Positions 1 to 64,000 of a stretch of DNA of 64,000 bases are shown in pieces. The stretch comes from Stegostoma tigrinum (taxonomy: Eukaryota). The stretch covers positions 4,506,497-4,570,496 of the forward strand of contig NC_081387.1 in NCBI RefSeq assembly GCF_030684315.1, given 5' to 3'. Made by a program: the position numbers and the translations under genes. How positions within the stretch are numbered: the first letter of the stretch is position 1; each line of letters starts with the position of its first letter. Below the pieces are notes generated by a model. That model worked only from the letters and a program-made list of their open reading frames with translations. It did not search any database and was not told the DNA's origin.

Positions 1-279
1 AACTCTGAAAGATTATGTTAAGAGCATTGCCAATGCACCCTCCTACCTCCTTTAACACCTGTGGATGGAAATCATCAGGTCCTGGGAACTGTTTACAAGA
101 TGCACTGCAGAAAAGGCACCAGATTATTATATGGATAAAATTGTGCAAGGTTATGAGAAAAAAATCAGGAGTTTGGCACAAGGTAATGATGCGCATTTGA
201 TGAGATAGTACAGGCACATGGGCTGAATGGCCACCTGCATTGTAACACAAGTGTGATTCTGTGATTTGATGCAGGTAAA

Positions 280-940
280 ACCCACAATGCTGTAAGAGAG
301 GGAGTTCCAGGGTTTTGAATCAGCAATACTTAAGGAACAATTGATATATTCCCAAGTCAGGATGGTGAGTGGCTTGAGTTTGGAGAACTTGGAGGTGGTG
401 GTGCTCTGCAGCAATTGCCCTTCTAGATGGTTATTTGGAAGGTGCTGTCGATAGAGGCTTAGCGAATTTCTGTAATAAACAATATATATATTGCTGACAC
501 TACTACTGAGCATTGACGATGACGAAAATTAATGTTTGCTGATGTGGTGCCAATCAAGTGATCTACTTTGGAATGGATAGTGCCAAGTTTCTAGAATGTT
601 GTTGGAGCTGCACTTATCCAGGCAAGTGGAAAGTGTTCCATTACACTCCTGACTTGTGCCTTGTGAATGGTAGACAGGCTTTGGGAGTCAAAAGATGCGT
701 TATTTGCTGCATGATTCTCAATCTCTGACCTGCTTTTGTAGCCACAGTACTCATAGTGAGGGCAGTTCAGTTTCTGGTCAACGTAACTGCTAGAATGTTG
801 ACAGTGGGGAATTCAGTGATGGTAATATCATTGAATGTTGGGGCCGGTGGGGAGGGGGGTGGGGGCGCTTGTTGCTGCTTCGATTCCTTCTCTTTGAAGT
901 TGGACATTGCCTAGCACATGAGTAGCATGAATGTTATGTG
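280..940 (-). mobile_element. Degenerate L2-like LINE 3' fragment
   Basis: Homologous to 63270-64000 (shared 'ttcccaagtcaggatggtgagtg', 'gacaggcttt'); no intact ORF. Confidence 0.6.
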
Positions 941-942
941 CC

Positions 943-1500
943 AGGCTTGATCACTGTGTAAAGCCCTTGTTAGACGTCTCACCCAGTATGAATACGCAGG
1001 TGACTCACAAGTGTCAATGACCTTGCAAAATCTTGCTCACAGACATCACACTTGAATTGTTTCCCTTCCATGGAAATGCCTTTAACAGTGTTTGGGAGGG
1101 GATTTTTGAAGCCTAAGGAACCCTCTTTACACAATTCACAGTTGAATAATCTCTCACCAATGGGAATGAGTCAGTGATTCATGAAGCTTGACGAATGTGG
1201 GTCTGTTCACACTTGGAATCACTCACACTTCTTCCCAGCCTCACCCTGACCGATCACCCACAGCTGAACCTTCAGAAAGCTTGGTTCTGATCGAAGGCTC
1301 CACACTTCTCACCAGTTTCAGATGTGATGATAAGTCCAGGTTTTCCTGACCCGACTGATTTCAGACGGTGGTTTCACTGCCCAACCTTCTCTGTATTGAG
1401 CAATGCTGTGAAGGGACTGGATGTCTTCCCACAGTTGTGCAGTTGTTTGTTGAGTGATGGTCAGGATCTATCTGTAGTGTCCATCCTCTCTGTACTGTAT
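943..1500 (-). pseudogene. ZNF unit A: orphan truncated C2H2 exon
   Basis: From ATG 1071: MEGKQFKCDVCEQDFARSLTLVSHLRIHTG*; leader 1080-1500 homologous to the other ZF-exon leaders; shared acceptor 'ttttacag' missing; truncated by the L2 fragment. Confidence 0.8.
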
Positions 1501-1723
1501 TGTAGTGACCAGAAATATGATCTCCTCCAAAGCCTTCTCCTCCTTTGCTGAAAGGGCTGACTCCTCAGTTACAGACTGTTCCACAGTAATTGCCAGTCTG
1601 ATTTTCTTCTGTGCAGAAGGGGATCAGATGTAAGTCCTTTGTTTTTCCTCCCTTGACTGACATGCCCTCTGATTCCAGCAAGGAGACTGGATAGTGACCA
1701 GGAGCAGATAATATGGATACCCA

Positions 1724-2045
1724 GGGAGGCATGGTGGTTCATGCTACTCATGTGCTAGGCACTGTTGATTCCAGACTTGGGTCACTGCAGAGTTTGTACG
1801 TTCTCCCCAAGTCTGCGTGGGTTTGCACCAGGTTCATCGGTTCCTCCCACAATCCAAAGATGTGCAGGTTAGACGGATTGGTAATGCTAAATTGCCTCAG
1901 TGGTGTCCAGGGATGTGCAGGTTAGATGGGTGAGCTTTGCTAAATGCTTGGTTATGGTAATAAGGGTGGGCACTGGATACATTTGGATCCTCTTTTGAGG
2001 AGTGGTGCAGATGGCCTCTTTCCATTCTGTACGGATTCTGTGACA
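1724..2045 (+). mobile_element. Degenerate HE1-type V-SINE
   Basis: V-domain-like 'ttcctcccacaatccaaagatgtgcaggttag'; homologous to 11984-12286. Confidence 0.75.
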
Positions 2046-2438
2046 TTTCTTTCCTCTACTCTGACCTCCATTTTACCTAACATCGTGAGGGCAACAGAAA
2101 AGACAGTAGAATGGATGAACAATGAGCTTGACTTGTGTTGCCTTGAATGAGTTTTCCATTCAGATTTTCGGATTCATGATTCAGATTCAGAACTGGGAAA
2201 AGAGGGGGCTCCAGGCACAGTGCATCTAGTGGTAGGAGGGTACACTGCAGCAAAGTCTCATTGAGGAATAACAGGGATTTTCAGATGATCAATGGTTATC
2301 CGACACACTTTTTTCCATCAGTTCACTTTTCCTTACCTCAGATACTTTACCACCTTTCACAGTTTCAGGAACCCAGACACAAAGGCAATACTAACACGTG
2401 CATTGTTACCATCTTAAATCAAATCAAACTTTCAGGCT

Positions 2439-2621
2439 TAGCAGGAACTGCAGATGCTGGAGAATCTCAGATTACATGGTGTAGAGCTGGATGAACACAT
2501 CAGGCCAAGCAGCATCTTAGGAGCAGTAAAGCTGACGCGGTACAGGCCCGAAACGTCAACTTTCCTGCTCCTGTGATGCTGCTTGGCCTGCTGTGTTCAT
2601 CCAGCTCTACACCTTGTTATC
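2439..2621. mobile_element. Fold-back PLE-derived mini-element
   Basis: Inverted arms of the PLE terminal repeat; TSD tcaaactttcag at 2424-2435 and 2622-2633. Confidence 0.8.
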
Positions 2622-2744
2622 TCAAACTTTCAGACTGCCTATTTACACAGAAAATAGGACTCTGTAAATAACCTTGGAACGGAACAACAAGAAAACCGTT
2701 GTAAGTCATCGTTGACTCTGGCTTTGTTGTATACTTGTGTGTGA

Positions 2745-2923
2745 TTCAGACAAGTTGTATGTTCAGATCTCACTCCAGAGACTTGAACACTGAGGCTGCA
2801 CTGAGGGAGTCCTGCACAGATACCATTTTTCAGTTTGGTTAAAGCAAAGGTGTTGTTATCTGCTTAAATGCATGTAAAAGATGCCAATGCTTTAATGTTG
2901 CAGAAGAGCAGGGCAGAGAGTAA
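2745..2923 (+). mobile_element. Decayed Deu-domain SINE
   Basis: 'cactccagagacttgaacac...ctgagggagtcctgcac...gtaaaagatgccaatg...gaagagcaggg' resembles the DeuSINE core as recalled. Confidence 0.5.
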
Positions 2924-4310
2924 GAGATAACAAAGTGTAGAACTGGATGAAGACAGCAGGCCAAGCAGCATCTTAGGAGCAGAAAAGCTGATGTTTCGGG
3001 CCTAGACCCTTCATCAAAAATGGGGGAGGGGGAAAGGGTTCTGAAATTAATAGGGGGAGGCGGATCGAAGATGGATAGAGGAGAAGATAGGTGGAGAGGA
3101 GACAGACAAGTTAAAGAGGTGGGGATGGAGCTAGTAGAGGTGAGTGTAGGTGGGGACGTAGGGAGGGGATAGGTCAGTTCGGGGAGGACAGACAGGTCAA
3201 GGGGGTGGGATGAAGTTAGTAGGTAGGAAATGGTGGTGCGGCTTGAGGTAGGAGGAGGGGATAGGTGAGAGAAAGAACAGGTTAGGGAGGCAGGAGCAGG
3301 CTGGGCTGGCTTTGGGATGCAATCCCCAAGCCTCCGCTTGGTTTCCCCAATGTGCCCACAACCGTGTCTCCCACATTTCCCGCTACTCATCCCTCATACC
3401 CCATCCCCGCAATAACACCAAAAGAGAATCCCACCACACCCGGCCCTTTTCCCTGCAACCACAGGAAGTGCTACACCTGCCCCACACCTTCTCCCTCACC
3501 CCCATCCCAGGCCTCAAGAAGACTTTCCACATCAAACAGAGGTTCACCTGCACATCTGCTAATGTGATATACTGCGTCCGCTGTTCCCGTTGTGGCCTCC
3601 TCTACATCGGGGAAACCAACGGAGGCTTGGGGACCGCTTTGCAGAACACCTACGCTCGGTTCGCAATAAACAACTGCACCTCCCAGTTGCAAACCATTTC
3701 AACTCCCCCTCCCATTCCGCAGACGACCTGTCCATCCTGGGCCTCCTGCAGTGCCACAATGATGCCAACCGAAGGTTGCAGGAATAGCAACTCATATTCC
3801 GCCCATGAAACCCTGCAGCCCAATGGTATCAATGTGGATTTCACAAGCTTCAAAATCTCCCCTCCTCCAACTGCATCCCAAAACCAGCCCAGCTCATCCC
3901 CGCCTCCCTAACCTGTTCATCCTCTCACCTATCCCCTCCTCCCACCTCAAGCCGCACCACCATTTCCTACCTGCTAACCTCATCCCACACCCTTGACCTG
4001 TCCGTCCTCCCTGGACTGACCTATCCCCTCCCTACCTCCCCAACTATCCTCACCTCTGCTGGCTCCATCACCGCCTCCTTACTTGTCTGTCTCCTCTCCA
4101 CCTATCTTCTCCTCTATCCATCTTCAATCCGCCTCCCCCTCTCTCCCTATTTATTTCAGAACCCTTTCCCCCTCCCCCATTTCTGATGAAGGGTCTAGGC
4201 CCGAAACGTCAGCTTTTCTGCTCCTAAGATGCTGCTTGTCCTGCTGTGTTCATCCAGCTCCACATTTTGTTATCTCAGATTCTCCAGCATCTGCAGTTCC
4301 TTTTATCTCT
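2924..4310 (+). mobile_element. 5'-truncated Penelope-like element with inverted terminal repeat
   Basis: GIY-YIG remnant (CYTC...NVIYCVRCSRCGLLYIGET); 2924-~3320 is the inverted copy of the 3' repeat; 14-bp TSD agggcagagagtaa at 2910-2923 and 4311-4324. Confidence 0.9.
4183..4210 (+). ncRNA. Minimal hammerhead ribozyme in PLE terminal repeat
   Basis: CTGATGA-a-gggt(ctag)gccc-GAAA-cGTC: intact core, helix II and GUC triplet; helix I very short. Confidence 0.75.
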
Positions 4311-4824
4311 AGGGCAGAGAGTAATGTGGAGCTTATAATCAATGTCAATAAAAGAGATTATTTGACAATAATCGCACTGCTTTTAGATGCCCTGAAACCC
4401 GAAAAGGTGGTGCACACATAAATCACACTTCCTTGGGAAAATGTAATGTCTTCTGTGAACTGAAAATAATTAACCCATTGATGGAGAAAGTATCCCAGCT
4501 CACACAGAAGTATCCCAGCTCACACAGACATTGAACAGTGTATTTACAGGACACTGACAGTAGAATCCTGAGTATTTCACTGTGCTGACAAGTCGTGTCA
4601 TTTAGGATAGATAAAGAAATTAATTTATTGGGAGTTATGAATCTGTATCAACCTAACAGTCAGCTTACATCAGACTTTGAACAAATCAAAATGACATACC
4701 ACACCATTATTACACCAAGGTATCATAGGCTGAGGGAACACAGGTCTGTAGAGACTCACCACCACCACTCCCTCTTTCCCCGACAAATAACCTGATCTCA
4801 ATGTGTCACACCGGAATACAGTGG

Positions 4825-5302
4825 GCTTCACCAGCTTCAAAATCTCCCCTTCCCCCACCGCATCTCAGAACCAGCCCAGTTCATCCCCTCCCCCCACTGC
4901 ACCACACAACCAGCCCAGCTCTTCCCCTCCACCCACTGCATCCCAAAACCAGTCCAACCTGTCTCTGCCTCCCTAACCTGTTCTTCCTCTCACCCATCCC
5001 TTCCTCCCACCCCAAGCCGCACCTCCATTTCCTACCTACTAACCTCATCCCACCTCCTTGACCTGTCCGTCTTCCCTGGACTGACCTATCCCCTCCCTAC
5101 CTCCCCACCTATACTCTCCTCTCCACCTATCTTCTTTTCTCTCCATCTTCGGTCCGCCTCCCCCTCTCTCCCTATTTATTCCAGTTCCCTCACCCCATCC
5201 CCCTCTCTGATGAAGGGTCTAGGCCCGAAACGTCAGCTTTTGTGCTCCTGAGATGCTGCTTGGCCTGCTGTGTTCATCCAGCTTCACACTTTATTATCTT
5301 GG
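4825..5302 (+). mobile_element. PLE terminal-repeat fragment
   Basis: Near-identical to the reverse complement of ~60465-60935, including short internal tandem subrepeats. Confidence 0.85.
5207..5234 (+). ncRNA. Minimal hammerhead ribozyme
   Basis: ctgatgaagggtctaggcccgaaacgtc, identical to 4183-4210. Confidence 0.75.
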
Positions 5303-5729
5303 GTCTACCCAACCTCACTTCATAGCTAAAGTTGCCCAGAGCAGGTAACATCCCGATAAACATATATCAACACTGAAATAAAAACCCAGTCTTTCTCATG
5401 CAATTTTCGATCACACCAATTGTTAATCATAATTCAGTCAAGGTTCATTCATTACATTTACTTTCACCTGTTTCATTGATGTTAAAATGACTTTCTTGAT
5501 GTGGTTAGTAAATGACATGAATGAAGTATGGAACTGGTTGTTGGACTAAAACTCTAATAGCTCCAGGCCTACATATCACACTGGAAGGGTTTGTCTCCCA
5601 TATTGGTTCATTGATATTCCAGGAGGTCTGGGAATTATGTGAAAGCTTTTGTCTAGAATTTAAACTGACAGGGTTATTCCATTTGTGAGTGTGTTGCTGG
5701 ATCCAGAGATACAAAGTGCCTGTGTGGAA

Positions 5730-7300
5730 ACCTTGTCATTCACTTCACACCCAAATAGTTTCTCTCTGTGGATGCGCTGGTACATTAGGAGATCAGGACA
5801 GTGGGTGAAAGTCTCGTCATAATACTGAATATGAACAGTTATTCCATTGTGTGGATTCTCTTGTGTCGCAGGAAGCCTGATGATGTTAAGAATGACTTGT
5901 AACAAACCTCACACTGGAATGGTTTCTCCCTTGTGTGAATACGTTCATGTTTACGGAGATCTGATGAATGTGAGAATGATTTCTCACAAACATCCAACGT
6001 AAATAGTCTCTCCCCCCTGTGTATACTCTGATGGACCCGGAGCTGCATTGATTGTGTTAATGATTTGTTGCATGTCTTACACTTGAATGGTTACTCCCCT
6101 GTGTGAATGCGTTAGTGTATGCGGAGATTTGACAATGTTGAGAATGAATTCTTACAAATTAAGCACCTGAATGGTTTCTCCCCTGTATGAATGCGTTCAT
6201 GTTTACGGAGATCAGACACTGAAGAAAATGATCTGTCACACATCTCACACGTGAATGGTTTCTCCCCAGTGTGAATACGTTGGTGTTTACGGAGATCTGA
6301 TGGTGATAAGAACGATTTGTTGCACTGCTCACACCTGAATGCTTTCTGCCCAGTGTGAATACGTTGATGTTTGCGAAGATCTGATGACATCGAGAATGAT
6401 TTGTTGCACACCTTGCAAGTGAATGGTTTCTCCCCTGTGTGAACATGTTGGTGTGCACGGAGGTGTGATAATGTATAGAATGATTTGTCACACCCATCAC
6501 ATGTGAATGGTTTCTCTGCTGCATGAATGCGTTGGTCTGCACAGAGGTATTGTAATGTTAAGAATGATTTATCGCACACCTCACATGTAAATGATTTATC
6601 TCCTATGTGAACACGTTGGTGCATACGGAGGTTTGTTAATGTTGAGAAAGATTTATTGCACACCTCACATGTGAATGGCTTCTCCAATATGTGAATGGAC
6701 CTGTGTTTTACCAGGCCTGATAATTGGGAAAAGCCCTTTTTGCACACCTCACATTCAAACAGCTTCTCTCCTGTGTGGACACGTCAATGAGTTTCAAATC
6801 TGGATGGATGTGCAAAGGCTCGATTACACACCTCACACTTAATTGGTTTATCTCCCATGTAGCCGCTCTCTGTTAACAGATGCACTTTGAGAGAGAGGGT
6901 ACCTTAAAGAGCTCTGCTCACATACCTCACACTTGAATGACTTCTTCCCTGTAGGAATGAGTCAGCGGTTCACGAGTCTTGATGAATGATTGAAGCTCAT
7001 ACTACACTGGGAGAAACTCACACTTCTTCCAAGTTTCACCCTGACCAATCAGTTACAGGCGAACCTTCAGAAAGGCTGGTTCCAGTGGAACTGCTGACCA
7101 ATTTCAGATCTGATGATATGTCAAAGCTCCCCTGACTCGACTGATTTTCAGATGATGGTTTCGCTGCCGAACCTTCTCTGTGTTGAGCAATGCTGTGAAG
7201 GGCCTGGATATCTTCCCACAGTTGTGCAGTTGTTCCTTTGGTGATGATCAGGATCTATTTGAGATGTCTGTATTCTCTGGTGTTGTACAGTGCAATCCTT
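5730..7300 (-). pseudogene. ZNF unit B: C2H2 array with in-frame stops
   Basis: Acceptor ttttacag at 7301-7302; ATG 6858 (MGDKPIKCEVC); TGA at 6784-6786, TAA at 6112-6114 and ~6091; ORFs 6112-6747 and 5839-6048 are tandem fingers. Confidence 0.85.
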
Positions 7301-9651
7301 CTGTAAAACAGGGAAAGGAAACTTTGATGGCTGTAATTCTTACTCCTCAATTGATTAAATGAACTCCTCAGTGTTTTTTTGTTTATCTTTGCACAGCCAA
7401 CATTTACTGCCCATTCCTAATTGCATTGAGAAGGGTGTAGTGATCCATCTTCTTGAAATGCTGAAGTCAATGTGGATATTGTCCACCTTTCATGCTGCTG
7501 AGGTGCTGGGGTAGTAAGTGGGTAAGGGCTGTTCAAGGATATTGACCCAGTGACAATGAAGCAATATTAATATAGTCCTAACTCAAGAGAGTGCATGGCT
7601 TGAGGGGAACCTCAAAGTGTCTCATGTATCTTTTGCCCTCATCCTTGTAGAGTTGGTGGCTGTGGATTTATAAGTTGCTTTCAAAGCAGTGATGGCCTGC
7701 TGCAGTGTGTCTTACAGATGGGTCACATTGCTGCCAGTGTTTTGAGGGCGGAGAAAGTTGATGTTCAAGGTTTTGAGAAGGTGTCAAACTTTCTGTTCAG
7801 TAAAAGGCTGTTCCACAATTTGCTATTCCCCTGTGAGAGAATATTAGATGCAATCTCTTTATTTTTCCTCACTTGAATGTTCCTGTTTCCTGCGGGGATA
7901 CTGGATAGTGATCAGGAGGAGACAATGTGGCAACTTTCTTGCCTGCATCAAGACACTCATCTTCCCAAGCACCATGGTGGCAATGGTTAGCATTGGGTAG
8001 AACATAAATCGGGCAACCAAATCACCATGAGATCGTGGAAAGTTGGTGAAAACCTGGTTTATCCTTAGAGTAAGCCTTCAACGTTTCAAAAATCAAAGAG
8101 ATATGTTTATTCAATGGAGATTTTAAGATTTCTCCACACGTTTTCCGAAGCTATTTGAAGAAAGCATACTGAGCAGAAAGTAGTGCTAGTAGCTGAGTAA
8201 AATACTGCTTTCTTGTGGCTGCTAAAGGCTTTATCCTGGGAAATTAGATACACTGCGCTCACATAGACTGTAAATCCCAAGTTCAGCTATCAGCCACAGC
8301 AACTGAGCAAAACTGTCAAAAACCTTTTGGAAAGGCTGAGGCCTTCAGGTAATGTCTTTTAAAATGGCATTTGATGGTCCTGTGTCTTTAAGAGACATCT
8401 GTTCGGCGCTGTTTCTCTTGCAGAGGGGATTATCGCAGTGCTACTGGAATGTCTCCTTCAGGCAGACAATTGGTAAACAGAGTTCTCTCTGGGTGTTTTG
8501 TTTTAAAATGAGTCAAAAGAATCATGAGTGAGCAGGATCAGGACTCACGCAGACCCAGGGAGGCATTTAGTTTTGCTTTCTGCAAACTGCTGAGCTAAAA
8601 ACTTGAGTTCTCTGCTGCTAGAATCTTAGACAGCGAGGTTCCTCCAAAAAATCAAAATGTCCATAGAATTACAGTGAGAAATGGGTTATTTGTCCAAATG
8701 ATCCCTTTAGTGTTTATGCTTCAAATGAACCTCTCTCGTCCCAATTCCTCTCACCATAAAAGTATATCCTTCTGTTCCTTTCTCCCTCTTCTGTTTATCC
8801 AGTTTCCCTTTAAAGTCATCTCTCCTGTTCACCTTAACCACTCCAAGTTGTGAGTGTGAATTTAATTCATTTTTGAATTTGTGAAATAGAATCAAAGTAA
8901 AAACATGAAAACATTCAGCTCGGCATAAAACTCTGACTATTATTCCTCATGGAAGAGAACCCATGACAAATGCCTGGTCTGTTCTGTATGTGACTCCAGT
9001 CTCACAACATGACTGACACCAAACTGCCTTCTGAAGTGGTCAGCAAATAATGATAAACAATCACATCAAAGTCCATTAGTAAGAAAAAACTTGGAGATAG
9101 CGGGACAATCCTGACATTGTGTCAGAATAAGATGAAAGTGATCTCAGTATAGATTTCGCTGGGAAGTTTGTCTTAACAAGGTTCGAGGACAAGTCTCCAA
9201 GTGAGGAGAGCTGCCCCACAACCGGTCAAGTAATAGTGATACTCACCAAAACATATCAATCTAGAAATATTCCAGGGGAATCCCATTAGCAGGTGGGGAA
9301 GTACTCAATATTGACTCCACTGACTCTCACTGGTTAAGGTCAAACAAGTTCTAGACAACTACCATTTCCTCCCAACTAATCAATGAGTAATCTATCATCA
9401 TGAGGGAAACAGACATGTAGGGACTAGGGAAATGGACAGATTCCAAAACAGATCCACAAATCATGAGGTACAATGAGCCATCAGCAGCAGCAGGATTGTA
9501 TTCCACCAAAATCTCAATAGCCCTCATTCCATGGTTATCATCAAACCAGTGGATAGACATGTCAGAAGCAACACTGAGGATACTTTAGAGTCCGGTTTGA
9601 ACCTAACAAATGTACTACAGAAAAATATATGTGAGCTAAAGACCAAGAGTA

Positions 9652-12600
9652 GCATAAGAACATAAGAACTAGGAGCAGGAGTAGGCCATCTGGCCCCTCA
9701 AGCTTGCCCTGCCATTTAATAAGATCATGGCTGATCTTTTTGAGACTGAGCTCCACTTACCCGACCACTCACTGTTACCCTTAATTCTTCTACTGTTCAA
9801 AAATTTATCTAACCTTGCCTTAAAAACATTCAGTGAGGTAGCTTCAACTGCTTCACTGGGCAGGGAATTCCACAGATTGACAACCCTTTGGGTGAAGAAG
9901 TTCCTCCAGACCTCAGTTCTACATCTGTGTCCCTTTATTTTGAGGCAATGCCCTCTAGTTCTAGTTTCACCTGCTAGCGGAAACAACCTCCCTGCGTCCA
10001 CCTTATCTATTCCCTTCATAATCTTATATGTTTCTATAAGATCTCCCCTCATTCTTCTGAATTCCAATGAGTATAATCCCAGTCTACTCAGTGTCTCCTC
10101 ATAATCCAACCCTCTCAACTCTGGAATCAACTGAGTGAATATCCTCTGCACCCCTTCCAGTGCTAGTATATCTCTTCTCAAGTAAGGAGACCAAAACTGC
10201 ACACAGTTTTCTGGATGTGGCCTCACCAGGACCCTATACAGCTGCAGCATAGCCTCCCTATTTTTAAAATCCATCCCTCTGGAATGGCAGACAAAATTCC
10301 ATTTGCCTTTTTAATTACCTGCTGCACCTGCAATCCTACTTTTAGCGATTCATGCACAAGGACACTCAAGACCCTCTGCACAGCAGCGTGCTGCAATTTT
10401 TTACCATTTAAAGCATAGTCCATTTTCCTGTTATTCCTACAAAACTGGATGACCTCACACTAATTAACATTGTACTCCATCTGCCAGACCTTTGCCCACT
10501 CACTTAGACTATCTATATCCCTCTGCAGACTTCCAGTGTCTTCTGCACACTTTGCTCTACCATTTACCTTAGTGCCATCTGCAAATTTTGACACACCACA
10601 CTTAGTCCCCAACTCCAAATCATCTGTGTAAATTGTAAACAATTGTGGTCCTAACACTGATCCCTGAGGCACACCACTAGCCACTGACCGCCAACCAGAA
10701 AAACTCCCATTCACCCCTACTCTTTGCTTACTACAGGTCAACCAATCTTCTATCCATGCCAATACATTACCTGTAATTTCATGGAACTTTATCTCATTTA
10801 GCAGCCTTTGGTGTGGCACCTTGTCAAATGCCTTCTAGAAATCCAGATACACCACATCCGCAGGTTCCCCACTATCCACCATGCAATTTCCTCAAAGAAT
10901 TCCACCAAATTAGTTAAACATGACCTATCCTTCATGAACCCATGTTGGGTGTTCCCAGTGGGACAATTTATATCCAGATGTCTTGCTATTTCTTCCTTAA
11001 TGATAGATTCAAGCATTTTCCCCACTACTGAAGTTAGGCTAACTTGCCTCTCGTTACCTACTTTTTGCCTGCTTCCTTTTTTTAAACAGTGGCGTCACAT
11101 TGGCTGTTTTCCAATCTGCGGGAACCACCCCAGAGTCCAGTGAATTTTGGTAAATAATTACTAGTGCATTTGCTATTTCGCCCATCACCTCTTTTAGTAC
11201 CGTGGGATGCATTTCATCACAGCCAGGAGACTTGTCCAACTTTAGCCCCATTAGCTTGCCCAGCATTGCCTCCTCAGTGATAATGATAGTTTCTAGGTCC
11301 TCACCTGCTATAACCTTCTTGCCATTAGCTTTCGGCAGTTATTTGTGTCTTCCACTGTGAAGACCGACACAAAATAACTGTTTAATGTCACGGCTATTTC
11401 CTCATTCCCAGTTATTAAATTGGTCTTCTCATCCCCTAAAGGACCAATGTTTACCTTTGCCACTCTTCCACAATTTACATATTTATAGAAACTTTTGCTG
11501 CCTAATTTTATATTCTGAGCTAGTTTACTCCCATAATCTGTCTTACTTTTCTTTATAACTTTTTTTGTGGCTTTCTGTTGGCCTTTAAAGATTTCCCAGT
11601 CTATTAGTTTCCCACTACTCTTTGCTTTTTTGTATGTGTTTTTTTTCAATCTGATACTTTCCTTTAATTCGTTAGACATCCATGGCTGGCTCTCTCTTTT
11701 CCTACAGTTCTTCCTTATCACTGGAATATACTTCTGCTGAGCACTGTGAAAAATCGTTTTGAAAGTCCTCCACTGTTCCTCAATTGACCCACCATAAAAT
11801 TTTTGCTCCCACTCTACCTTAGCTAACTCCTCCCTCATTCCTTCATTGTCTCCTTTGTTTAAGCACAGGACATAGGTACTGGAACCTTCTCATGCTCCAG
11901 CTGTATTTTAAATTCGATCATATTGTAATCACTCCTTCCGACAGGATCCTTAACTATGAGATCATTAATTATTCCTGTCTCATTAGATTCCCTACAGTGT
12001 GGAAACAGGCCATTCGGCCCAATAAGCCCAGACCGCCCCTTGATGCATCCCACCCAGACCCATCCCCCCATAACCCATACACCCCTGAACACGATGGGCA
12101 ATTTAGCATGTCCAATCCACCTAGCCTGCACATCTTTGGACTGTGGGAGGAAACCGGAGCACCTGGAGGAAACCCATACAGACACGGGGAGAATGTGCAA
12201 ACTCCACACAGACAGTTGTCCAAGGCTGGAATTGAATCCGGGTCCCTGGTGCTGTGAGGCTGCAGTGCTAACCACTGAGCCACCGGGCGAGATCGAGGAT
12301 AGCTTGCTCCCTCGCAGGTTCCATTACATATTGTTCAAGGAAATTATCGCAGATGCATTCTATGAACCCCTCCTCAAGACTGCCATGACCAACCAGATTT
12401 GGCCAATCAATATATAGATTAAAATCCCCCATGATAATTGCTGTACCATTTTTACATGCATTATCTATTTCTATGTTTATTGCCTGCCCCATCACGATGT
12501 CATTATTTGGTGGCCTATAGACCACACCTATCAATGGATTCAGCGTTTTGTTCAGTAATACCTGTCTCATCTCTCACGACCGACCTGATATCATCTTAAA

Positions 12601-13812
12601 AATCAGAGTACACCACCTCCCTTACCTTCCTGTCCGTCCTTCCAAACAGTTTGATACCCCTGGATATTTAACTCCCAGTCATGACCATCCTGTAACCATG
12701 TCTCTGTAATGGCCACTAAATTATACCCATTTGCTATGATTTGTGCTGTCAACTCATCCACCTTGTTTCGAATGCTCTGAGTGTTCAGATAAAGTGCCCT
12801 TATGCCAGTTTTTGCACCTTCTTTTTGGGTCCTATTACCTCCATTACTAACAGCTCTGGAGTTCTCCTTCCCTTTAACATATTTTTCCTAATTTTTAATG
12901 GAGTTGAAGTTTCTGCAAACTTGCTGCTTTGCCTTACATTAATTGTTATTCTCCCTCTATGCTCACTTCTCCCTTTCCCGCTACTTACTAGTTTAAAATC
13001 CTATTATCCACCCCATTTACCCTTTTTGCCAGAACACTGGACCCGACCCTATTCAGGTGAAGTCCATCCCAGCAGTATAGCTCCCTCCTGTCCCAGAACT
13101 GATGCCAGTGCCCCACAGAAAGGAAACCCTCTTACCCACACCACTTTTTCAGCCACGTGTTTACTTCCCTGATCCTTGCCTCCCTATGCCAATTTGCACG
13201 TGGCTCGGGCAGCAATCCAGAGATTATGACCCTTGAAGACCTGTTTTTTAATTTTGTTCCTAGCTTTTCATAATCCCGAAACAGGTCTTTTTTCCTAGTC
13301 CTGCCTATGTTGCTGGTACCTACGTGGACCACAAAAACTGGATTCTCCCCCTCCCCTCTCAAGTATCCTCTCAAGCCAGTCAGAGATGTCTTGCACCCTG
13401 GCACCAGGCAGGCAGCACACCATGCGGGATTCTGTATGCTGCTTGCAAAGGATACTGTCTATTCTCCTGATAATGGAATCCCCTACAAATATAATCTGTC
13501 TTTTTGCTCCCCGCTATTGAATGGCCTCCTGGACCATGGTGCCATGGTCAGTTGACTCATCCTTCCTGCAGCCCTGTTCCTCATCCACGCAGAGACTAAG
13601 TGCCTCATACCTATGGGACAATGTCAAGGGTTGCAGCTCCTGTGTTCCTGAGTGCAGGGTCCCTCTAGCTGCCTCACTTGCAGTCACACATTGCTGTCCC
13701 TGCTGCCGACTGAATTAACATCAGCTAAGCTACCAGGTGTGACTGCCTCCTGGAATTTCTCCCGCTCCTGGATGTGCTGCAGTGTTTGGACTTAGGATTC
13801 CAGCTCACTCCA
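9652..13812 (-). mobile_element. Near full-length degenerate CR1 LINE
   Basis: ORF1 SGNH esterase (VHVGTSN...VIISGLLP, 13132-13404), APE endonuclease (GVVYRPP...IMGDFN), RT (GVPQGSVLGP, FADG), (ttcttatg)n tail; frameshifted. Confidence 0.93.
11984..12286 (-). mobile_element. HE1-type V-SINE nested in CR1
   Basis: tRNA-like A/B boxes (ggtggctcagtgg, gattcaattcc) plus V-domain 'ggtgctccggtttcctcccacagtccaaagatgtg'. Confidence 0.88.
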
Positions 13813-14929
13813 GTTAACTCCCAAATTTATTGGGTGGAAGCTCACCTTCCCAGGCTGGCCTTGCGCTTTCTCCTGGACTCCCACCGCTGAAACAACTGAA
13901 AGGCTGCTGGTAATAAATACAGCAAAACAACCCCACAGGAACAGAACTGAGCAAAGCTACAAGTCTTGCCACATCTTGTTGAGAATTGTTGAGAGTTGAA
14001 TAACAGGAGAAGGTGATCTCATGAGCAATTTCATTCATTGTCACTTTGGAGCCCAGCAAACAGGAATGAGATAAAATGTGAAAGTCTCTTCCAGCAAAAT
14101 ATTAGAAGGATAATCAAACCCCAGCCTCCTACTGAGGTGCTGGGAGAATCTATAACCTCGAACACACTAATTCTTGAAAAGGCCCAAGTCAGAAATGTTT
14201 TGTAAAGTGACATTTATAAAATTATTTTAAATCTTATTACTGCCTGAACAATAAACAGAGTATCCTGTACTAATCGGATGTTGGGTGATGTAGAAATCTG
14301 CTCGGCATCAGCTCCAGTGGTTTGGTTATCATGGGGATCACTTGGGACTTGCTGAGCAAGATGCAAAACTGTTGTAAAGCAAAGAATTGTGGATGCTCAA
14401 GATCTGAAACAAAAACAAATTGCTCAAGAAACTCAGTAGCTCCAGCAGCATCTGCAGTTGGAAACAGTTTTAACATTTTGAGTCCAGAGATACTTCTATA
14501 ATTGGTCCATTATTTGCCTAGTAGCTATGTTTGTTGATTTGTTAGAGTAAACGTCTTGTAAAATCTTGTTGGGTAATCCTTTTCATTGTTCAATGGGAAT
14601 TTAAATCTCTTTAGAAGTTAGCAATCTCGTTGGGATTTGAGCAATTCCTCAGTCAACACCATTAATGAGCAGATTATCGGTCATTATCACAGCTTTTGTG
14701 GCAGATTGTAGTGCACACACTGGCTACTAAGTTTCTAACATTAGAAAAACACTTTTGGATATGTGGTGGTTGTGACTGCCTATATATAATTGCAAACTTT
14801 CTGTGTTACCTTTTCTGGGGAGATTACAGAGTGAGGGCAGTGGGAGATTTTGGAAGGATTTGAGAAGACAGGCAACATCCAGATCTCAAAACACAGAGAG
14901 AACAGACCATTCACTATCCAAAAAATAAT

Positions 14930-15436
14930 AACCAGCTCCTAGTACACTCAGAACGCAACCAGAGGAAATCAGTAAGAATCCTCAGACACTCTGCACCTGC
15001 CAAACCTTGCCTTCGCGTGTGCAGGAATAAACTATCAACAAACTCAGGCTGAAAATCAGGAGGGAAATGCTTCCAACAAACACACTCAATATTCAACACA
15101 CAGCTCCAGTCAAACAGTTCAGCACAAAGCACCGAGTAAACAGCTCTCTCAGCTGGATCTTCTCACAGCATAAGGGACATTTCCACCCCTGATTACCCAC
15201 AGGACAGTCAGACTGCCTGAAGATTGGTGTGGATATTATGGGATACAATTTGTATAAAAGCTGCTCCTTCACTCACCATCTCCTCACTTGGTTTTCAGTC
15301 CCTATAGGAAATGAACCAGCTCTGGAAGAGGAAGAGGAGAGAATGGGCAGAGTGGGTGGGCTCTCTGATTGACGTCTCTCACAGTCAATCCAAATATTTC
15401 TGCAGCAACATGAGTTTCCTGAAGCTTAGGAAACTG
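14930..15436 (-). promoter_or_regulatory. Shared promoter/exon-1 cassette, copy B
   Basis: Near-identical to four other copies; ATG 15279-15277 followed by gtgagt; CCAAT and ETS motifs mutated in this copy. Confidence 0.65.
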
Positions 15437-15499
15437 GTGAAGCTGATGAGAGAGTGAGAGACAAAGCAGAGGCAGGAGGAGAAGAAACATATACAAAAA

Positions 15500-16350
15500 T
15501 AGACAGAAAGGCAGGTTGCGAAAGAAATACAGTTTATAAAGAGATATGGATAGGTTTAGTAAGTGGGCAAAGGTTGGCAAATGAGACATAATTTGACAAA
15601 ATGAGAAGTTGTTCATTTTGGAGGGGAGAATAAAATAACAGAATATTATTTAATTGGAGGTAAACTGCAGAAACCTGCAACACAAAGGGAGTTGTATATT
15701 GAACACAGAGAGCTAGAATTCTGGTACAGCAGATAATCAGGGAGGCTAATGGAATGTTAACCCTAATTTCAAGACAGTTAGAGTATAAGGATAGGAAAAT
15801 CTCACTGTGACTTTACAATGTGCTGGTGAGACCACAGCTGGACTACTGTGAGCAGTTTTGTCCCCCTTATTTAAGAAAATATATTATTTCATTGCACGTA
15901 GTTCAGAGAAGGTTCACGCAGATGATCCTTGGTATGGGGGAGTTATTTTATGGGAAAAGTTAAACGAATTGGGACGCATTGTAATTTAGAAGAATGAGAG
16001 GTGATCTTATTGAAACATACAGGCATCTTCAAAGGCTTAACATGGTAAATACTAAGAGGATGTTTTCCCTTATGGAAGAGTATCAGAGTGCATCATCTCA
16101 GAATAAACAAGCACCAATTTACAACTGAGATGGGGAGGAATTTCTTCTTGAAGAGGGTTATATGTCTTTAGAACTCCTTGCTACAGAGAACTGTGGAGGC
16201 AGAGTCCTTGTGTATGTTGAAGGCAAAGATGGATTCATGGTCAATCGGGGAATCAAAGGTTACAGTCAAATCAGCCACGATCCTATAGAATAGCAGAGCA
16301 GGATCAACAGGCCAAATGGCCTACTGCTGTTCTGACTTCTTCTGGTTTTA
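15500..16350 (+). mobile_element. Degenerate CR1 3' fragment
   Basis: Homologous to the RT C-terminus and 3' UTR of 20250-22249 and 40920-41950. Confidence 0.8.
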
Positions 16351-17149
16351 GAGAAGAGACTGAGGAATGCTGTAGACCTCGCACTTAGAGAGCTTTTCCG
16401 TGACTCCTGCTGCAGTCTTTCCAATCAAAGGTTACCTCTTTATGTAATAATGATGCAGGAGATCTAAAGTTGTTGATATGAAATAAAATGCCATATCGAT
16501 TTGAAAGGAAGAGTAACACTCAACTCCAGTTAGATGTGCCAATCAAAATACCATTCAAGATGTCAAGCATATCTTCAATGCAACATTTTCCTCCACTGAA
16601 GCTATAAGGTGTCTCTTCCACAGCAAGTTTCCATTCAGTTCATGTCTGAGGTCTTTGTTGCATTGCAATACAGAGAAAGGATGAAGTTTAAACCTTGGAT
16701 GCATTGGTCTGGACAGTGAGAGGACACAATAAGACCATGTGATGGACAATGAGAGCCATAACATTTTATTGAGTACTAATTTGAGGACGTTCTTTCGTGC
16801 TTTTCAGCAGCCTATAGGGCATCAATGTCAATGGTACAAAGCAGTGCTGGCAGATCCTCTGGTGAATCTTGTTCAATAGAACTGAGTTGTGTGAAGTCAC
16901 TTTTCTGTAATTCTTCTGATGCTGCAGAGGACAGTATCTCCTGAGAAATCTGTAGATTGTAACGTTAAATTTGCTGTGTCAGCTGAAATTAGAAAACATA
17001 TCTGAGCCTGCTATTATGAAAGGTCAATCTGTTGGATGGCACATAGTCATTAGAAGATCACTAGACATTGTCCTAGTGTATTTTTTAAACAGATAACTGT
17101 GTTTCAATTAAGTGTTGCAACTGAGTCGGTGATGAACTGAACAAGTAAT

Positions 17150-18325
17150 GTCAGAACAAATTACTGCAGATCCAATGAAAATAATAAATGCCAGAGATCA
17201 CAGTGGCTCAGACAGCATCCATGGTGACAGAACAAGTTAACGTTTCGAGTCTGGATGTCTGTTCATCGGAGTTCAAAAGTGTTTGGAAGGGACAACATTT
17301 ATGCTACAGTTTGGGTGGGGGGTGGGGTGGTGCAAGAGGTAGTGGATGCAGAGTGCTGGCGGAGAAAAAATGTTGACAGTTCAGATTACATGATCGGAAT
17401 GTGAGAACGGCAGAACAATGTTGTGTCTCCTGCCAGACTTGAAAGGATGGTAAGTGAGATGTGGGGAGGGGAGGACATGATAACAAGCTGAAAGATCATT
17501 ATAACAAGCTCAAAGAAAAGGAAGAAATGTTCACAGTTTAAAGCTGTTGAACTGAATATTAAGTCCAGAAGGCTGTAAAGTGCCTAGTTTGATGAAGAGA
17601 TGTTGTTCCTCCAGTTTGGTCTGTGATTCATTAGAACATGCAGCAGGCTGAGGACATACAGAGGGGCATGCAAGCAGGGTGCTATGTTAAAATAACTAGC
17701 AATGTGAAGGTCAGGGTAATGTTTGCTCACAGACTGGAGGTGATCCACAAAGCGGTCACAGTTCCTTCCTGCATCCAAGGGTCGAAACAGTCTTTCCAGG
17801 TGAAGCTTTTCACCTGTACCTCCTCCAATCTTGTGTATTGTATTTGTTGTACCCAATTGTACATTGGAGAAATGAAATGCAGACTGGGTCACCACTTCGC
17901 AGAATACCTCCAGTCTGTGCACAAGCTTGATCCTGACCTTCGTGTAGCTGGTCATTTTGACACAGCATCCTGCTTGCATGCCCACGTGCCTGTCCTAGGC
18001 ATGCTACGGTGTTCCAGTGAATCATAGAACAAACAAGTGAAACAACATCTCCTAGCTTTCCTGCTCCTCTGATGCTGCCTGGCCTGCTGTGTTCCTCCAG
18101 CTCCACACTGTGATATCTCAGATTCCAGCATCGGCAGTTCTTACTAACAGTTCTTACACCCATTAACCTTCCCCACCTCCCCACAGCCAAACTATAGTAT
18201 AAATACTGTCCCCACCATGCTTCACTTCAGCTCTGATGAAGAGTCTAGACTTTAAACGTTAGCTTGCTCTCTTCCCATGGATGCTGTCTGACCCACTGTG
18301 ATCTCAAGCATTTGTTATTTTCTAA
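17150..18325. mobile_element. Degenerate PLE with inverted halves
   Basis: GIY-YIG remnant (NLVYCICCTQLYIGEMK) in ORF 17638-18027 with an inverted copy upstream; decayed hammerheads near 17240 (-) and 18233 (+). Confidence 0.75.
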
Positions 18326-18479
18326 TAACATTGTATGTGTGGGACAACCGACATTAAAATCAAACAGTGCGTCAGAAGACCCTTCCTGAATGCTCCAGAT
18401 CCAAAATGTCAACTTTCCTGCTCCTCTGATGCTGCCTGGCCTGCTGTATTCCTCCAGATCCACACCATGTTTTCTATAA

Positions 18480-21400
18480 CAGTGCAGTAGATGTGGGTTG
18501 ACAATTTGTCAGAAAAAAAACCAAAGTTAAGGAAAGTATGAATTAGAATGGGAGAAGTGGTATAGTGGGTTAGGATGTGAAAGTGAGCAGTGTGCTGTGC
18601 AACCCAGTGTGCCTTGCTCCCGAATGGCATGGAGCCAAAGGTCAAACCACTCAATGAACCAAAGCTGACAGGGAATGTGGATTCTGAGAGTGAGGCTTAT
18701 CTCTATACTGTAGAAGGAGTATGGGAAAATTAGGGCTACGTGCAAGTAGGCATACACCCAGAGGGTGTGGACAGCTCAGGCTTGGTGGTGAAAGGGGAAA
18801 TAAGACCGGGTGTGAAGCTGCCCTCAACTCTGAATGCCCAGAAGGCTGATCTGGCAGTAACAGCCCTTGTGTTCACTCCACTCACAGGAATTTCCCATGC
18901 CCTGTTCAAGTACCTGGCCTCTGGCTATATGGGGCCAGGGAAAGTTCTCATAATGTATACTTTGAATGATTTTGGAGATGTTCAACGAGAACCTTACGTA
19001 AAAGCTCACACATAAGCTGCTCTATGCTCTATGTTCTATGAAGTCTGGTGGAAGGGCAATAATAGAGCTGATGGATTGGCCAGAGAGGAGCTGACAGGGG
19101 TAATCCATGGGATCCCAGTGATTCAGGGACAGTGGAAGCCATAATGAGTGAGGATGGAGCAATGTTCATGTCCTTCCCCGGACTCTGATAGAGGTCCAGC
19201 ACAAAAACCCAGTTTTAAAAGGTATCGTTGAGAGAAAGCAGGGAGAGAAATGATTTGAAAGGACCCTAGCAGCCTAGTGATTTAGCAGTGAAGAAAAGTG
19301 TGCTATTCAAAGGGAACAAGAGGCTGGTGTCTGAGGGTTACCAATAGGATTTCATGTATTCAGCCCATGGAGGCCTCAGGGCAGGATGGCCAGGAAGTGA
19401 GGGAACCTGGGATTATATTAGACAGGTGGTATGGGGCTTAGGAATGTGGATGTGGAGGCCCATGTGAAAGGATATTTGGACTGTCGCCAGAATAAAACAG
19501 AACAGGAAAATCGTGTTGGGAGTTACCAGACAGCTGGAAGGGCCGTGTTGGTCTATACAGATCAACTTTATTGGTCTTTTGTCTGTGACTTAAAGAGGGA
19601 ACAAGTATTACCTGCTTCCAGGAGATAATCTCACAAAATGGCTGGGAGGATTTCCCCAGTAGGTTAGACTCAGCTGTGTGGATCCTGGTAAAGGAAATGT
19701 TTTCAAGTGGGATTCGCCTGAAGTAATGGAATGAGATCAGGGAAGTTATTTTACAGGACAGGTAATGCAAACCACCTGTTGAGGACAGAGGGTAAATGGC
19801 ATGTATCCCATATTGTGCTAATTTTTTGAGAATAGTGGAGCACATGAACAAGGACCATTACAATGAGCCTACAGAACAATCTTGTGGGTCAACCTTAGAA
19901 ATAGGATGATTTGTTTCCACGGCCCGCATGAATATATGGGGACAGATATTGATGTGGACCGATTACTCTGATGAGTGAGTAACAGGCTGCTGCAGAGCCC
20001 TTCACGCCTCCTGACACTGACATTGTACGCCAACAGCAGTTGACACAGAGATGAACAAACATCAATTTTCTCATGATCTATGGCTATGGCTGTAGCGATT
20101 GTACAGACAAGAAGCCGGTGACATTGGGAACAGACACTAGTCAAATAAAGTGTTGCTGATGCCAATAGAAACACAGAAGTGTGATATTGGGGACCAGGTG
20201 ATAGAACTATGCAAGGGGTGGGAGTGCTTAAGCCCTTTTATTATATTATCCCTGACTAAGGAAGTCAGAGATAGCAGAAAAGCAAAAGAAAAAGCATATA
20301 ATGTGGTGAAGAGCAGTGGGAAACCAGAGGACTGGGAAGCTTACAAAGACCAACAGAGGGCAACAGGAAGAGAAATAAGGAGGGAGAAGATTAAATAGGA
20401 GGGTAAGCTAGCCAGTGATGTAAATGAAGACTGTAAGAGTTTCTTTAGATATATAAAGGGCAAAAGAGAGGCAAAAGTGGACATTGAACCACTGGAAAAT
20501 GATAGTGGAGAGATGGTAGTGGGGAACAAGGAAATGGCCGAGGAACTGAATAATTACTTTGCATCAGTCTTCATGGTGGAAGACACGAGTAATATCCTGA
20601 AACTTCAAGAGAGTCAGGAAGCAGAACTGAGTATGGTGGCCATCACCAAGAAAAAGGTGCTAGTAAAACTGACTAGTCTGAAGGTGGACAAATTAACCTG
20701 GACCAGATGGACTACACCCCAGGATTCTAAAGGAAATAACTGAAGAGATAGTGGAAGCATTAGTGGTGATCTTTCAGGAATCACTAGAGTCAGGAAGGGT
20801 CCTAGAAGACTGGAAAATCGCAAACGTGATACCCCTGTTTAAAAAGGGAGTAAGGCAAGAGACAGAAAATTACGGGCTGATTAGCCTAACCTCAGTCATG
20901 GGTAAGATTTAGGAGTCTATTGTAAAGGATGAGATTGCTGAATATTTGGAAGGGTAAAGTAAAATAGGGCAAAGTCAGCATGGTTTCATCAAGGGGAGGT
21001 CATGCCTGACAAATTTGCTAGAATTCTTTGAGGAAGTAATGAGTAGGGTAGACGAAGGAGAGCCAATGGATGTTATCTACCTGGACTTCAAGAAGGCCTT
21101 TGATAAAGTGCCACACAGGAGGCTTCTGAGTAAGATAAGGGTGTTAGAGGCAAGGTGCTAGCATGGTTAGAAGATTGGCTGTCTGGCAGAAAGCAGAGAG
21201 TGGGGATAAAGGGTCTTTCTCAGGATGGCAGCCAGTGACAAGTAGTCTTCCGCAAGGGTCAGTGCTGGAACACAACTTTTCACTTTATACATTAATGATC
21301 TAGATGAAGGAACTGTGTGTATTCTTGCTAAGTTTGCAGACAATACAAAGATAGGTGGACGGGCAGGTAGAATTGAGGAGGTGGTAAGGCTGCAGAAGGA

Positions 21401-23100
21401 TTTGGACAGGTTAGGAGAGTGAACAAAGAAGTGGCAGATGGAGTACAACATGGGAAAGTGAGAGGTCATGCACTTTGGTAAGAAGAATAAAAGCATGGAC
21501 TATTTTCTAAATGGGGAGAAAATTCCGAAGTCTGAAGTGCAAATAGACTTGGGAGTTCTAGTCCAGGATTCTCTTAATGTAAACTTGCAGTTTGAGTCAG
21601 CAGTCAGGTTGGTAAATGCAATGTTGGCATTTATTTTGCGAGGGCTTGAATATAAAAGCAGGGATGAACTACCGAGGCTTTACAAGGCTCTGGTCAGGCC
21701 ACATTTGGAGTATTGCATGCAGTTTTGGGCCCCATATTTCAGGTAGAACATACTGGCCCTGGAGCGGGTTCACAGGTGGTTCATCAGAATGGTCCCAGGA
21801 GTGGAAAGCTTAACGTATGAGGAACGTTTGAGGACTCTGGGACTATACTCATTGGAGTTTAGAAGGATGAGGGGCGATCTAATTGAAACTTACAGAATAC
21901 TGAATGGCCTGGACAAAGTGGATGTTGGGAAGATGCTTCCATTGGTAGGAGAGTCCAGGACCCAAGGGCACAGCCTTAGAGTAAAGGGAAGACCTTTTAG
22001 AACGGAGATAAGGGGAAACTACTTCAGCCAGAGAGTGGTGGATCTATGGAATTCACTGCCACAGAAGGGTGTGGAGGCCAAGTCATTGAGTAGATTTAAG
22101 ACTGACATAGTTACGTTTTTGATTATCAAGGGGATCAAGGGTAACGGGGTGAAAGCGGGAGAATGAGGTTGAGGAACTTAACAGCCATGATTGAATGGCG
22201 GAGCAGACCTGGTGGGCCGAATCACCTAATTTCTGCTCTTATGTCTTATAGGGGCCTGTATGGTATTGTGGACCAGGACATTCCCATAGTCAATGCTGTT
22301 CAACTGCCCGAGCATGTGAGTTGGTTCCACATTAACCAAATGAACAGGGTCCCTGTGTAAAACGTCAATGCAGGGTTGGGTGGAGGGAGCACCCTAACGA
22401 AACTGACTCCCTGATAAGCTAGTGATTTGGGATGAGAAGCATGCTCCCTCACAAGGTGGAGGTGAGGGGTTTGGGGTGGACTGGAAATCCACAATTACAA
22501 TCCAATCCAGAGGACTGTCTGGAAGTGGAGATTGCCTCAGTGTTTCTGTGAACCTCTAAGTCTAAAACTTGTGTTGTTTACCAGTAGTCGATACATCAGT
22601 CGCTGAAGACTGCACAGTGGGGTCAACTGGGCTGCTTAGATGGATGGGGTATAAGAGATAGTACCTCAGGGCAAAAGCTAGCTAGCTCAAGGAAGGAGTT
22701 GTCTGACCAGTTACTGCAGGTTGGATGGAGCAGGCTGTTTCGGTCTGATCCTTGGACAAGTCCATGTAAACCGGGTCACCATCATCAGCAAACGGGTAAA
22801 CCTGTGATGTATTACTATCATTGCGGCACTTGTCAGCAATTATTCTTTAATGAGCATAATTGTCAACCTAGGAAATTCATAACTGTGTCACTGGTCATGG
22901 GTTCTGTCAGTCCTTGTGCGGCTGATGAGCCTGACCTAAGAGCTGCATCTCCAACCGTACATGATTGTAGTATATCTTCCTTTGATAAAGAATTGGGAAC
23001 GTCCTTTGGCTGGAACTGCCTTGGGTTAATGCTATTCTGAGTAATCCAACGGACCAGGGAGGGTTGAAATAAAAGCCCCAAAATCCTAACTCCCAGTGCA
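18480..23100 (+). mobile_element. Fossil retrovirus-like pol region split by a CR1 insertion
   Basis: RNase H-like LNAQKADLAV...VKAH...GNNRADGLA; integrase-like VKGYLDC, GPCWSIQINFIG and C-terminal WFHINQM; boundaries approximate. Confidence 0.55.
20250..22249 (+). mobile_element. 5'-truncated CR1 LINE
   Basis: RT fragments ([26 protein letters not shown]); tail tcttatgtcttat. Confidence 0.92.
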
Positions 23101-23210
23101 GATTAACTGATTGATCCTTCTATGTAACTCATGTTGTATTACAGAAGTTATCAATGCAAGTGCAGCTTAATGTTTTGATCTTTTCCTACTGTTTAACAAA
23201 GATTAAGGTT

Positions 23211-23553
23211 GAGGTTGTAGACTTGTTTGCCGAGCTGGTGTGTCTGATTGCACATGTTTTGTCACCCTGCTAGGTAACATTATCAGTGCGGCTCCAGTAA
23301 CGCATTGGAGTTCTGTCCTACTTGTTATTTATATACCTCGGTTTGTTGGAATGTTTGGTACCACTTCCAGTTTTGTGGCAAAGAACTGAGGCATATAAAT
23401 AACAAGTGGGACAGAGCTCCGACGCTTCACCAGAGGTGCACTGATGATATGACCTAGCAGGGTGACAAAACATCTGCAATCAAACAAACCAGCTCGGCGA
23501 GCAAGTCTGCAACCTCATCCACAACCCGAGCTATAAATCTTCTCAAAAACTTT
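23211..23553. mobile_element. Fold-back mini-element of a second PLE family
   Basis: Long inverted arms each with a decayed hammerhead; 13-bp TSD aaagattaaggtt at 23198-23210 and 23554-23566; related to 42600-42770. Confidence 0.85.
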
Positions 23554-25509
23554 AAAGATTAAGGTTAGAAACTGATTGAAGTGTTCACAACATTTGATGC
23601 TCTCTCATTGAATCATGTCGAGGTTTCACAGTAATGTGTACACAATGGAAAGGATAACTTTTGTTTGGATAGACTTAGAGCATATGGTGGCACTAGGGAT
23701 GGCTAGTACCTCCACCTTCATCCTTGTTGCAACAGATATAACAGCAATATAACTCAGATCTGATGATGAAAACTGAACACATAACGTAAATATATCATCA
23801 CATTGTTAAAATCTAGTCTCATCCTTGCCACCTGTGTGCCCTCTGAATGTTTGCTTTCTCCTTTCCCTTCCACTACATCTAGGTGCAATCCCTGGGTCTG
23901 TAACTGGGGTGGAGGGTACTGTCCTGTAGTGAAATCTTCTGGGTTTAGAATTTTGGTTGAGCAACCTGAGGGGCATTTGAGGCCCAAGGATACAGGCAGG
24001 CTGAGACTGTCCTGGCCAGAAACAGGTTTACATTACTCAGCTTGAATTCTCAGTTTGGGGACTACAGGCAGGGTGGAGAGAATGGACACCTATGGGAGAA
24101 CCTGAATATGATGGCTATCCAGCTGGGTGTTGACTGGGACAATCCTGTCTCCTTGTGCACAGCTGGAACCGAACTTACACAAGGACACAGCTTTCAGGAT
24201 GGTCTTGCAGTAATGAATAGTTTTGACAGGGCAGAGTAGGATCACTCATGTTTGATGTGGTCCACTTAAGCTTAATAGTCACCCAGGAAATGTTAGTGGA
24301 TTAAAAATTTACCCTAACTCTTGGGTACTTCAATTATTGCTGCAGTACTATACACTGCTGAGTTTTTTTTTCAAAGCCTTTCATCTTACATACATTAGGA
24401 TAATTCACAAGAAATATCAGTCAACCGAAAAAATAATGTTTTTTTCTATATGAGAAAAGTGTGCTGATTAGTTCACCACTGGACACTCATAGAAAGCGCA
24501 CCAGCGAATAATGACTGATAGTTAATTGCCAAGCTTTGTTTAAATGTTGACTCTAATTGATTGAGAAATGAACTAGTGAAAGACTGTCACCTATGTTGTT
24601 TCATTGAAACAGGCACAGTGTGTGTATATGTGCTGTCTGCAAGGAACAGGATTTTGTGTATTAAAATAAATAGATTCCACTATCTCATGAAATTGTGATA
24701 CACCGCTCATTTGACTGGGAATCCTAAATTAGTTGCTAGCATAATTTTTTGCACACTTGGAATTATATAGCAAATATTAGAAACATAGAAATTAGGAGCA
24801 GGGGTGGGAGATTCAGTTCTTCAGGACTATTCTGCCATTCAATATGATTATGGCTCATCATCCACTTTCTGTGGCAGAGAATTTCATAGGCTTAACAATC
24901 TCTGGTGAAGGAATGTCTCCTAATCTCAGTCTTAAATGGTAGTTCTGTAATCCCCAGGCATTAGGAACATCCTTCCTTTGTTTACCCATGATACAAGTGA
25001 ATGGACTAGGCCATCCCAGCCAGGATTTTCTCAACCTTGATGTTCACCTTGGACAGCAAAATAGCCACTGGCTCTGACATAAAAATGGGACAGAGAAAGC
25101 TGTCCAGAATTGTATGATGCTGCCTGAAGATTGGAAACAGAATATTCTTATCTGTCAGCTTGTGCAAGGTGTTGAGAGTGGCCAGTGGTTGCAGAATTGT
25201 AGTTAGAGGAGCTAGTGTTCACTGACTGGATGAGAAAGAGGGACTTTGTGGAACAGTTTGACTTTGCATGGATTAACCGAGCTGAGACCGCTAGAGGGAT
25301 CGATTGACAGCTTGATGCCTGAAATTAGTACTTTGCTTTTAAGCCAGTTGATAACCAATATCCAGCTTGTTCACGTTATTTAGGCCAAAGCACAGAGGGC
25401 TTGTTGGTAAAAAAAAAAATGACAACTCTTTTCAGGTCTGCCTGGCAAAGTCTGCAGAAGGAGGGAGAAAATGCTGGGGAACTCTAGCACTTGCTCACAA
25501 TTGTTTTTT

Positions 25510-25970
25510 CTTTATTCATTCATGGGATGAGCGTGTCACTGGCTAGGCAGCATTTATTGCCCATCTCTAATTGCCCAGAGGGCAGTTAAGAGTCAACCAC
25601 ATTGCTGTGGATTTGGAGTCACATGTAGGTCAGACCAGGTAAGGATGGCAGTTTCCTTCTCTGAAGGACATCAGTGAACCAGATGGGTTTTTCTAACAAT
25701 CAACAATGGATTCACAGTCATCATTAAACTCTTAATTCTAGATATTTATTAGATTCAAATTCCACTATTTGCCATGGCAGGATTTGAACCCAGGTCCCCA
25801 GAACATTCTAAGGAAGGGTCACCAGACCCAAAACGTTAACTCTGTTTTCGCCTTCACAGATGTTGCCAGACCTGCTGAGCTCTTCCAGCAACTTTGTTTT
25901 TGCACCAGAACATTATCAGGTTCTCTGGATTAAAAGTCCAGCGATAATACCACTGGGCCATCACCTCCCC
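25510..25970 (-). mobile_element. tRNA-derived SINE with L2-type tail
   Basis: B-box gggttcaaatcc on minus strand; tail shared with L2 fragments; related copies 27695-28070 and ~62810-63100. Confidence 0.75.
25808..25904 (+). mobile_element. ~97-bp PLE terminal fragment starting at a decayed hammerhead
   Basis: 10-bp TSD ccagaacatt at 25798-25807 and 25905-25914 inside the SINE. Confidence 0.8.
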
Positions 25971-27050
25971 CTGAGCAGCAATGGGAAAGAAGGCAGTTCA
26001 TATACAAAAAAATGGGAGGTTTCAGCTGGATCTTATCGATTCTGCAGTCACTTCATGTTGCTATTTTTTTCTGAAGCTATTAAATACTGTTGGCATGATG
26101 TCCATGATCATTCTGGAGATCTGCCGAAAATGACCAACAATTTACTTCACTTTCTTGGGATTTTACACTTTACAGACTATGAAATTTCAGACAGATCCAG
26201 GGAGTTCCCCAGTAATTATTTCTTACAGTGTTGCCTAATTCTAGATGACAAACTGTGATACTGAATACACAACATTGGTCAGTGTGATGGGCTGCAAATA
26301 TTTGATTAAATTATGTTGATAAAGAATCAAAGTTTCTATACACCAATTAGAAAATGATTTGTTTTCAATTTCATGTTTTAGCCTAAAGAGCTTAGTGGTC
26401 TAGGTTCTGAAGCTACAATAATTTCTCAAAATTAAGAGGGAAAAATGAATTTAATTTAATAAATTTGTTGTTGGATATTTTATTTTTGACAGTTTAACCT
26501 CTCCTTATTGCAGATTGGTAATCTACGCAACAATATATTCGTCCCTATTAAAATCACAATTGCAAATCGTTAAAAAATATGCATCTGTTGAACTGTGACT
26601 GCATATTGTATCAAAATAACACAAGTTGTTTTACCCCCAGAATCATTCACTAATTTCACAGTCTCTTCCATTTATCAATTTCAAATATTAAACATAACAA
26701 TTTTGAAATCGTAGGTTTATTACAGGTATATACCCACAAAGGAAACTAAACATTGTTCACAATAACATTTATGGAATAATTGCATATACTATTACACCAG
26801 GGGGCTTACTGAAATTTCCTTCATGACTGTGGGAAAGATCTTGAGAATAATTTGGTGTGCCATCCTTTAGAAAATCATTTGCAGTCTGAAAATTTCTTAA
26901 GTAGAAAATAATTATTTCTCACATTAAATGCTGTTGAATATATATTCTCAGAACAACAGAAGCATCATGATAATAATACAAAAAACATCAACACAGAGCT
27001 TTTTTTAAGAAGGCATGACACTTATATAAAGAATTATTAGTCTTAAAAAT

Positions 27051-27310
27051 GGCCATTACAGTCTAATGGAGGGCCAATACAGTCTAATAAAGGGCTGTTA
27101 CAGCCTAATATATTGCCATTTCAGTCTAATAGAGGGCCATTACAGTCTAATAAATCACCAGTACAGTATAATAACTTGCCATTAGTCTAACAAATCACCT
27201 TTGCAGTCTAATAAAGGTCCAGTGTAGTCTAATATACTGCCACTATAAAGTCTAATAAACGGCTATTGCAGTCTAACAAAGGACAAAACTAGCTTATGAA
27301 GGGCCATTGA
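27051..27310. repeat. 21-bp minisatellite, about 12 degenerate units
   Basis: Unit approximately ggccattacagtctaataaag. Confidence 0.85.
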
Positions 27311-27694
27311 CAGCATCAAGAAATCACCTGACTACAATCCATTGAAACAATACAAGTGAATGCTGCATATATATTTCCATATATTTACTACTAAAGCATT
27401 CTGAATTGAAAACACGAATGCCAGATACCATGCAAATTTGTCAGCATGTTGGTGACAAGGTTGGTGAGGTGATTCGTGCTGTCACCTGAAACTGAGACCT
27501 CCCTCAAGGGGGAGCTGTTACCACAAGATATTGAACACAGCCAGACATAAAACAATTGAAAGGACTCAATAAACATGCACAATTTCCAGAACAGAGAAAC
27601 TGTCCTTAGATTCTGTCTGGACTGATTCAACAGAGACTATTAAACATGCTAGTTCCACACTTTCAACCAGAAATCTCATGCTGATTTTTAATAA

Positions 27695-28070
27695 AATCAT
27701 TCATGGTGTGTGGGCATTGCCGACTAGGCCAGCTATTATTGATGACCCCTTGATCTGAGTGGTTTGCTAGGGATATTTCAGACAGCAGTTAAAAATGAAG
27801 CACATGGCTGTGGGTCAAGAGTCACATAGAGGCTAGACCAGGCAAGCACATTATATTTGCTTCCCTAAAGGGCATTAATAAACCAGATGGGTTTTTATGA
27901 CAATTGACAATGTCTATATGATCACTTTTAGACAAATTACAAATTCCAGATTTTTCAAAGTAGAATTCAAATTTCACCATCTGCCATGGTGGGATTCAAA
28001 CTCATGCCCCTAGAACGTGAAGCCTGGGGTTCTGGATTACTGGCGTAGTATCACTGGACTATCGCCACTC
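27695..28070 (-). mobile_element. tRNA-derived SINE, same family as 25510-25970
   Basis: Colinear homology with 25510-25970. Confidence 0.72.
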
Positions 28071-28460
28071 CGAATGAAGTCTGAAAAGTCTGAAGGTGCA
28101 GAGTCAGATCATGGAGTGTAGTGAGCAGCTTCCAGAAAACATGATGTGCCAGACTGGTGAGCCAGGCTAACATCTATCCATGAGCTACCAAAAGTATCTG
28201 TGTGGCAGAGCGGGAAATAGGAGATCTGATGACTGTGGGAGGATTTTTCACAAACCTCTGTTGGGAATAGTATCTCCTGTATAAATGTTGTGGTGTGAAA
28301 GGAGGTTCCCTAACCATCAGAACAATTTGTGACAGATCTTGCATGAGTATAGTTCCTCTTGTGTGAATCCAGTGGGTACACGAAGCCTTGGTGACTCTGG
28401 GAATATCACACATTTGAAAATGAATGGTTCTGCTGTAGGTTCAATGATCATCTAAAATCC

Positions 28461-29672
28461 TCAGTGCACACCCACACTTGAAGCTTTCGTCTGCATATGG
28501 ATTTGTTTGTGTTGGCAAAGGTTTGTTAACTTCGAGAATGATTTCTGGCACATCTCACATGTGAATGGTCTCTCCACTGTGTGAATGCGCCGGTGAATCA
28601 CCAGGGCTGAAGACTGCGCAAAGCCCCTATTACATATCTCACATATGAAGGGTTTTTCCCCTGTATGAACCCTATGATGTATCAAGAGCCTCTTAGAAGT
28701 CACAAAAGTTTGATCACAAACTTCACACTTGAAGAGTTTCTGCCCTGTGTGGATCGTCTGATGAACCAGGAGGTTCGATAATCGTGTAAAAGCTTTGTGA
28801 CACATCTTGCATATAAACAGTTTCACCCCCATATGAATGTGTTGGTGTATGTGGAGATTTGATGACTGCAAGAATGATTTGTCACACACCTTGCAGGTGA
28901 ATGATTTCTCTCCTGTGTGAACACATTGGCGTCTATAGAGATTCCATGACTCTGAAAACGATGTGCCACAAACCTTGCATGTGAATGGTTTCTCATCAGT
29001 CTGAATCTGTTGATGTTTTACTTGGTCTAATAATTGTCCAAATCCCTCCTTACGCACTTCGCACTTGAGGAGATTCTCCCTGGTGTGGAGTTTATGATGC
29101 CGCAGGAGGTGAGATGATTGTCCAAAGGCTCGGTCACACACTTCACATTTGAAGGGCTTCTCCCCTGTGTGAATCCTCTGATGCATCAGGAGATGGGAGG
29201 ATTGGATGAAGGCCTTCTCACAAACTTCACAGCGAAAAGGTTTCTCTCCTGTGTGAATCTTCTGGTGTCTCAGCAGCCTTGTAGATGTCACAAAAGCTTT
29301 ATCACAAACCTCACATTTGAAGGGTTTCTCCCCTGTATGGATTGTCTGATGGACCACAAGGTTTGATGACAGTGTGAATGATTTGTTACATACCTCACAG
29401 GTAAATGGTTTCTCCCCTGTATGGATGCGTTGGTGCACACGGAGGTTCGACGACTGCGAAAATGATTTGTCACACACCTCGCACGTGAATGGTTTTTCCC
29501 CTGTGTGAATACGCTGGTGAACGAGGAGGGCCGATGACTTTGAGAAGGACTTATTACACACTTCACATCTGATGGGTTCTTTCCCGGTGTACGTGTGTTT
29601 GTTTCTCACAACTATAGATGACTGCATAAAATCCTGATCCTGCATCTCACTCTGAAACGGTTTTACTTCCAT
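28461..29672 (-). CDS. ZNF unit C: ZF-only C2H2 protein, ~403 aa, 11 intact plus 3 degenerate fingers
   Basis: Tandem CxxC-x12-HxxxH with TGEKPF linkers; ATG 29672 (MEVKPF) matches paralog starts; acceptor at 30130-30131. Confidence 0.88.
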   Translation of the reverse strand: MEVKPFQSEMQDQDFMQSSIVVRNKHTYTGKEPIRCEVCNKSFSKSSALLVHQRIHTGEKPFTCEVCDKSFSQSSNLRVHQRIHTGEKPFTCEVCNKSFTLSSNLVVHQTIHTGEKPFKCEVCDKAFVTSTRLLRHQKIHTGEKPFRCEVCEKAFIQSSHLLMHQRIHTGEKPFKCEVCDRAFGQSSHLLRHHKLHTRENLLKCEVRKEGFGQLLDQVKHQQIQTDEKPFTCKVCGTSFSESWNLYRRQCVHTGEKSFTCKVCDKSFLQSSNLHIHQHIHMGVKLFICKMCHKAFTRLSNLLVHQTIHTGQKLFKCEVCDQTFVTSKRLLIHHRVHTGEKPFICEICNRGFAQSSALVIHRRIHTVERPFTCEMCQKSFSKLTNLCQHKQIHMQTKASSVGVH

Positions 29673-31869
29673 GTGGCTGATCAAGGATGTATCTTGTATA
29701 TTAGAAGATCTTATAAGCCTGTGCAGATCTCTTCACACACTTCACACTTGACAGCTTCTCCCTCTTAGGACTGAGTCAGTGGTTCATGAGGCTCGATGAA
29801 TGATTGAAGCTCTCCCCACTCTTGGATCCCATTTACACTTCTTCCCAGCCTCACCCTGACCGATCATCCACAGCCGAACCTTCAGAAAGGTTAGTTCTGA
29901 TGGAAGGCTCCACGCTATGGTCTAGTTTCAGACCTGATGATATGTCCAAGCTTTCCTGACCCAACTGATTTCCAAATGATGGTTTCACCAACCTTCCCTG
30001 TGTTGAGCAATGCTGTGAAGGGACTGGATGTTTTCCTATGGTTATGCAGCTGTTCCTTGGATGATGGTCAGGATCGATCTGCACTGTCTATCCTCTCTGT
30101 ATTCCCTGGTGTAAAATGGTGCAATCCTTCTGTAAAACAGGAAAAGGAAACATGATTTCATCCAACTCCCTCTCCTCCTTCACTGAAGGGATTGACTCCT
30201 CAGTGAGAGGCTGTTCCATAGTCTGCTATTTCCCATGTGTGTTTGGTTGTGTGTATTGGGAAGGGAAAGGGGGGTGGGGTTTGGATATAGGCCTCAATCT
30301 CACAGACCCATACAGTCATACAGCACGGAAAGAGACCCTTCGGTCCAACTAGCTCATTGCGAACATAATCTCAAACTAAACGAGTTCCACCTGCCTGCTC
30401 CTGGCCAGTATCCTTCCAAACCTTTCCAATTCAGGTTCAATTACTGTACTGGCTGAAGTAACCCTGCAGTTAAACACTGACAGTGTTTTCACTCAAGTAA
30501 CACCTGCTGCCTATGGCCAATGGCAACTTTCACTTCACTGTAACTGCAGCACATGGACCGTAACAGTTCGAGAAGGCAACTCATCATCACCTTCTCAAAG
30601 GCAATGAAGGACAGTAATAAACACTTGCCTCATCAGGGGTGCTCACATAAGTGAACATATATTAAAAAAAATGTGCATTTTTGCAAATGAGGATAAGATA
30701 TATTCAGATTTAACTTCTTGTATTCCCACAACAATCCAATAAACCTCTTAAGATTGGCTGTCAGTTATTTGTTTTTAAGCAAAAATACCCAGTTTCTTTA
30801 CAGCCTTGCACGCAAATTCTTGGCTCGAAGAATTCACAAGAACACCATACAACATAATCAGACAAATCCTCCAGCTCATTGTCCATTTGCAGCCTTAATG
30901 AATCCTGTTTGACATTGTTGGATATGTTGAGCTTCGGATCTACTAAAACCCCTGGGTCTTTTACAGTGTCATTCTTAACAATTTCAACTTAATTCAGACA
31001 ATGTGTGTGTCATTTGTTTTTGCATTTTCTTTGCAGTACTAAACGTGCTTTCAATTATTGCCAAATCACAGACCTTGTTTACAGTCTAAGGATTGGATTA
31101 CAATTGTCCAGTTTCATTTCAATTTGAATCTCCACATGCGGCAAAGAAAGGAGATTTCTATCTCCCCTTTCATTTTCCTTCCTTGGCTGTCACATGCCCT
31201 GCATTTCCAGCAGGGACATTGTCTGTTCTTGGTTACCATCCAAAGTACTATTTTCTTTTCCTCTGCTCAGCCCCTATCTTCCCCAGGCATCAGGAGGGCA
31301 ATGGACTAGACAACTCGGTGGAGTGTAAAGCAGGCTATTGTTTCACTGTGAGCTCATATCATGCTGGCAAAGTCCAGTTTCATCCTTAGAGTATGGGTAT
31401 AATATAAAAAGCACTCAGGTGAAATGTCAATTTCAGCATGTTTACCAAAAATGACTTGAAGAAAACCCATACAAAGCGGAAGGAAACACAAGAACCCATG
31501 AAAGTATTGCTTCAGTATAGTTGATTGAAGCATTTGGGTTTGTCCTCGGAAATTAGTAGCAATAAGTACAGATAGGATCAAACTTAAAAAAAAAGCATAC
31601 AACTGCATAAAGATGGGTGGCAGGCCAGAAGATTAGTCAGAATGTAAAAACCAACAGAGAGTAACCAGAATTTTAATTAGATCGGGAAAAATAAGAGTGA
31701 GTGAAAGCTAGCTAAAAACACAAAACAGATAGTAAGATTTTGTAGTGATATTTGAAAAGAGAACATTGGTCATATAGGAAGTGAGTCTCAGGAATTGTGG
31801 AAAATCAATAGATGACAAATCAATGTAACTAACATTTCACTGTGACGGAGACAAATAACAACACAGAAA

Positions 31870-32950
31870 TCATAGAAAATCAAGAGAAAATAGCATGAAC
31901 TGCAGATGCTGGAGTCAGAGACAAGAGAGTGTGGAGCTGGAGGAACACAGCAGGTCAGGCAGCGTCACAGGAGCAAGGAAGTTGACGCTTTGAGTCAGGA
32001 CCCTTGCTCAGAAATAGGGAGGGGAAGGGAGCTGGGAAATAAATAGAAAGGAGGTGTAGGGCTTGGGAAGATAGGTGGATGGTGATAGGTTATTGAAGTA
32101 GGGACTGGTGGGGGTTGGTCAGTGAGGTGGGAGAGAAGATGGACATGTTGTGTCAGGTCAAGGAGGCAGGAGGGAGGATGATAGGTTTGATGCAGGTAGG
32201 GGGTAGTGGAGATTGGTCAGCAGGAAGGAGAGGGCAGATAGGAGGGAGAGAAGATGACAATAGACAATAGGTGCAGAAGTAGGTCATTCGGCTGTTCGAG
32301 CCAGCACCACCATCCATTATGATCATGGCTGCTCATCCACAATCAGTATCCTGTTCCTGCCTTATCCCCATAACCCTTGGTTCCACTATCTTTCAGAGCT
32401 CTACCCATCTCTTTCTTGAAAGTATCCAGAGATTTGGCCTCCACTGCCTTCTGGGGCAGAGCATTCCATATATCCACCACTCTCTGGGTGAAGAAGTTTT
32501 TCCTCAACTCTGTTCTAAATGGCCTACCCCTTATTTTTAAACTGCGTTCTCTGGTTCTGGACTCACCCATCAGTGTAAACATGCTTCCTCTGATGGACAG
32601 GTTGTGTCAGGTCAAGGAGGCAGGGATGAGTGGAATGTTTGTATGTGGGATAAGGTTGGGGGTGGGGAGATTTTTAACCTGGTGCATTCTACATTGAGGC
32701 CATTGGACTGTAGGCTCCCAAGGCAGAATATGAGGTGGCGCTCCTTCAGTTTGTGGGTGGTGTAATTCTGACACTGGAGGAGGCCCGGAATGGACATGTC
32801 ACCCAAGGTAGTGGGAGAGTTAAGATGGTTGGCGACCGGAAGGTGTTGTCATTTGTGGCGTACGGAGCACAGATGCTCCATGAAACTGTCTCCAAGTCTG
32901 CGCTTGGTCTCACCAATGTAGAGACAGCCACACCGGGAGCAATGGATACA
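31870..32950 (-). mobile_element. Degenerate PLE with nested CR1 3' end (32255-32590)
   Basis: Terminal repeat and GIY-YIG remnants; nested ORF 32343-32582 (NFFTQRVVDIWNALP) with gacaata repeats. Confidence 0.8.
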
Positions 32951-33442
32951 GGTATGAATCAAAGAGCTCAAAAATAATGAAAGTCACCAGGGAAACCGTA
33001 CTGAGCATCTTGCTGAAGTGAAGTGGCAGATGCAGTTACAGTTACAACAGTTAAAATACATTTGGACAAGTACAAGAACAGGAAAGGTTTAAAGTTTATT
33101 TTGGGAAACTTGGTCAACATGGACGAGCTGGACTGAAGTACCTGTTTTGGTGCTGTATGACTCTGTGAGATGACAAGTCCTGAAGCACTTCATCAGACTC
33201 TTTAAAAAATTGGCTGGTGAGATCGTTAATATGTTGATTTTAATTTTTCAAAATTTGTTGATTCAAGGACGATTCTCTTAGATTGTGAGACAATCAATGT
33301 CTTTTATTCAAATGGCAAGGGAGGCAGAAAGCAGAAAACTACAGACCAATTTTTGTCATAGGGAATATGTTATAAACTACTGTTAAAAATGTTGTAGAAA
33401 GGCACTCACACACAGGTAATCAGGTGCAAACACCACGGTTTT

Positions 33443-33661
33443 TGTAGTGATTGGAATGAGGTTGACCACATGGACCTCATAGGACATCAGTTCTCTGACT
33501 GGGGCTGCTAACCCAGTCCATTTAGGGAGCCCTAGCTGACAGATAAAAATAAATGTCAGACATGCTATTCATTCTGAGAGCTGGATCAATGTCAAGGACA
33601 TTCCACTTGTAAGTAAAGGGTGATGTGGTGACGAGATACCGGCCTCTGTGGAGTTATTTTA
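33443..33661 (+). mobile_element. Short solo LTR inserted in a CR1 fragment
   Basis: Begins tgtagtg, ends ttatttta (mutated CA); flanks gtttt/gtttc; removal restores CR1-like 'cacggtttcatgaaagg'. Confidence 0.55.
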
Positions 33662-34029
33662 GTTTCATGAAAGGAAAATCATGTTTGAGCAATTTATTTG
33701 ACTTTTTGAAGAATCCATCTGCTATGGATAAAAAGGGCAGCTATTGAGAACTGTTCTGGAGCTCTGAAGAAGGGTCACTGAACCGGAAGTGTTAACGCTG
33801 CTTTCTCTCCACAGATATACCAGATCTGAAGTTTCTCCAGCAAATCTTTCTGATTGCTGCATATTAATTTTCAACATCTCGTCGAGGTGGAATGCTTAAA
33901 TTAATTTTTTTTAAATTCTGGAGGAGAATATGCAGGGTGTTGGGAGGTCCCAGAGGGATTTGAAATGACGAGAAACATCCAGATCCCAAAACAAAGAGAA
34001 TTGACTATTCGTGGTTCACACGTTAATAA

Positions 34030-34545
34030 GCAGCTCCTAACACAAACAGAACTCAACACCAGGGAATCAGTAAGAATCCTCAGACCCTCTGCACCTCCCA
34101 CGTAATTACACCTCACCTTCTCATATTCAGGAAAAAACCATCAACAAAACTCAGGCTGGAAATCAGGAGGGAAATGTTTCCAATAAACACACTCAATATC
34201 CAACACACAGCTCCAGTCAAACAGTTCAGCACAAAGCACCGAGTAAACAGCTCTCTCAGCCGGATCTTCTCACACAGCATAAGGGACATTTCCACCCCTG
34301 ATTACCCACAGGACAGTCAGACTGCCTGAAGACTGGTGTGGATATTATGGGATACAATTTGTATAAAAGCTGCTCCTTCACTCACCATCTCCTCACTTGG
34401 TTTTCAGTCCCTATAGGAAGTGAACCAGCTCTGGAAGAGGAAGAGGAGAGAATGGGCAGAGTGGGTGGGCTCTCTGATTGACGTCTCTCACAGCCAATCC
34501 AAATATTTCTGCAGCAACATGAGTTTCCTGAAGCTTGTGAAACTG
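34030..34545 (-). promoter_or_regulatory. Shared promoter/exon-1 cassette, copy C
   Basis: CCAAT (cagccaatcc), tgacgtc, aggaagtg motifs; ATG 34388-34386 followed by gtgagt. Confidence 0.7.
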
Positions 34546-37500
34546 ACCGGTGAGATGGAGGTGACTTTGAGCAGTAGATCAGGTGGAGATTTAAACTTTT
34601 CATTGTCCCATCTCTATAAAACCTCACTTATTGCTGCTGCTGTCTCAGTTCTCACTCCAGCAGCACTGTGGATCTACCTACGTTAAACCACAGAAGTGAT
34701 ACAATGCATAGGGAGCCATTTGGTCTGTCGTACCTCCATGAGCCTGTCAAAGTAGCATGATTATGTAGATTTAGAAAAAAGGAAATCATGCTTGACAAAT
34801 CTACGGCAATTCTTTGAGGATGTAACTTGGAGTTGATCAGAGGGAGCCAATGGATGTGCTTCATTTGGACTTTCAGTTGGCTTCCAATGAAGTCTCACAT
34901 GACAGTAATGAGTAAAAATTAAAGGTATTAGGATTAGGCGTTTTGCACTGACATAGATAGAAAATTGTCTGCCAAGCAGGAAACAAAGAGTGGGAATATA
35001 TGGATCCTTTTCTGAATGGCAGGCAGTGACTAATTGGTCCAATTATACAAGCAGGGATCGTATACTCGGGCTGCAGCTATTCACAGTATATGTTCATTAT
35101 TTAGATGTGGAAACTATATATAGCAGAATTTGCAGATGATACAAAGCTGGATGGATTGCTGAACTTTGAGGAAGATATGAAGATGTTGCATTGTGATTTG
35201 GACAGGCTGAGTGAATAGCCAAATGCATGGCAGGTATAATGTTGATAAATATGATGTTATCACTTTGGTAGCAAAAGTAGGAAGAGATATTATTTGGATG
35301 CCTGGAAACTGGAAGAGCGGCATGTTCAATGAGACCTGTATATTCACAGGAGGTCAAAGACGTCCTTAGAGAGCTTTATAAAATCATCAAGGGTAATAGA
35401 TAACATTTCGGCAAGATTTGTTTCCTTAGAGTGGGGGATTTCAATACAAGGGGACATATTTCTAAAGTGAGAGGAGGCCACACCTGGAAATAACGTGTGC
35501 AGCTTTGATCTTTTTATCTGAGGAACAAAATTTTTGCCATAGAGGTGGTGCAACGAAGCTTTACCACTTTGATTCCGAGGCTGCATAACAGACATATGAG
35601 GAGTGATTGAGTCAGTTAGGATTGCATTCACTGGAGTTTGTCAGAATGAGGGAGGCATCTTCCCAACAACAATGTACCCTAAACCAGTCCTCTCTTGATT
35701 CAATGCTGATCTGGAGATCATTCTTCCAGCCAAACAGTATCAGTCATGGCTTTTATTTTATGTTAAACATTTGATTCACAGGATAGCAAAAGTGCAGCAT
35801 GTATCCCAACTACAAACCTACGTGCACACCTTTATTCATTTCTTACATTACAGTATTCATACTGAATGAAAGACCCCAACTTCAAATTAAGACTTTACAC
35901 CAATAAGCTTTGTACAGTACAATTTAAGAAATTAAGCCTTGTTAATTACACTATAATTTTAGAAAAGACCACTTCAAAAAACAAAATATTACAGAACTGC
36001 ACTGGGGTCCATTTAACAAAGAATAAACTTGAAAAGCAGAATAATTCTGTTGAAATTGTCTAGAACCTCGTGCGGGCCATTGTGCACAGTTCTGGTCTTC
36101 ATATTGAGAAGGACATCAAGGAAGTGGAGAAGATATAAAACCGTTGACTACGATGAGCATTAAGAGATTGTAACTGTAAAAAAGACTGAACAGGCCAGCA
36201 CTCTTCCTTCAGAAATGACTGGGCTGAGGAAATAGAAATCCCTAAAATGATGAAATATTAAATTATGAATGTTGGGGGAAAATGGAGAGATGTTTCCACT
36301 CATGTGGAGGAGTTCAATAGCAGGATCCATCAGTATAAAATGGTGATTAATAAATCCAAGGAGAAACTCAGGACCAACTCCATCATGAACAGAAGGATGA
36401 GAATGTTGAGCTTGCTGCCACAGGGAACAGTTGAGAAAATAGCTCAGGTGCATTTGACAGGAATCTTGGTAAGTCCATGAGGGAAAAAGGAATAAAAGGA
36501 TTTGCTGACAGGGTGAAATAAATTAGGGAGGGAAAATGGAACTGGGTTGAATGGACTTTATCTGTGCTTTAAAACATAAAATGAAAACAAATCAATGCTG
36601 GAACTTTTCAGCAGGTCAGGCAGCATCTCTCTTGAGAAACTGAGTTCATGTTTCAGCTCAAGATCACCCTTAATCAGAAATCATGCTGGATACTGGTCAG
36701 CACCTCCTTTTGTGACAGAACATTCCCTATTCTCATCAGCACTGCCCCTACTCCTGTTCCCATCAACTGCCCCTTCTCAATTTTCCATATGGAGTTTAAA
36801 CTTGGATCACTCTCAAACATTTACTTCCAATGACATCAAGGTCACATGAACATGACAAGTTAACGTGTGTGAAAAGTATTGATCCAATATTCCCCATTTC
36901 ATACATCTGTTGTTAACAATTTGCAGACTATTGGTTGCAAGTTACTGCTCACATATAGTCAATAAAGAAAATTATCACACATGAAAAAAAATTGTTTGTT
37001 CTTTCTCGTCCATTCCGGTTTTGTCCATCCAAACTCATGCACTGCTTTCAATATTTAAAATACTATGGTCTTCTTATTGCACTCATATGTGTTGTTGTTG
37101 GCTGTTCATTCAGTGTCTGCTGGTTCCTGAGGTGTCACTAACTTTGCAGAATATTATTATCATTGCAAGTGTTGTTGCCACGGTAATTATCACTGCTGAC
37201 GTTTTGTATTTTTGGGGGGAATGGTTGTCCTGTGGGACAGATAGTCATTTTGTTCTTTGCTCAGTCGGTGAAATTGGATCTGCCTCATCAGTTTTCTTCT
37301 GCAGAACGGCTGACTTTCTGATTTCGTGCAATGTCTGTTGTTGAGGCGATAGATCTGGCCTTTCACTTTCCCCAGGTATGATCAAGCTGACAATTTCCTT
37401 CTAAATTTCAAGTTGCCAAAGGATCTGATACTTGTCGAATGCAATGAATGTTTGCATCAATCAGCTCTGAATGATTTGGTCTCTTTACAAAATGTGAGAT

Positions 37501-38260
37501 GGACTTTTGTTTCACTTGAAGGTATCACTTCCTCCTGTTACTTCTTCCAGTCTTGCTTGTATTTTCGTTACAGCAGGAGTTCCTAGGTGAGATTAGACTA
37601 GACCGTTAGCCATTCCATCAGGAGATGTGTTTCTCCTCTCTCAGGTTGCCTTGTACACATCTCAACTGGATGAAGTCAATTTTTGATAATTCCTGTGGCA
37701 ATTTCTGCTACTACATCAGCCTGCATGACTGGAGATGGTGTGGAAATGAAATGTGCTGTTGAATTTCCTGATTATTAGTAAGTGTCAAATTTTTCACTCA
37801 TGAATTGACGTAATTGTCACTATCACAATCTCAGGAATGTGTGACGGCTGAAGTGTGCTTTCAGATATTCAACAATGACTGGGTGAATTGATGATTTCCA
37901 GACCAAGTCATGTTACTGCTTCTTGTTGAATTTGGAATATTTCAAAATATGTATCAGCATTAACTTCAGTCAGAGACAGTGCAGCTCCAGATAGCACATT
38001 GCTGATGCACATCTCCTGTCCTTCACTTCCCAGTGATATCTCCGTGCATGAAGCAACACTTGCAAACACTTTGGAGGGGATCAAAGTAGTTTGAGAAAGA
38101 TGCCGTTAATCATGTTTTGGTCAGATGTTACTTTTTCTTTTCCTCTCTCCAAAAGAGGGAATGGTTGAAAAGTTCACAAGCAAAGACAATATCTAGGCTC
38201 TCTCTCAATCTGTGCACATTGTTACTCAGTGTGTGTTAACACTGTGAATACAAACCCAAC
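34040..38260 (+). repeat. Segmental duplication, copy 1 (paralog 43850-48890)
   Basis: Colinear homology; paired spurious ORFs such as 36595/47217 and 37021/47643. Confidence 0.92.
37000..38230 (-). mobile_element. Gypsy-like integrase fossil (duplicated at ~47630-48850)
   Basis: Minus strand reads approximately VEYLKAHFSRH-IPEIV-SDN-QFMSE, an integrase core motif, with frameshifts. Confidence 0.55.
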
Positions 38261-38729
38261 GGGTTGCCCTCACTGCATGGGGATTACTCCAAGTCCTGTG
38301 TCACTGACATCACACTGCAGGGTGGCTCCATTGTTGACATCATAATCCCTCAGCACTGGTGATGTCATCACTAGGTGTTTGATGGGAGTGAAAGCTCCTT
38401 CTTGTTCTGTGTCCCAGTCCCACTGAACACCCTGCACTGAGAGACTGTGTCCACCGTTACACACTGTGAGGACACCTCAGCAAGAAATTGATGATATGGT
38501 TCCTGGAGACCTAAGAATCGTATTAAGGCTTTATTACAGAATTCACACTGGTAGGTTGGTCTACTCAATGACTGCTGATGGTCTGGGAGATATGGTGACA
38601 GTGTGATAAGACTCAGCCTGAATGTTTTCTCTCTGGTGTGAAAAGGCTGGTCATTCAGGAGATCCTGAGAGATCTCAGGAGGGTTCGAGATATTCTAAAA
38701 TCTTTACCTGTAAACCTGAAACTTGAAGG

Positions 38730-39581
38730 CTAATCCCCTGTGTGGAGTCTCCAATGGAGCAGGAGGTTGTATGACCTTGAGAACGATTTGTTACATGTCT
38801 CACACTTAAACGGTTTCTCCCCTGTGTGAATGCGTTGGTGTGTACAGAGTTGAGAAGATGTCGAGAATGATTTGTCACATCCATCACAGGTAAATGGCTT
38901 CTCCCCTGTGTGAAAGCGTCGGTGGATGCGAAGTGCTGATGACTGCGAGAATGATTTATCACATGTCTCACAGGAAAATGGTTTCTCCCCTGTGTGAATG
39001 CGTTGGTGCTTGCGCAGAGTTGATGAATCGTAGAATGATTTATTACACACCTCACACGTAAATGGTTTCTCCCCTGTGTGAATGCGTTGGTGTACGCGAA
39101 GATGTGATGAATTTGAGAATGCTTTGTTGCACACTTCACATGTGAATGGCTTCTCTCCTGTGTGTATGCGTTGGTGTACTTGGAGGCGCGATGATACTGA
39201 GAATGATTTGCTACAAACCTTGCATGTGAATGGTTTGTCCCTTGTGTGAATCGTCTGATGGAGCAGGAGTCTTGATGAGTCAGAGAATGATTTGTCACAC
39301 ACCTCACACTTAAACAGTTTCTCTCCTGTGTGGATGCGTTGATGTTTCCAGAGATTCTCTGACCATGAGAATGCTTTGTCACATACCTTACATATGAATG
39401 GTCTCTCCTGTGTGTGAATGCGTTGGTGTTTATAGAAGGTTGATAATCTCAGAAATGATTTTTTACACACTTTGCACGTGAATGGCTTTTCCCCAGTATG
39501 AATGCGTAGGTGATTCACAAGCATTGATGACTTGGTAAAAGCTCGGTCACAAACCTCACACTTAAACGGTTTCTCTTCCAT
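38730..39581 (-). CDS. ZNF unit D: ZF-only C2H2 protein, 283 aa, 10 fingers
   Basis: Ten intact fingers from MEEKPF; acceptor at 40020-40021. Confidence 0.9.
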   Translation of the reverse strand: MEEKPFKCEVCDRAFTKSSMLVNHLRIHTGEKPFTCKVCKKSFLRLSTFYKHQRIHTQERPFICKVCDKAFSWSENLWKHQRIHTGEKLFKCEVCDKSFSDSSRLLLHQTIHTRDKPFTCKVCSKSFSVSSRLQVHQRIHTGEKPFTCEVCNKAFSNSSHLRVHQRIHTGEKPFTCEVCNKSFYDSSTLRKHQRIHTGEKPFSCETCDKSFSQSSALRIHRRFHTGEKPFTCDGCDKSFSTSSQLCTHQRIHTGEKPFKCETCNKSFSRSYNLLLHWRLHTGD

Positions 39582-40217
39582 GTAGCTGTCTGTGTGTTAA
39601 CAGTGTTTCTAACAGATGCACCTTATCCTATGAGCCTGCAGAATTCTCTTTCAACACCTCACACCTGAACAGCCTGCAGGGATGAATCACTGGGTCATGA
39701 GACTCAATGATGATTGAAGCTCTCACTGCTCTTGGAAACCACTCACACTTCTTATCCAGCCTCACCTTGACCAGTCACCCACAGATAAACATTTGGGAAG
39801 GTTAGGCTCCTCACCACTGACCATTTTCAGATCAGATGATTTGCTAAACCTCCCCTCACGCAACTGATTTCCACATAATGATTTCACTCTCTAGTGTCGA
39901 GCAATGCTGCGATAGGACTGGATATCTTCCCACACTTAAGCAGTTGTTCCTTGATTGAATGTCAGAATTTATCTGTGTTGTCTGTCCTCTCTGTATTCTG
40001 GTAGTATGGAGAAATCCTTCTGTAAAACAGGAAAAAGAAACATGATTTCCTCCAACCCCCTCTTCTTCTTTGCTGAACAGGCTGACTCTTTTGATATACT
40101 TTCATGTCATGTGGGCATCAGTTTGCAGGCCAACATTTATCATTGTGCCTGCAATTTGTTGTAGATGCTGGAATCTGTACTGAAAACAAAAACTGCTGGA
40201 ATTCATGGCAGGACAGG

Positions 40218-40327
40218 CAGTGCATCTCTCCCTCAGAAACCCACTTCTGACAGAGCAGCCCTCCCTCAGATACCCACTTCTGACAGTGCAGCTCTCCCTC
40301 AGATACCCACTTCCAACAGTGCAGCTT
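40218..40327. repeat. 33-bp tandem repeat, ~3.3 copies
   Basis: Unit cagtgcagctctccctcagatacccacttctga starting at 40218, 40251, 40284, 40317. Confidence 0.9.
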
Positions 40328-40919
40328 ACCCACAGTTTCACAAACTTCAAGAAATTCATGTAGCTCCAGAAATATTTGATTTGGTTTTGAAAGATGTCAC
40401 CCATTCAGTGTTGATTTTATCGTCTTTGTCTTCTGCAATTAATTCTGCATAAATCCGAGTCTGCCTTACTGTTCTAATGATGACACAGAAACAGGGTGTT
40501 TGGAAGTCTTGGATGGGAAATATGTAGATCTATCAACACAGAGAACTGACCATTCGCAGAGTCAGAAGTCACATGACACTGGGTTATAGTCCAACCGGTA
40601 TATTTGAAATCACACGCTTTTGGAATGCAGCCACTTTCTCAGGTGCAGTGAGAGAGAAGGGCACATAGACACACGTTTATAGTCAGAGCGATCAAAAGAT
40701 CATACAACTGGTGTGAGTGGAGTGTTGGATAATAAGTCTTGGCAGGTGACCAAGTGTGTTAGACAATGAGCAAAGTGTTTCTAAAATCAGTACTAGTGCA
40801 GTGCTGTCATAAAATGGCTGCCGTGAACAAACCTAATATGGTTGACTGACTGTCTCCTGTTGAATCTTTGATCATTCATGCATTGCAGAAGCTGAATATG
40901 GAGAGCTGCAGGTTGCCCA

Positions 40920-41950
40920 GAGGCAACCAGTGATGAGTGGTGTCCCGCAGGGTTCAGTGTTGGGGCCGCAGCTGTTCACCTTATACATTAATCACTTGGA
41001 TGAAGGGACGAGAGGCATTCTGGCGAAGTTTGCCGATGATACAAAGATAGGTGGACAGGCAAGTAGTACCGAGGAGCCGGGGAAGTTGCAGAAAGATTTA
41101 GACAGTTTAGGAGAGTGGTCCAGGAAATGGCTGATGAAATTCAATGTGATCAAATGTGAGGTTTTGCACTTTGGAAAAAAGAATACAGGCATGGACTATT
41201 TTCTAAATGGTGAGAAAATTCACAAAGCAGAAGTACAAAGGGATCTGGGAGTGTTGGTCCAGGATTCTCTAAAGGTTAACTTGCAGGTAGAGTCCGTAAT
41301 TAAGAAAGCGAATGTAATGTTGTCGTTTATCTCAAGAGGGTTGGAATATAAAAGCAACGATGTGCTTCTGAGGCTTTATAAAGCTCTAGTTAGGCCCCAA
41401 TTAGAATACTGTGTCCAATTTTGGGCCCCATACCTCAGGAAAGACATACTAGCCCTGGAGCGTGTCCAGCGGGGATTCACACGGATGATCCCTGGAATGG
41501 TAGGTTTAACGTATGATGAACGGTTAAGGATCCTGGGATTGTACTCATTAGAGTTTAGAAGGTTGAGGGGAGATCTAACAGAAACTTACAAGATAATGTA
41601 TGGTTTAGAAGGGGTGGATGCTAGGAAGTTGTTTCCATTAGGCAGGGAGACTAGGACCCGTGGGCACCGCCTTAAAATTAGAGGGGGTAAATTAAAAACT
41701 GAAATGAGACGACATTTCTTCAGCCAGAGAGTGGTGGGCTTGTGGAATTCATTGCCACGGAGTGCATTGGAGGGCGGGACGTTGGATGCCTACAAGGCAG
41801 AGATCGACAAATTCTTGATCTCAGAAGGAATCAAGGGCTACGGGGAGATTGCAGGGAAGTGAAGTTGAAATGCCCATCAGCCATGATTTAAATGACGGAG
41901 TGGACTTGATGGGTCGAACGGATATGTCTTATTGTCTTATGGTCTTATGG
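40920..41950 (+). mobile_element. Young 5'-truncated CR1 with uninterrupted 310-aa RT C-terminal ORF
   Basis: ORF 40930-41862 (GVPQGSVLGPQLF, FADD); tail (tcttatgg)n. Confidence 0.93.
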
Positions 41951-42202
41951 TGTATTGGTGAGACCATGCAGAAGTAGGACAACAGATGAATGGACACGAC
42001 GCAAAAATCGCCAGACAGGAACGTTCCCTCCCTGTCAGGAAACACTTCAGTGGCCAAGCACATCCAGCCCCCAACCTTCACATAAGCATCCTCCAAGGCA
42101 GACTTCGAGATACACAACAACGCAGAATCACTGGCTGAAACTTACAGCCAAGTTCCGCACCCATGAAGATGGTCTCAGCCGTGACCTTGGGTTCATGTTG
42201 CG

Positions 42203-42772
42203 ATGAGGTTGTTGAGGACGTTGGTCCTGTCCAAACTAAAGACCCACTGCCCGCCATGAACAGAACCAATGTCATCTACAAAATCCCCTGCAGAGACTGC
42301 AAGAAACACTACATCGGTCAAACAGGAAGGAAATTAACAACGAGTACATGAACACCAACTGGCTACAAAAAGACATGACCAATACTCACTCATCTCAATC
42401 CACATGGACAAGGAGAATCATCACTTTGACTGGGACAACACCAAGATCCTGGGATGAGCTAGGCAGAGATAGGCACGAGAATTCCTGGAAGCATGGCACC
42501 CCGTGAAGCATGCTATTGATGAACACATTGAACTCGACCCCATATACATTCCACTACGGAGGAAACTCAGAAGTGAGGCAATCCATCTTAATGGACCCCT
42601 GAGTTTAAAAACCAGGCGGGAAAACACACTGATGCTTCATAGGAGGCTGCACTGAGGATGTTACTAAGCACGGTAACGAAACGTCTGCAAAACAACAAAC
42701 CAGCTCAGCAACTCAACCACCCTCAACAACCTCAACACCCACAACCTGAGCAACAAATCTACTCCAAAACCT
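42203..42772 (+). mobile_element. PLE 3' fragment, second family
   Basis: GIY-YIG motif NVIYKIPCRDCKKHYIGQTGR followed by terminal repeat. Confidence 0.85.
42648..42689 (+). ncRNA. Type I hammerhead ribozyme
   Basis: tgca-CTGAGGA-t-gttac(taagcacg)gtaac-GAAA-cGTC-tgca: 4-bp helix I, 5-bp helix II, intact core. Confidence 0.82.
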
Positions 42773-42829
42773 GAGAAATTGTTGTGATCTCTGTATCTTA
42801 ATTAATTAAGACAGTTTTGAATTACTTAC

Positions 42830-43420
42830 TACACTCTCTCACATGCACAAACTCACACACAGTCTCAAACATACACTCTTTCATGCTCGTGCACACACTG
42901 TTCCTTACATAAACCCACACACTCACAGAGACCTCTCTCTCACTCACACAGATCTTTCTCACACACTCTTCCTTACATAAACCCACCCACACACACACAC
43001 ACACACACACCTCTCTCTCTCTCACACACACACACACCCCCTCTCTCTCCCTCACACACACCCCCTCTTACCACACACTCCCTCTGTCTCACACACACAC
43101 ATAGCCTCTCTCTCACACATACAGACATACACACCCACTCTCTCACACACCCAAATCCTCTTAACTTTCACAAACACAAACATACACACCCAACCTTTCA
43201 CACCCCTTGCTCTCACACACACCCTCACACACACAGTCTCTCTCTTCCTCTCTCACAGACATACACAAAAATGCACCTTCTCTCTCTCACACACACTCTC
43301 TCTTTCTCACAGACACACTCTCACACAGACCTTCCCTGTCGCACACGCACTGATCCCCCCTAACACACACACACATTCTCTCTCAAGCATACACGTTCTT
43401 TCTCACTCTCGCGCACACAG
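42830..43420. repeat. Compound (CA)n/(CT)n low-complexity tract
   Basis: Direct reading. Confidence 0.95.
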
Positions 43421-43816
43421 AAATCTAATGGGTGAATCATTTCATGCAAGATTTTGTTCATTTGCAGATACATTCTACTTTGTTCAAGAAATACACAATT
43501 TGTGGTCACTGTTGGTCAGTGTGGCATGTTATAAATTCCTACTTTTGAAATACAACCAGCTGAATTCCAGGTTAAAACTCTGAGACAGATGGTGAACAAA
43601 GCCTCCCACCTATAATGCAGTGACTGACCTGACATGCTATCTGTTATACATTCATATCGCTCTGACTGAAGTTTGGAAAATTAGGCAGATACTGATGAAA
43701 TTTTTAATTATCTCAGGGCAGTGTGACATCAAATAAACCTGTTGGATCATTGCCTGGTGTTGTCTGATTCTTCACATTGTCCAGCCCAGTCCAACACTGG
43801 CACCTACACGTCACGG

Positions 43817-44368
43817 TGACCATTCACAGTCCACAGGATAAGAACCAGCTCCCCACACACATACAGAACTCAACACCAGGGAATCAGTAAGAATCCTCAG
43901 ATACTCTGCACCTCCCAGAGAATTACACCTTACCTTCTCATATTCGGGAATGAACCATCAATAAAACTCAGGCTGGAAATCAGGAGGGAAATGTTTCCAA
44001 TAAACACACTCAATATCCAACACACAGCTACAGTCAAACAGTTCAGTACAAAGCACCGAGTAAACAGCTCTCTCAGCTGGATCTTCTCACACAGCATAAG
44101 GGACATTTCCACCCCTGATTACCCACAGGACAGTCAGACTGCCTGAAGACTGGTGTGGATATTATGGGATACAATTTGTATAAAAGCTGCTCCTTCACTC
44201 ACCATCTCCTCACTTGGTTTTCAGTCCCTATAGGAAGTGAACCAGCTCTGGAAGAGGAAGAGGAAGAGGAGAGAATGGGCAGAGTGGGTGGGCTCTCTGA
44301 TTGACGTCTCTCACAGCCAATCCAAATATTTCTGCAGCAACATGAGTTTCCTGAAGCTTGTGAAACTG
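43817..44368 (-). promoter_or_regulatory. Shared promoter/exon-1 cassette, copy D
   Basis: As copy C; ATG 44205-44203 followed by gtgagt; one extra gaggaa unit. Confidence 0.7.
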
Positions 44369-44826
44369 ACCGGTGAGATGGAGGTGACTTTGAGCAGTAG
44401 ATCAGGTGGAGATTTAAACTTTTCATTGTCCCATCTCTATAAAACCTCACTTATTGCTGCTGCTGTCTCAGTTCTCACTCCAGCAGCACTGTGGATCTAC
44501 CTACGTTAAACCACAGAAGTGATACAATGCATAGGGAGCCATTTGGTCTGTCGTACCTCCATGAGCCTGTCAAAGTAGCATGATTATGTAGATTTAGAAA
44601 AAAGGAAATCATGCTTGACAAATCTACGGCAATTCTTTGAGGATGTAACTTGGAGTTGATCAGAGGGAGCCAGTGGATGTGCTTCATTTGGACTTCCAGT
44701 TGGCTTCCAACGAAGTCTCACATAAGACAGTAATGAGTAAAAATTAAAGGTATTAGGATTAGGCGTTCTGCACTGACATAGATAGAAAATTGTCTGCCAG
44801 ACAGGAAACAAAGAGTAGGAATATAT

Positions 44827-45034
44827 AGTGGAGAGCTGGATGAACACAGCAGGCCAAGCAGCATCAGAGGAGCAAGAAAGCTGGCATTTTGGGTCGAGAC
44901 CCTTCTTCTAAAGAAGGGTCTTGTCCCAAAATGTCAGCTTTCCTGCTCCTCTGATGCTGCATGGCCTGCTGTGTTCATTCAGCTCTACAACTTGTTATCT
45001 CAGATTCTCCAGCATCGGCAATTCCTACTATCTC
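44827..45034. mobile_element. Fold-back PLE-derived mini-element
   Basis: Inverted arms joined at decayed hammerhead cores; 13-bp TSD agtaggaatatat at 44814-44826 and 45035-45047; empty site in paralog near 34990. Confidence 0.9.
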
Positions 45035-46693
45035 AGTAGGAATATATGGATCCTTTTCTGAATGGCAGGCAGTGACAAATTGGATACAGCAGGGATCATG
45101 TACTCAGACTGTAGATATTCACAATATATGTTACTTTTTTAGATGTGGAAATTAAATGTAGCAGAATTTGCAGATGATACACAGCTGGACGGAAAGCTGA
45201 GCTTTGAGGAAAATATGAAAATGTTGCATGATGATTTGGACAGGCTGAGTGAATAGCCAAATGCATGGCAGGTATAATGTTGATAAATGTGAGGTTATCA
45301 CTTCAGTAGCAAAAGTATGAAGAGAAATATTATTTGGATGCCTGGAAATTGAAAGAGGGGCATGTTCAATGAGACCAGTATATTTCATAGGAGGTCAAAG
45401 GTGTCCTGAGAGAGCTTTATAAAATCATCAGGGGTAATAGACAACATAATGGCAAGTTTTGTTTCCCTGAGGTGGGGGATTTCAATTATAGGGGGCATAG
45501 TTTTAAGATGAGAGGAGGCCACACCTGGAAATAATGTGTGCAGTTTTGATCTCTTTATCTAAGGAACCAAATTCTTACCATAGAGGTGGAGCAACAAAAG
45601 TTTGCCACATTGATTCCGAGGCTGCAGAACTGACAAATGAGGAGTGATTGAGTCAGTTAGGATTGTGTTCACTGGAGTTTATCAGAATGAGGGAGGCGGC
45701 TTCCCAACAACAATGTCCCCTAAATCTGTCCTCTCTTCAGCGCTGATCTGGAGATCATTCTTCCAACCAAACAGTCATGGTTTCTATGTTATACTGAACG
45801 ATCGACTCACAGGAAGGCATAGGTGCAACATGTGTTCCACTTATAAATCTTGATTCACACCTGAATTTATTTCTTAAAGTTTACATTACATTCAATTACA
45901 CTGTACTATATCATGCAAATTAAGACTTTATACCAATAAGCTTTATACAGCACAATTTAAGAAGTTCAGCCTTGTTAATTACGCCATAATTTTAGAAAAG
46001 ACCACTTGAAGAAACAAAATATTACATAACCGCACAGGAGTCCAATTTACCAGGAATAAACTTGAAAAGCAGAATAATTCTGTTGAAATTGTCTAGAACC
46101 TCGTGCGGGCCATTGTGCACAGTCTGATCTTCACATTGATAAGGACATCAAGAAAGTTGAGATGATGTAAAAACAATTGATTATGATGAGCATTAAGAGA
46201 TTGGAACTGTAAGAAGGACTGAACAGGCCAGCACTCTTTCCTCAGAAATGATTTGGCTGAGGGATGATGTCAAAGTGTATCCTCCAAACTGGAGACAAAA
46301 ACTCAGGAGACAGGCAGGATTCAGGCAAGTGGAGATGTTAATGGAGGGAGAGGGCCAAAGGAATCTCCCTGAATCTGGCCCCAACATGAGAAAACAACTT
46401 TGGCTCAGATCGGAAGAGAGATCAATGACACATTCTGCTTTTTACAGTGAAATACAGCATTTTATGCATTTTCTGTTGTAGTAATCAAATACAGTATAGT
46501 CACTGTCCTTCACCCTTAACCCATACACCCAATCTTATGGGACACCTAATCAATGATGGGTATTCCTGTGAACAGCCCTAGGTTCCCATGATCTACTGGA
46601 GTTTACCAGACATTGTAACCTTGAGAAATAAAACAGAAATTGCTGGAAAAGCTCAGCAGGTCTGGCAGCATCTATGAAGGAAAAAACAGAGTT

Positions 46694-46723
46694 AACGTTT
46701 CAGGTCCGGTGATCCTTCCTCAG
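46694..46723 (-). ncRNA. Hammerhead-like motif in a short PLE fragment
   Basis: Minus strand CTGAGGA-a-ggatc(accg)gacct-GAAA-cgtt; imperfect helix II. Confidence 0.55.
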
Positions 46724-49232
46724 GACTCTCAGAATCTTCTAGGCCTTGGGACATTTAATGCATCCCAATCATTTGCATTCCAAAGTTATGGGCCACTTTC
46801 GTGTAAGCAGGTAGGGGTTACTTTGTATGGACAGGTACGTGTCATCCATGACACCACAGAAATCTGTAAAATGATGAATTATAAAATTAAGAAATTAAGA
46901 ATGAAAGGAAGATGTTTCCGCTTATGTGCAGGAGTTCAAAAGCAGGATCCATCAATATAAAATGGTGATTAATAAATCCGAGCAGAAACTCAGGACCCAC
47001 TCCATCATGAACAGAAGGATGAGAATGTTGAGCTTGCTGCCACAGGGAATAGTTGAGGAAATAGCTCAAGCGCTTTTGACAGGAATCTTGGTAAGTCCAT
47101 GAGGGAAAAAGGAATAAAAGGATTTGCTGACAGTGTGAAATAAATTAGGGAGGGAAAATGGAACTGGGTTGAATGGTCTTTATCTGCGCTTTAAAACATA
47201 AAATGAAAACAAATCAATGCTGGAACTTTTCAGCAGGTCAGGCAGCATCTCTGTTGAGAAACTGTGTTCATGTTTCAGCTCAAGATCACCCTTAATCAGA
47301 AATGAGGCTGGATACTGGTCAGCACCTCCTTTTGTGACAGAACATTCCCTATTCTCATCAGCACTGCCCCTACTCCTGTTCCCATCAACTGCCCCTTCTC
47401 AATTTTCCATATGGAGTTTAAACTTGGATCACTCTCAAACATTTACTTCCAATGACATCAAGGTCACATGAACATGACAAGTTAACGTGTGTGAAAAGTA
47501 TTGATCCAATATTCCCCATTTCATACATCTGTTGTTAACAATTTGCAGACTATTGGTTGCAAGTTACTGCTCACATATAGTCAATAAAGAAAATTATCAC
47601 ACATGAAAAAAAATTGTTTGTTCTTTCTCGTCCGTTCCGGTTTTGTCCATCCAAACTCATGCACTGCGTTCAATATTTAAAGTACTATGGTCTTCTTATT
47701 GCACTCATATGTGTTGTTGTTGGCTGTTCATTCAGTGTCTGCTGGTTCCTGAGGTGTCACTAACTTTGCAGAATATTATTATCATTGCAAGTGTTGTTGC
47801 CACGGTAATTATCACTGCTGACGTTTTGTATTTTTGGGGGGAATGGTTGTCCTGTGGGACAGATAGTCATTTTGTTCTTTGCTCAGTCGGTGAAATTGGA
47901 TCTGCCTCATCAGTTTTCTCCTGCAGAACGGCTGACTTTCTGGTTTCATGCAATGTCTGTTGTTGAGGCGATAGATCTGGCCTTTCACTTCCCCAGGTAT
48001 GATCAAGCTGACAATTTCCTTCTAAATTTCATGTTGCCAAAGGATCTGATACTTGTCGAATGCAATGAATGTTTGCACTTTGACAGGCTATTCCACAATC
48101 AGCGCTGAATGATTTGGTCTCTTTACAAAATGTGACATGGACTTTTGTTTCACTTGATGGTGTCACTTACTCCTGTTACTTCTTTCAGTCTTTTCATTAT
48201 TGCAAGAGTTCCTAAATGAGGTTGGACTAGAGAACTATCCCTTCCAACTGGAGATGTATTTCTCCTCTCTAAGATTGCCTTGTATATGTCTCAACTGGAT
48301 CAAGTCAATTTTTGACAATTCCTTCGGCAATTTCTGCCACGACCTCAGCCTACTTGACAGGAGATAGTATGGAAAAATATAAGGGGGTGAATTTCCCGAT
48401 TATCGTCCAAATTCTTTCATCATGAATTGAGCTAATTGTCACTGATCATAATTGCAATGCCAGGAATGTGTGGCGGCTGAAGTGCGCTTTCAGAGAATGA
48501 ATAATGAGGGGGTGAATTGATGATTTCCAGACCAAGTCATGTTACTGCTTCTTGTTGAATTTGGAATATTTCACAATATGTTCCAGCATTAACTTCCTTC
48601 AGAGACAGTGCCGCTCCAGACAGCACACTGGTGATTTACATCTGCTTGTACTTCACTTCCCAGTGATATCTGTGTACATGAAGTAACATCCTATGCAACC
48701 ACTCTGGAGGAGACCAATGTCAATATGTTGAATTATCTTGTGGTTAGACATTACCTTCCCTTTTCCTCTCTCCCACAGAGGAGCTGGTTGAAAAGTTCAT
48801 GAGAAAAAACAATATTCAGACTGTATTTCTCAATCTATGTACAGCATTGTGCAGTGTGTGTTAACTCTCTGCATACAAACTGTTACACACTGATAACAGA
48901 ATGATAAGAATCTACACCAGGTCCCTGTGTCAGTTCTCCCCTGGCATAGTTGTTTCCTCTCCACTATCTGAGTGCATCCATGTGCAAGGATATACACTGA
49001 CTCTATGAAAGCTGTGTCACAAATGTCACAAGTGGAGTATGTCTCCCCGTGTACAGCCTGTGGTGTCCTGGAGGGTTAGAATCATAAAAGCTTTATCAGA
49101 AACCTGTGAGATTCAAGAGTTACTCCATTGACAATGAAGATGTAGGTTCCATGACTTTGAGGACAATTTGTTCGACAAGGGAATGATGCTTCCCATGAGT
49201 ATTAATAATATTGAGAATGATTTGTTCCATAC

Positions 49233-50183
49233 CTAACACCGGAACAGTTTCTCCCTTGTGTGAACACGTTGGTGCTTGCGGAGGGTTGATGACTGTGAAA
49301 ACGATTTATCACATACCTCGCATGTGAAGGGTTTCTCCCCGGTGTGAACCCTCTGATGGAGCAGGAGGTATGATGACCTCGAGAATGATTTCTCACATAC
49401 CTCACACTTGAATGGTTTCTCCCCGGTGTGAATGCGTTGGTGCACGAGCAGTGTTGACGACTGCGGGAATGACTTAGTGCATACCTCGCACGTGAAGGGC
49501 TTCTCTCCTGTGTGAACAGGCCGATGATTGACAAGGCCTGACAATTGTGCAAAATCCTGGTGACATACCTGACACTTGAATGGTTTCTCCCCTGTGTGAA
49601 TACGTCGGTGTGCATGGAGGTTTTGTGACCGTGAGAATGATTTGTTACACACCTCACACGTAAATGGTCTCTCCCCTGTGTGAACACGCTGGTGTTTATG
49701 GAGGGTAGATGACTGCGTGAATGATCTGTCACACACATCACATACAAATGGTTTCTCTCCTGTGTGAATCCTGTGATGCAGCAGGAGTCTTGATGAGTCT
49801 GAGAATGATTTTTCACACACCTCACACTTGAACAGTTTCTCTCCTGTGTGGATGCGTTGATGTGTGCGGAGGATCCCTGATTGGGAGAATGATTTCTCAC
49901 ACACCTCACACATGAAAGGTTTCTCTCCAGTGTGACTACGGTGGTGTCGGCGGAGGGTTGATGACTGCAAGAATGATTTGTCACATATCTCACACGTGAA
50001 GGGTTTCTGTCCCGTGTGAATCGCCCGGTGATTTACGAGGCCTGATAACTGTGCAAAGCCCTTGTTACACACCTCACACTTGAACGGTTTCTCTCCAGTG
50101 TGAATACGTCGATGATTTGTGAGTGTCACTGATCTTGCAAAACCTTGGTCACACACTTCACATTTGAAGGGTTTCTCTTCCAT
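49233..50183 (-). CDS. ZNF unit E: ZF-only C2H2 protein, 316 aa, 11 fingers
   Basis: Eleven intact fingers from MEEKPF; acceptor at 50669-50670. Confidence 0.9.
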   Translation of the reverse strand: MEEKPFKCEVCDQGFARSVTLTNHRRIHTGEKPFKCEVCNKGFAQLSGLVNHRAIHTGQKPFTCEICDKSFLQSSTLRRHHRSHTGEKPFMCEVCEKSFSQSGILRTHQRIHTGEKLFKCEVCEKSFSDSSRLLLHHRIHTGEKPFVCDVCDRSFTQSSTLHKHQRVHTGERPFTCEVCNKSFSRSQNLHAHRRIHTGEKPFKCQVCHQDFAQLSGLVNHRPVHTGEKPFTCEVCTKSFPQSSTLLVHQRIHTGEKPFKCEVCEKSFSRSSYLLLHQRVHTGEKPFTCEVCDKSFSQSSTLRKHQRVHTREKLFRC

Positions 50184-51086
50184 GTAGCTTCCCTTCTGCT
50201 AACAGATTGTATAATAGACGCACCTAGTCACTGAGACAATGTTTGGAGCCTGTGGAGCTCTCCTCATTCACCTTACTGTTGGAACAACCTCTCCCCTGTA
50301 GGAATGACTCAGTGGGTCTTGAGACTTGACGAATGGCTGAAGCTGTCACCACACTTGGAGCCACTCACACTTCTTCCCAGCCTCACCCTGACTGATCACC
50401 CACAGCCGAACCTTCAGAAAGGTTGGTTCTATGGAAGGCTCCACACCACTGACCAGTTTCAGATCTGATGATGTCAAAGCTCCCTGATCTGACTGATTTC
50501 CAGATACTGGTTTCACTGCCCCGCCTTCTCTGTGTTGAGCAATGCTGTGAAGGGACTGGATGTCTTCCCACAGTCGTGCAGTTGTTCCTTGGATGTACAT
50601 CTATAGTCAGCATCTATCTGCAGTAACTATCCTCACTGTATTCTCTGGCACAGTGCGGCATAATCCTTCTGTAAAACAGGAAAAGGAAACATGATTTCCA
50701 CAAACTCTCTCTCCTCCTTTGCTGAAAGGGCTGACTCTTCAGTTAGAGACTGTTCCACAGTGAGTGCCAGTCTGCTATTCTCCTGTGTGGGGTATCAGTT
50801 AGGAATTCAGCAGGTCAGGTGGCACTTGTGGAGAGAAAAATAACTAACATTTCAAGTCTAGAGAATCATTTTCAGTTTCCAATGTACAAGGGAGATAGTG
50901 AGAGAGAGAGCTGACACCAGATACAATAGTGCAAGGAGACAGACGGACAGACAGAGAGAGAGAGAGCAGAAAAGAGGGAGAGAGGGGGAGTAGACCACAA
51001 CATGAGGAAGCTGGAAGAAGTCTGAAAGTGACTTCACAGAAATATTGAGAGTTGATTAGTTGTTGAGCAACTACATTAGAGGCTGT

Positions 51087-51231
51087 GAGATAACAAAGTG
51101 TGGAGCTGGATGAACACAGCTGGCCAAGCAGCATCTTAGGAGCGCAAAGATGCTGTTTGGCCTGCTGTGTTCATCCAGCTCCACACTTTGTTATCTCGGA
51201 TTCTCCAGCATCTGCAGTTCCCATTATCTCT
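51087..51231. mobile_element. Fold-back PLE mini-element lacking the hammerhead
   Basis: Near-perfect ~50-bp inverted arms gagataacaaagtgtggagctggatgaacacagc / gctgtgttcatccagctccacactttgttatctc. Confidence 0.8.
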
Positions 51232-51439
51232 GCTCACATCAGAGACTGTGTTTGAAATGCAGCAATTTCCAGGAAAATTCTAAACCAGTACCAAAAATGG
51301 TAAAAATTTATAGGCACAGGAGAGCAAGGAGATTTGTGAGTAATGGTGAAAAATTTCTGCTTTGTCCTTATCTACAGTTTATTGTTAATAGGAAAAGAGT
51401 GAGGTTAAAGCAAGTAAAATAAGTGAAAACTATAAGATT

Positions 51440-52420
51440 ACGACATGGTAGGACAACTCAGCCAAGGGGAAGGGTGGCTGAAACAAGTGGAATACTTGTC
51501 CTTAGCCATGTGGGGGGTCGTGGACACTTCTCATGACTCCAATGAGCCCATTTGCAGGAAATGTGTCACCAGCTGCACAAGCCCGAGCTCTGGATTTCAA
51601 AGCTCGAGCAGAGGTGGAGTAACTAATGTTCATCCATGAGGGCAAGACGAGACAGATACCAAGTTCAGAGAAGAACTCACATTGCAATTTAGGTGCAAGC
51701 AGGCAAACAGGAAGGACTGAGTGCCATGCAGTTCTTGTGAAACAAATCAAGGAATGTAGGAATCCCCAGAGGTCCCACACAATAATCAGTTTTCCATTTG
51801 GTGATAGAGATGGATACTTGGCTGCTATGGGGAGTTGGCAGACAGCAAGAGGCAAGCCCAAGGAACTTTGGGAGGCTCAGTTGTATAGCGGTGGAGGAAA
51901 AAGATGGAAGGCTAGCACTGACAGGAAATTCCTGGGTAGGGAATCAGACAGGTATTTCTGTAGCTGTCAAGGTGACACCAGAATGCATTGTTGTCTCCCC
52001 GATGCCGCGGTTAAGGATATCATAGAGCAGATTCTTTAGGGAGAGGGTGAACAGCCAGAGATCATGGCCGTTATTGGTATCAATGACTTAGATAGGAAGG
52101 GGGATGTGGTCTGTAATCAGAATTTACGGAGCTAGGTAGAAAGTTAGCCAGGAAGGACATCAAATCTCCAGATTACTCTCAGTGCCATCTGTGAATACAG
52201 AAATAGAACGGTAAAGGAGACAAATATGTGGATGGAAAGATGGTGCAAGAGGGAGGTATTAGATTTCTGGGACTGGATCTAAGGAAGATGGTACCTGGTT
52301 AAGCTAGATAGGTTACACGGAAACTCAACTGGGACTGAGTTCCTTGTTCTGTATTTTGATCCTGCTGTTGGGAAAGCTTGAAACTCACTCCACAGGTGCA
52401 TGGGAACCAGGAGAGAGTAT
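51440..52420 (+). mobile_element. Degenerate CR1 ORF1 region
   Basis: ICRKC and HCCLPDAAVKDI...GEGEQPE, homologous to the CR1 ORF1 esterase. Confidence 0.7.
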
Positions 52421-53389
52421 CAGAAAGTAAAAACAGGATTCACAATTTGTGTACTTAATGCACTGACCAATAAGACAAGCATATCAAATGCCTTCTTAAT
52501 ATCTTATCTACCTGCGCCTCTTCTTTGAAGGAATTCTGCATCTTCCTCATAGATCACCCTCCCACCCAGCTTTGATCATCTCCAAACTTGGAGATATTTC
52601 ATTCAGTTCCCTCAACAAAATCATTAATTTATAATGTGAACAGATGGGGGCCAAGCACTGATCCGTTCCATACTGTGCCAATCGGAAAGTTACTGTCCCA
52701 CTCAGCAAAAAAACTGTTTTCTAAAATGATCTCTAGACTGCAAAGGTTACATTACCAGGAGAGATTAAACAAACTTACATTATATTTCATAGGGTTTAGA
52801 AGCTTATGGATGATCTGATCAAAGATTTTGAAATATTAAGAGTTAGAGATCTGTTGAATGGAGGGAAAGTCTAGGACCGGGATCATTATCTAAAAATTAG
52901 AGGCAGATATTTTGGGGGTGAAATAAGGAAACACAATACACGCAAAGAGTGGGAGATGATTGGACCTCTCTTTCATGAACCACAATTGATGCTAAATTAA
53001 AAGCTGACATTGAAACTGAAATGAAATAGAGGCCTGGAGGCAAATGGGTAGTGTCCCTGCTCTGAGCCAGAAGGTCCAGATTCATATTCCACCTGCCCTG
53101 GAGAGGAGTCAAGTTATGTCTCTGCAGGTGACTGCTAATGATTTTTAAATGAGAGATTCATTCTTTTATTGTTCACTGAAAGTTGAAAGGGACATGGGGA
53201 AAGGGCAGGAATACAGAGTTATATCACAGATGCACCATGATCTCACTGAATACTGGGACATACTACAGACACAAAGTGTCACAGCCTGAATCGATACACT
53301 GTTTCTCAGAAGAGGCAGCTCTCTCTCAATGTTCTGATAGGGCAACCTTTGATCAGAGAAACTGTATAAATTATATTCCACGGGATAAT

Positions 53390-53909
53390 TAATAACCAGC
53401 TCCCAACACACACCACTCAACACCGGGAAATCAGTAAGAATCCTCACACACTCTGCTCCTCCCAGATAATTACACCTCACCTTCTCATATTCAGGAATGA
53501 TCCATCAACAAAACTCAGGCTGGAAATCAGGAGGGAAATGTTTCCAATAAACACACTCAATATCCAACACACAGCTCCAGTCAAACAGTTCAGCACAAAG
53601 CACCGAGTAAACAGCTCTCTCAGCTGGATCTTCTCACACAGCATAAGGGACATTTCCACCCCTGATTACCCACAGGACAGTCAGACTGCCTGAAGATTGG
53701 TGTGGATATTATGGGATACAATTTGTATAAAAGCTGCTCCTTCACTCACCATCTCCTCACTTGGCTTTCAGTCCCTATAGGAAGTGAACCAGCTCTGGAA
53801 GAGGAAGAGGATAGAATGGGCAGAGTGGGTGGGCTCTCTGATTGACGTCTCTCACAGCCAATCCAGATATTTCTGCAGCAACGTGAATTTCCGGAAGCTT
53901 GGGAAATTG
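53390..53909 (-). promoter_or_regulatory. Shared promoter/exon-1 cassette, copy E
   Basis: ATG 53752-53750 followed by gtgagt; CCAAT, CRE-like and ETS motifs intact. Confidence 0.7.
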
Positions 53910-54014
53910 GTAGGTTACTCTGACTCCTTCCTGACCGGCTTCCTCAATGTCCAAGTGTCCAAAAGGGAGCAATGAATTACATTTCCTTACAGTTCTGTGT
54001 CCATAACAGATAGA

Positions 54015-55900
54015 GTCATTGAAACATAGAGATATACAGCATGGAAACAGACCTTTCGGTCCAACTCGTCCACACTGATCAGATATACTAATCTAGCCCC
54101 GTTTGCCAGCATTTGACCCATAGCCCTCTAACCCTTCCTATTCATATACCTATCCCCATGTCTTTTAAATGTTGTAATTGTACCAGCCTCCACCATTTCC
54201 TCTGGCAGCTCCTTCCATACATCTACCGCACTCTTTGTGAAAAAGTTGCCCCCTGGGTGTCTGTTAAATCTTTTCCCTCTCATTTTAAACCTTTAGAGTC
54301 CCTCACACAGGGGAAGAGACCTTGCCTATTTACACTATTCATGCCCTCATGAATTTACAAGGTAACCCATCAGGCTCCCACATTGCAGGAAAAATAGCCC
54401 CAGCCTATTCAGCCTCTCCCTATAGTTCAAACCCTCCAACCCTGGTATCATCCTGGTAAATCTTTTCTGAATCATTTCAAGTTTCACAACATCTTTCGTA
54501 TAGCAGGGAGACCAGAATTGCATGCAATATTGCAATAGTGGCGTAACCAATGTCCTGTACAGCAGCAACTCAACCTCCCAACTCCTGCACTCAATGCACT
54601 GACCAATAAAAGCAAGCGTACCAAACACCTTCTTCACTATCCTATCTACCTGCAACTTCACTTTCAAGGATCTATGCACCTGTACGCTAAGGTCTCTTTG
54701 TTTGGCAACACACCCCAGGACCTCAACATTAATTGTATAAGTCCTGCCCTGATTTGCCTTTCTAAAATGCAGCGCCTCACGTCTATCTAAATTAAACTCC
54801 ACCTGCTACTCCTTAGCCTATTGGCCCATCTGATCAAGGTCCCATTGTAGTCTGAAGTAACCTTCACTGCCCACTACACCTCCAATTTTGGAATCATCTG
54901 CAAACTTACCAACCATACGTCCTGCATTCACATCCAAATCATTGAAATAAATGATGAAATGCAGTGGACCCAGCACCGATCCTTGTGGCACCCCAGTCGA
55001 CACAGGCCTCCAGTCTGAAAAGCAACCTTCCACCACCACCCTCTGTCTTCTACCTTTGAGCCATTCTGTATCTAAATGGCTAGTTCTCCCTGCGTTCCAT
55101 GTGATCTGACCCTGCTAACTTGTCAATCATGCAGAAGCTTGTCGAACACCTTGCTGAAGTCCATATAGATCACATCCAATGCTCTGTCTTTACCAATCCT
55201 CTTTGTTACTTCTTCAAAAAACTCGATCAAGTTCATGAGACATGATTTCCTACGCACAAAGCTCTGTTGACTATCCCTAATCCGTCCGTGCCTTTCAAAA
55301 TATGTATAAATCCTGTCCCTCAGGATTCCCTCAAACAACTTGCCCACCACTAATATCAGGCTCACTGGTCTATAGTTTCCTGGCTTTTCCTTACCACTTT
55401 TCTTAAATAGTGGCACCACGTTACCCAACCCCCAGTCTTCCAGCACCTCACCTGCAGCTATTGCTGATACAAATATCTCAACAAGGATCTGAGCATTCAC
55501 TTCCCTAGCCTTCCATAAAGTTCTCGGGCACACTTGATCAGGTCCTGGGGTTATCTACATTTATACATTTTAAGAGGTTCAGCAACACCTCCTCTGTAAT
55601 ATGGACATTTTTCAAATCTCCTCTTGTTCTTTATCTTCCATATTATTTCTCCACAGTAAACACTGATATGAAATACTTGTTTAGTACCTCCCCCATCTCT
55701 TGTGGTTCCACACACAGGTGGCCTTGCTGATCTTTAAGGAACCCTATTCTCTCCCTTGTTACTCTTTTGTTCACAATGTATTTGTAGAATCCTTTTGGAA
55801 TGTCCTTGACCCTTTTTGCCAAAGCTATCTAATGTCCCCTTTTTGCCCTGCTGATTTCCCTTTAAATTACAGTCCTACTACCTTACAAATTTGTTTCTCA
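54015..55900 (-). mobile_element. 5'-truncated CR1 LINE
   Basis: ORFs 55123-55533 (PGNYRPVSL, YMDFSKVFD), 54818-55039 (GVPQGSVLGP, FADD), 54347-54802. Confidence 0.92.
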
Positions 55901-55929
55901 ATTACCGTTGACTATTTGGTGACCTATAG

Positions 55930-56960
55930 TACAAAAAGAACAAAAGAACAAAACAGAAATACAGTACAGGAACAGGCCCTTCGGCACTCCAAGCCTGTGC
56001 CAATCATCATGTCCTAACTAATCTAAAAAACAAACTTTCTGCCCTTATTCGGTCCATGGCCCTCTATTCATGTAACCATCCAGATGCCTTGTTGAATGTT
56101 CCCAACATACCCATTTCCATCACTTCTTGTAGCAGTGCCTTCCAGGCTCCTACCACTCTCTGCATGAGAAACTTTCCTCACAAATCTCCCTTAAACTTTT
56201 GCCTTCTCACCTTGAACCTGTGCCCCCTCATAACTGAAACTTTAACCCTTGGAAAAAGCCAATGATTATCCACCCTATCTATGTCTCTCATAACTTTGTA
56301 GACCTCTTTCAGGACTCCTCTCAGCCACGGTCTTTCAAATGACAACAATCCTAGTCTTTTTAACCTTTCCTCATAGCCAATGCCCTCGAGATAGAGCAAC
56401 ATCCTGGTGAACATTCTCTCTACTATCTCCAAAGCTTTTACATCCTTCTGGCAATATGGTGACAAAAACTCTGCACAGTACTCCAAATGTGGCCTAACAG
56501 GGGTTTTATATAGGAATAACACGGTTTGCCAACTCTTGTACTCCATGCCCCAGCCGATGAAGGCAAGCATACTATATGCCTTCTTAATCATTTTGGCCAC
56601 CTGTGTTGCCACTTATGGCAACTCTGAACCTGCACACACAGTTCCGTCTGTGTGTTAATGTTCCTAAGGGTTCTGCATTTACAATATATTTCACACCTAC
56701 ATTTGATCCTCCAAGATGCATCACCTTGGATTTGTCTGGATTAAACTCCATCTGTCATTTCTGTGGCCAGGTCGCCAATCTATCTATATCCTGTTGTATC
56801 CTTTCACAATCGCCGGCACTATCAGCAACTCCACCAATCTTTGTGTCATTTGCAGACTTGCTAATTGGACCATCCCACATTTTTCTCCAGATCATTTATA
56901 TGTACTACAAACAACAGAGGACCTAAGACTCATCCCTGTATAACACCACTAGTTACAGTC
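55930..56960 (-). mobile_element. CR1 3' fragment, second subfamily
   Basis: ORF 56178-56612 (VRPHLEYC); (ttcttttg)n-like tail near 55930. Confidence 0.88.
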
Positions 56961-58149
56961 TCCATTCTGAAAAACACATTCTCTTTTTTTGTGTTTAAAA
57001 TTGAGATAACAGGTTTTCCCAAACCCTGCTTGTGAAGTCCAATTAAAAAATAACCAACAGTAAATTATTTAGAGTTAAAACAACGTAGAATTTATTACTG
57101 TATCCAAGATGCCATTGTGGGTGAGACTGTGTGGATGACAAGAGGAAAAAATGCAAATAGTTATAAATTATTTAAATAAGAGGTCTCAGAATTGTTTCAT
57201 ATGAATTACAGAGTATGATATTATCAATGTGGATGTTCTTTTTATTGTCTGTACAAAGCCGTTCCTTCCTTAACTAGCTCTGATACAGTTAAATTGTGTG
57301 TGAAAGTGCACCCCACTCTGTGGAAAGGCTGGATGAGATGGCACACAGGTGGGTCACCCTCTTCCCCTAGCAGCAGTGAAGACCATAACAACAAACCATG
57401 TCAGCCTGATCCACAGGTTAGCCTTCTGGCGAAATGCCCAATACTGTAGGAAGGTTAATTTCCTTTTCCACTCTGCCAGGAGAAGTGCTACCATATTCTC
57501 TCCAATACCTCACACTCTCTCTGCTAATGCATGCACTTCCCACAAAGGTAAATGCTCTACCTCTTTGACTCTCATCTGCAATATGTTCCACCACTCGCTG
57601 TCACAACCCCAATCCTCAACACTACTCATCCTGTATGAGCACTGTGTTGCCTTCTTACCTCGCTTGGAACACCACCCCACCTACACCAACAGTAAAAGCT
57701 GCGCCACCCATTTTCATCGCATCTTTTTCGTTTCAGGAGGAATGGGGCAAAATGGTGGGCAGCCTGTCTCAGAAAGGCCGCAGTGGCTGACTGACCAGCT
57801 TTGTGTCATCTCTGAATAGCACTGGACTGTCAGCCTGATATCTCTGTCTGAGGGGGCAAAGTGTAAAAGGACAAGGCAAGATCAGGAAGTTGCGACCATC
57901 CAGGGGCACTCAGAGTAAGTGAGCACTATTACAGCAAGCAAAGAGCCGGAGATGCAGCCTGACCCAGTAGATCAGCTGGATGTACATTGTCTTTGCTGCA
58001 ACATTACAACGAGAGCTGCCTGTGCATCCTGAGGGGCAGCACTGAAGTGCAGAAACATCTGTAAGTGGATCAGAGATATGCCACAGGGATTCTTAGAGGC
58101 TGATCGTTGTCAGTTACCAATATCTGTGGACATGAGGTGATATAGAAGG

Positions 58150-59230
58150 TACCCAAGGAGCATCTCGACAGGTTGTACCCAGTATCTGAAATGGAGGTCT
58201 TTTGGAGTGAGTAATGAGGTGACATTATTGAGTACTGACGCTGCAATTCATCTGGATAGGCTGCTTTCTACGGTGTATTTATAAAAATTGTAAGGATCTT
58301 TGGGCACATGCAGGATTTCCTTAGCCTCCTGAGGAAGGAGAGATATTATTGTGCTTTCTTGGCCATTGCACTGACATGGGTGGACCAGGACAGATTGTTG
58401 GCAATCATCACACCAGGAATGCGATGCTCTTGACCATTTCCACCTCAGCACCATTGATACAGACACAGGTGTGCCCTCCACCTTGCTTCCTGAAATCAAT
58501 GACCAGCTCCTTCATTTTGCTGATGCTGATAAAGAGATTACTGTCTTTACGCCATGTCTCTAAGCACTTAATCTTTTTCCTGTATTCTGCCTCATTATTC
58601 TTTGAGACCCAACCTATAACAGTCGAATCATCAGAAAACTTATAAATGGAGTTGGTGTGGAATTTGGCCACAAAGTTGTGTGTGTATAAGGATTATACTC
58701 AGGGCCTGAGTATGCAGCCCTGCAGCGCGCTGGTATTGGGGATGATGGTAGATGAGGTACTGTCACCTATTCCTACTGATTGTAGTCTATGGGTCAGGAA
58801 GATGACGATTCAGTTACAGAGGGGGAAGTTTAAGGATGAGTTAATTTGGAATTATACTGTTGAAGGCAGAGTTGTAAACAATAACTGGGAGCTTGGTGTG
58901 GGTGTCCTTGTTATCTAGATTTTCCAGAGATGTGTGTAGTGCCACCGAGATGGTATCTGCTATGCCTGTTTCGCCAGTAGATGAATTGCAAGGCAATTTG
59001 GGAGGCTGGAGTTGAAGAGAGCCATAACTAACCTCTTGAAGGACTTCATAATTATGGAGGTCAGACCCACTAGGCGGTAGTCATTGAGGCATGCTGCATG
59101 AGTTTTCTTTGGCACCAGGATGGTGGTAGTTTTCTTGAAACAGGTGGGGAGTTTAGATCGAAGACAGGTTAACCATGTCAGCAAATAATCCCATCAGCTG
59201 GTCCACGCAGCTGGGGACACTATCCAGGTC
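58150..59230 (-). mobile_element. Rex1/Babar-clade LINE RT fragment
   Basis: PTCFKKTTTILVPKK...CLNDYRLVGLTSIIMKSFKRLV and KFSDDSTVIG...KMKELVIDFRK. Confidence 0.8.
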
Positions 59231-60433
59231 AGTTGGACCTTTTGCTTCCTGCCTTCTGGGTATTACAATAGAAAACTCAGAATTCCACAGTAAGTTTCTG
59301 TCCATAATATACTGGTCAATGTCACTGTTGGCTGGGATACCTGCTGTATCAATGGGTTTATAATTTCCAGTTCAAAAGAAGCAGAATGTTTTCCAAAGGA
59401 AGAAAGACATATATTTACATAACAACTGTCACAAAAGTGCTTTACAACTCATTAAACACAGTCACTTTTTTGTGCACAGCAAGTTTTCATTACCTGCAAG
59501 GTTATTATGAATAGATAATATTCAAATGTTTTTGTGCCACCGATTTTCAGATCGATTCTCGCTTGCTACTGTCTTTGTTCTGGGATCTTGTAACTGTGAC
59601 AGGCAGTAAAGTCCTCAGTGTCAAGGAGAAGTGAAATTGATGGAGAACAGTGAGTCGACTCCAAAAGTGTGGAACAACCTAAATAGAGGATCCTGATATC
59701 CAGCAAAAACCAAAACATCCTAAATCCCACTGGCTCAGAACAACTATCTACTGTCAGAAAATCTCTGTTATCGGTATTGCTCAGTCAGACAGAGGCACAG
59801 TGCATTCTCCCACCAATAGATGTGCTGTGGCTGGAGGGATCCCAGTTTGCTCAGTCCTTATCCCAAATCACCATTCAATGACAATAAGGTCAGTAAAACA
59901 GGAGAGTCTTCACACTGATGTGTGTGTGTGTGACCTGGGTTAATCCAACACCCAGGGACAGTTGAGATGGAATGACTCTGTGTATCTCATCTCCCTAGCT
60001 ATTAACCTCCCTGCTCAGGGAAATAAGACTGAAACAATCCCATTAGCTGCCTCTGCCACTTCCCTCTCTTCCACTAATCCCCTGGACAAACATCAATTAA
60101 TGCTTCTCCAGCCCAAACCCTGAACGCACATAATTTTATAGTCTCTATCGATATGCTCTCTCTGAGCTTTTCTTCTCGAAGAAACATATGACCCATATCC
60201 CTCCTTGCTGTGCATGTGCTGATCCCTCTACTGCACATTATCGCTGCCTTGGATGCTGTGGGCCTTCCGCTTCTAATCTGCTGTCAAACACATACAAGGA
60301 TACACATCCCAGGCTGATGTTGTCGTTTGAAAGCCTCTGAGGATGAAGAGTGCTATTCCCACACTAGAAATCTCTGTCAAACATTTACCAGGGAACAGAG
60401 ATAGCAGCTGCAATAGGTGAGAGAGAGAGAGAG

Positions 60434-61975
60434 AGATAATGGGAACCGCAAATGCTGGAGAATCCAAGGTAATAAAATGTGACGCTGGATGAACACAGCA
60501 GGACAAGCAGCATCTCAGGACCACAAAAGCTGACGTTTCGGGCCTAGACCCTTCATCAGAGAGGGGGATGGGGAGAGGGAACTGGAATAAATAGGGAGAG
60601 AGGGGGAGGCGGACCAAAGATGGAGAGAAAAGAAGATAGGTGGAGAGGAGAGTATAGGTGGGGAGGCAGGGAGGGGATAGGTCAGTCCAGGGAAGACAGA
60701 CAGGTCAAGGAGGTGGGATGAGGTTAGTAGGTAGGAAATGGAGGTGCGGCTTGAGGTGGAAGGAAGAGATGGGTGAGAGGAAGAACAGGTTAGGGAGGCG
60801 GAGACAGGCTGGGCTGGTTTTGGGATGCAGTGGGGGGAAGGGACGAGCTGGGCTGGTAGTGTGATGCAGTGGGGGGAGGGGATGAACTGGGCTGGTTTTG
60901 GGATGCGGTGGGGGAAGGGGAGATTTTGAAGCTTGTGAAGTCCACATTGATACCATTGGGCTGCAGGGTTCCCAAGACACTGCAGGAGGCCCATGATGGA
61001 CATGTCGTCTAAAGAATGGGAGGGGGAGTTAAAATGGTTTGCGACTGGGAGGTGCAGTTGTTTATTGCGAACCGAGCAGAGGTGTTCTGCAAAGCGGTCC
61101 CCAAGCCTCCGCTTGGTTTCCCCAATGTAGAGGAAGCCACACCGGGTACAATGGATACAATATACCACATTGGCAGATGTGCAGGTGAACATCTGCTGAA
61201 TATGGAAAGTCATCTTGGGGCCTGGGATGGGGGTGAAGCAGGAGGTGTGGGGGCAAGTGTAGCACTTCCTGCGGTTGCCGGGGTAGGTGCCGGATGTGGT
61301 GGGGTTGGAGGGGAGTGTGGAGCGAATGAGGGAGTCACGGAGAGAGTGGTCTCTCCGGAAGGCAGACAAGGGTGGGGATGGAAAAATGTCTTGGGTGGTG
61401 GGGTCGGATTGTAGATGGCAGAAGTGTCGGAGGATGATGCGTTATATCTGGAGGTTGGTGGGGTGGTATGTGAGGACGAGGGGAATCCTCTTGGGGCGGT
61501 TGTGGCGGGGGCGGGGTGTGAGGGATGTGTTGCGGGAAATGCGGGAGACACGGTCAAGGGCGTTCTCGACCACTGTGGGGGGGAAAGTTGCGGTCCTTGA
61601 AGAACTTGGACATCTGGGATGTGTGGGAGTGGAATGCCTCATCGTGGGAGCAGATGTGGCGGAGGCGGAGGAATTGGGAATAGGGGATGGAATTTTTGCA
61701 GGAGGGTGGGTGGGAGGAGGTGTATTCTAGGTAGCTGTGGGAGTCGGTGGGCTTGTAATGGACATCAGTTACAAGCTGGTTGCCTGAGATGGAGGCTGAG
61801 AGGTCCAGGAAGGTGAGGGATGTGCTGGAGATGGCCCAGGTGAACTGAAGGTTGGGGTGGAAGATGTTGGCGAAGTGGATGAACTGTTCGAGCTCCTCTG
61901 GGGAGCAAGAGGCGGCGCCGATACAGTCATCAATGTACCGGAGGAGGAGGTGGGGTTTGGGGTCTGTGTAGGAAG
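60434..61975 (-). mobile_element. 5'-truncated Penelope-like element
   Basis: RT C-terminal/linker remnants and GIY-YIG (KCYTCPH...NVVYCIHCTRCGFLYIGETKRRLGDRFAEH) followed by terminal repeat. Confidence 0.92.
60532..60559 (-). ncRNA. Minimal hammerhead ribozyme
   Basis: Reverse complement is ctgatgaagggtctaggcccgaaacgtc. Confidence 0.75.
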
Positions 61976-62058
61976 AGGGAGGTTTTATTCAGATGGGACA
62001 ATGACAAGTTTAAATCTCCACCTGATCTGCTGCTCAAAGTCACCTCCATTTCACTGGT

Positions 62059-62600
62059 CAGTTTCCCAAGCTTCAGGAAACTCATGTTGCTGCAGAAATA
62101 TTTGGATTGGCTGTGAGAGACGTCAATCAGAGAGCCCACCCACTCTGCCCATTCTCTCCTCTTCCTCTTCCAGAGCTGGTTCACTTCCTTTAGGGACTGA
62201 AAACCAATTGAGGAGATGGTGAGTGAAGGAGCAGCTTTTATACAAATTGTATCCCATAATATCCACACCAATCTTCAGGCAGTCTGACTGTCCTGGGGGT
62301 AATCAGGGGTGGAAATGTCCCTTATGCTGTGTGAGAAGATCCAGCTGAGAGAGCTGTTTACTCAGTGCTTTGTGCTGAACTGTTTGACTGGAGCTGTGTG
62401 TTGGATATTGAGTGTGTTTATTGGAAGCATTTCCCTCCTGATTTCCAGCCTGAGTTTTGTTGATGGCTCATTCCTGAATATGAGAAGGTGAGGTGTAATT
62501 ATCTGGGAGGAGCAGAGTGTCTGAGGATTCTTACTGATTTCCTGTAGTTGAGCTCTGTGTATTTGGAGCTGGTTGTTATTTTTTGGACAGTGAATCGTCA
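62059..62600 (+). promoter_or_regulatory. Shared promoter/exon-1 cassette, copy F (its ZF exon presumably beyond the window)
   Basis: Dyad 62060-62082, gattggctg, gacgtcaatcag, cacttcct; ATG 62216-62218 followed by gtgagt; second donor-like site aag|gtgagg at 62487. Confidence 0.7.
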
Positions 62601-63269
62601 GTTCTCTCTGTGTGTTGGGATCTGGTTGTTGCTCTCTTTTCAAATTGCTCCCACAACCCTGTTTCTGTAACTTCCTCAGAAAAGAAAAAGATTTGTTTCA
62701 CGAAGTCAGCAGCCAATTGAAAATATTAGAAGTGTGATCACTATTGTCATGTCAGCCTTATCTTCCAACAGGTTCATTTTCCTCATCTCCTTTTCTTTAT
62801 TTTTTTCACTCCTGGGATGTGGGTGTCACTGGCTGGGTCAGCTTTAACTGCCCTTGAACTGAGTCAGATTGTCATTTTAGAGGGCAGTACGAATCAACCA
62901 TTTCATTCTGAGTATGGAGTCACGTTGGGAGAAACGTCTTACTTGAACAAACCTTTCTCAGTCATATATATTTTTACAGTCAATACATTGCAACAGTCAG
63001 GTCAGCTTTTGAATACCATCTGAAATGAGCACATGTCCCTCGGACATTCGTTTAGGTTGTGTGTTATTAGTCCAGTGACACTGCTGCGCTACTGCCTCCT
63101 GAGACTTGTTTCACTGAATCCTAACTTTGAGTGACTGTCAAAGCCCCTTCTCTGAATTTCCAGAGAAATTATGAACTGACTGCCTTCCTGGTGTCACCAG
63201 GATGATCCTCCTCGAGTATTTAGATTGTTGCAGGATGTGCCTATTTCTTTTATATTCACTCGGACGATG

Positions 63270-64000
63270 GGGTCATCGGCTGGCAAGCATTTGCTGCCCA
63301 TCTTCAGTTCCCTTGAGAAGACGATGATGAGCTGACTTATTGAACCGCTGCAGTCCATGTGCCGTAGTTTGACCCACAATGCTGTTAGGGAGGGAATTCT
63401 GATATTTTGACCCAGTGACAGTGAAGGAACAGTGATGTATTTCCAAGTCAGGATGGTGAGTGATTTGGAGGGGCACTTGTAGTTGGTTGTGTTCCCATAT
63501 ATCTGCTGCCTTTGTCCTTCTTAGGTTCTTTGATGAATTTCTTCAGTGCATCTTACAGGCAGTACACTCTGATGCTGCTGAACACTAGTAATGGAGAGGT
63601 TGGAAGCTTGTGGATGTGGTGTTATTCAAGGTGTTGCATGTTGTTGGGGCTGCATCCATCCAGGCAGCTGGGGAATATTCTATCACACACCATCTTGTGC
63701 CTTGTACATGGTGGACAGGCTTTGAGCAGTCACGAGGTGAGTTACTCGACATGGTATTCCTAGCTTCCTACTTGCTCTTGTAGCCAGTGTTGATGTGTTG
63801 TCAATGATAATCTCCGGGGTGTAGAGCAGCTCCAACTCATTTGGACTATTGTGTGCAGTTTTGGTTGCCACACTACCAGAAGAGAGTTTTCCTCTGATTC
63901 CCATTAATTCCACTGTTGCCAAAGCTCCTTGACGCCACACTTGATTGAATATGGCCTTGATGTAAAGAGCTGTCACTCTCACCTGACCTCTGGAATTCAG
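63270..64000 (-). mobile_element. L2-like LINE fragment
   Basis: RVTALYIKAIFNQVWRQGAL (RT motif) plus 3' tail shared with the SINEs. Confidence 0.75.

Follow-up and report, generated by a model that had tools for sequence, protein, structure and literature searches.

The closest known case to the locus described here is the BGW element of the mammalian BEX/WEX/GASP genes at Xq22 (Winter and Ponting, 2005; PMC1274310). In the available part of that report, the element has 23 human homologues, with a 57-base motif and a best example of 383 bases at 91%, and its paralogues are closer to one another than its orthologues are, with raised G+C. As described there, BGW is a cluster-limited non-coding element straddling the first 5' exon of genes with one diverged coding exon; its homogenization by interlocus conversion is independent of the coding region, and it lies in mixed orientations and includes orphan and pseudogene copies. 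The shark cassette resembles BGW in all of these last respects and differs in having about 120 copies, in extending over 340 bases at about 97% identity, most of them in intron 1, in not being G+C-rich, in being nearly unchanged between organisms and in sitting on a C2H2 zinc-finger (ZF) family. As the same text gives no non-mammalian BGW matches (PMC1274310), the shark cassette is regarded as an analogue. The ISX dosage-compensation sites of Drosophila miranda, with 77 dispersed regulatory copies (Ellison and Bachtrog, 2015; PMC4384637), are similar in that, according to the accessible text, variants are common to the copies through non-allelic conversion and selection acts on the pool. They are described there as a young transposon in which conversion spreads a beneficial haplotype, whereas the shark cassette is without transposon ends, occurs once per gene and is older than a species split, and the selection seen on it is purifying. 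Zebrafish FiNZ-ZNF genes (chromosome 4q) and tetrapod KRAB-ZNF genes form, like the shark family, large lineage-specific tandem C2H2 clusters among many repeats and vary most at the DNA-contact positions, and zebrafish FiNZ-ZNF subsets have a common promoter architecture and expression wave, as far as the available sections of the source go (Wells et al., 2023; PMC10547256). In that text their products have FiNZ or KRAB as an N-terminal effector and they have demonstrated retroelement repression, whereas the shark ZF open reading frames (ORFs) seem to be without an effector exon; neither gene conversion nor sharks come up in these sections (PMC10547256). The cartilaginous-fish lineage has been reported, in the part of the source available, to be without KRAB families (PMC8455134).

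Here, we describe a cassette in which a predicted promoter is followed by a short exon 1 and by the initial 230–300 bases of intron 1. The reading that we prefer, with a probability of roughly 0.8, is that about 100 two-exon, ZF-only genes on C44 have this near-identical 5' element in common, and that it is homogenized by gene conversion and held by purifying selection. The cassettes are paired with ZF arrays, have a characteristic identity profile, exchange variants between copies and change slowly between organisms.

In the window, by which we mean the whole 64-kb stretch of DNA analysed, self-BLAST and alignment located the block of about 0.55 kb five times, at the places given in a preliminary description, near-identical and co-oriented with ZF exons downstream; the partner of the fifth copy lies past the window end. 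The copy at 14810–15438 (minus strand; promoter-like region, exon 1 and start of intron 1; ATG at 15279–15277) is the cassette of a broken gene, B, whose exon 2 (5851–7300, minus) comprises a non-coding leader and a C2H2 array with stops; its reading frame, opening at 6858, reaches a stop after 24 codons, and gene B is likely to be a pseudogene. The copy at 33953–34628 (minus; A of ATG/GTGAGT at 34388) is upstream of gene C, with an exon 2 at 28461–30129 (minus) holding a leader and a ZF-only ORF (29672–28461; 403 aa, 11 canonical fingers). The copy at 43817–44451 (minus; A at 44205) is upstream of gene D, with an exon 2 at 38730–40019 (minus; leader and ZF-only ORF 39581–38730; 283 aa, ten fingers). 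The copy at 53387–53911 (minus; ATG 53752–53750, donor GT at 53749, an additional donor-like site at 53480) is upstream of gene E, with an exon 2 at 49233–50668 (minus; leader and ZF-only ORF 50183–49233; 316 aa, 11 fingers). Head-to-head with it lies the fifth copy (61976–62684, plus; A at 62216), whose ZF gene has its leader at C44:4573133 and ten fingers at 4573615. The exon-2 acceptors, TTTTACAG followed directly by AAGGAT, are at 7300, 30129, 40019 and 50668. A remnant, A (982–1587, minus), retains a leader and one finger, has lost its acceptor and is without a cassette of its own.

Pairwise identity among the window copies is 89–97% at −170 to 0 and 97–99% at 0 to +150, and farther 3' it is 82–99% at +150 to +300 and 40–63% at +450 to +650; by comparison, the ZF exons in the window are about 70% identical. 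The block does not end at ATG/GTGAGT as had been described: ATG/GT is in mid-block, about two thirds of the core is intron 1, and the identity of the core peaks at 0 to +50. The cassettes upstream of genes C and D are identical at 567 of 570 bases from −340 to +230 and have about 4 kb of upstream flank in common at 85–96% (34002–38255, minus, matching 43817–48880); the shared stretch breaks off within the cassette tail and does not take in genes C and D downstream. The promoter-like part carries motifs that we take to be CCAAT, CRE-like and ETS sites; in the cassette of gene B the CCAAT box reads ATTGA instead of ATTGG, a variant present in 11 of 47 copies.

These five copies belong to a family of about 120. 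A genome search with an exact 24-mer placed 106 of 107 matches within 3.4 Mb of C44 (1.55–4.89 Mb) and one elsewhere, and another exact-motif search placed 97 of 97 in C44:1.55–4.89 Mb; one cassette copy is on a different contig, C38. In the 1.26 Mb that was tiled, a C2H2 array in the same orientation follows downstream of 53 of 61 cassettes (and 53 of 60 arrays are paired), whereas random placement gave a mean of 21.6 pairs and a maximum of 32 in 1000 runs. The pairing is not due to chance, and the results support one shared predicted promoter/exon-1 element per ZF gene, a non-coding first-exon element that is conserved and confined to one gene cluster rather than a scattered young repeat.

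In 39 copies, mean divergence of the core is 0.033, compared with 0.208 for the exon-2 leader, which bears out the proposal that the cassette is less diverged than the ZF parts. The profile is bell-shaped with a minimum of 0.009 at 0 to +50, centred near the predicted start site, and the ends are ragged (from −24 to −464 on one side and from +6 to +417 on the other). Cassette distances correlate neither with those of the leaders (Mantel r = 0.04, p = 0.40) nor with physical distance (rho −0.03). The Mantel test and the C38-copy clock discussed below indicate a history of the 5' element that is independent of the downstream coding exon.

The exon-1 ATG is an upstream ATG and not the ZF start: it opens a short upstream ORF (uORF) and joins the zinc fingers in none of 49 cases, most ZF ORFs starting seven residues before the first finger. 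Use of ATG/GT as a splice donor, as proposed, is seen in a spliced joint, 53750–50592, with a GT end, in two contigs of run X15 and one of X17 (related organisms B and C); the RNA label of these runs, as of X18 and X20, is a software guess. A second donor-like site, AAG/GTGAGG at +272, is present in 22 of 47 copies, and one X18 contig, which may be a diverged paralogue, departs at 53480, one base off this donor. Unspliced cassette contigs also occur in the RNA-labelled runs and could represent DNA carry-over of a multicopy sequence. Contigs of run X24 do not extend over the cassette and bear neither way on its expression. In the two introns examined, fewer than 170 bases lie outside the cassette and the acceptor region. 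The intron-1 part matched no Rfam family (best E = 0.51) and gave a folding z of 0.29, so the constraint on 230 intronic bases is explained neither by an Rfam family nor by folding. The cassette zones have a G+C content of 43–52% with one CpG per zone, and the cassettes have neither G+C enrichment nor a weak-to-strong excess.

The encoded proteins consist of tandem C2H2 fingers with TGEKP linkers and vary most at helix positions −1, 3 and 6, where 594 fingers have an entropy of 3.2–3.4 bits and 386 distinct fingerprints. A search found no KRAB domain in the three window ORFs, and the sole genomic KRAB match lies on C53, within a PRDM9-like gene, in keeping with the earlier view of KRAB-less, ZF-only proteins. 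Besides KRAB, this gene contains SET-like exons together with a near-identical finger array, and its presence speaks against PRDM9 loss as the cause; the SSXRD search gave no match anywhere, controls included. A homologue search returned generic C2H2 proteins at 39–59% identity, with no cartilaginous-fish name among the best 60 of 7939 scored candidates. In 209 paralogous finger pairs picked on non-contact similarity, pN was 0.44 and pS 0.55 at contact positions; a ratio of 0.8, not above 1, does not indicate positive selection on the contact residues. Gene E has orthologue-like contigs in organisms B, C and D, and differs from organism C at 21 of 713 coding bases and 24 of 368 flanking bases. 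With gene E orthologues conserved and this contact ratio, a fast, arms-race diversification is so far not borne out.

What keeps the cassettes uniform can be considered first in terms of conversion alone. A recombination or break hotspot could homogenize an unconstrained core, perhaps with a low mutation rate; the bell profile, with its centre close to the predicted start site, and the young flank duplications ending in the cassette (four upstream, one downstream) are in its favour. Under neutral conversion, however, orthologous divergence should follow the clock, according to the available part of a review (PMC3924837), and the observed divergence is about one fifth of that expectation. Orthologous non-coding pieces of organism B have 133 differences in 2173 bases, whereas cassette contigs of organisms B and D have 3 in 231 and 3 in 197; the expectation under neutral conversion is 17.7 and 20.6 differences (P ~ 1e−5 and ~1e−6, in a test on two short contigs with an assumed intron mutation rate, 20 copies and sites taken as independent). 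The PRDM9-like gene would moreover direct meiotic breaks away from promoters, as far as the available text of the source goes (PMC5519329). Neutral conversion alone is therefore improbable. As the differences are far below its prediction, selection likely acts too, and purifying selection likely holds the cassette nearly constant between species, so that the earlier 'gene conversion or selection' becomes 'and'.

Purifying selection near an ancestral optimum, without exchange between copies, could likewise account for the 240 of 340 core columns that are invariant in 39 copies, and for a core that changes less from one organism to another than the ZF coding sequence does (3 of 197 and 40 of 497 differences in organism D, where the ZF comparison is with an orthologue-like contig and the closest paralogue in the present genome has 77% identity). 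Against it stands the copy on C38. Its only source is gene g4206015 (two matches in the genome); it begins at the GT of the intron, is without the promoter half and has no convincing target-site duplication. The gene-specific flank is identical at 235 of 237 bases, whereas 15 of 283 core bases differ (Fisher p = 0.005), and at eight of these 15 both letters are present in at least three other copies. A core that is more different than its flank in an escaped copy, with family-shared variants, points to conversion among copies, in agreement with the conversion originally proposed. A processed retrocopy of spliced mRNA was also considered, and its single exact junction match (C47:22029275), without flanking homology, is attributed to chance. 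The pair 4588294/4611925 again has more differences in the core than in the flank (6 of 340 and 5 of 1000; p = 0.036), and the pair 4032405/4101864 has 8 of 340 and 4 of 460, which is not significant (p = 0.14); in the flank-sharing pair 4159398/4251828 the middle zone is 12% diverged, which is not accounted for by a single event.

Also against selection alone are letters that are common here yet nearly absent in organism B, in genes that predate the split. The letter at +221 is present in 31 of 44 copies and that at +233 in 30 of 41, whereas in the DNA contigs of organism B the alternative letter makes up a depth of 2668 out of 2668 and 4379 out of 4690, bearing in mind that contigs drop rare variants and that summed depth is not copy number. 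The leaders of the carriers are 21% apart, with a divergence between the two organisms of about 6%; by contig depth, species-specific variants common to paralogues are found, among the rows listed, at +74 and +211 as well. Linkage disequilibrium was rejected as proof of conversion, as 14 non-CpG cassette sites (r2 = 0.04, 97% four-gamete pairs) and a leader control (0.03, 91%) behave alike. Cassettes on broken genes are well kept, with median divergences of 1.0% for intact genes (n = 35), 1.2% for broken genes (n = 18) and 2.1% for orphans (n = 8), which are not significantly different (p = 0.12), so that selection is not visible copy by copy. Selection alone is largely refuted by the C38-copy clock and is highly improbable, and the uniformity likely arises through frequent gene conversion among copies. 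Repeated insertion of a young mobile element or solo LTR, co-opted as a promoter, would explain the high identity of copies that are dispersed and lie in either orientation, the eight of 61 cassettes without a partner array and the copy on another contig, but is scarcely credible for a sequence without fixed ends or terminal repeats that is almost wholly confined to one cluster (106 of 107 matches), at a constant position upstream of the leader, whose C38 copy starts at the intron GT, and which predates the species split, since the gene E intron in organism B continues into the cassette tail (contig 52611–53466).

In the preferred combination of conversion and selection, selection would hold the core above about 95% identity, and some 120 cores in 3.4 Mb, in both orientations, would act as donors for one another. 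Conversion tracts may spread outward and fade, giving the bell-shaped profile and ragged ends, while the leaders and ZF exons (21–30% diverged) would have escaped conversion; rare long tracts could supply another gene with kilobases of new upstream flank. Through conversion the copies would merge into one large population in which weak purifying selection becomes effective, as in the theory of Mano and Innan, given here through the available text of a review (PMC3924837). The predicted outcome is one common on-switch and one uORF-bearing leader for a diverse DNA-binding repertoire.

A bolder extension, which we consider doubtful, is a collectively owned promoter: about 100 effector-less ZF genes would form one regulatory unit, with a 5' element under tighter constraint than the proteins, because conversion at rates hundreds of times those of point mutation would turn the copies into a single pool under selection. 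The 5' portion of intron 1 would be functional, as a binding platform or as a stable excised-intron RNA in the germ line, the latter hinted at by the GT-to-tail retrocopy, and the cassette would be an exchange point for new upstream flanks in a constant-switch, variable-reader system of genome surveillance. Surveillance of transposons by the ZF repertoire is suggested by analogy.

In conclusion, a large diversifying transcription-factor family can retain one common predicted switch without recent duplication. With many copies, relatives at 6% divergence or more and an escaped copy dating the exchange, the cluster is an unusually clean natural test bed for the theory that, in multicopy sequence, conversion makes purifying selection stronger. 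All members of the family could be reached with one guide RNA, probe or reporter, and mapping of short reads to these predicted promoters will be unreliable. If the collective-promoter reading is true, the family would represent genome surveillance in cartilaginous fishes without KRAB-ZNFs.

Self-BLAST and alignment placed the five copies of the cassette, the repeated 5' block that comprises a promoter-like region, exon 1 ending in ATG|GT and the start of intron 1, where the preliminary description had put them, with ATG|GTGAGT anchors at 15279, 34388, 44205 and 53752 (minus strand) and 62216 (plus strand). The four exon-2 acceptors also lie at the positions proposed; the block, however, does not end in ATG|gtgagt as had been stated, and the ATG|GT lies in the middle of it. 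Counted from this anchor, identity among the window cassettes is 97–99% at 0..+150 and falls to 40–63% by +450..+650. On all contigs of the 3.2 Gb genome, an exact 26-mer spanning the donor has 97 matches, every one within 1.55–4.89 Mb of contig NC_081387.1 (C44; the window covers 4506497–4570496 of it), an exact acceptor motif has 32, all on C44, and an intron-1 24-mer has 107, of which 100 were listed; the remaining seven equal the seven found in the tile past the last listed place, giving 106 on C44 and one on contig C38. On C44 the leftmost cassette of the cluster lies at 1.5475 Mb and cassette fragments extend to 4.951 Mb. The 1.26 Mb tiled from this roughly 3.4 Mb cluster hold 61 cassettes and 60 arrays of at least two zinc fingers (ZF), and the presence of the exact 24-mer in 54 of the 61 scales to a total of about 120 copies. 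The predicted linkage of cassette and array is confirmed: a co-oriented array is the next one downstream within 30 kb for 53 of the 61 cassettes, compared with a mean of 21.6 and a maximum of 32 in 1000 trials of random placement, and 53 of the 60 tiled arrays have a cassette upstream. All neighbour orientations are represented in the cluster (18, 12, 15 and 15).

Three close head-to-head cassette pairs (C44:3716212/3717498, 4099594/4101864 and 4665283/4665951; 0.7–2.3 kb apart) are near-perfect inverted repeats, and an inverted 75-base piece of the CCAAT/CRE part lies within intron 1 of two genes (C44:3717835, L007, and 4019358, L006). The window also contains a 21-base degenerate tandem array of about 12 copies (27039–27313) and, in introns and spacers, repeat remnants at 9669–11889, 20309–22221, 40864–41918 and 60432–61441, which we take to be LINE-like reverse-transcriptase and GIY-YIG-type repeats. 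The repeat types resemble the LINEs of sharks and, together with the single KRAB match of the genome in a PRDM9-like gene, point to a shark.

The phenomenon is real. In the 47 of 61 copies that are paired, with an acceptor found and an anchor with at most three mismatches, identity is bell-shaped with ragged ends: pairwise p is 0.009 at 0..+50, 0.03–0.04 at −100..+200, 0.07–0.13 at −350..−100 and 0.13–0.17 at +250..+350, a profile that does not look like that of an inserted element. The claimed contrast between a constant cassette and a diverged remainder holds, with p = 0.033 in the core (−110..+230) and 0.208 in the leader (the noncoding 5' part of exon 2) for the 39 best-kept copies. Recent whole-gene duplication is excluded because the leaders are diverged, the nearest pair among the 47 genes still being 7.8% apart, and core distance is uncorrelated with leader distance or physical distance.

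Where gene conversion or selection had been proposed, both are supported, the former by the C38 copy, flank-sharing pairs and site letters and the latter by comparison of contigs from relatives with a simulation; we consider it probable (about 0.8) that the uniformity reflects conversion plus selection. The single off-cluster copy, an exact 24-mer match (L152; G000:C38:29042800-29043320), opens exactly with the intron GT and runs to the 3' end of a repeat tail. That tail belongs to intron 1 of a single gene, g4206015 (C44:4206015), and the junction is present in the genome at these two places only. From its sequence, the copy is apparently a retro-copy of the excised spliceosomal intron of g4206015, which suggests that germ-line cells contained this intron RNA; a target-site duplication was looked for at the copy and none was found. 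Between the two, 2 of about 237 gene-specific bases differ (one within a TG run) versus 15 of 283 in the core (p = 0.005). For eight of those 15 sites, each of the two letters is frequent in the rest of the family, so that the 'conserved' part has changed more than the unconserved one, by acquiring family variants. Since the core was fully reshuffled at less than 1% neutral divergence, exchange would, as a rough estimate, outpace point mutation by a factor of about one hundred or more.

Among four young flank-sharing pairs, this inversion, with the core diverged above the flank, is significant in 4588294/4611925 (p = 0.036) and a trend in 4032405/4101864 (p = 0.14); c34/c44, in the window, are near-identical across −340..+230, the state that a long tract copied recently would leave; 4159398/4251828 shows a complex pattern. 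Young upstream-flank duplications of 0.5–5 kb terminate in the cassette tail (window 34002–38255/43817–48880; C44:4159398/4251828, 4419158/4889777 and 4032405/4101864), two of them linking genes that lie on opposite strands at distances of 92 and 470 kb; the one downstream case, 4588294/4611925, is an orphan, a cassette without a partner array. The letter that most copies in this genome carry at +221 and +233 is nearly absent from the listed DNA contigs of organism B and rare in those of organism C, +74 and +211 differ in the same direction among the contigs listed, and carriers of the +221/+233 majority letters are not grouped by leader. Cassette sites are near-independent in a linkage-disequilibrium test and the leader control equally so, and this test is therefore not counted for conversion.

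As regards selection, 133 of 2173 bases (6.1%) differ in four orthologous noncoding pieces of organism B DNA, and among the contigs listed one cassette contig of B shows 3 mismatches to c53 over 231 bases and one of organism D shows 3 over 197. For these two contigs among those listed, simulated neutral concerted evolution, with mutation rate assumed equal, would give 17.7 and 20.6 differences (P about 1e-5 and 1e-6). The gene E ZF contig in D differs at 40 of 497 bases, the nearest paralogue in this genome being 77% alike. Longer cassette contigs of B at 10% divergence are probably decayed copies. According to the review PMC3924837, neutral sites keep the clock under conversion and purifying selection becomes more efficient, which fits the slow change between organisms. 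Cassettes on broken genes, a crude class, are not clearly worse kept copy by copy, the outcome predicted if dead copies, too, are repaired by conversion.

The sole KRAB match of the genome lies within a PRDM9-like gene (L172–L176; G000:C53:4201628-4225010) with a KRAB exon, SET-like exons and eight near-identical fingers that differ at contact positions. Given this gene, tract initiation by default promoter hotspots is not what one would first expect; homology maintained by selection suffices in principle. G+C bias was checked at the cassettes and none was seen. The cassette resembles the BGW element (PMC1274310) in its way of working and shares a pooled-variant logic with ISX (PMC4384637), but it is of greater size, lies mostly in intron sequence, is not rich in G+C and hardly differs between organisms. 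Searches of literature listings and of passages in PMC10547256, PMC11603059 and PMC8455134, outside subscription journals and supplements, yielded no description of the cassette or cluster in sharks.

The exon joint from 53750 to the leader, with the GT end, is present in two contigs of X15 (organism C) and one of X17 (organism B), runs whose RNA label is a guess. Motifs that we presume to be CCAAT, CRE-like and ETS/initiator are retained in 30, 38 and 43 of 47 cassettes, respectively. In the 49 genes with a recognizable acceptor, the exon-1 ATG joined to exon 2 opens an upstream ORF of 3–56 codons (commonest 14) and its frame never reaches the fingers (0/49); the ZF frame usually has its own ATG, seven residues ahead of the first cysteine. 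Acceptor-like and donor-like sites at +232 and +272 (window 53481–53521, minus strand, and equivalents) would delimit an optional exon of 40 bases or extend exon 1, and reading through from the exon-1 ATG gives a 23-codon frame that is open in 45 of 47 copies. The exon-2 leader of about 480 bases (window 50190–50668, and in other genes) is noncoding and carries 2–4 more upstream ATGs, its last part being decayed finger-like sequence; translation of the cluster mRNAs could be held within tight limits.

The proteins are KRAB-less as described, with ZF-only ORFs; three window ORFs gave zinc-finger-type Pfam matches and no other domain. Across 594 fingers variation is greatest at −1, 3 and 6, and pN/pS is about 0.8 at contact positions versus 0.43 at other variable and 0.02 at structural positions, so the contact positions appear relaxed or diversifying rather than demonstrably adaptive. 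Orthologous gene E sequence is conserved in organism C, with differences at 21 of 713 coding bases versus 24 of 368 flank bases. By analogy with FiNZ- and KRAB-ZNFs (PMC10547256), these ZF-only proteins without an effector domain might serve in transposon surveillance.
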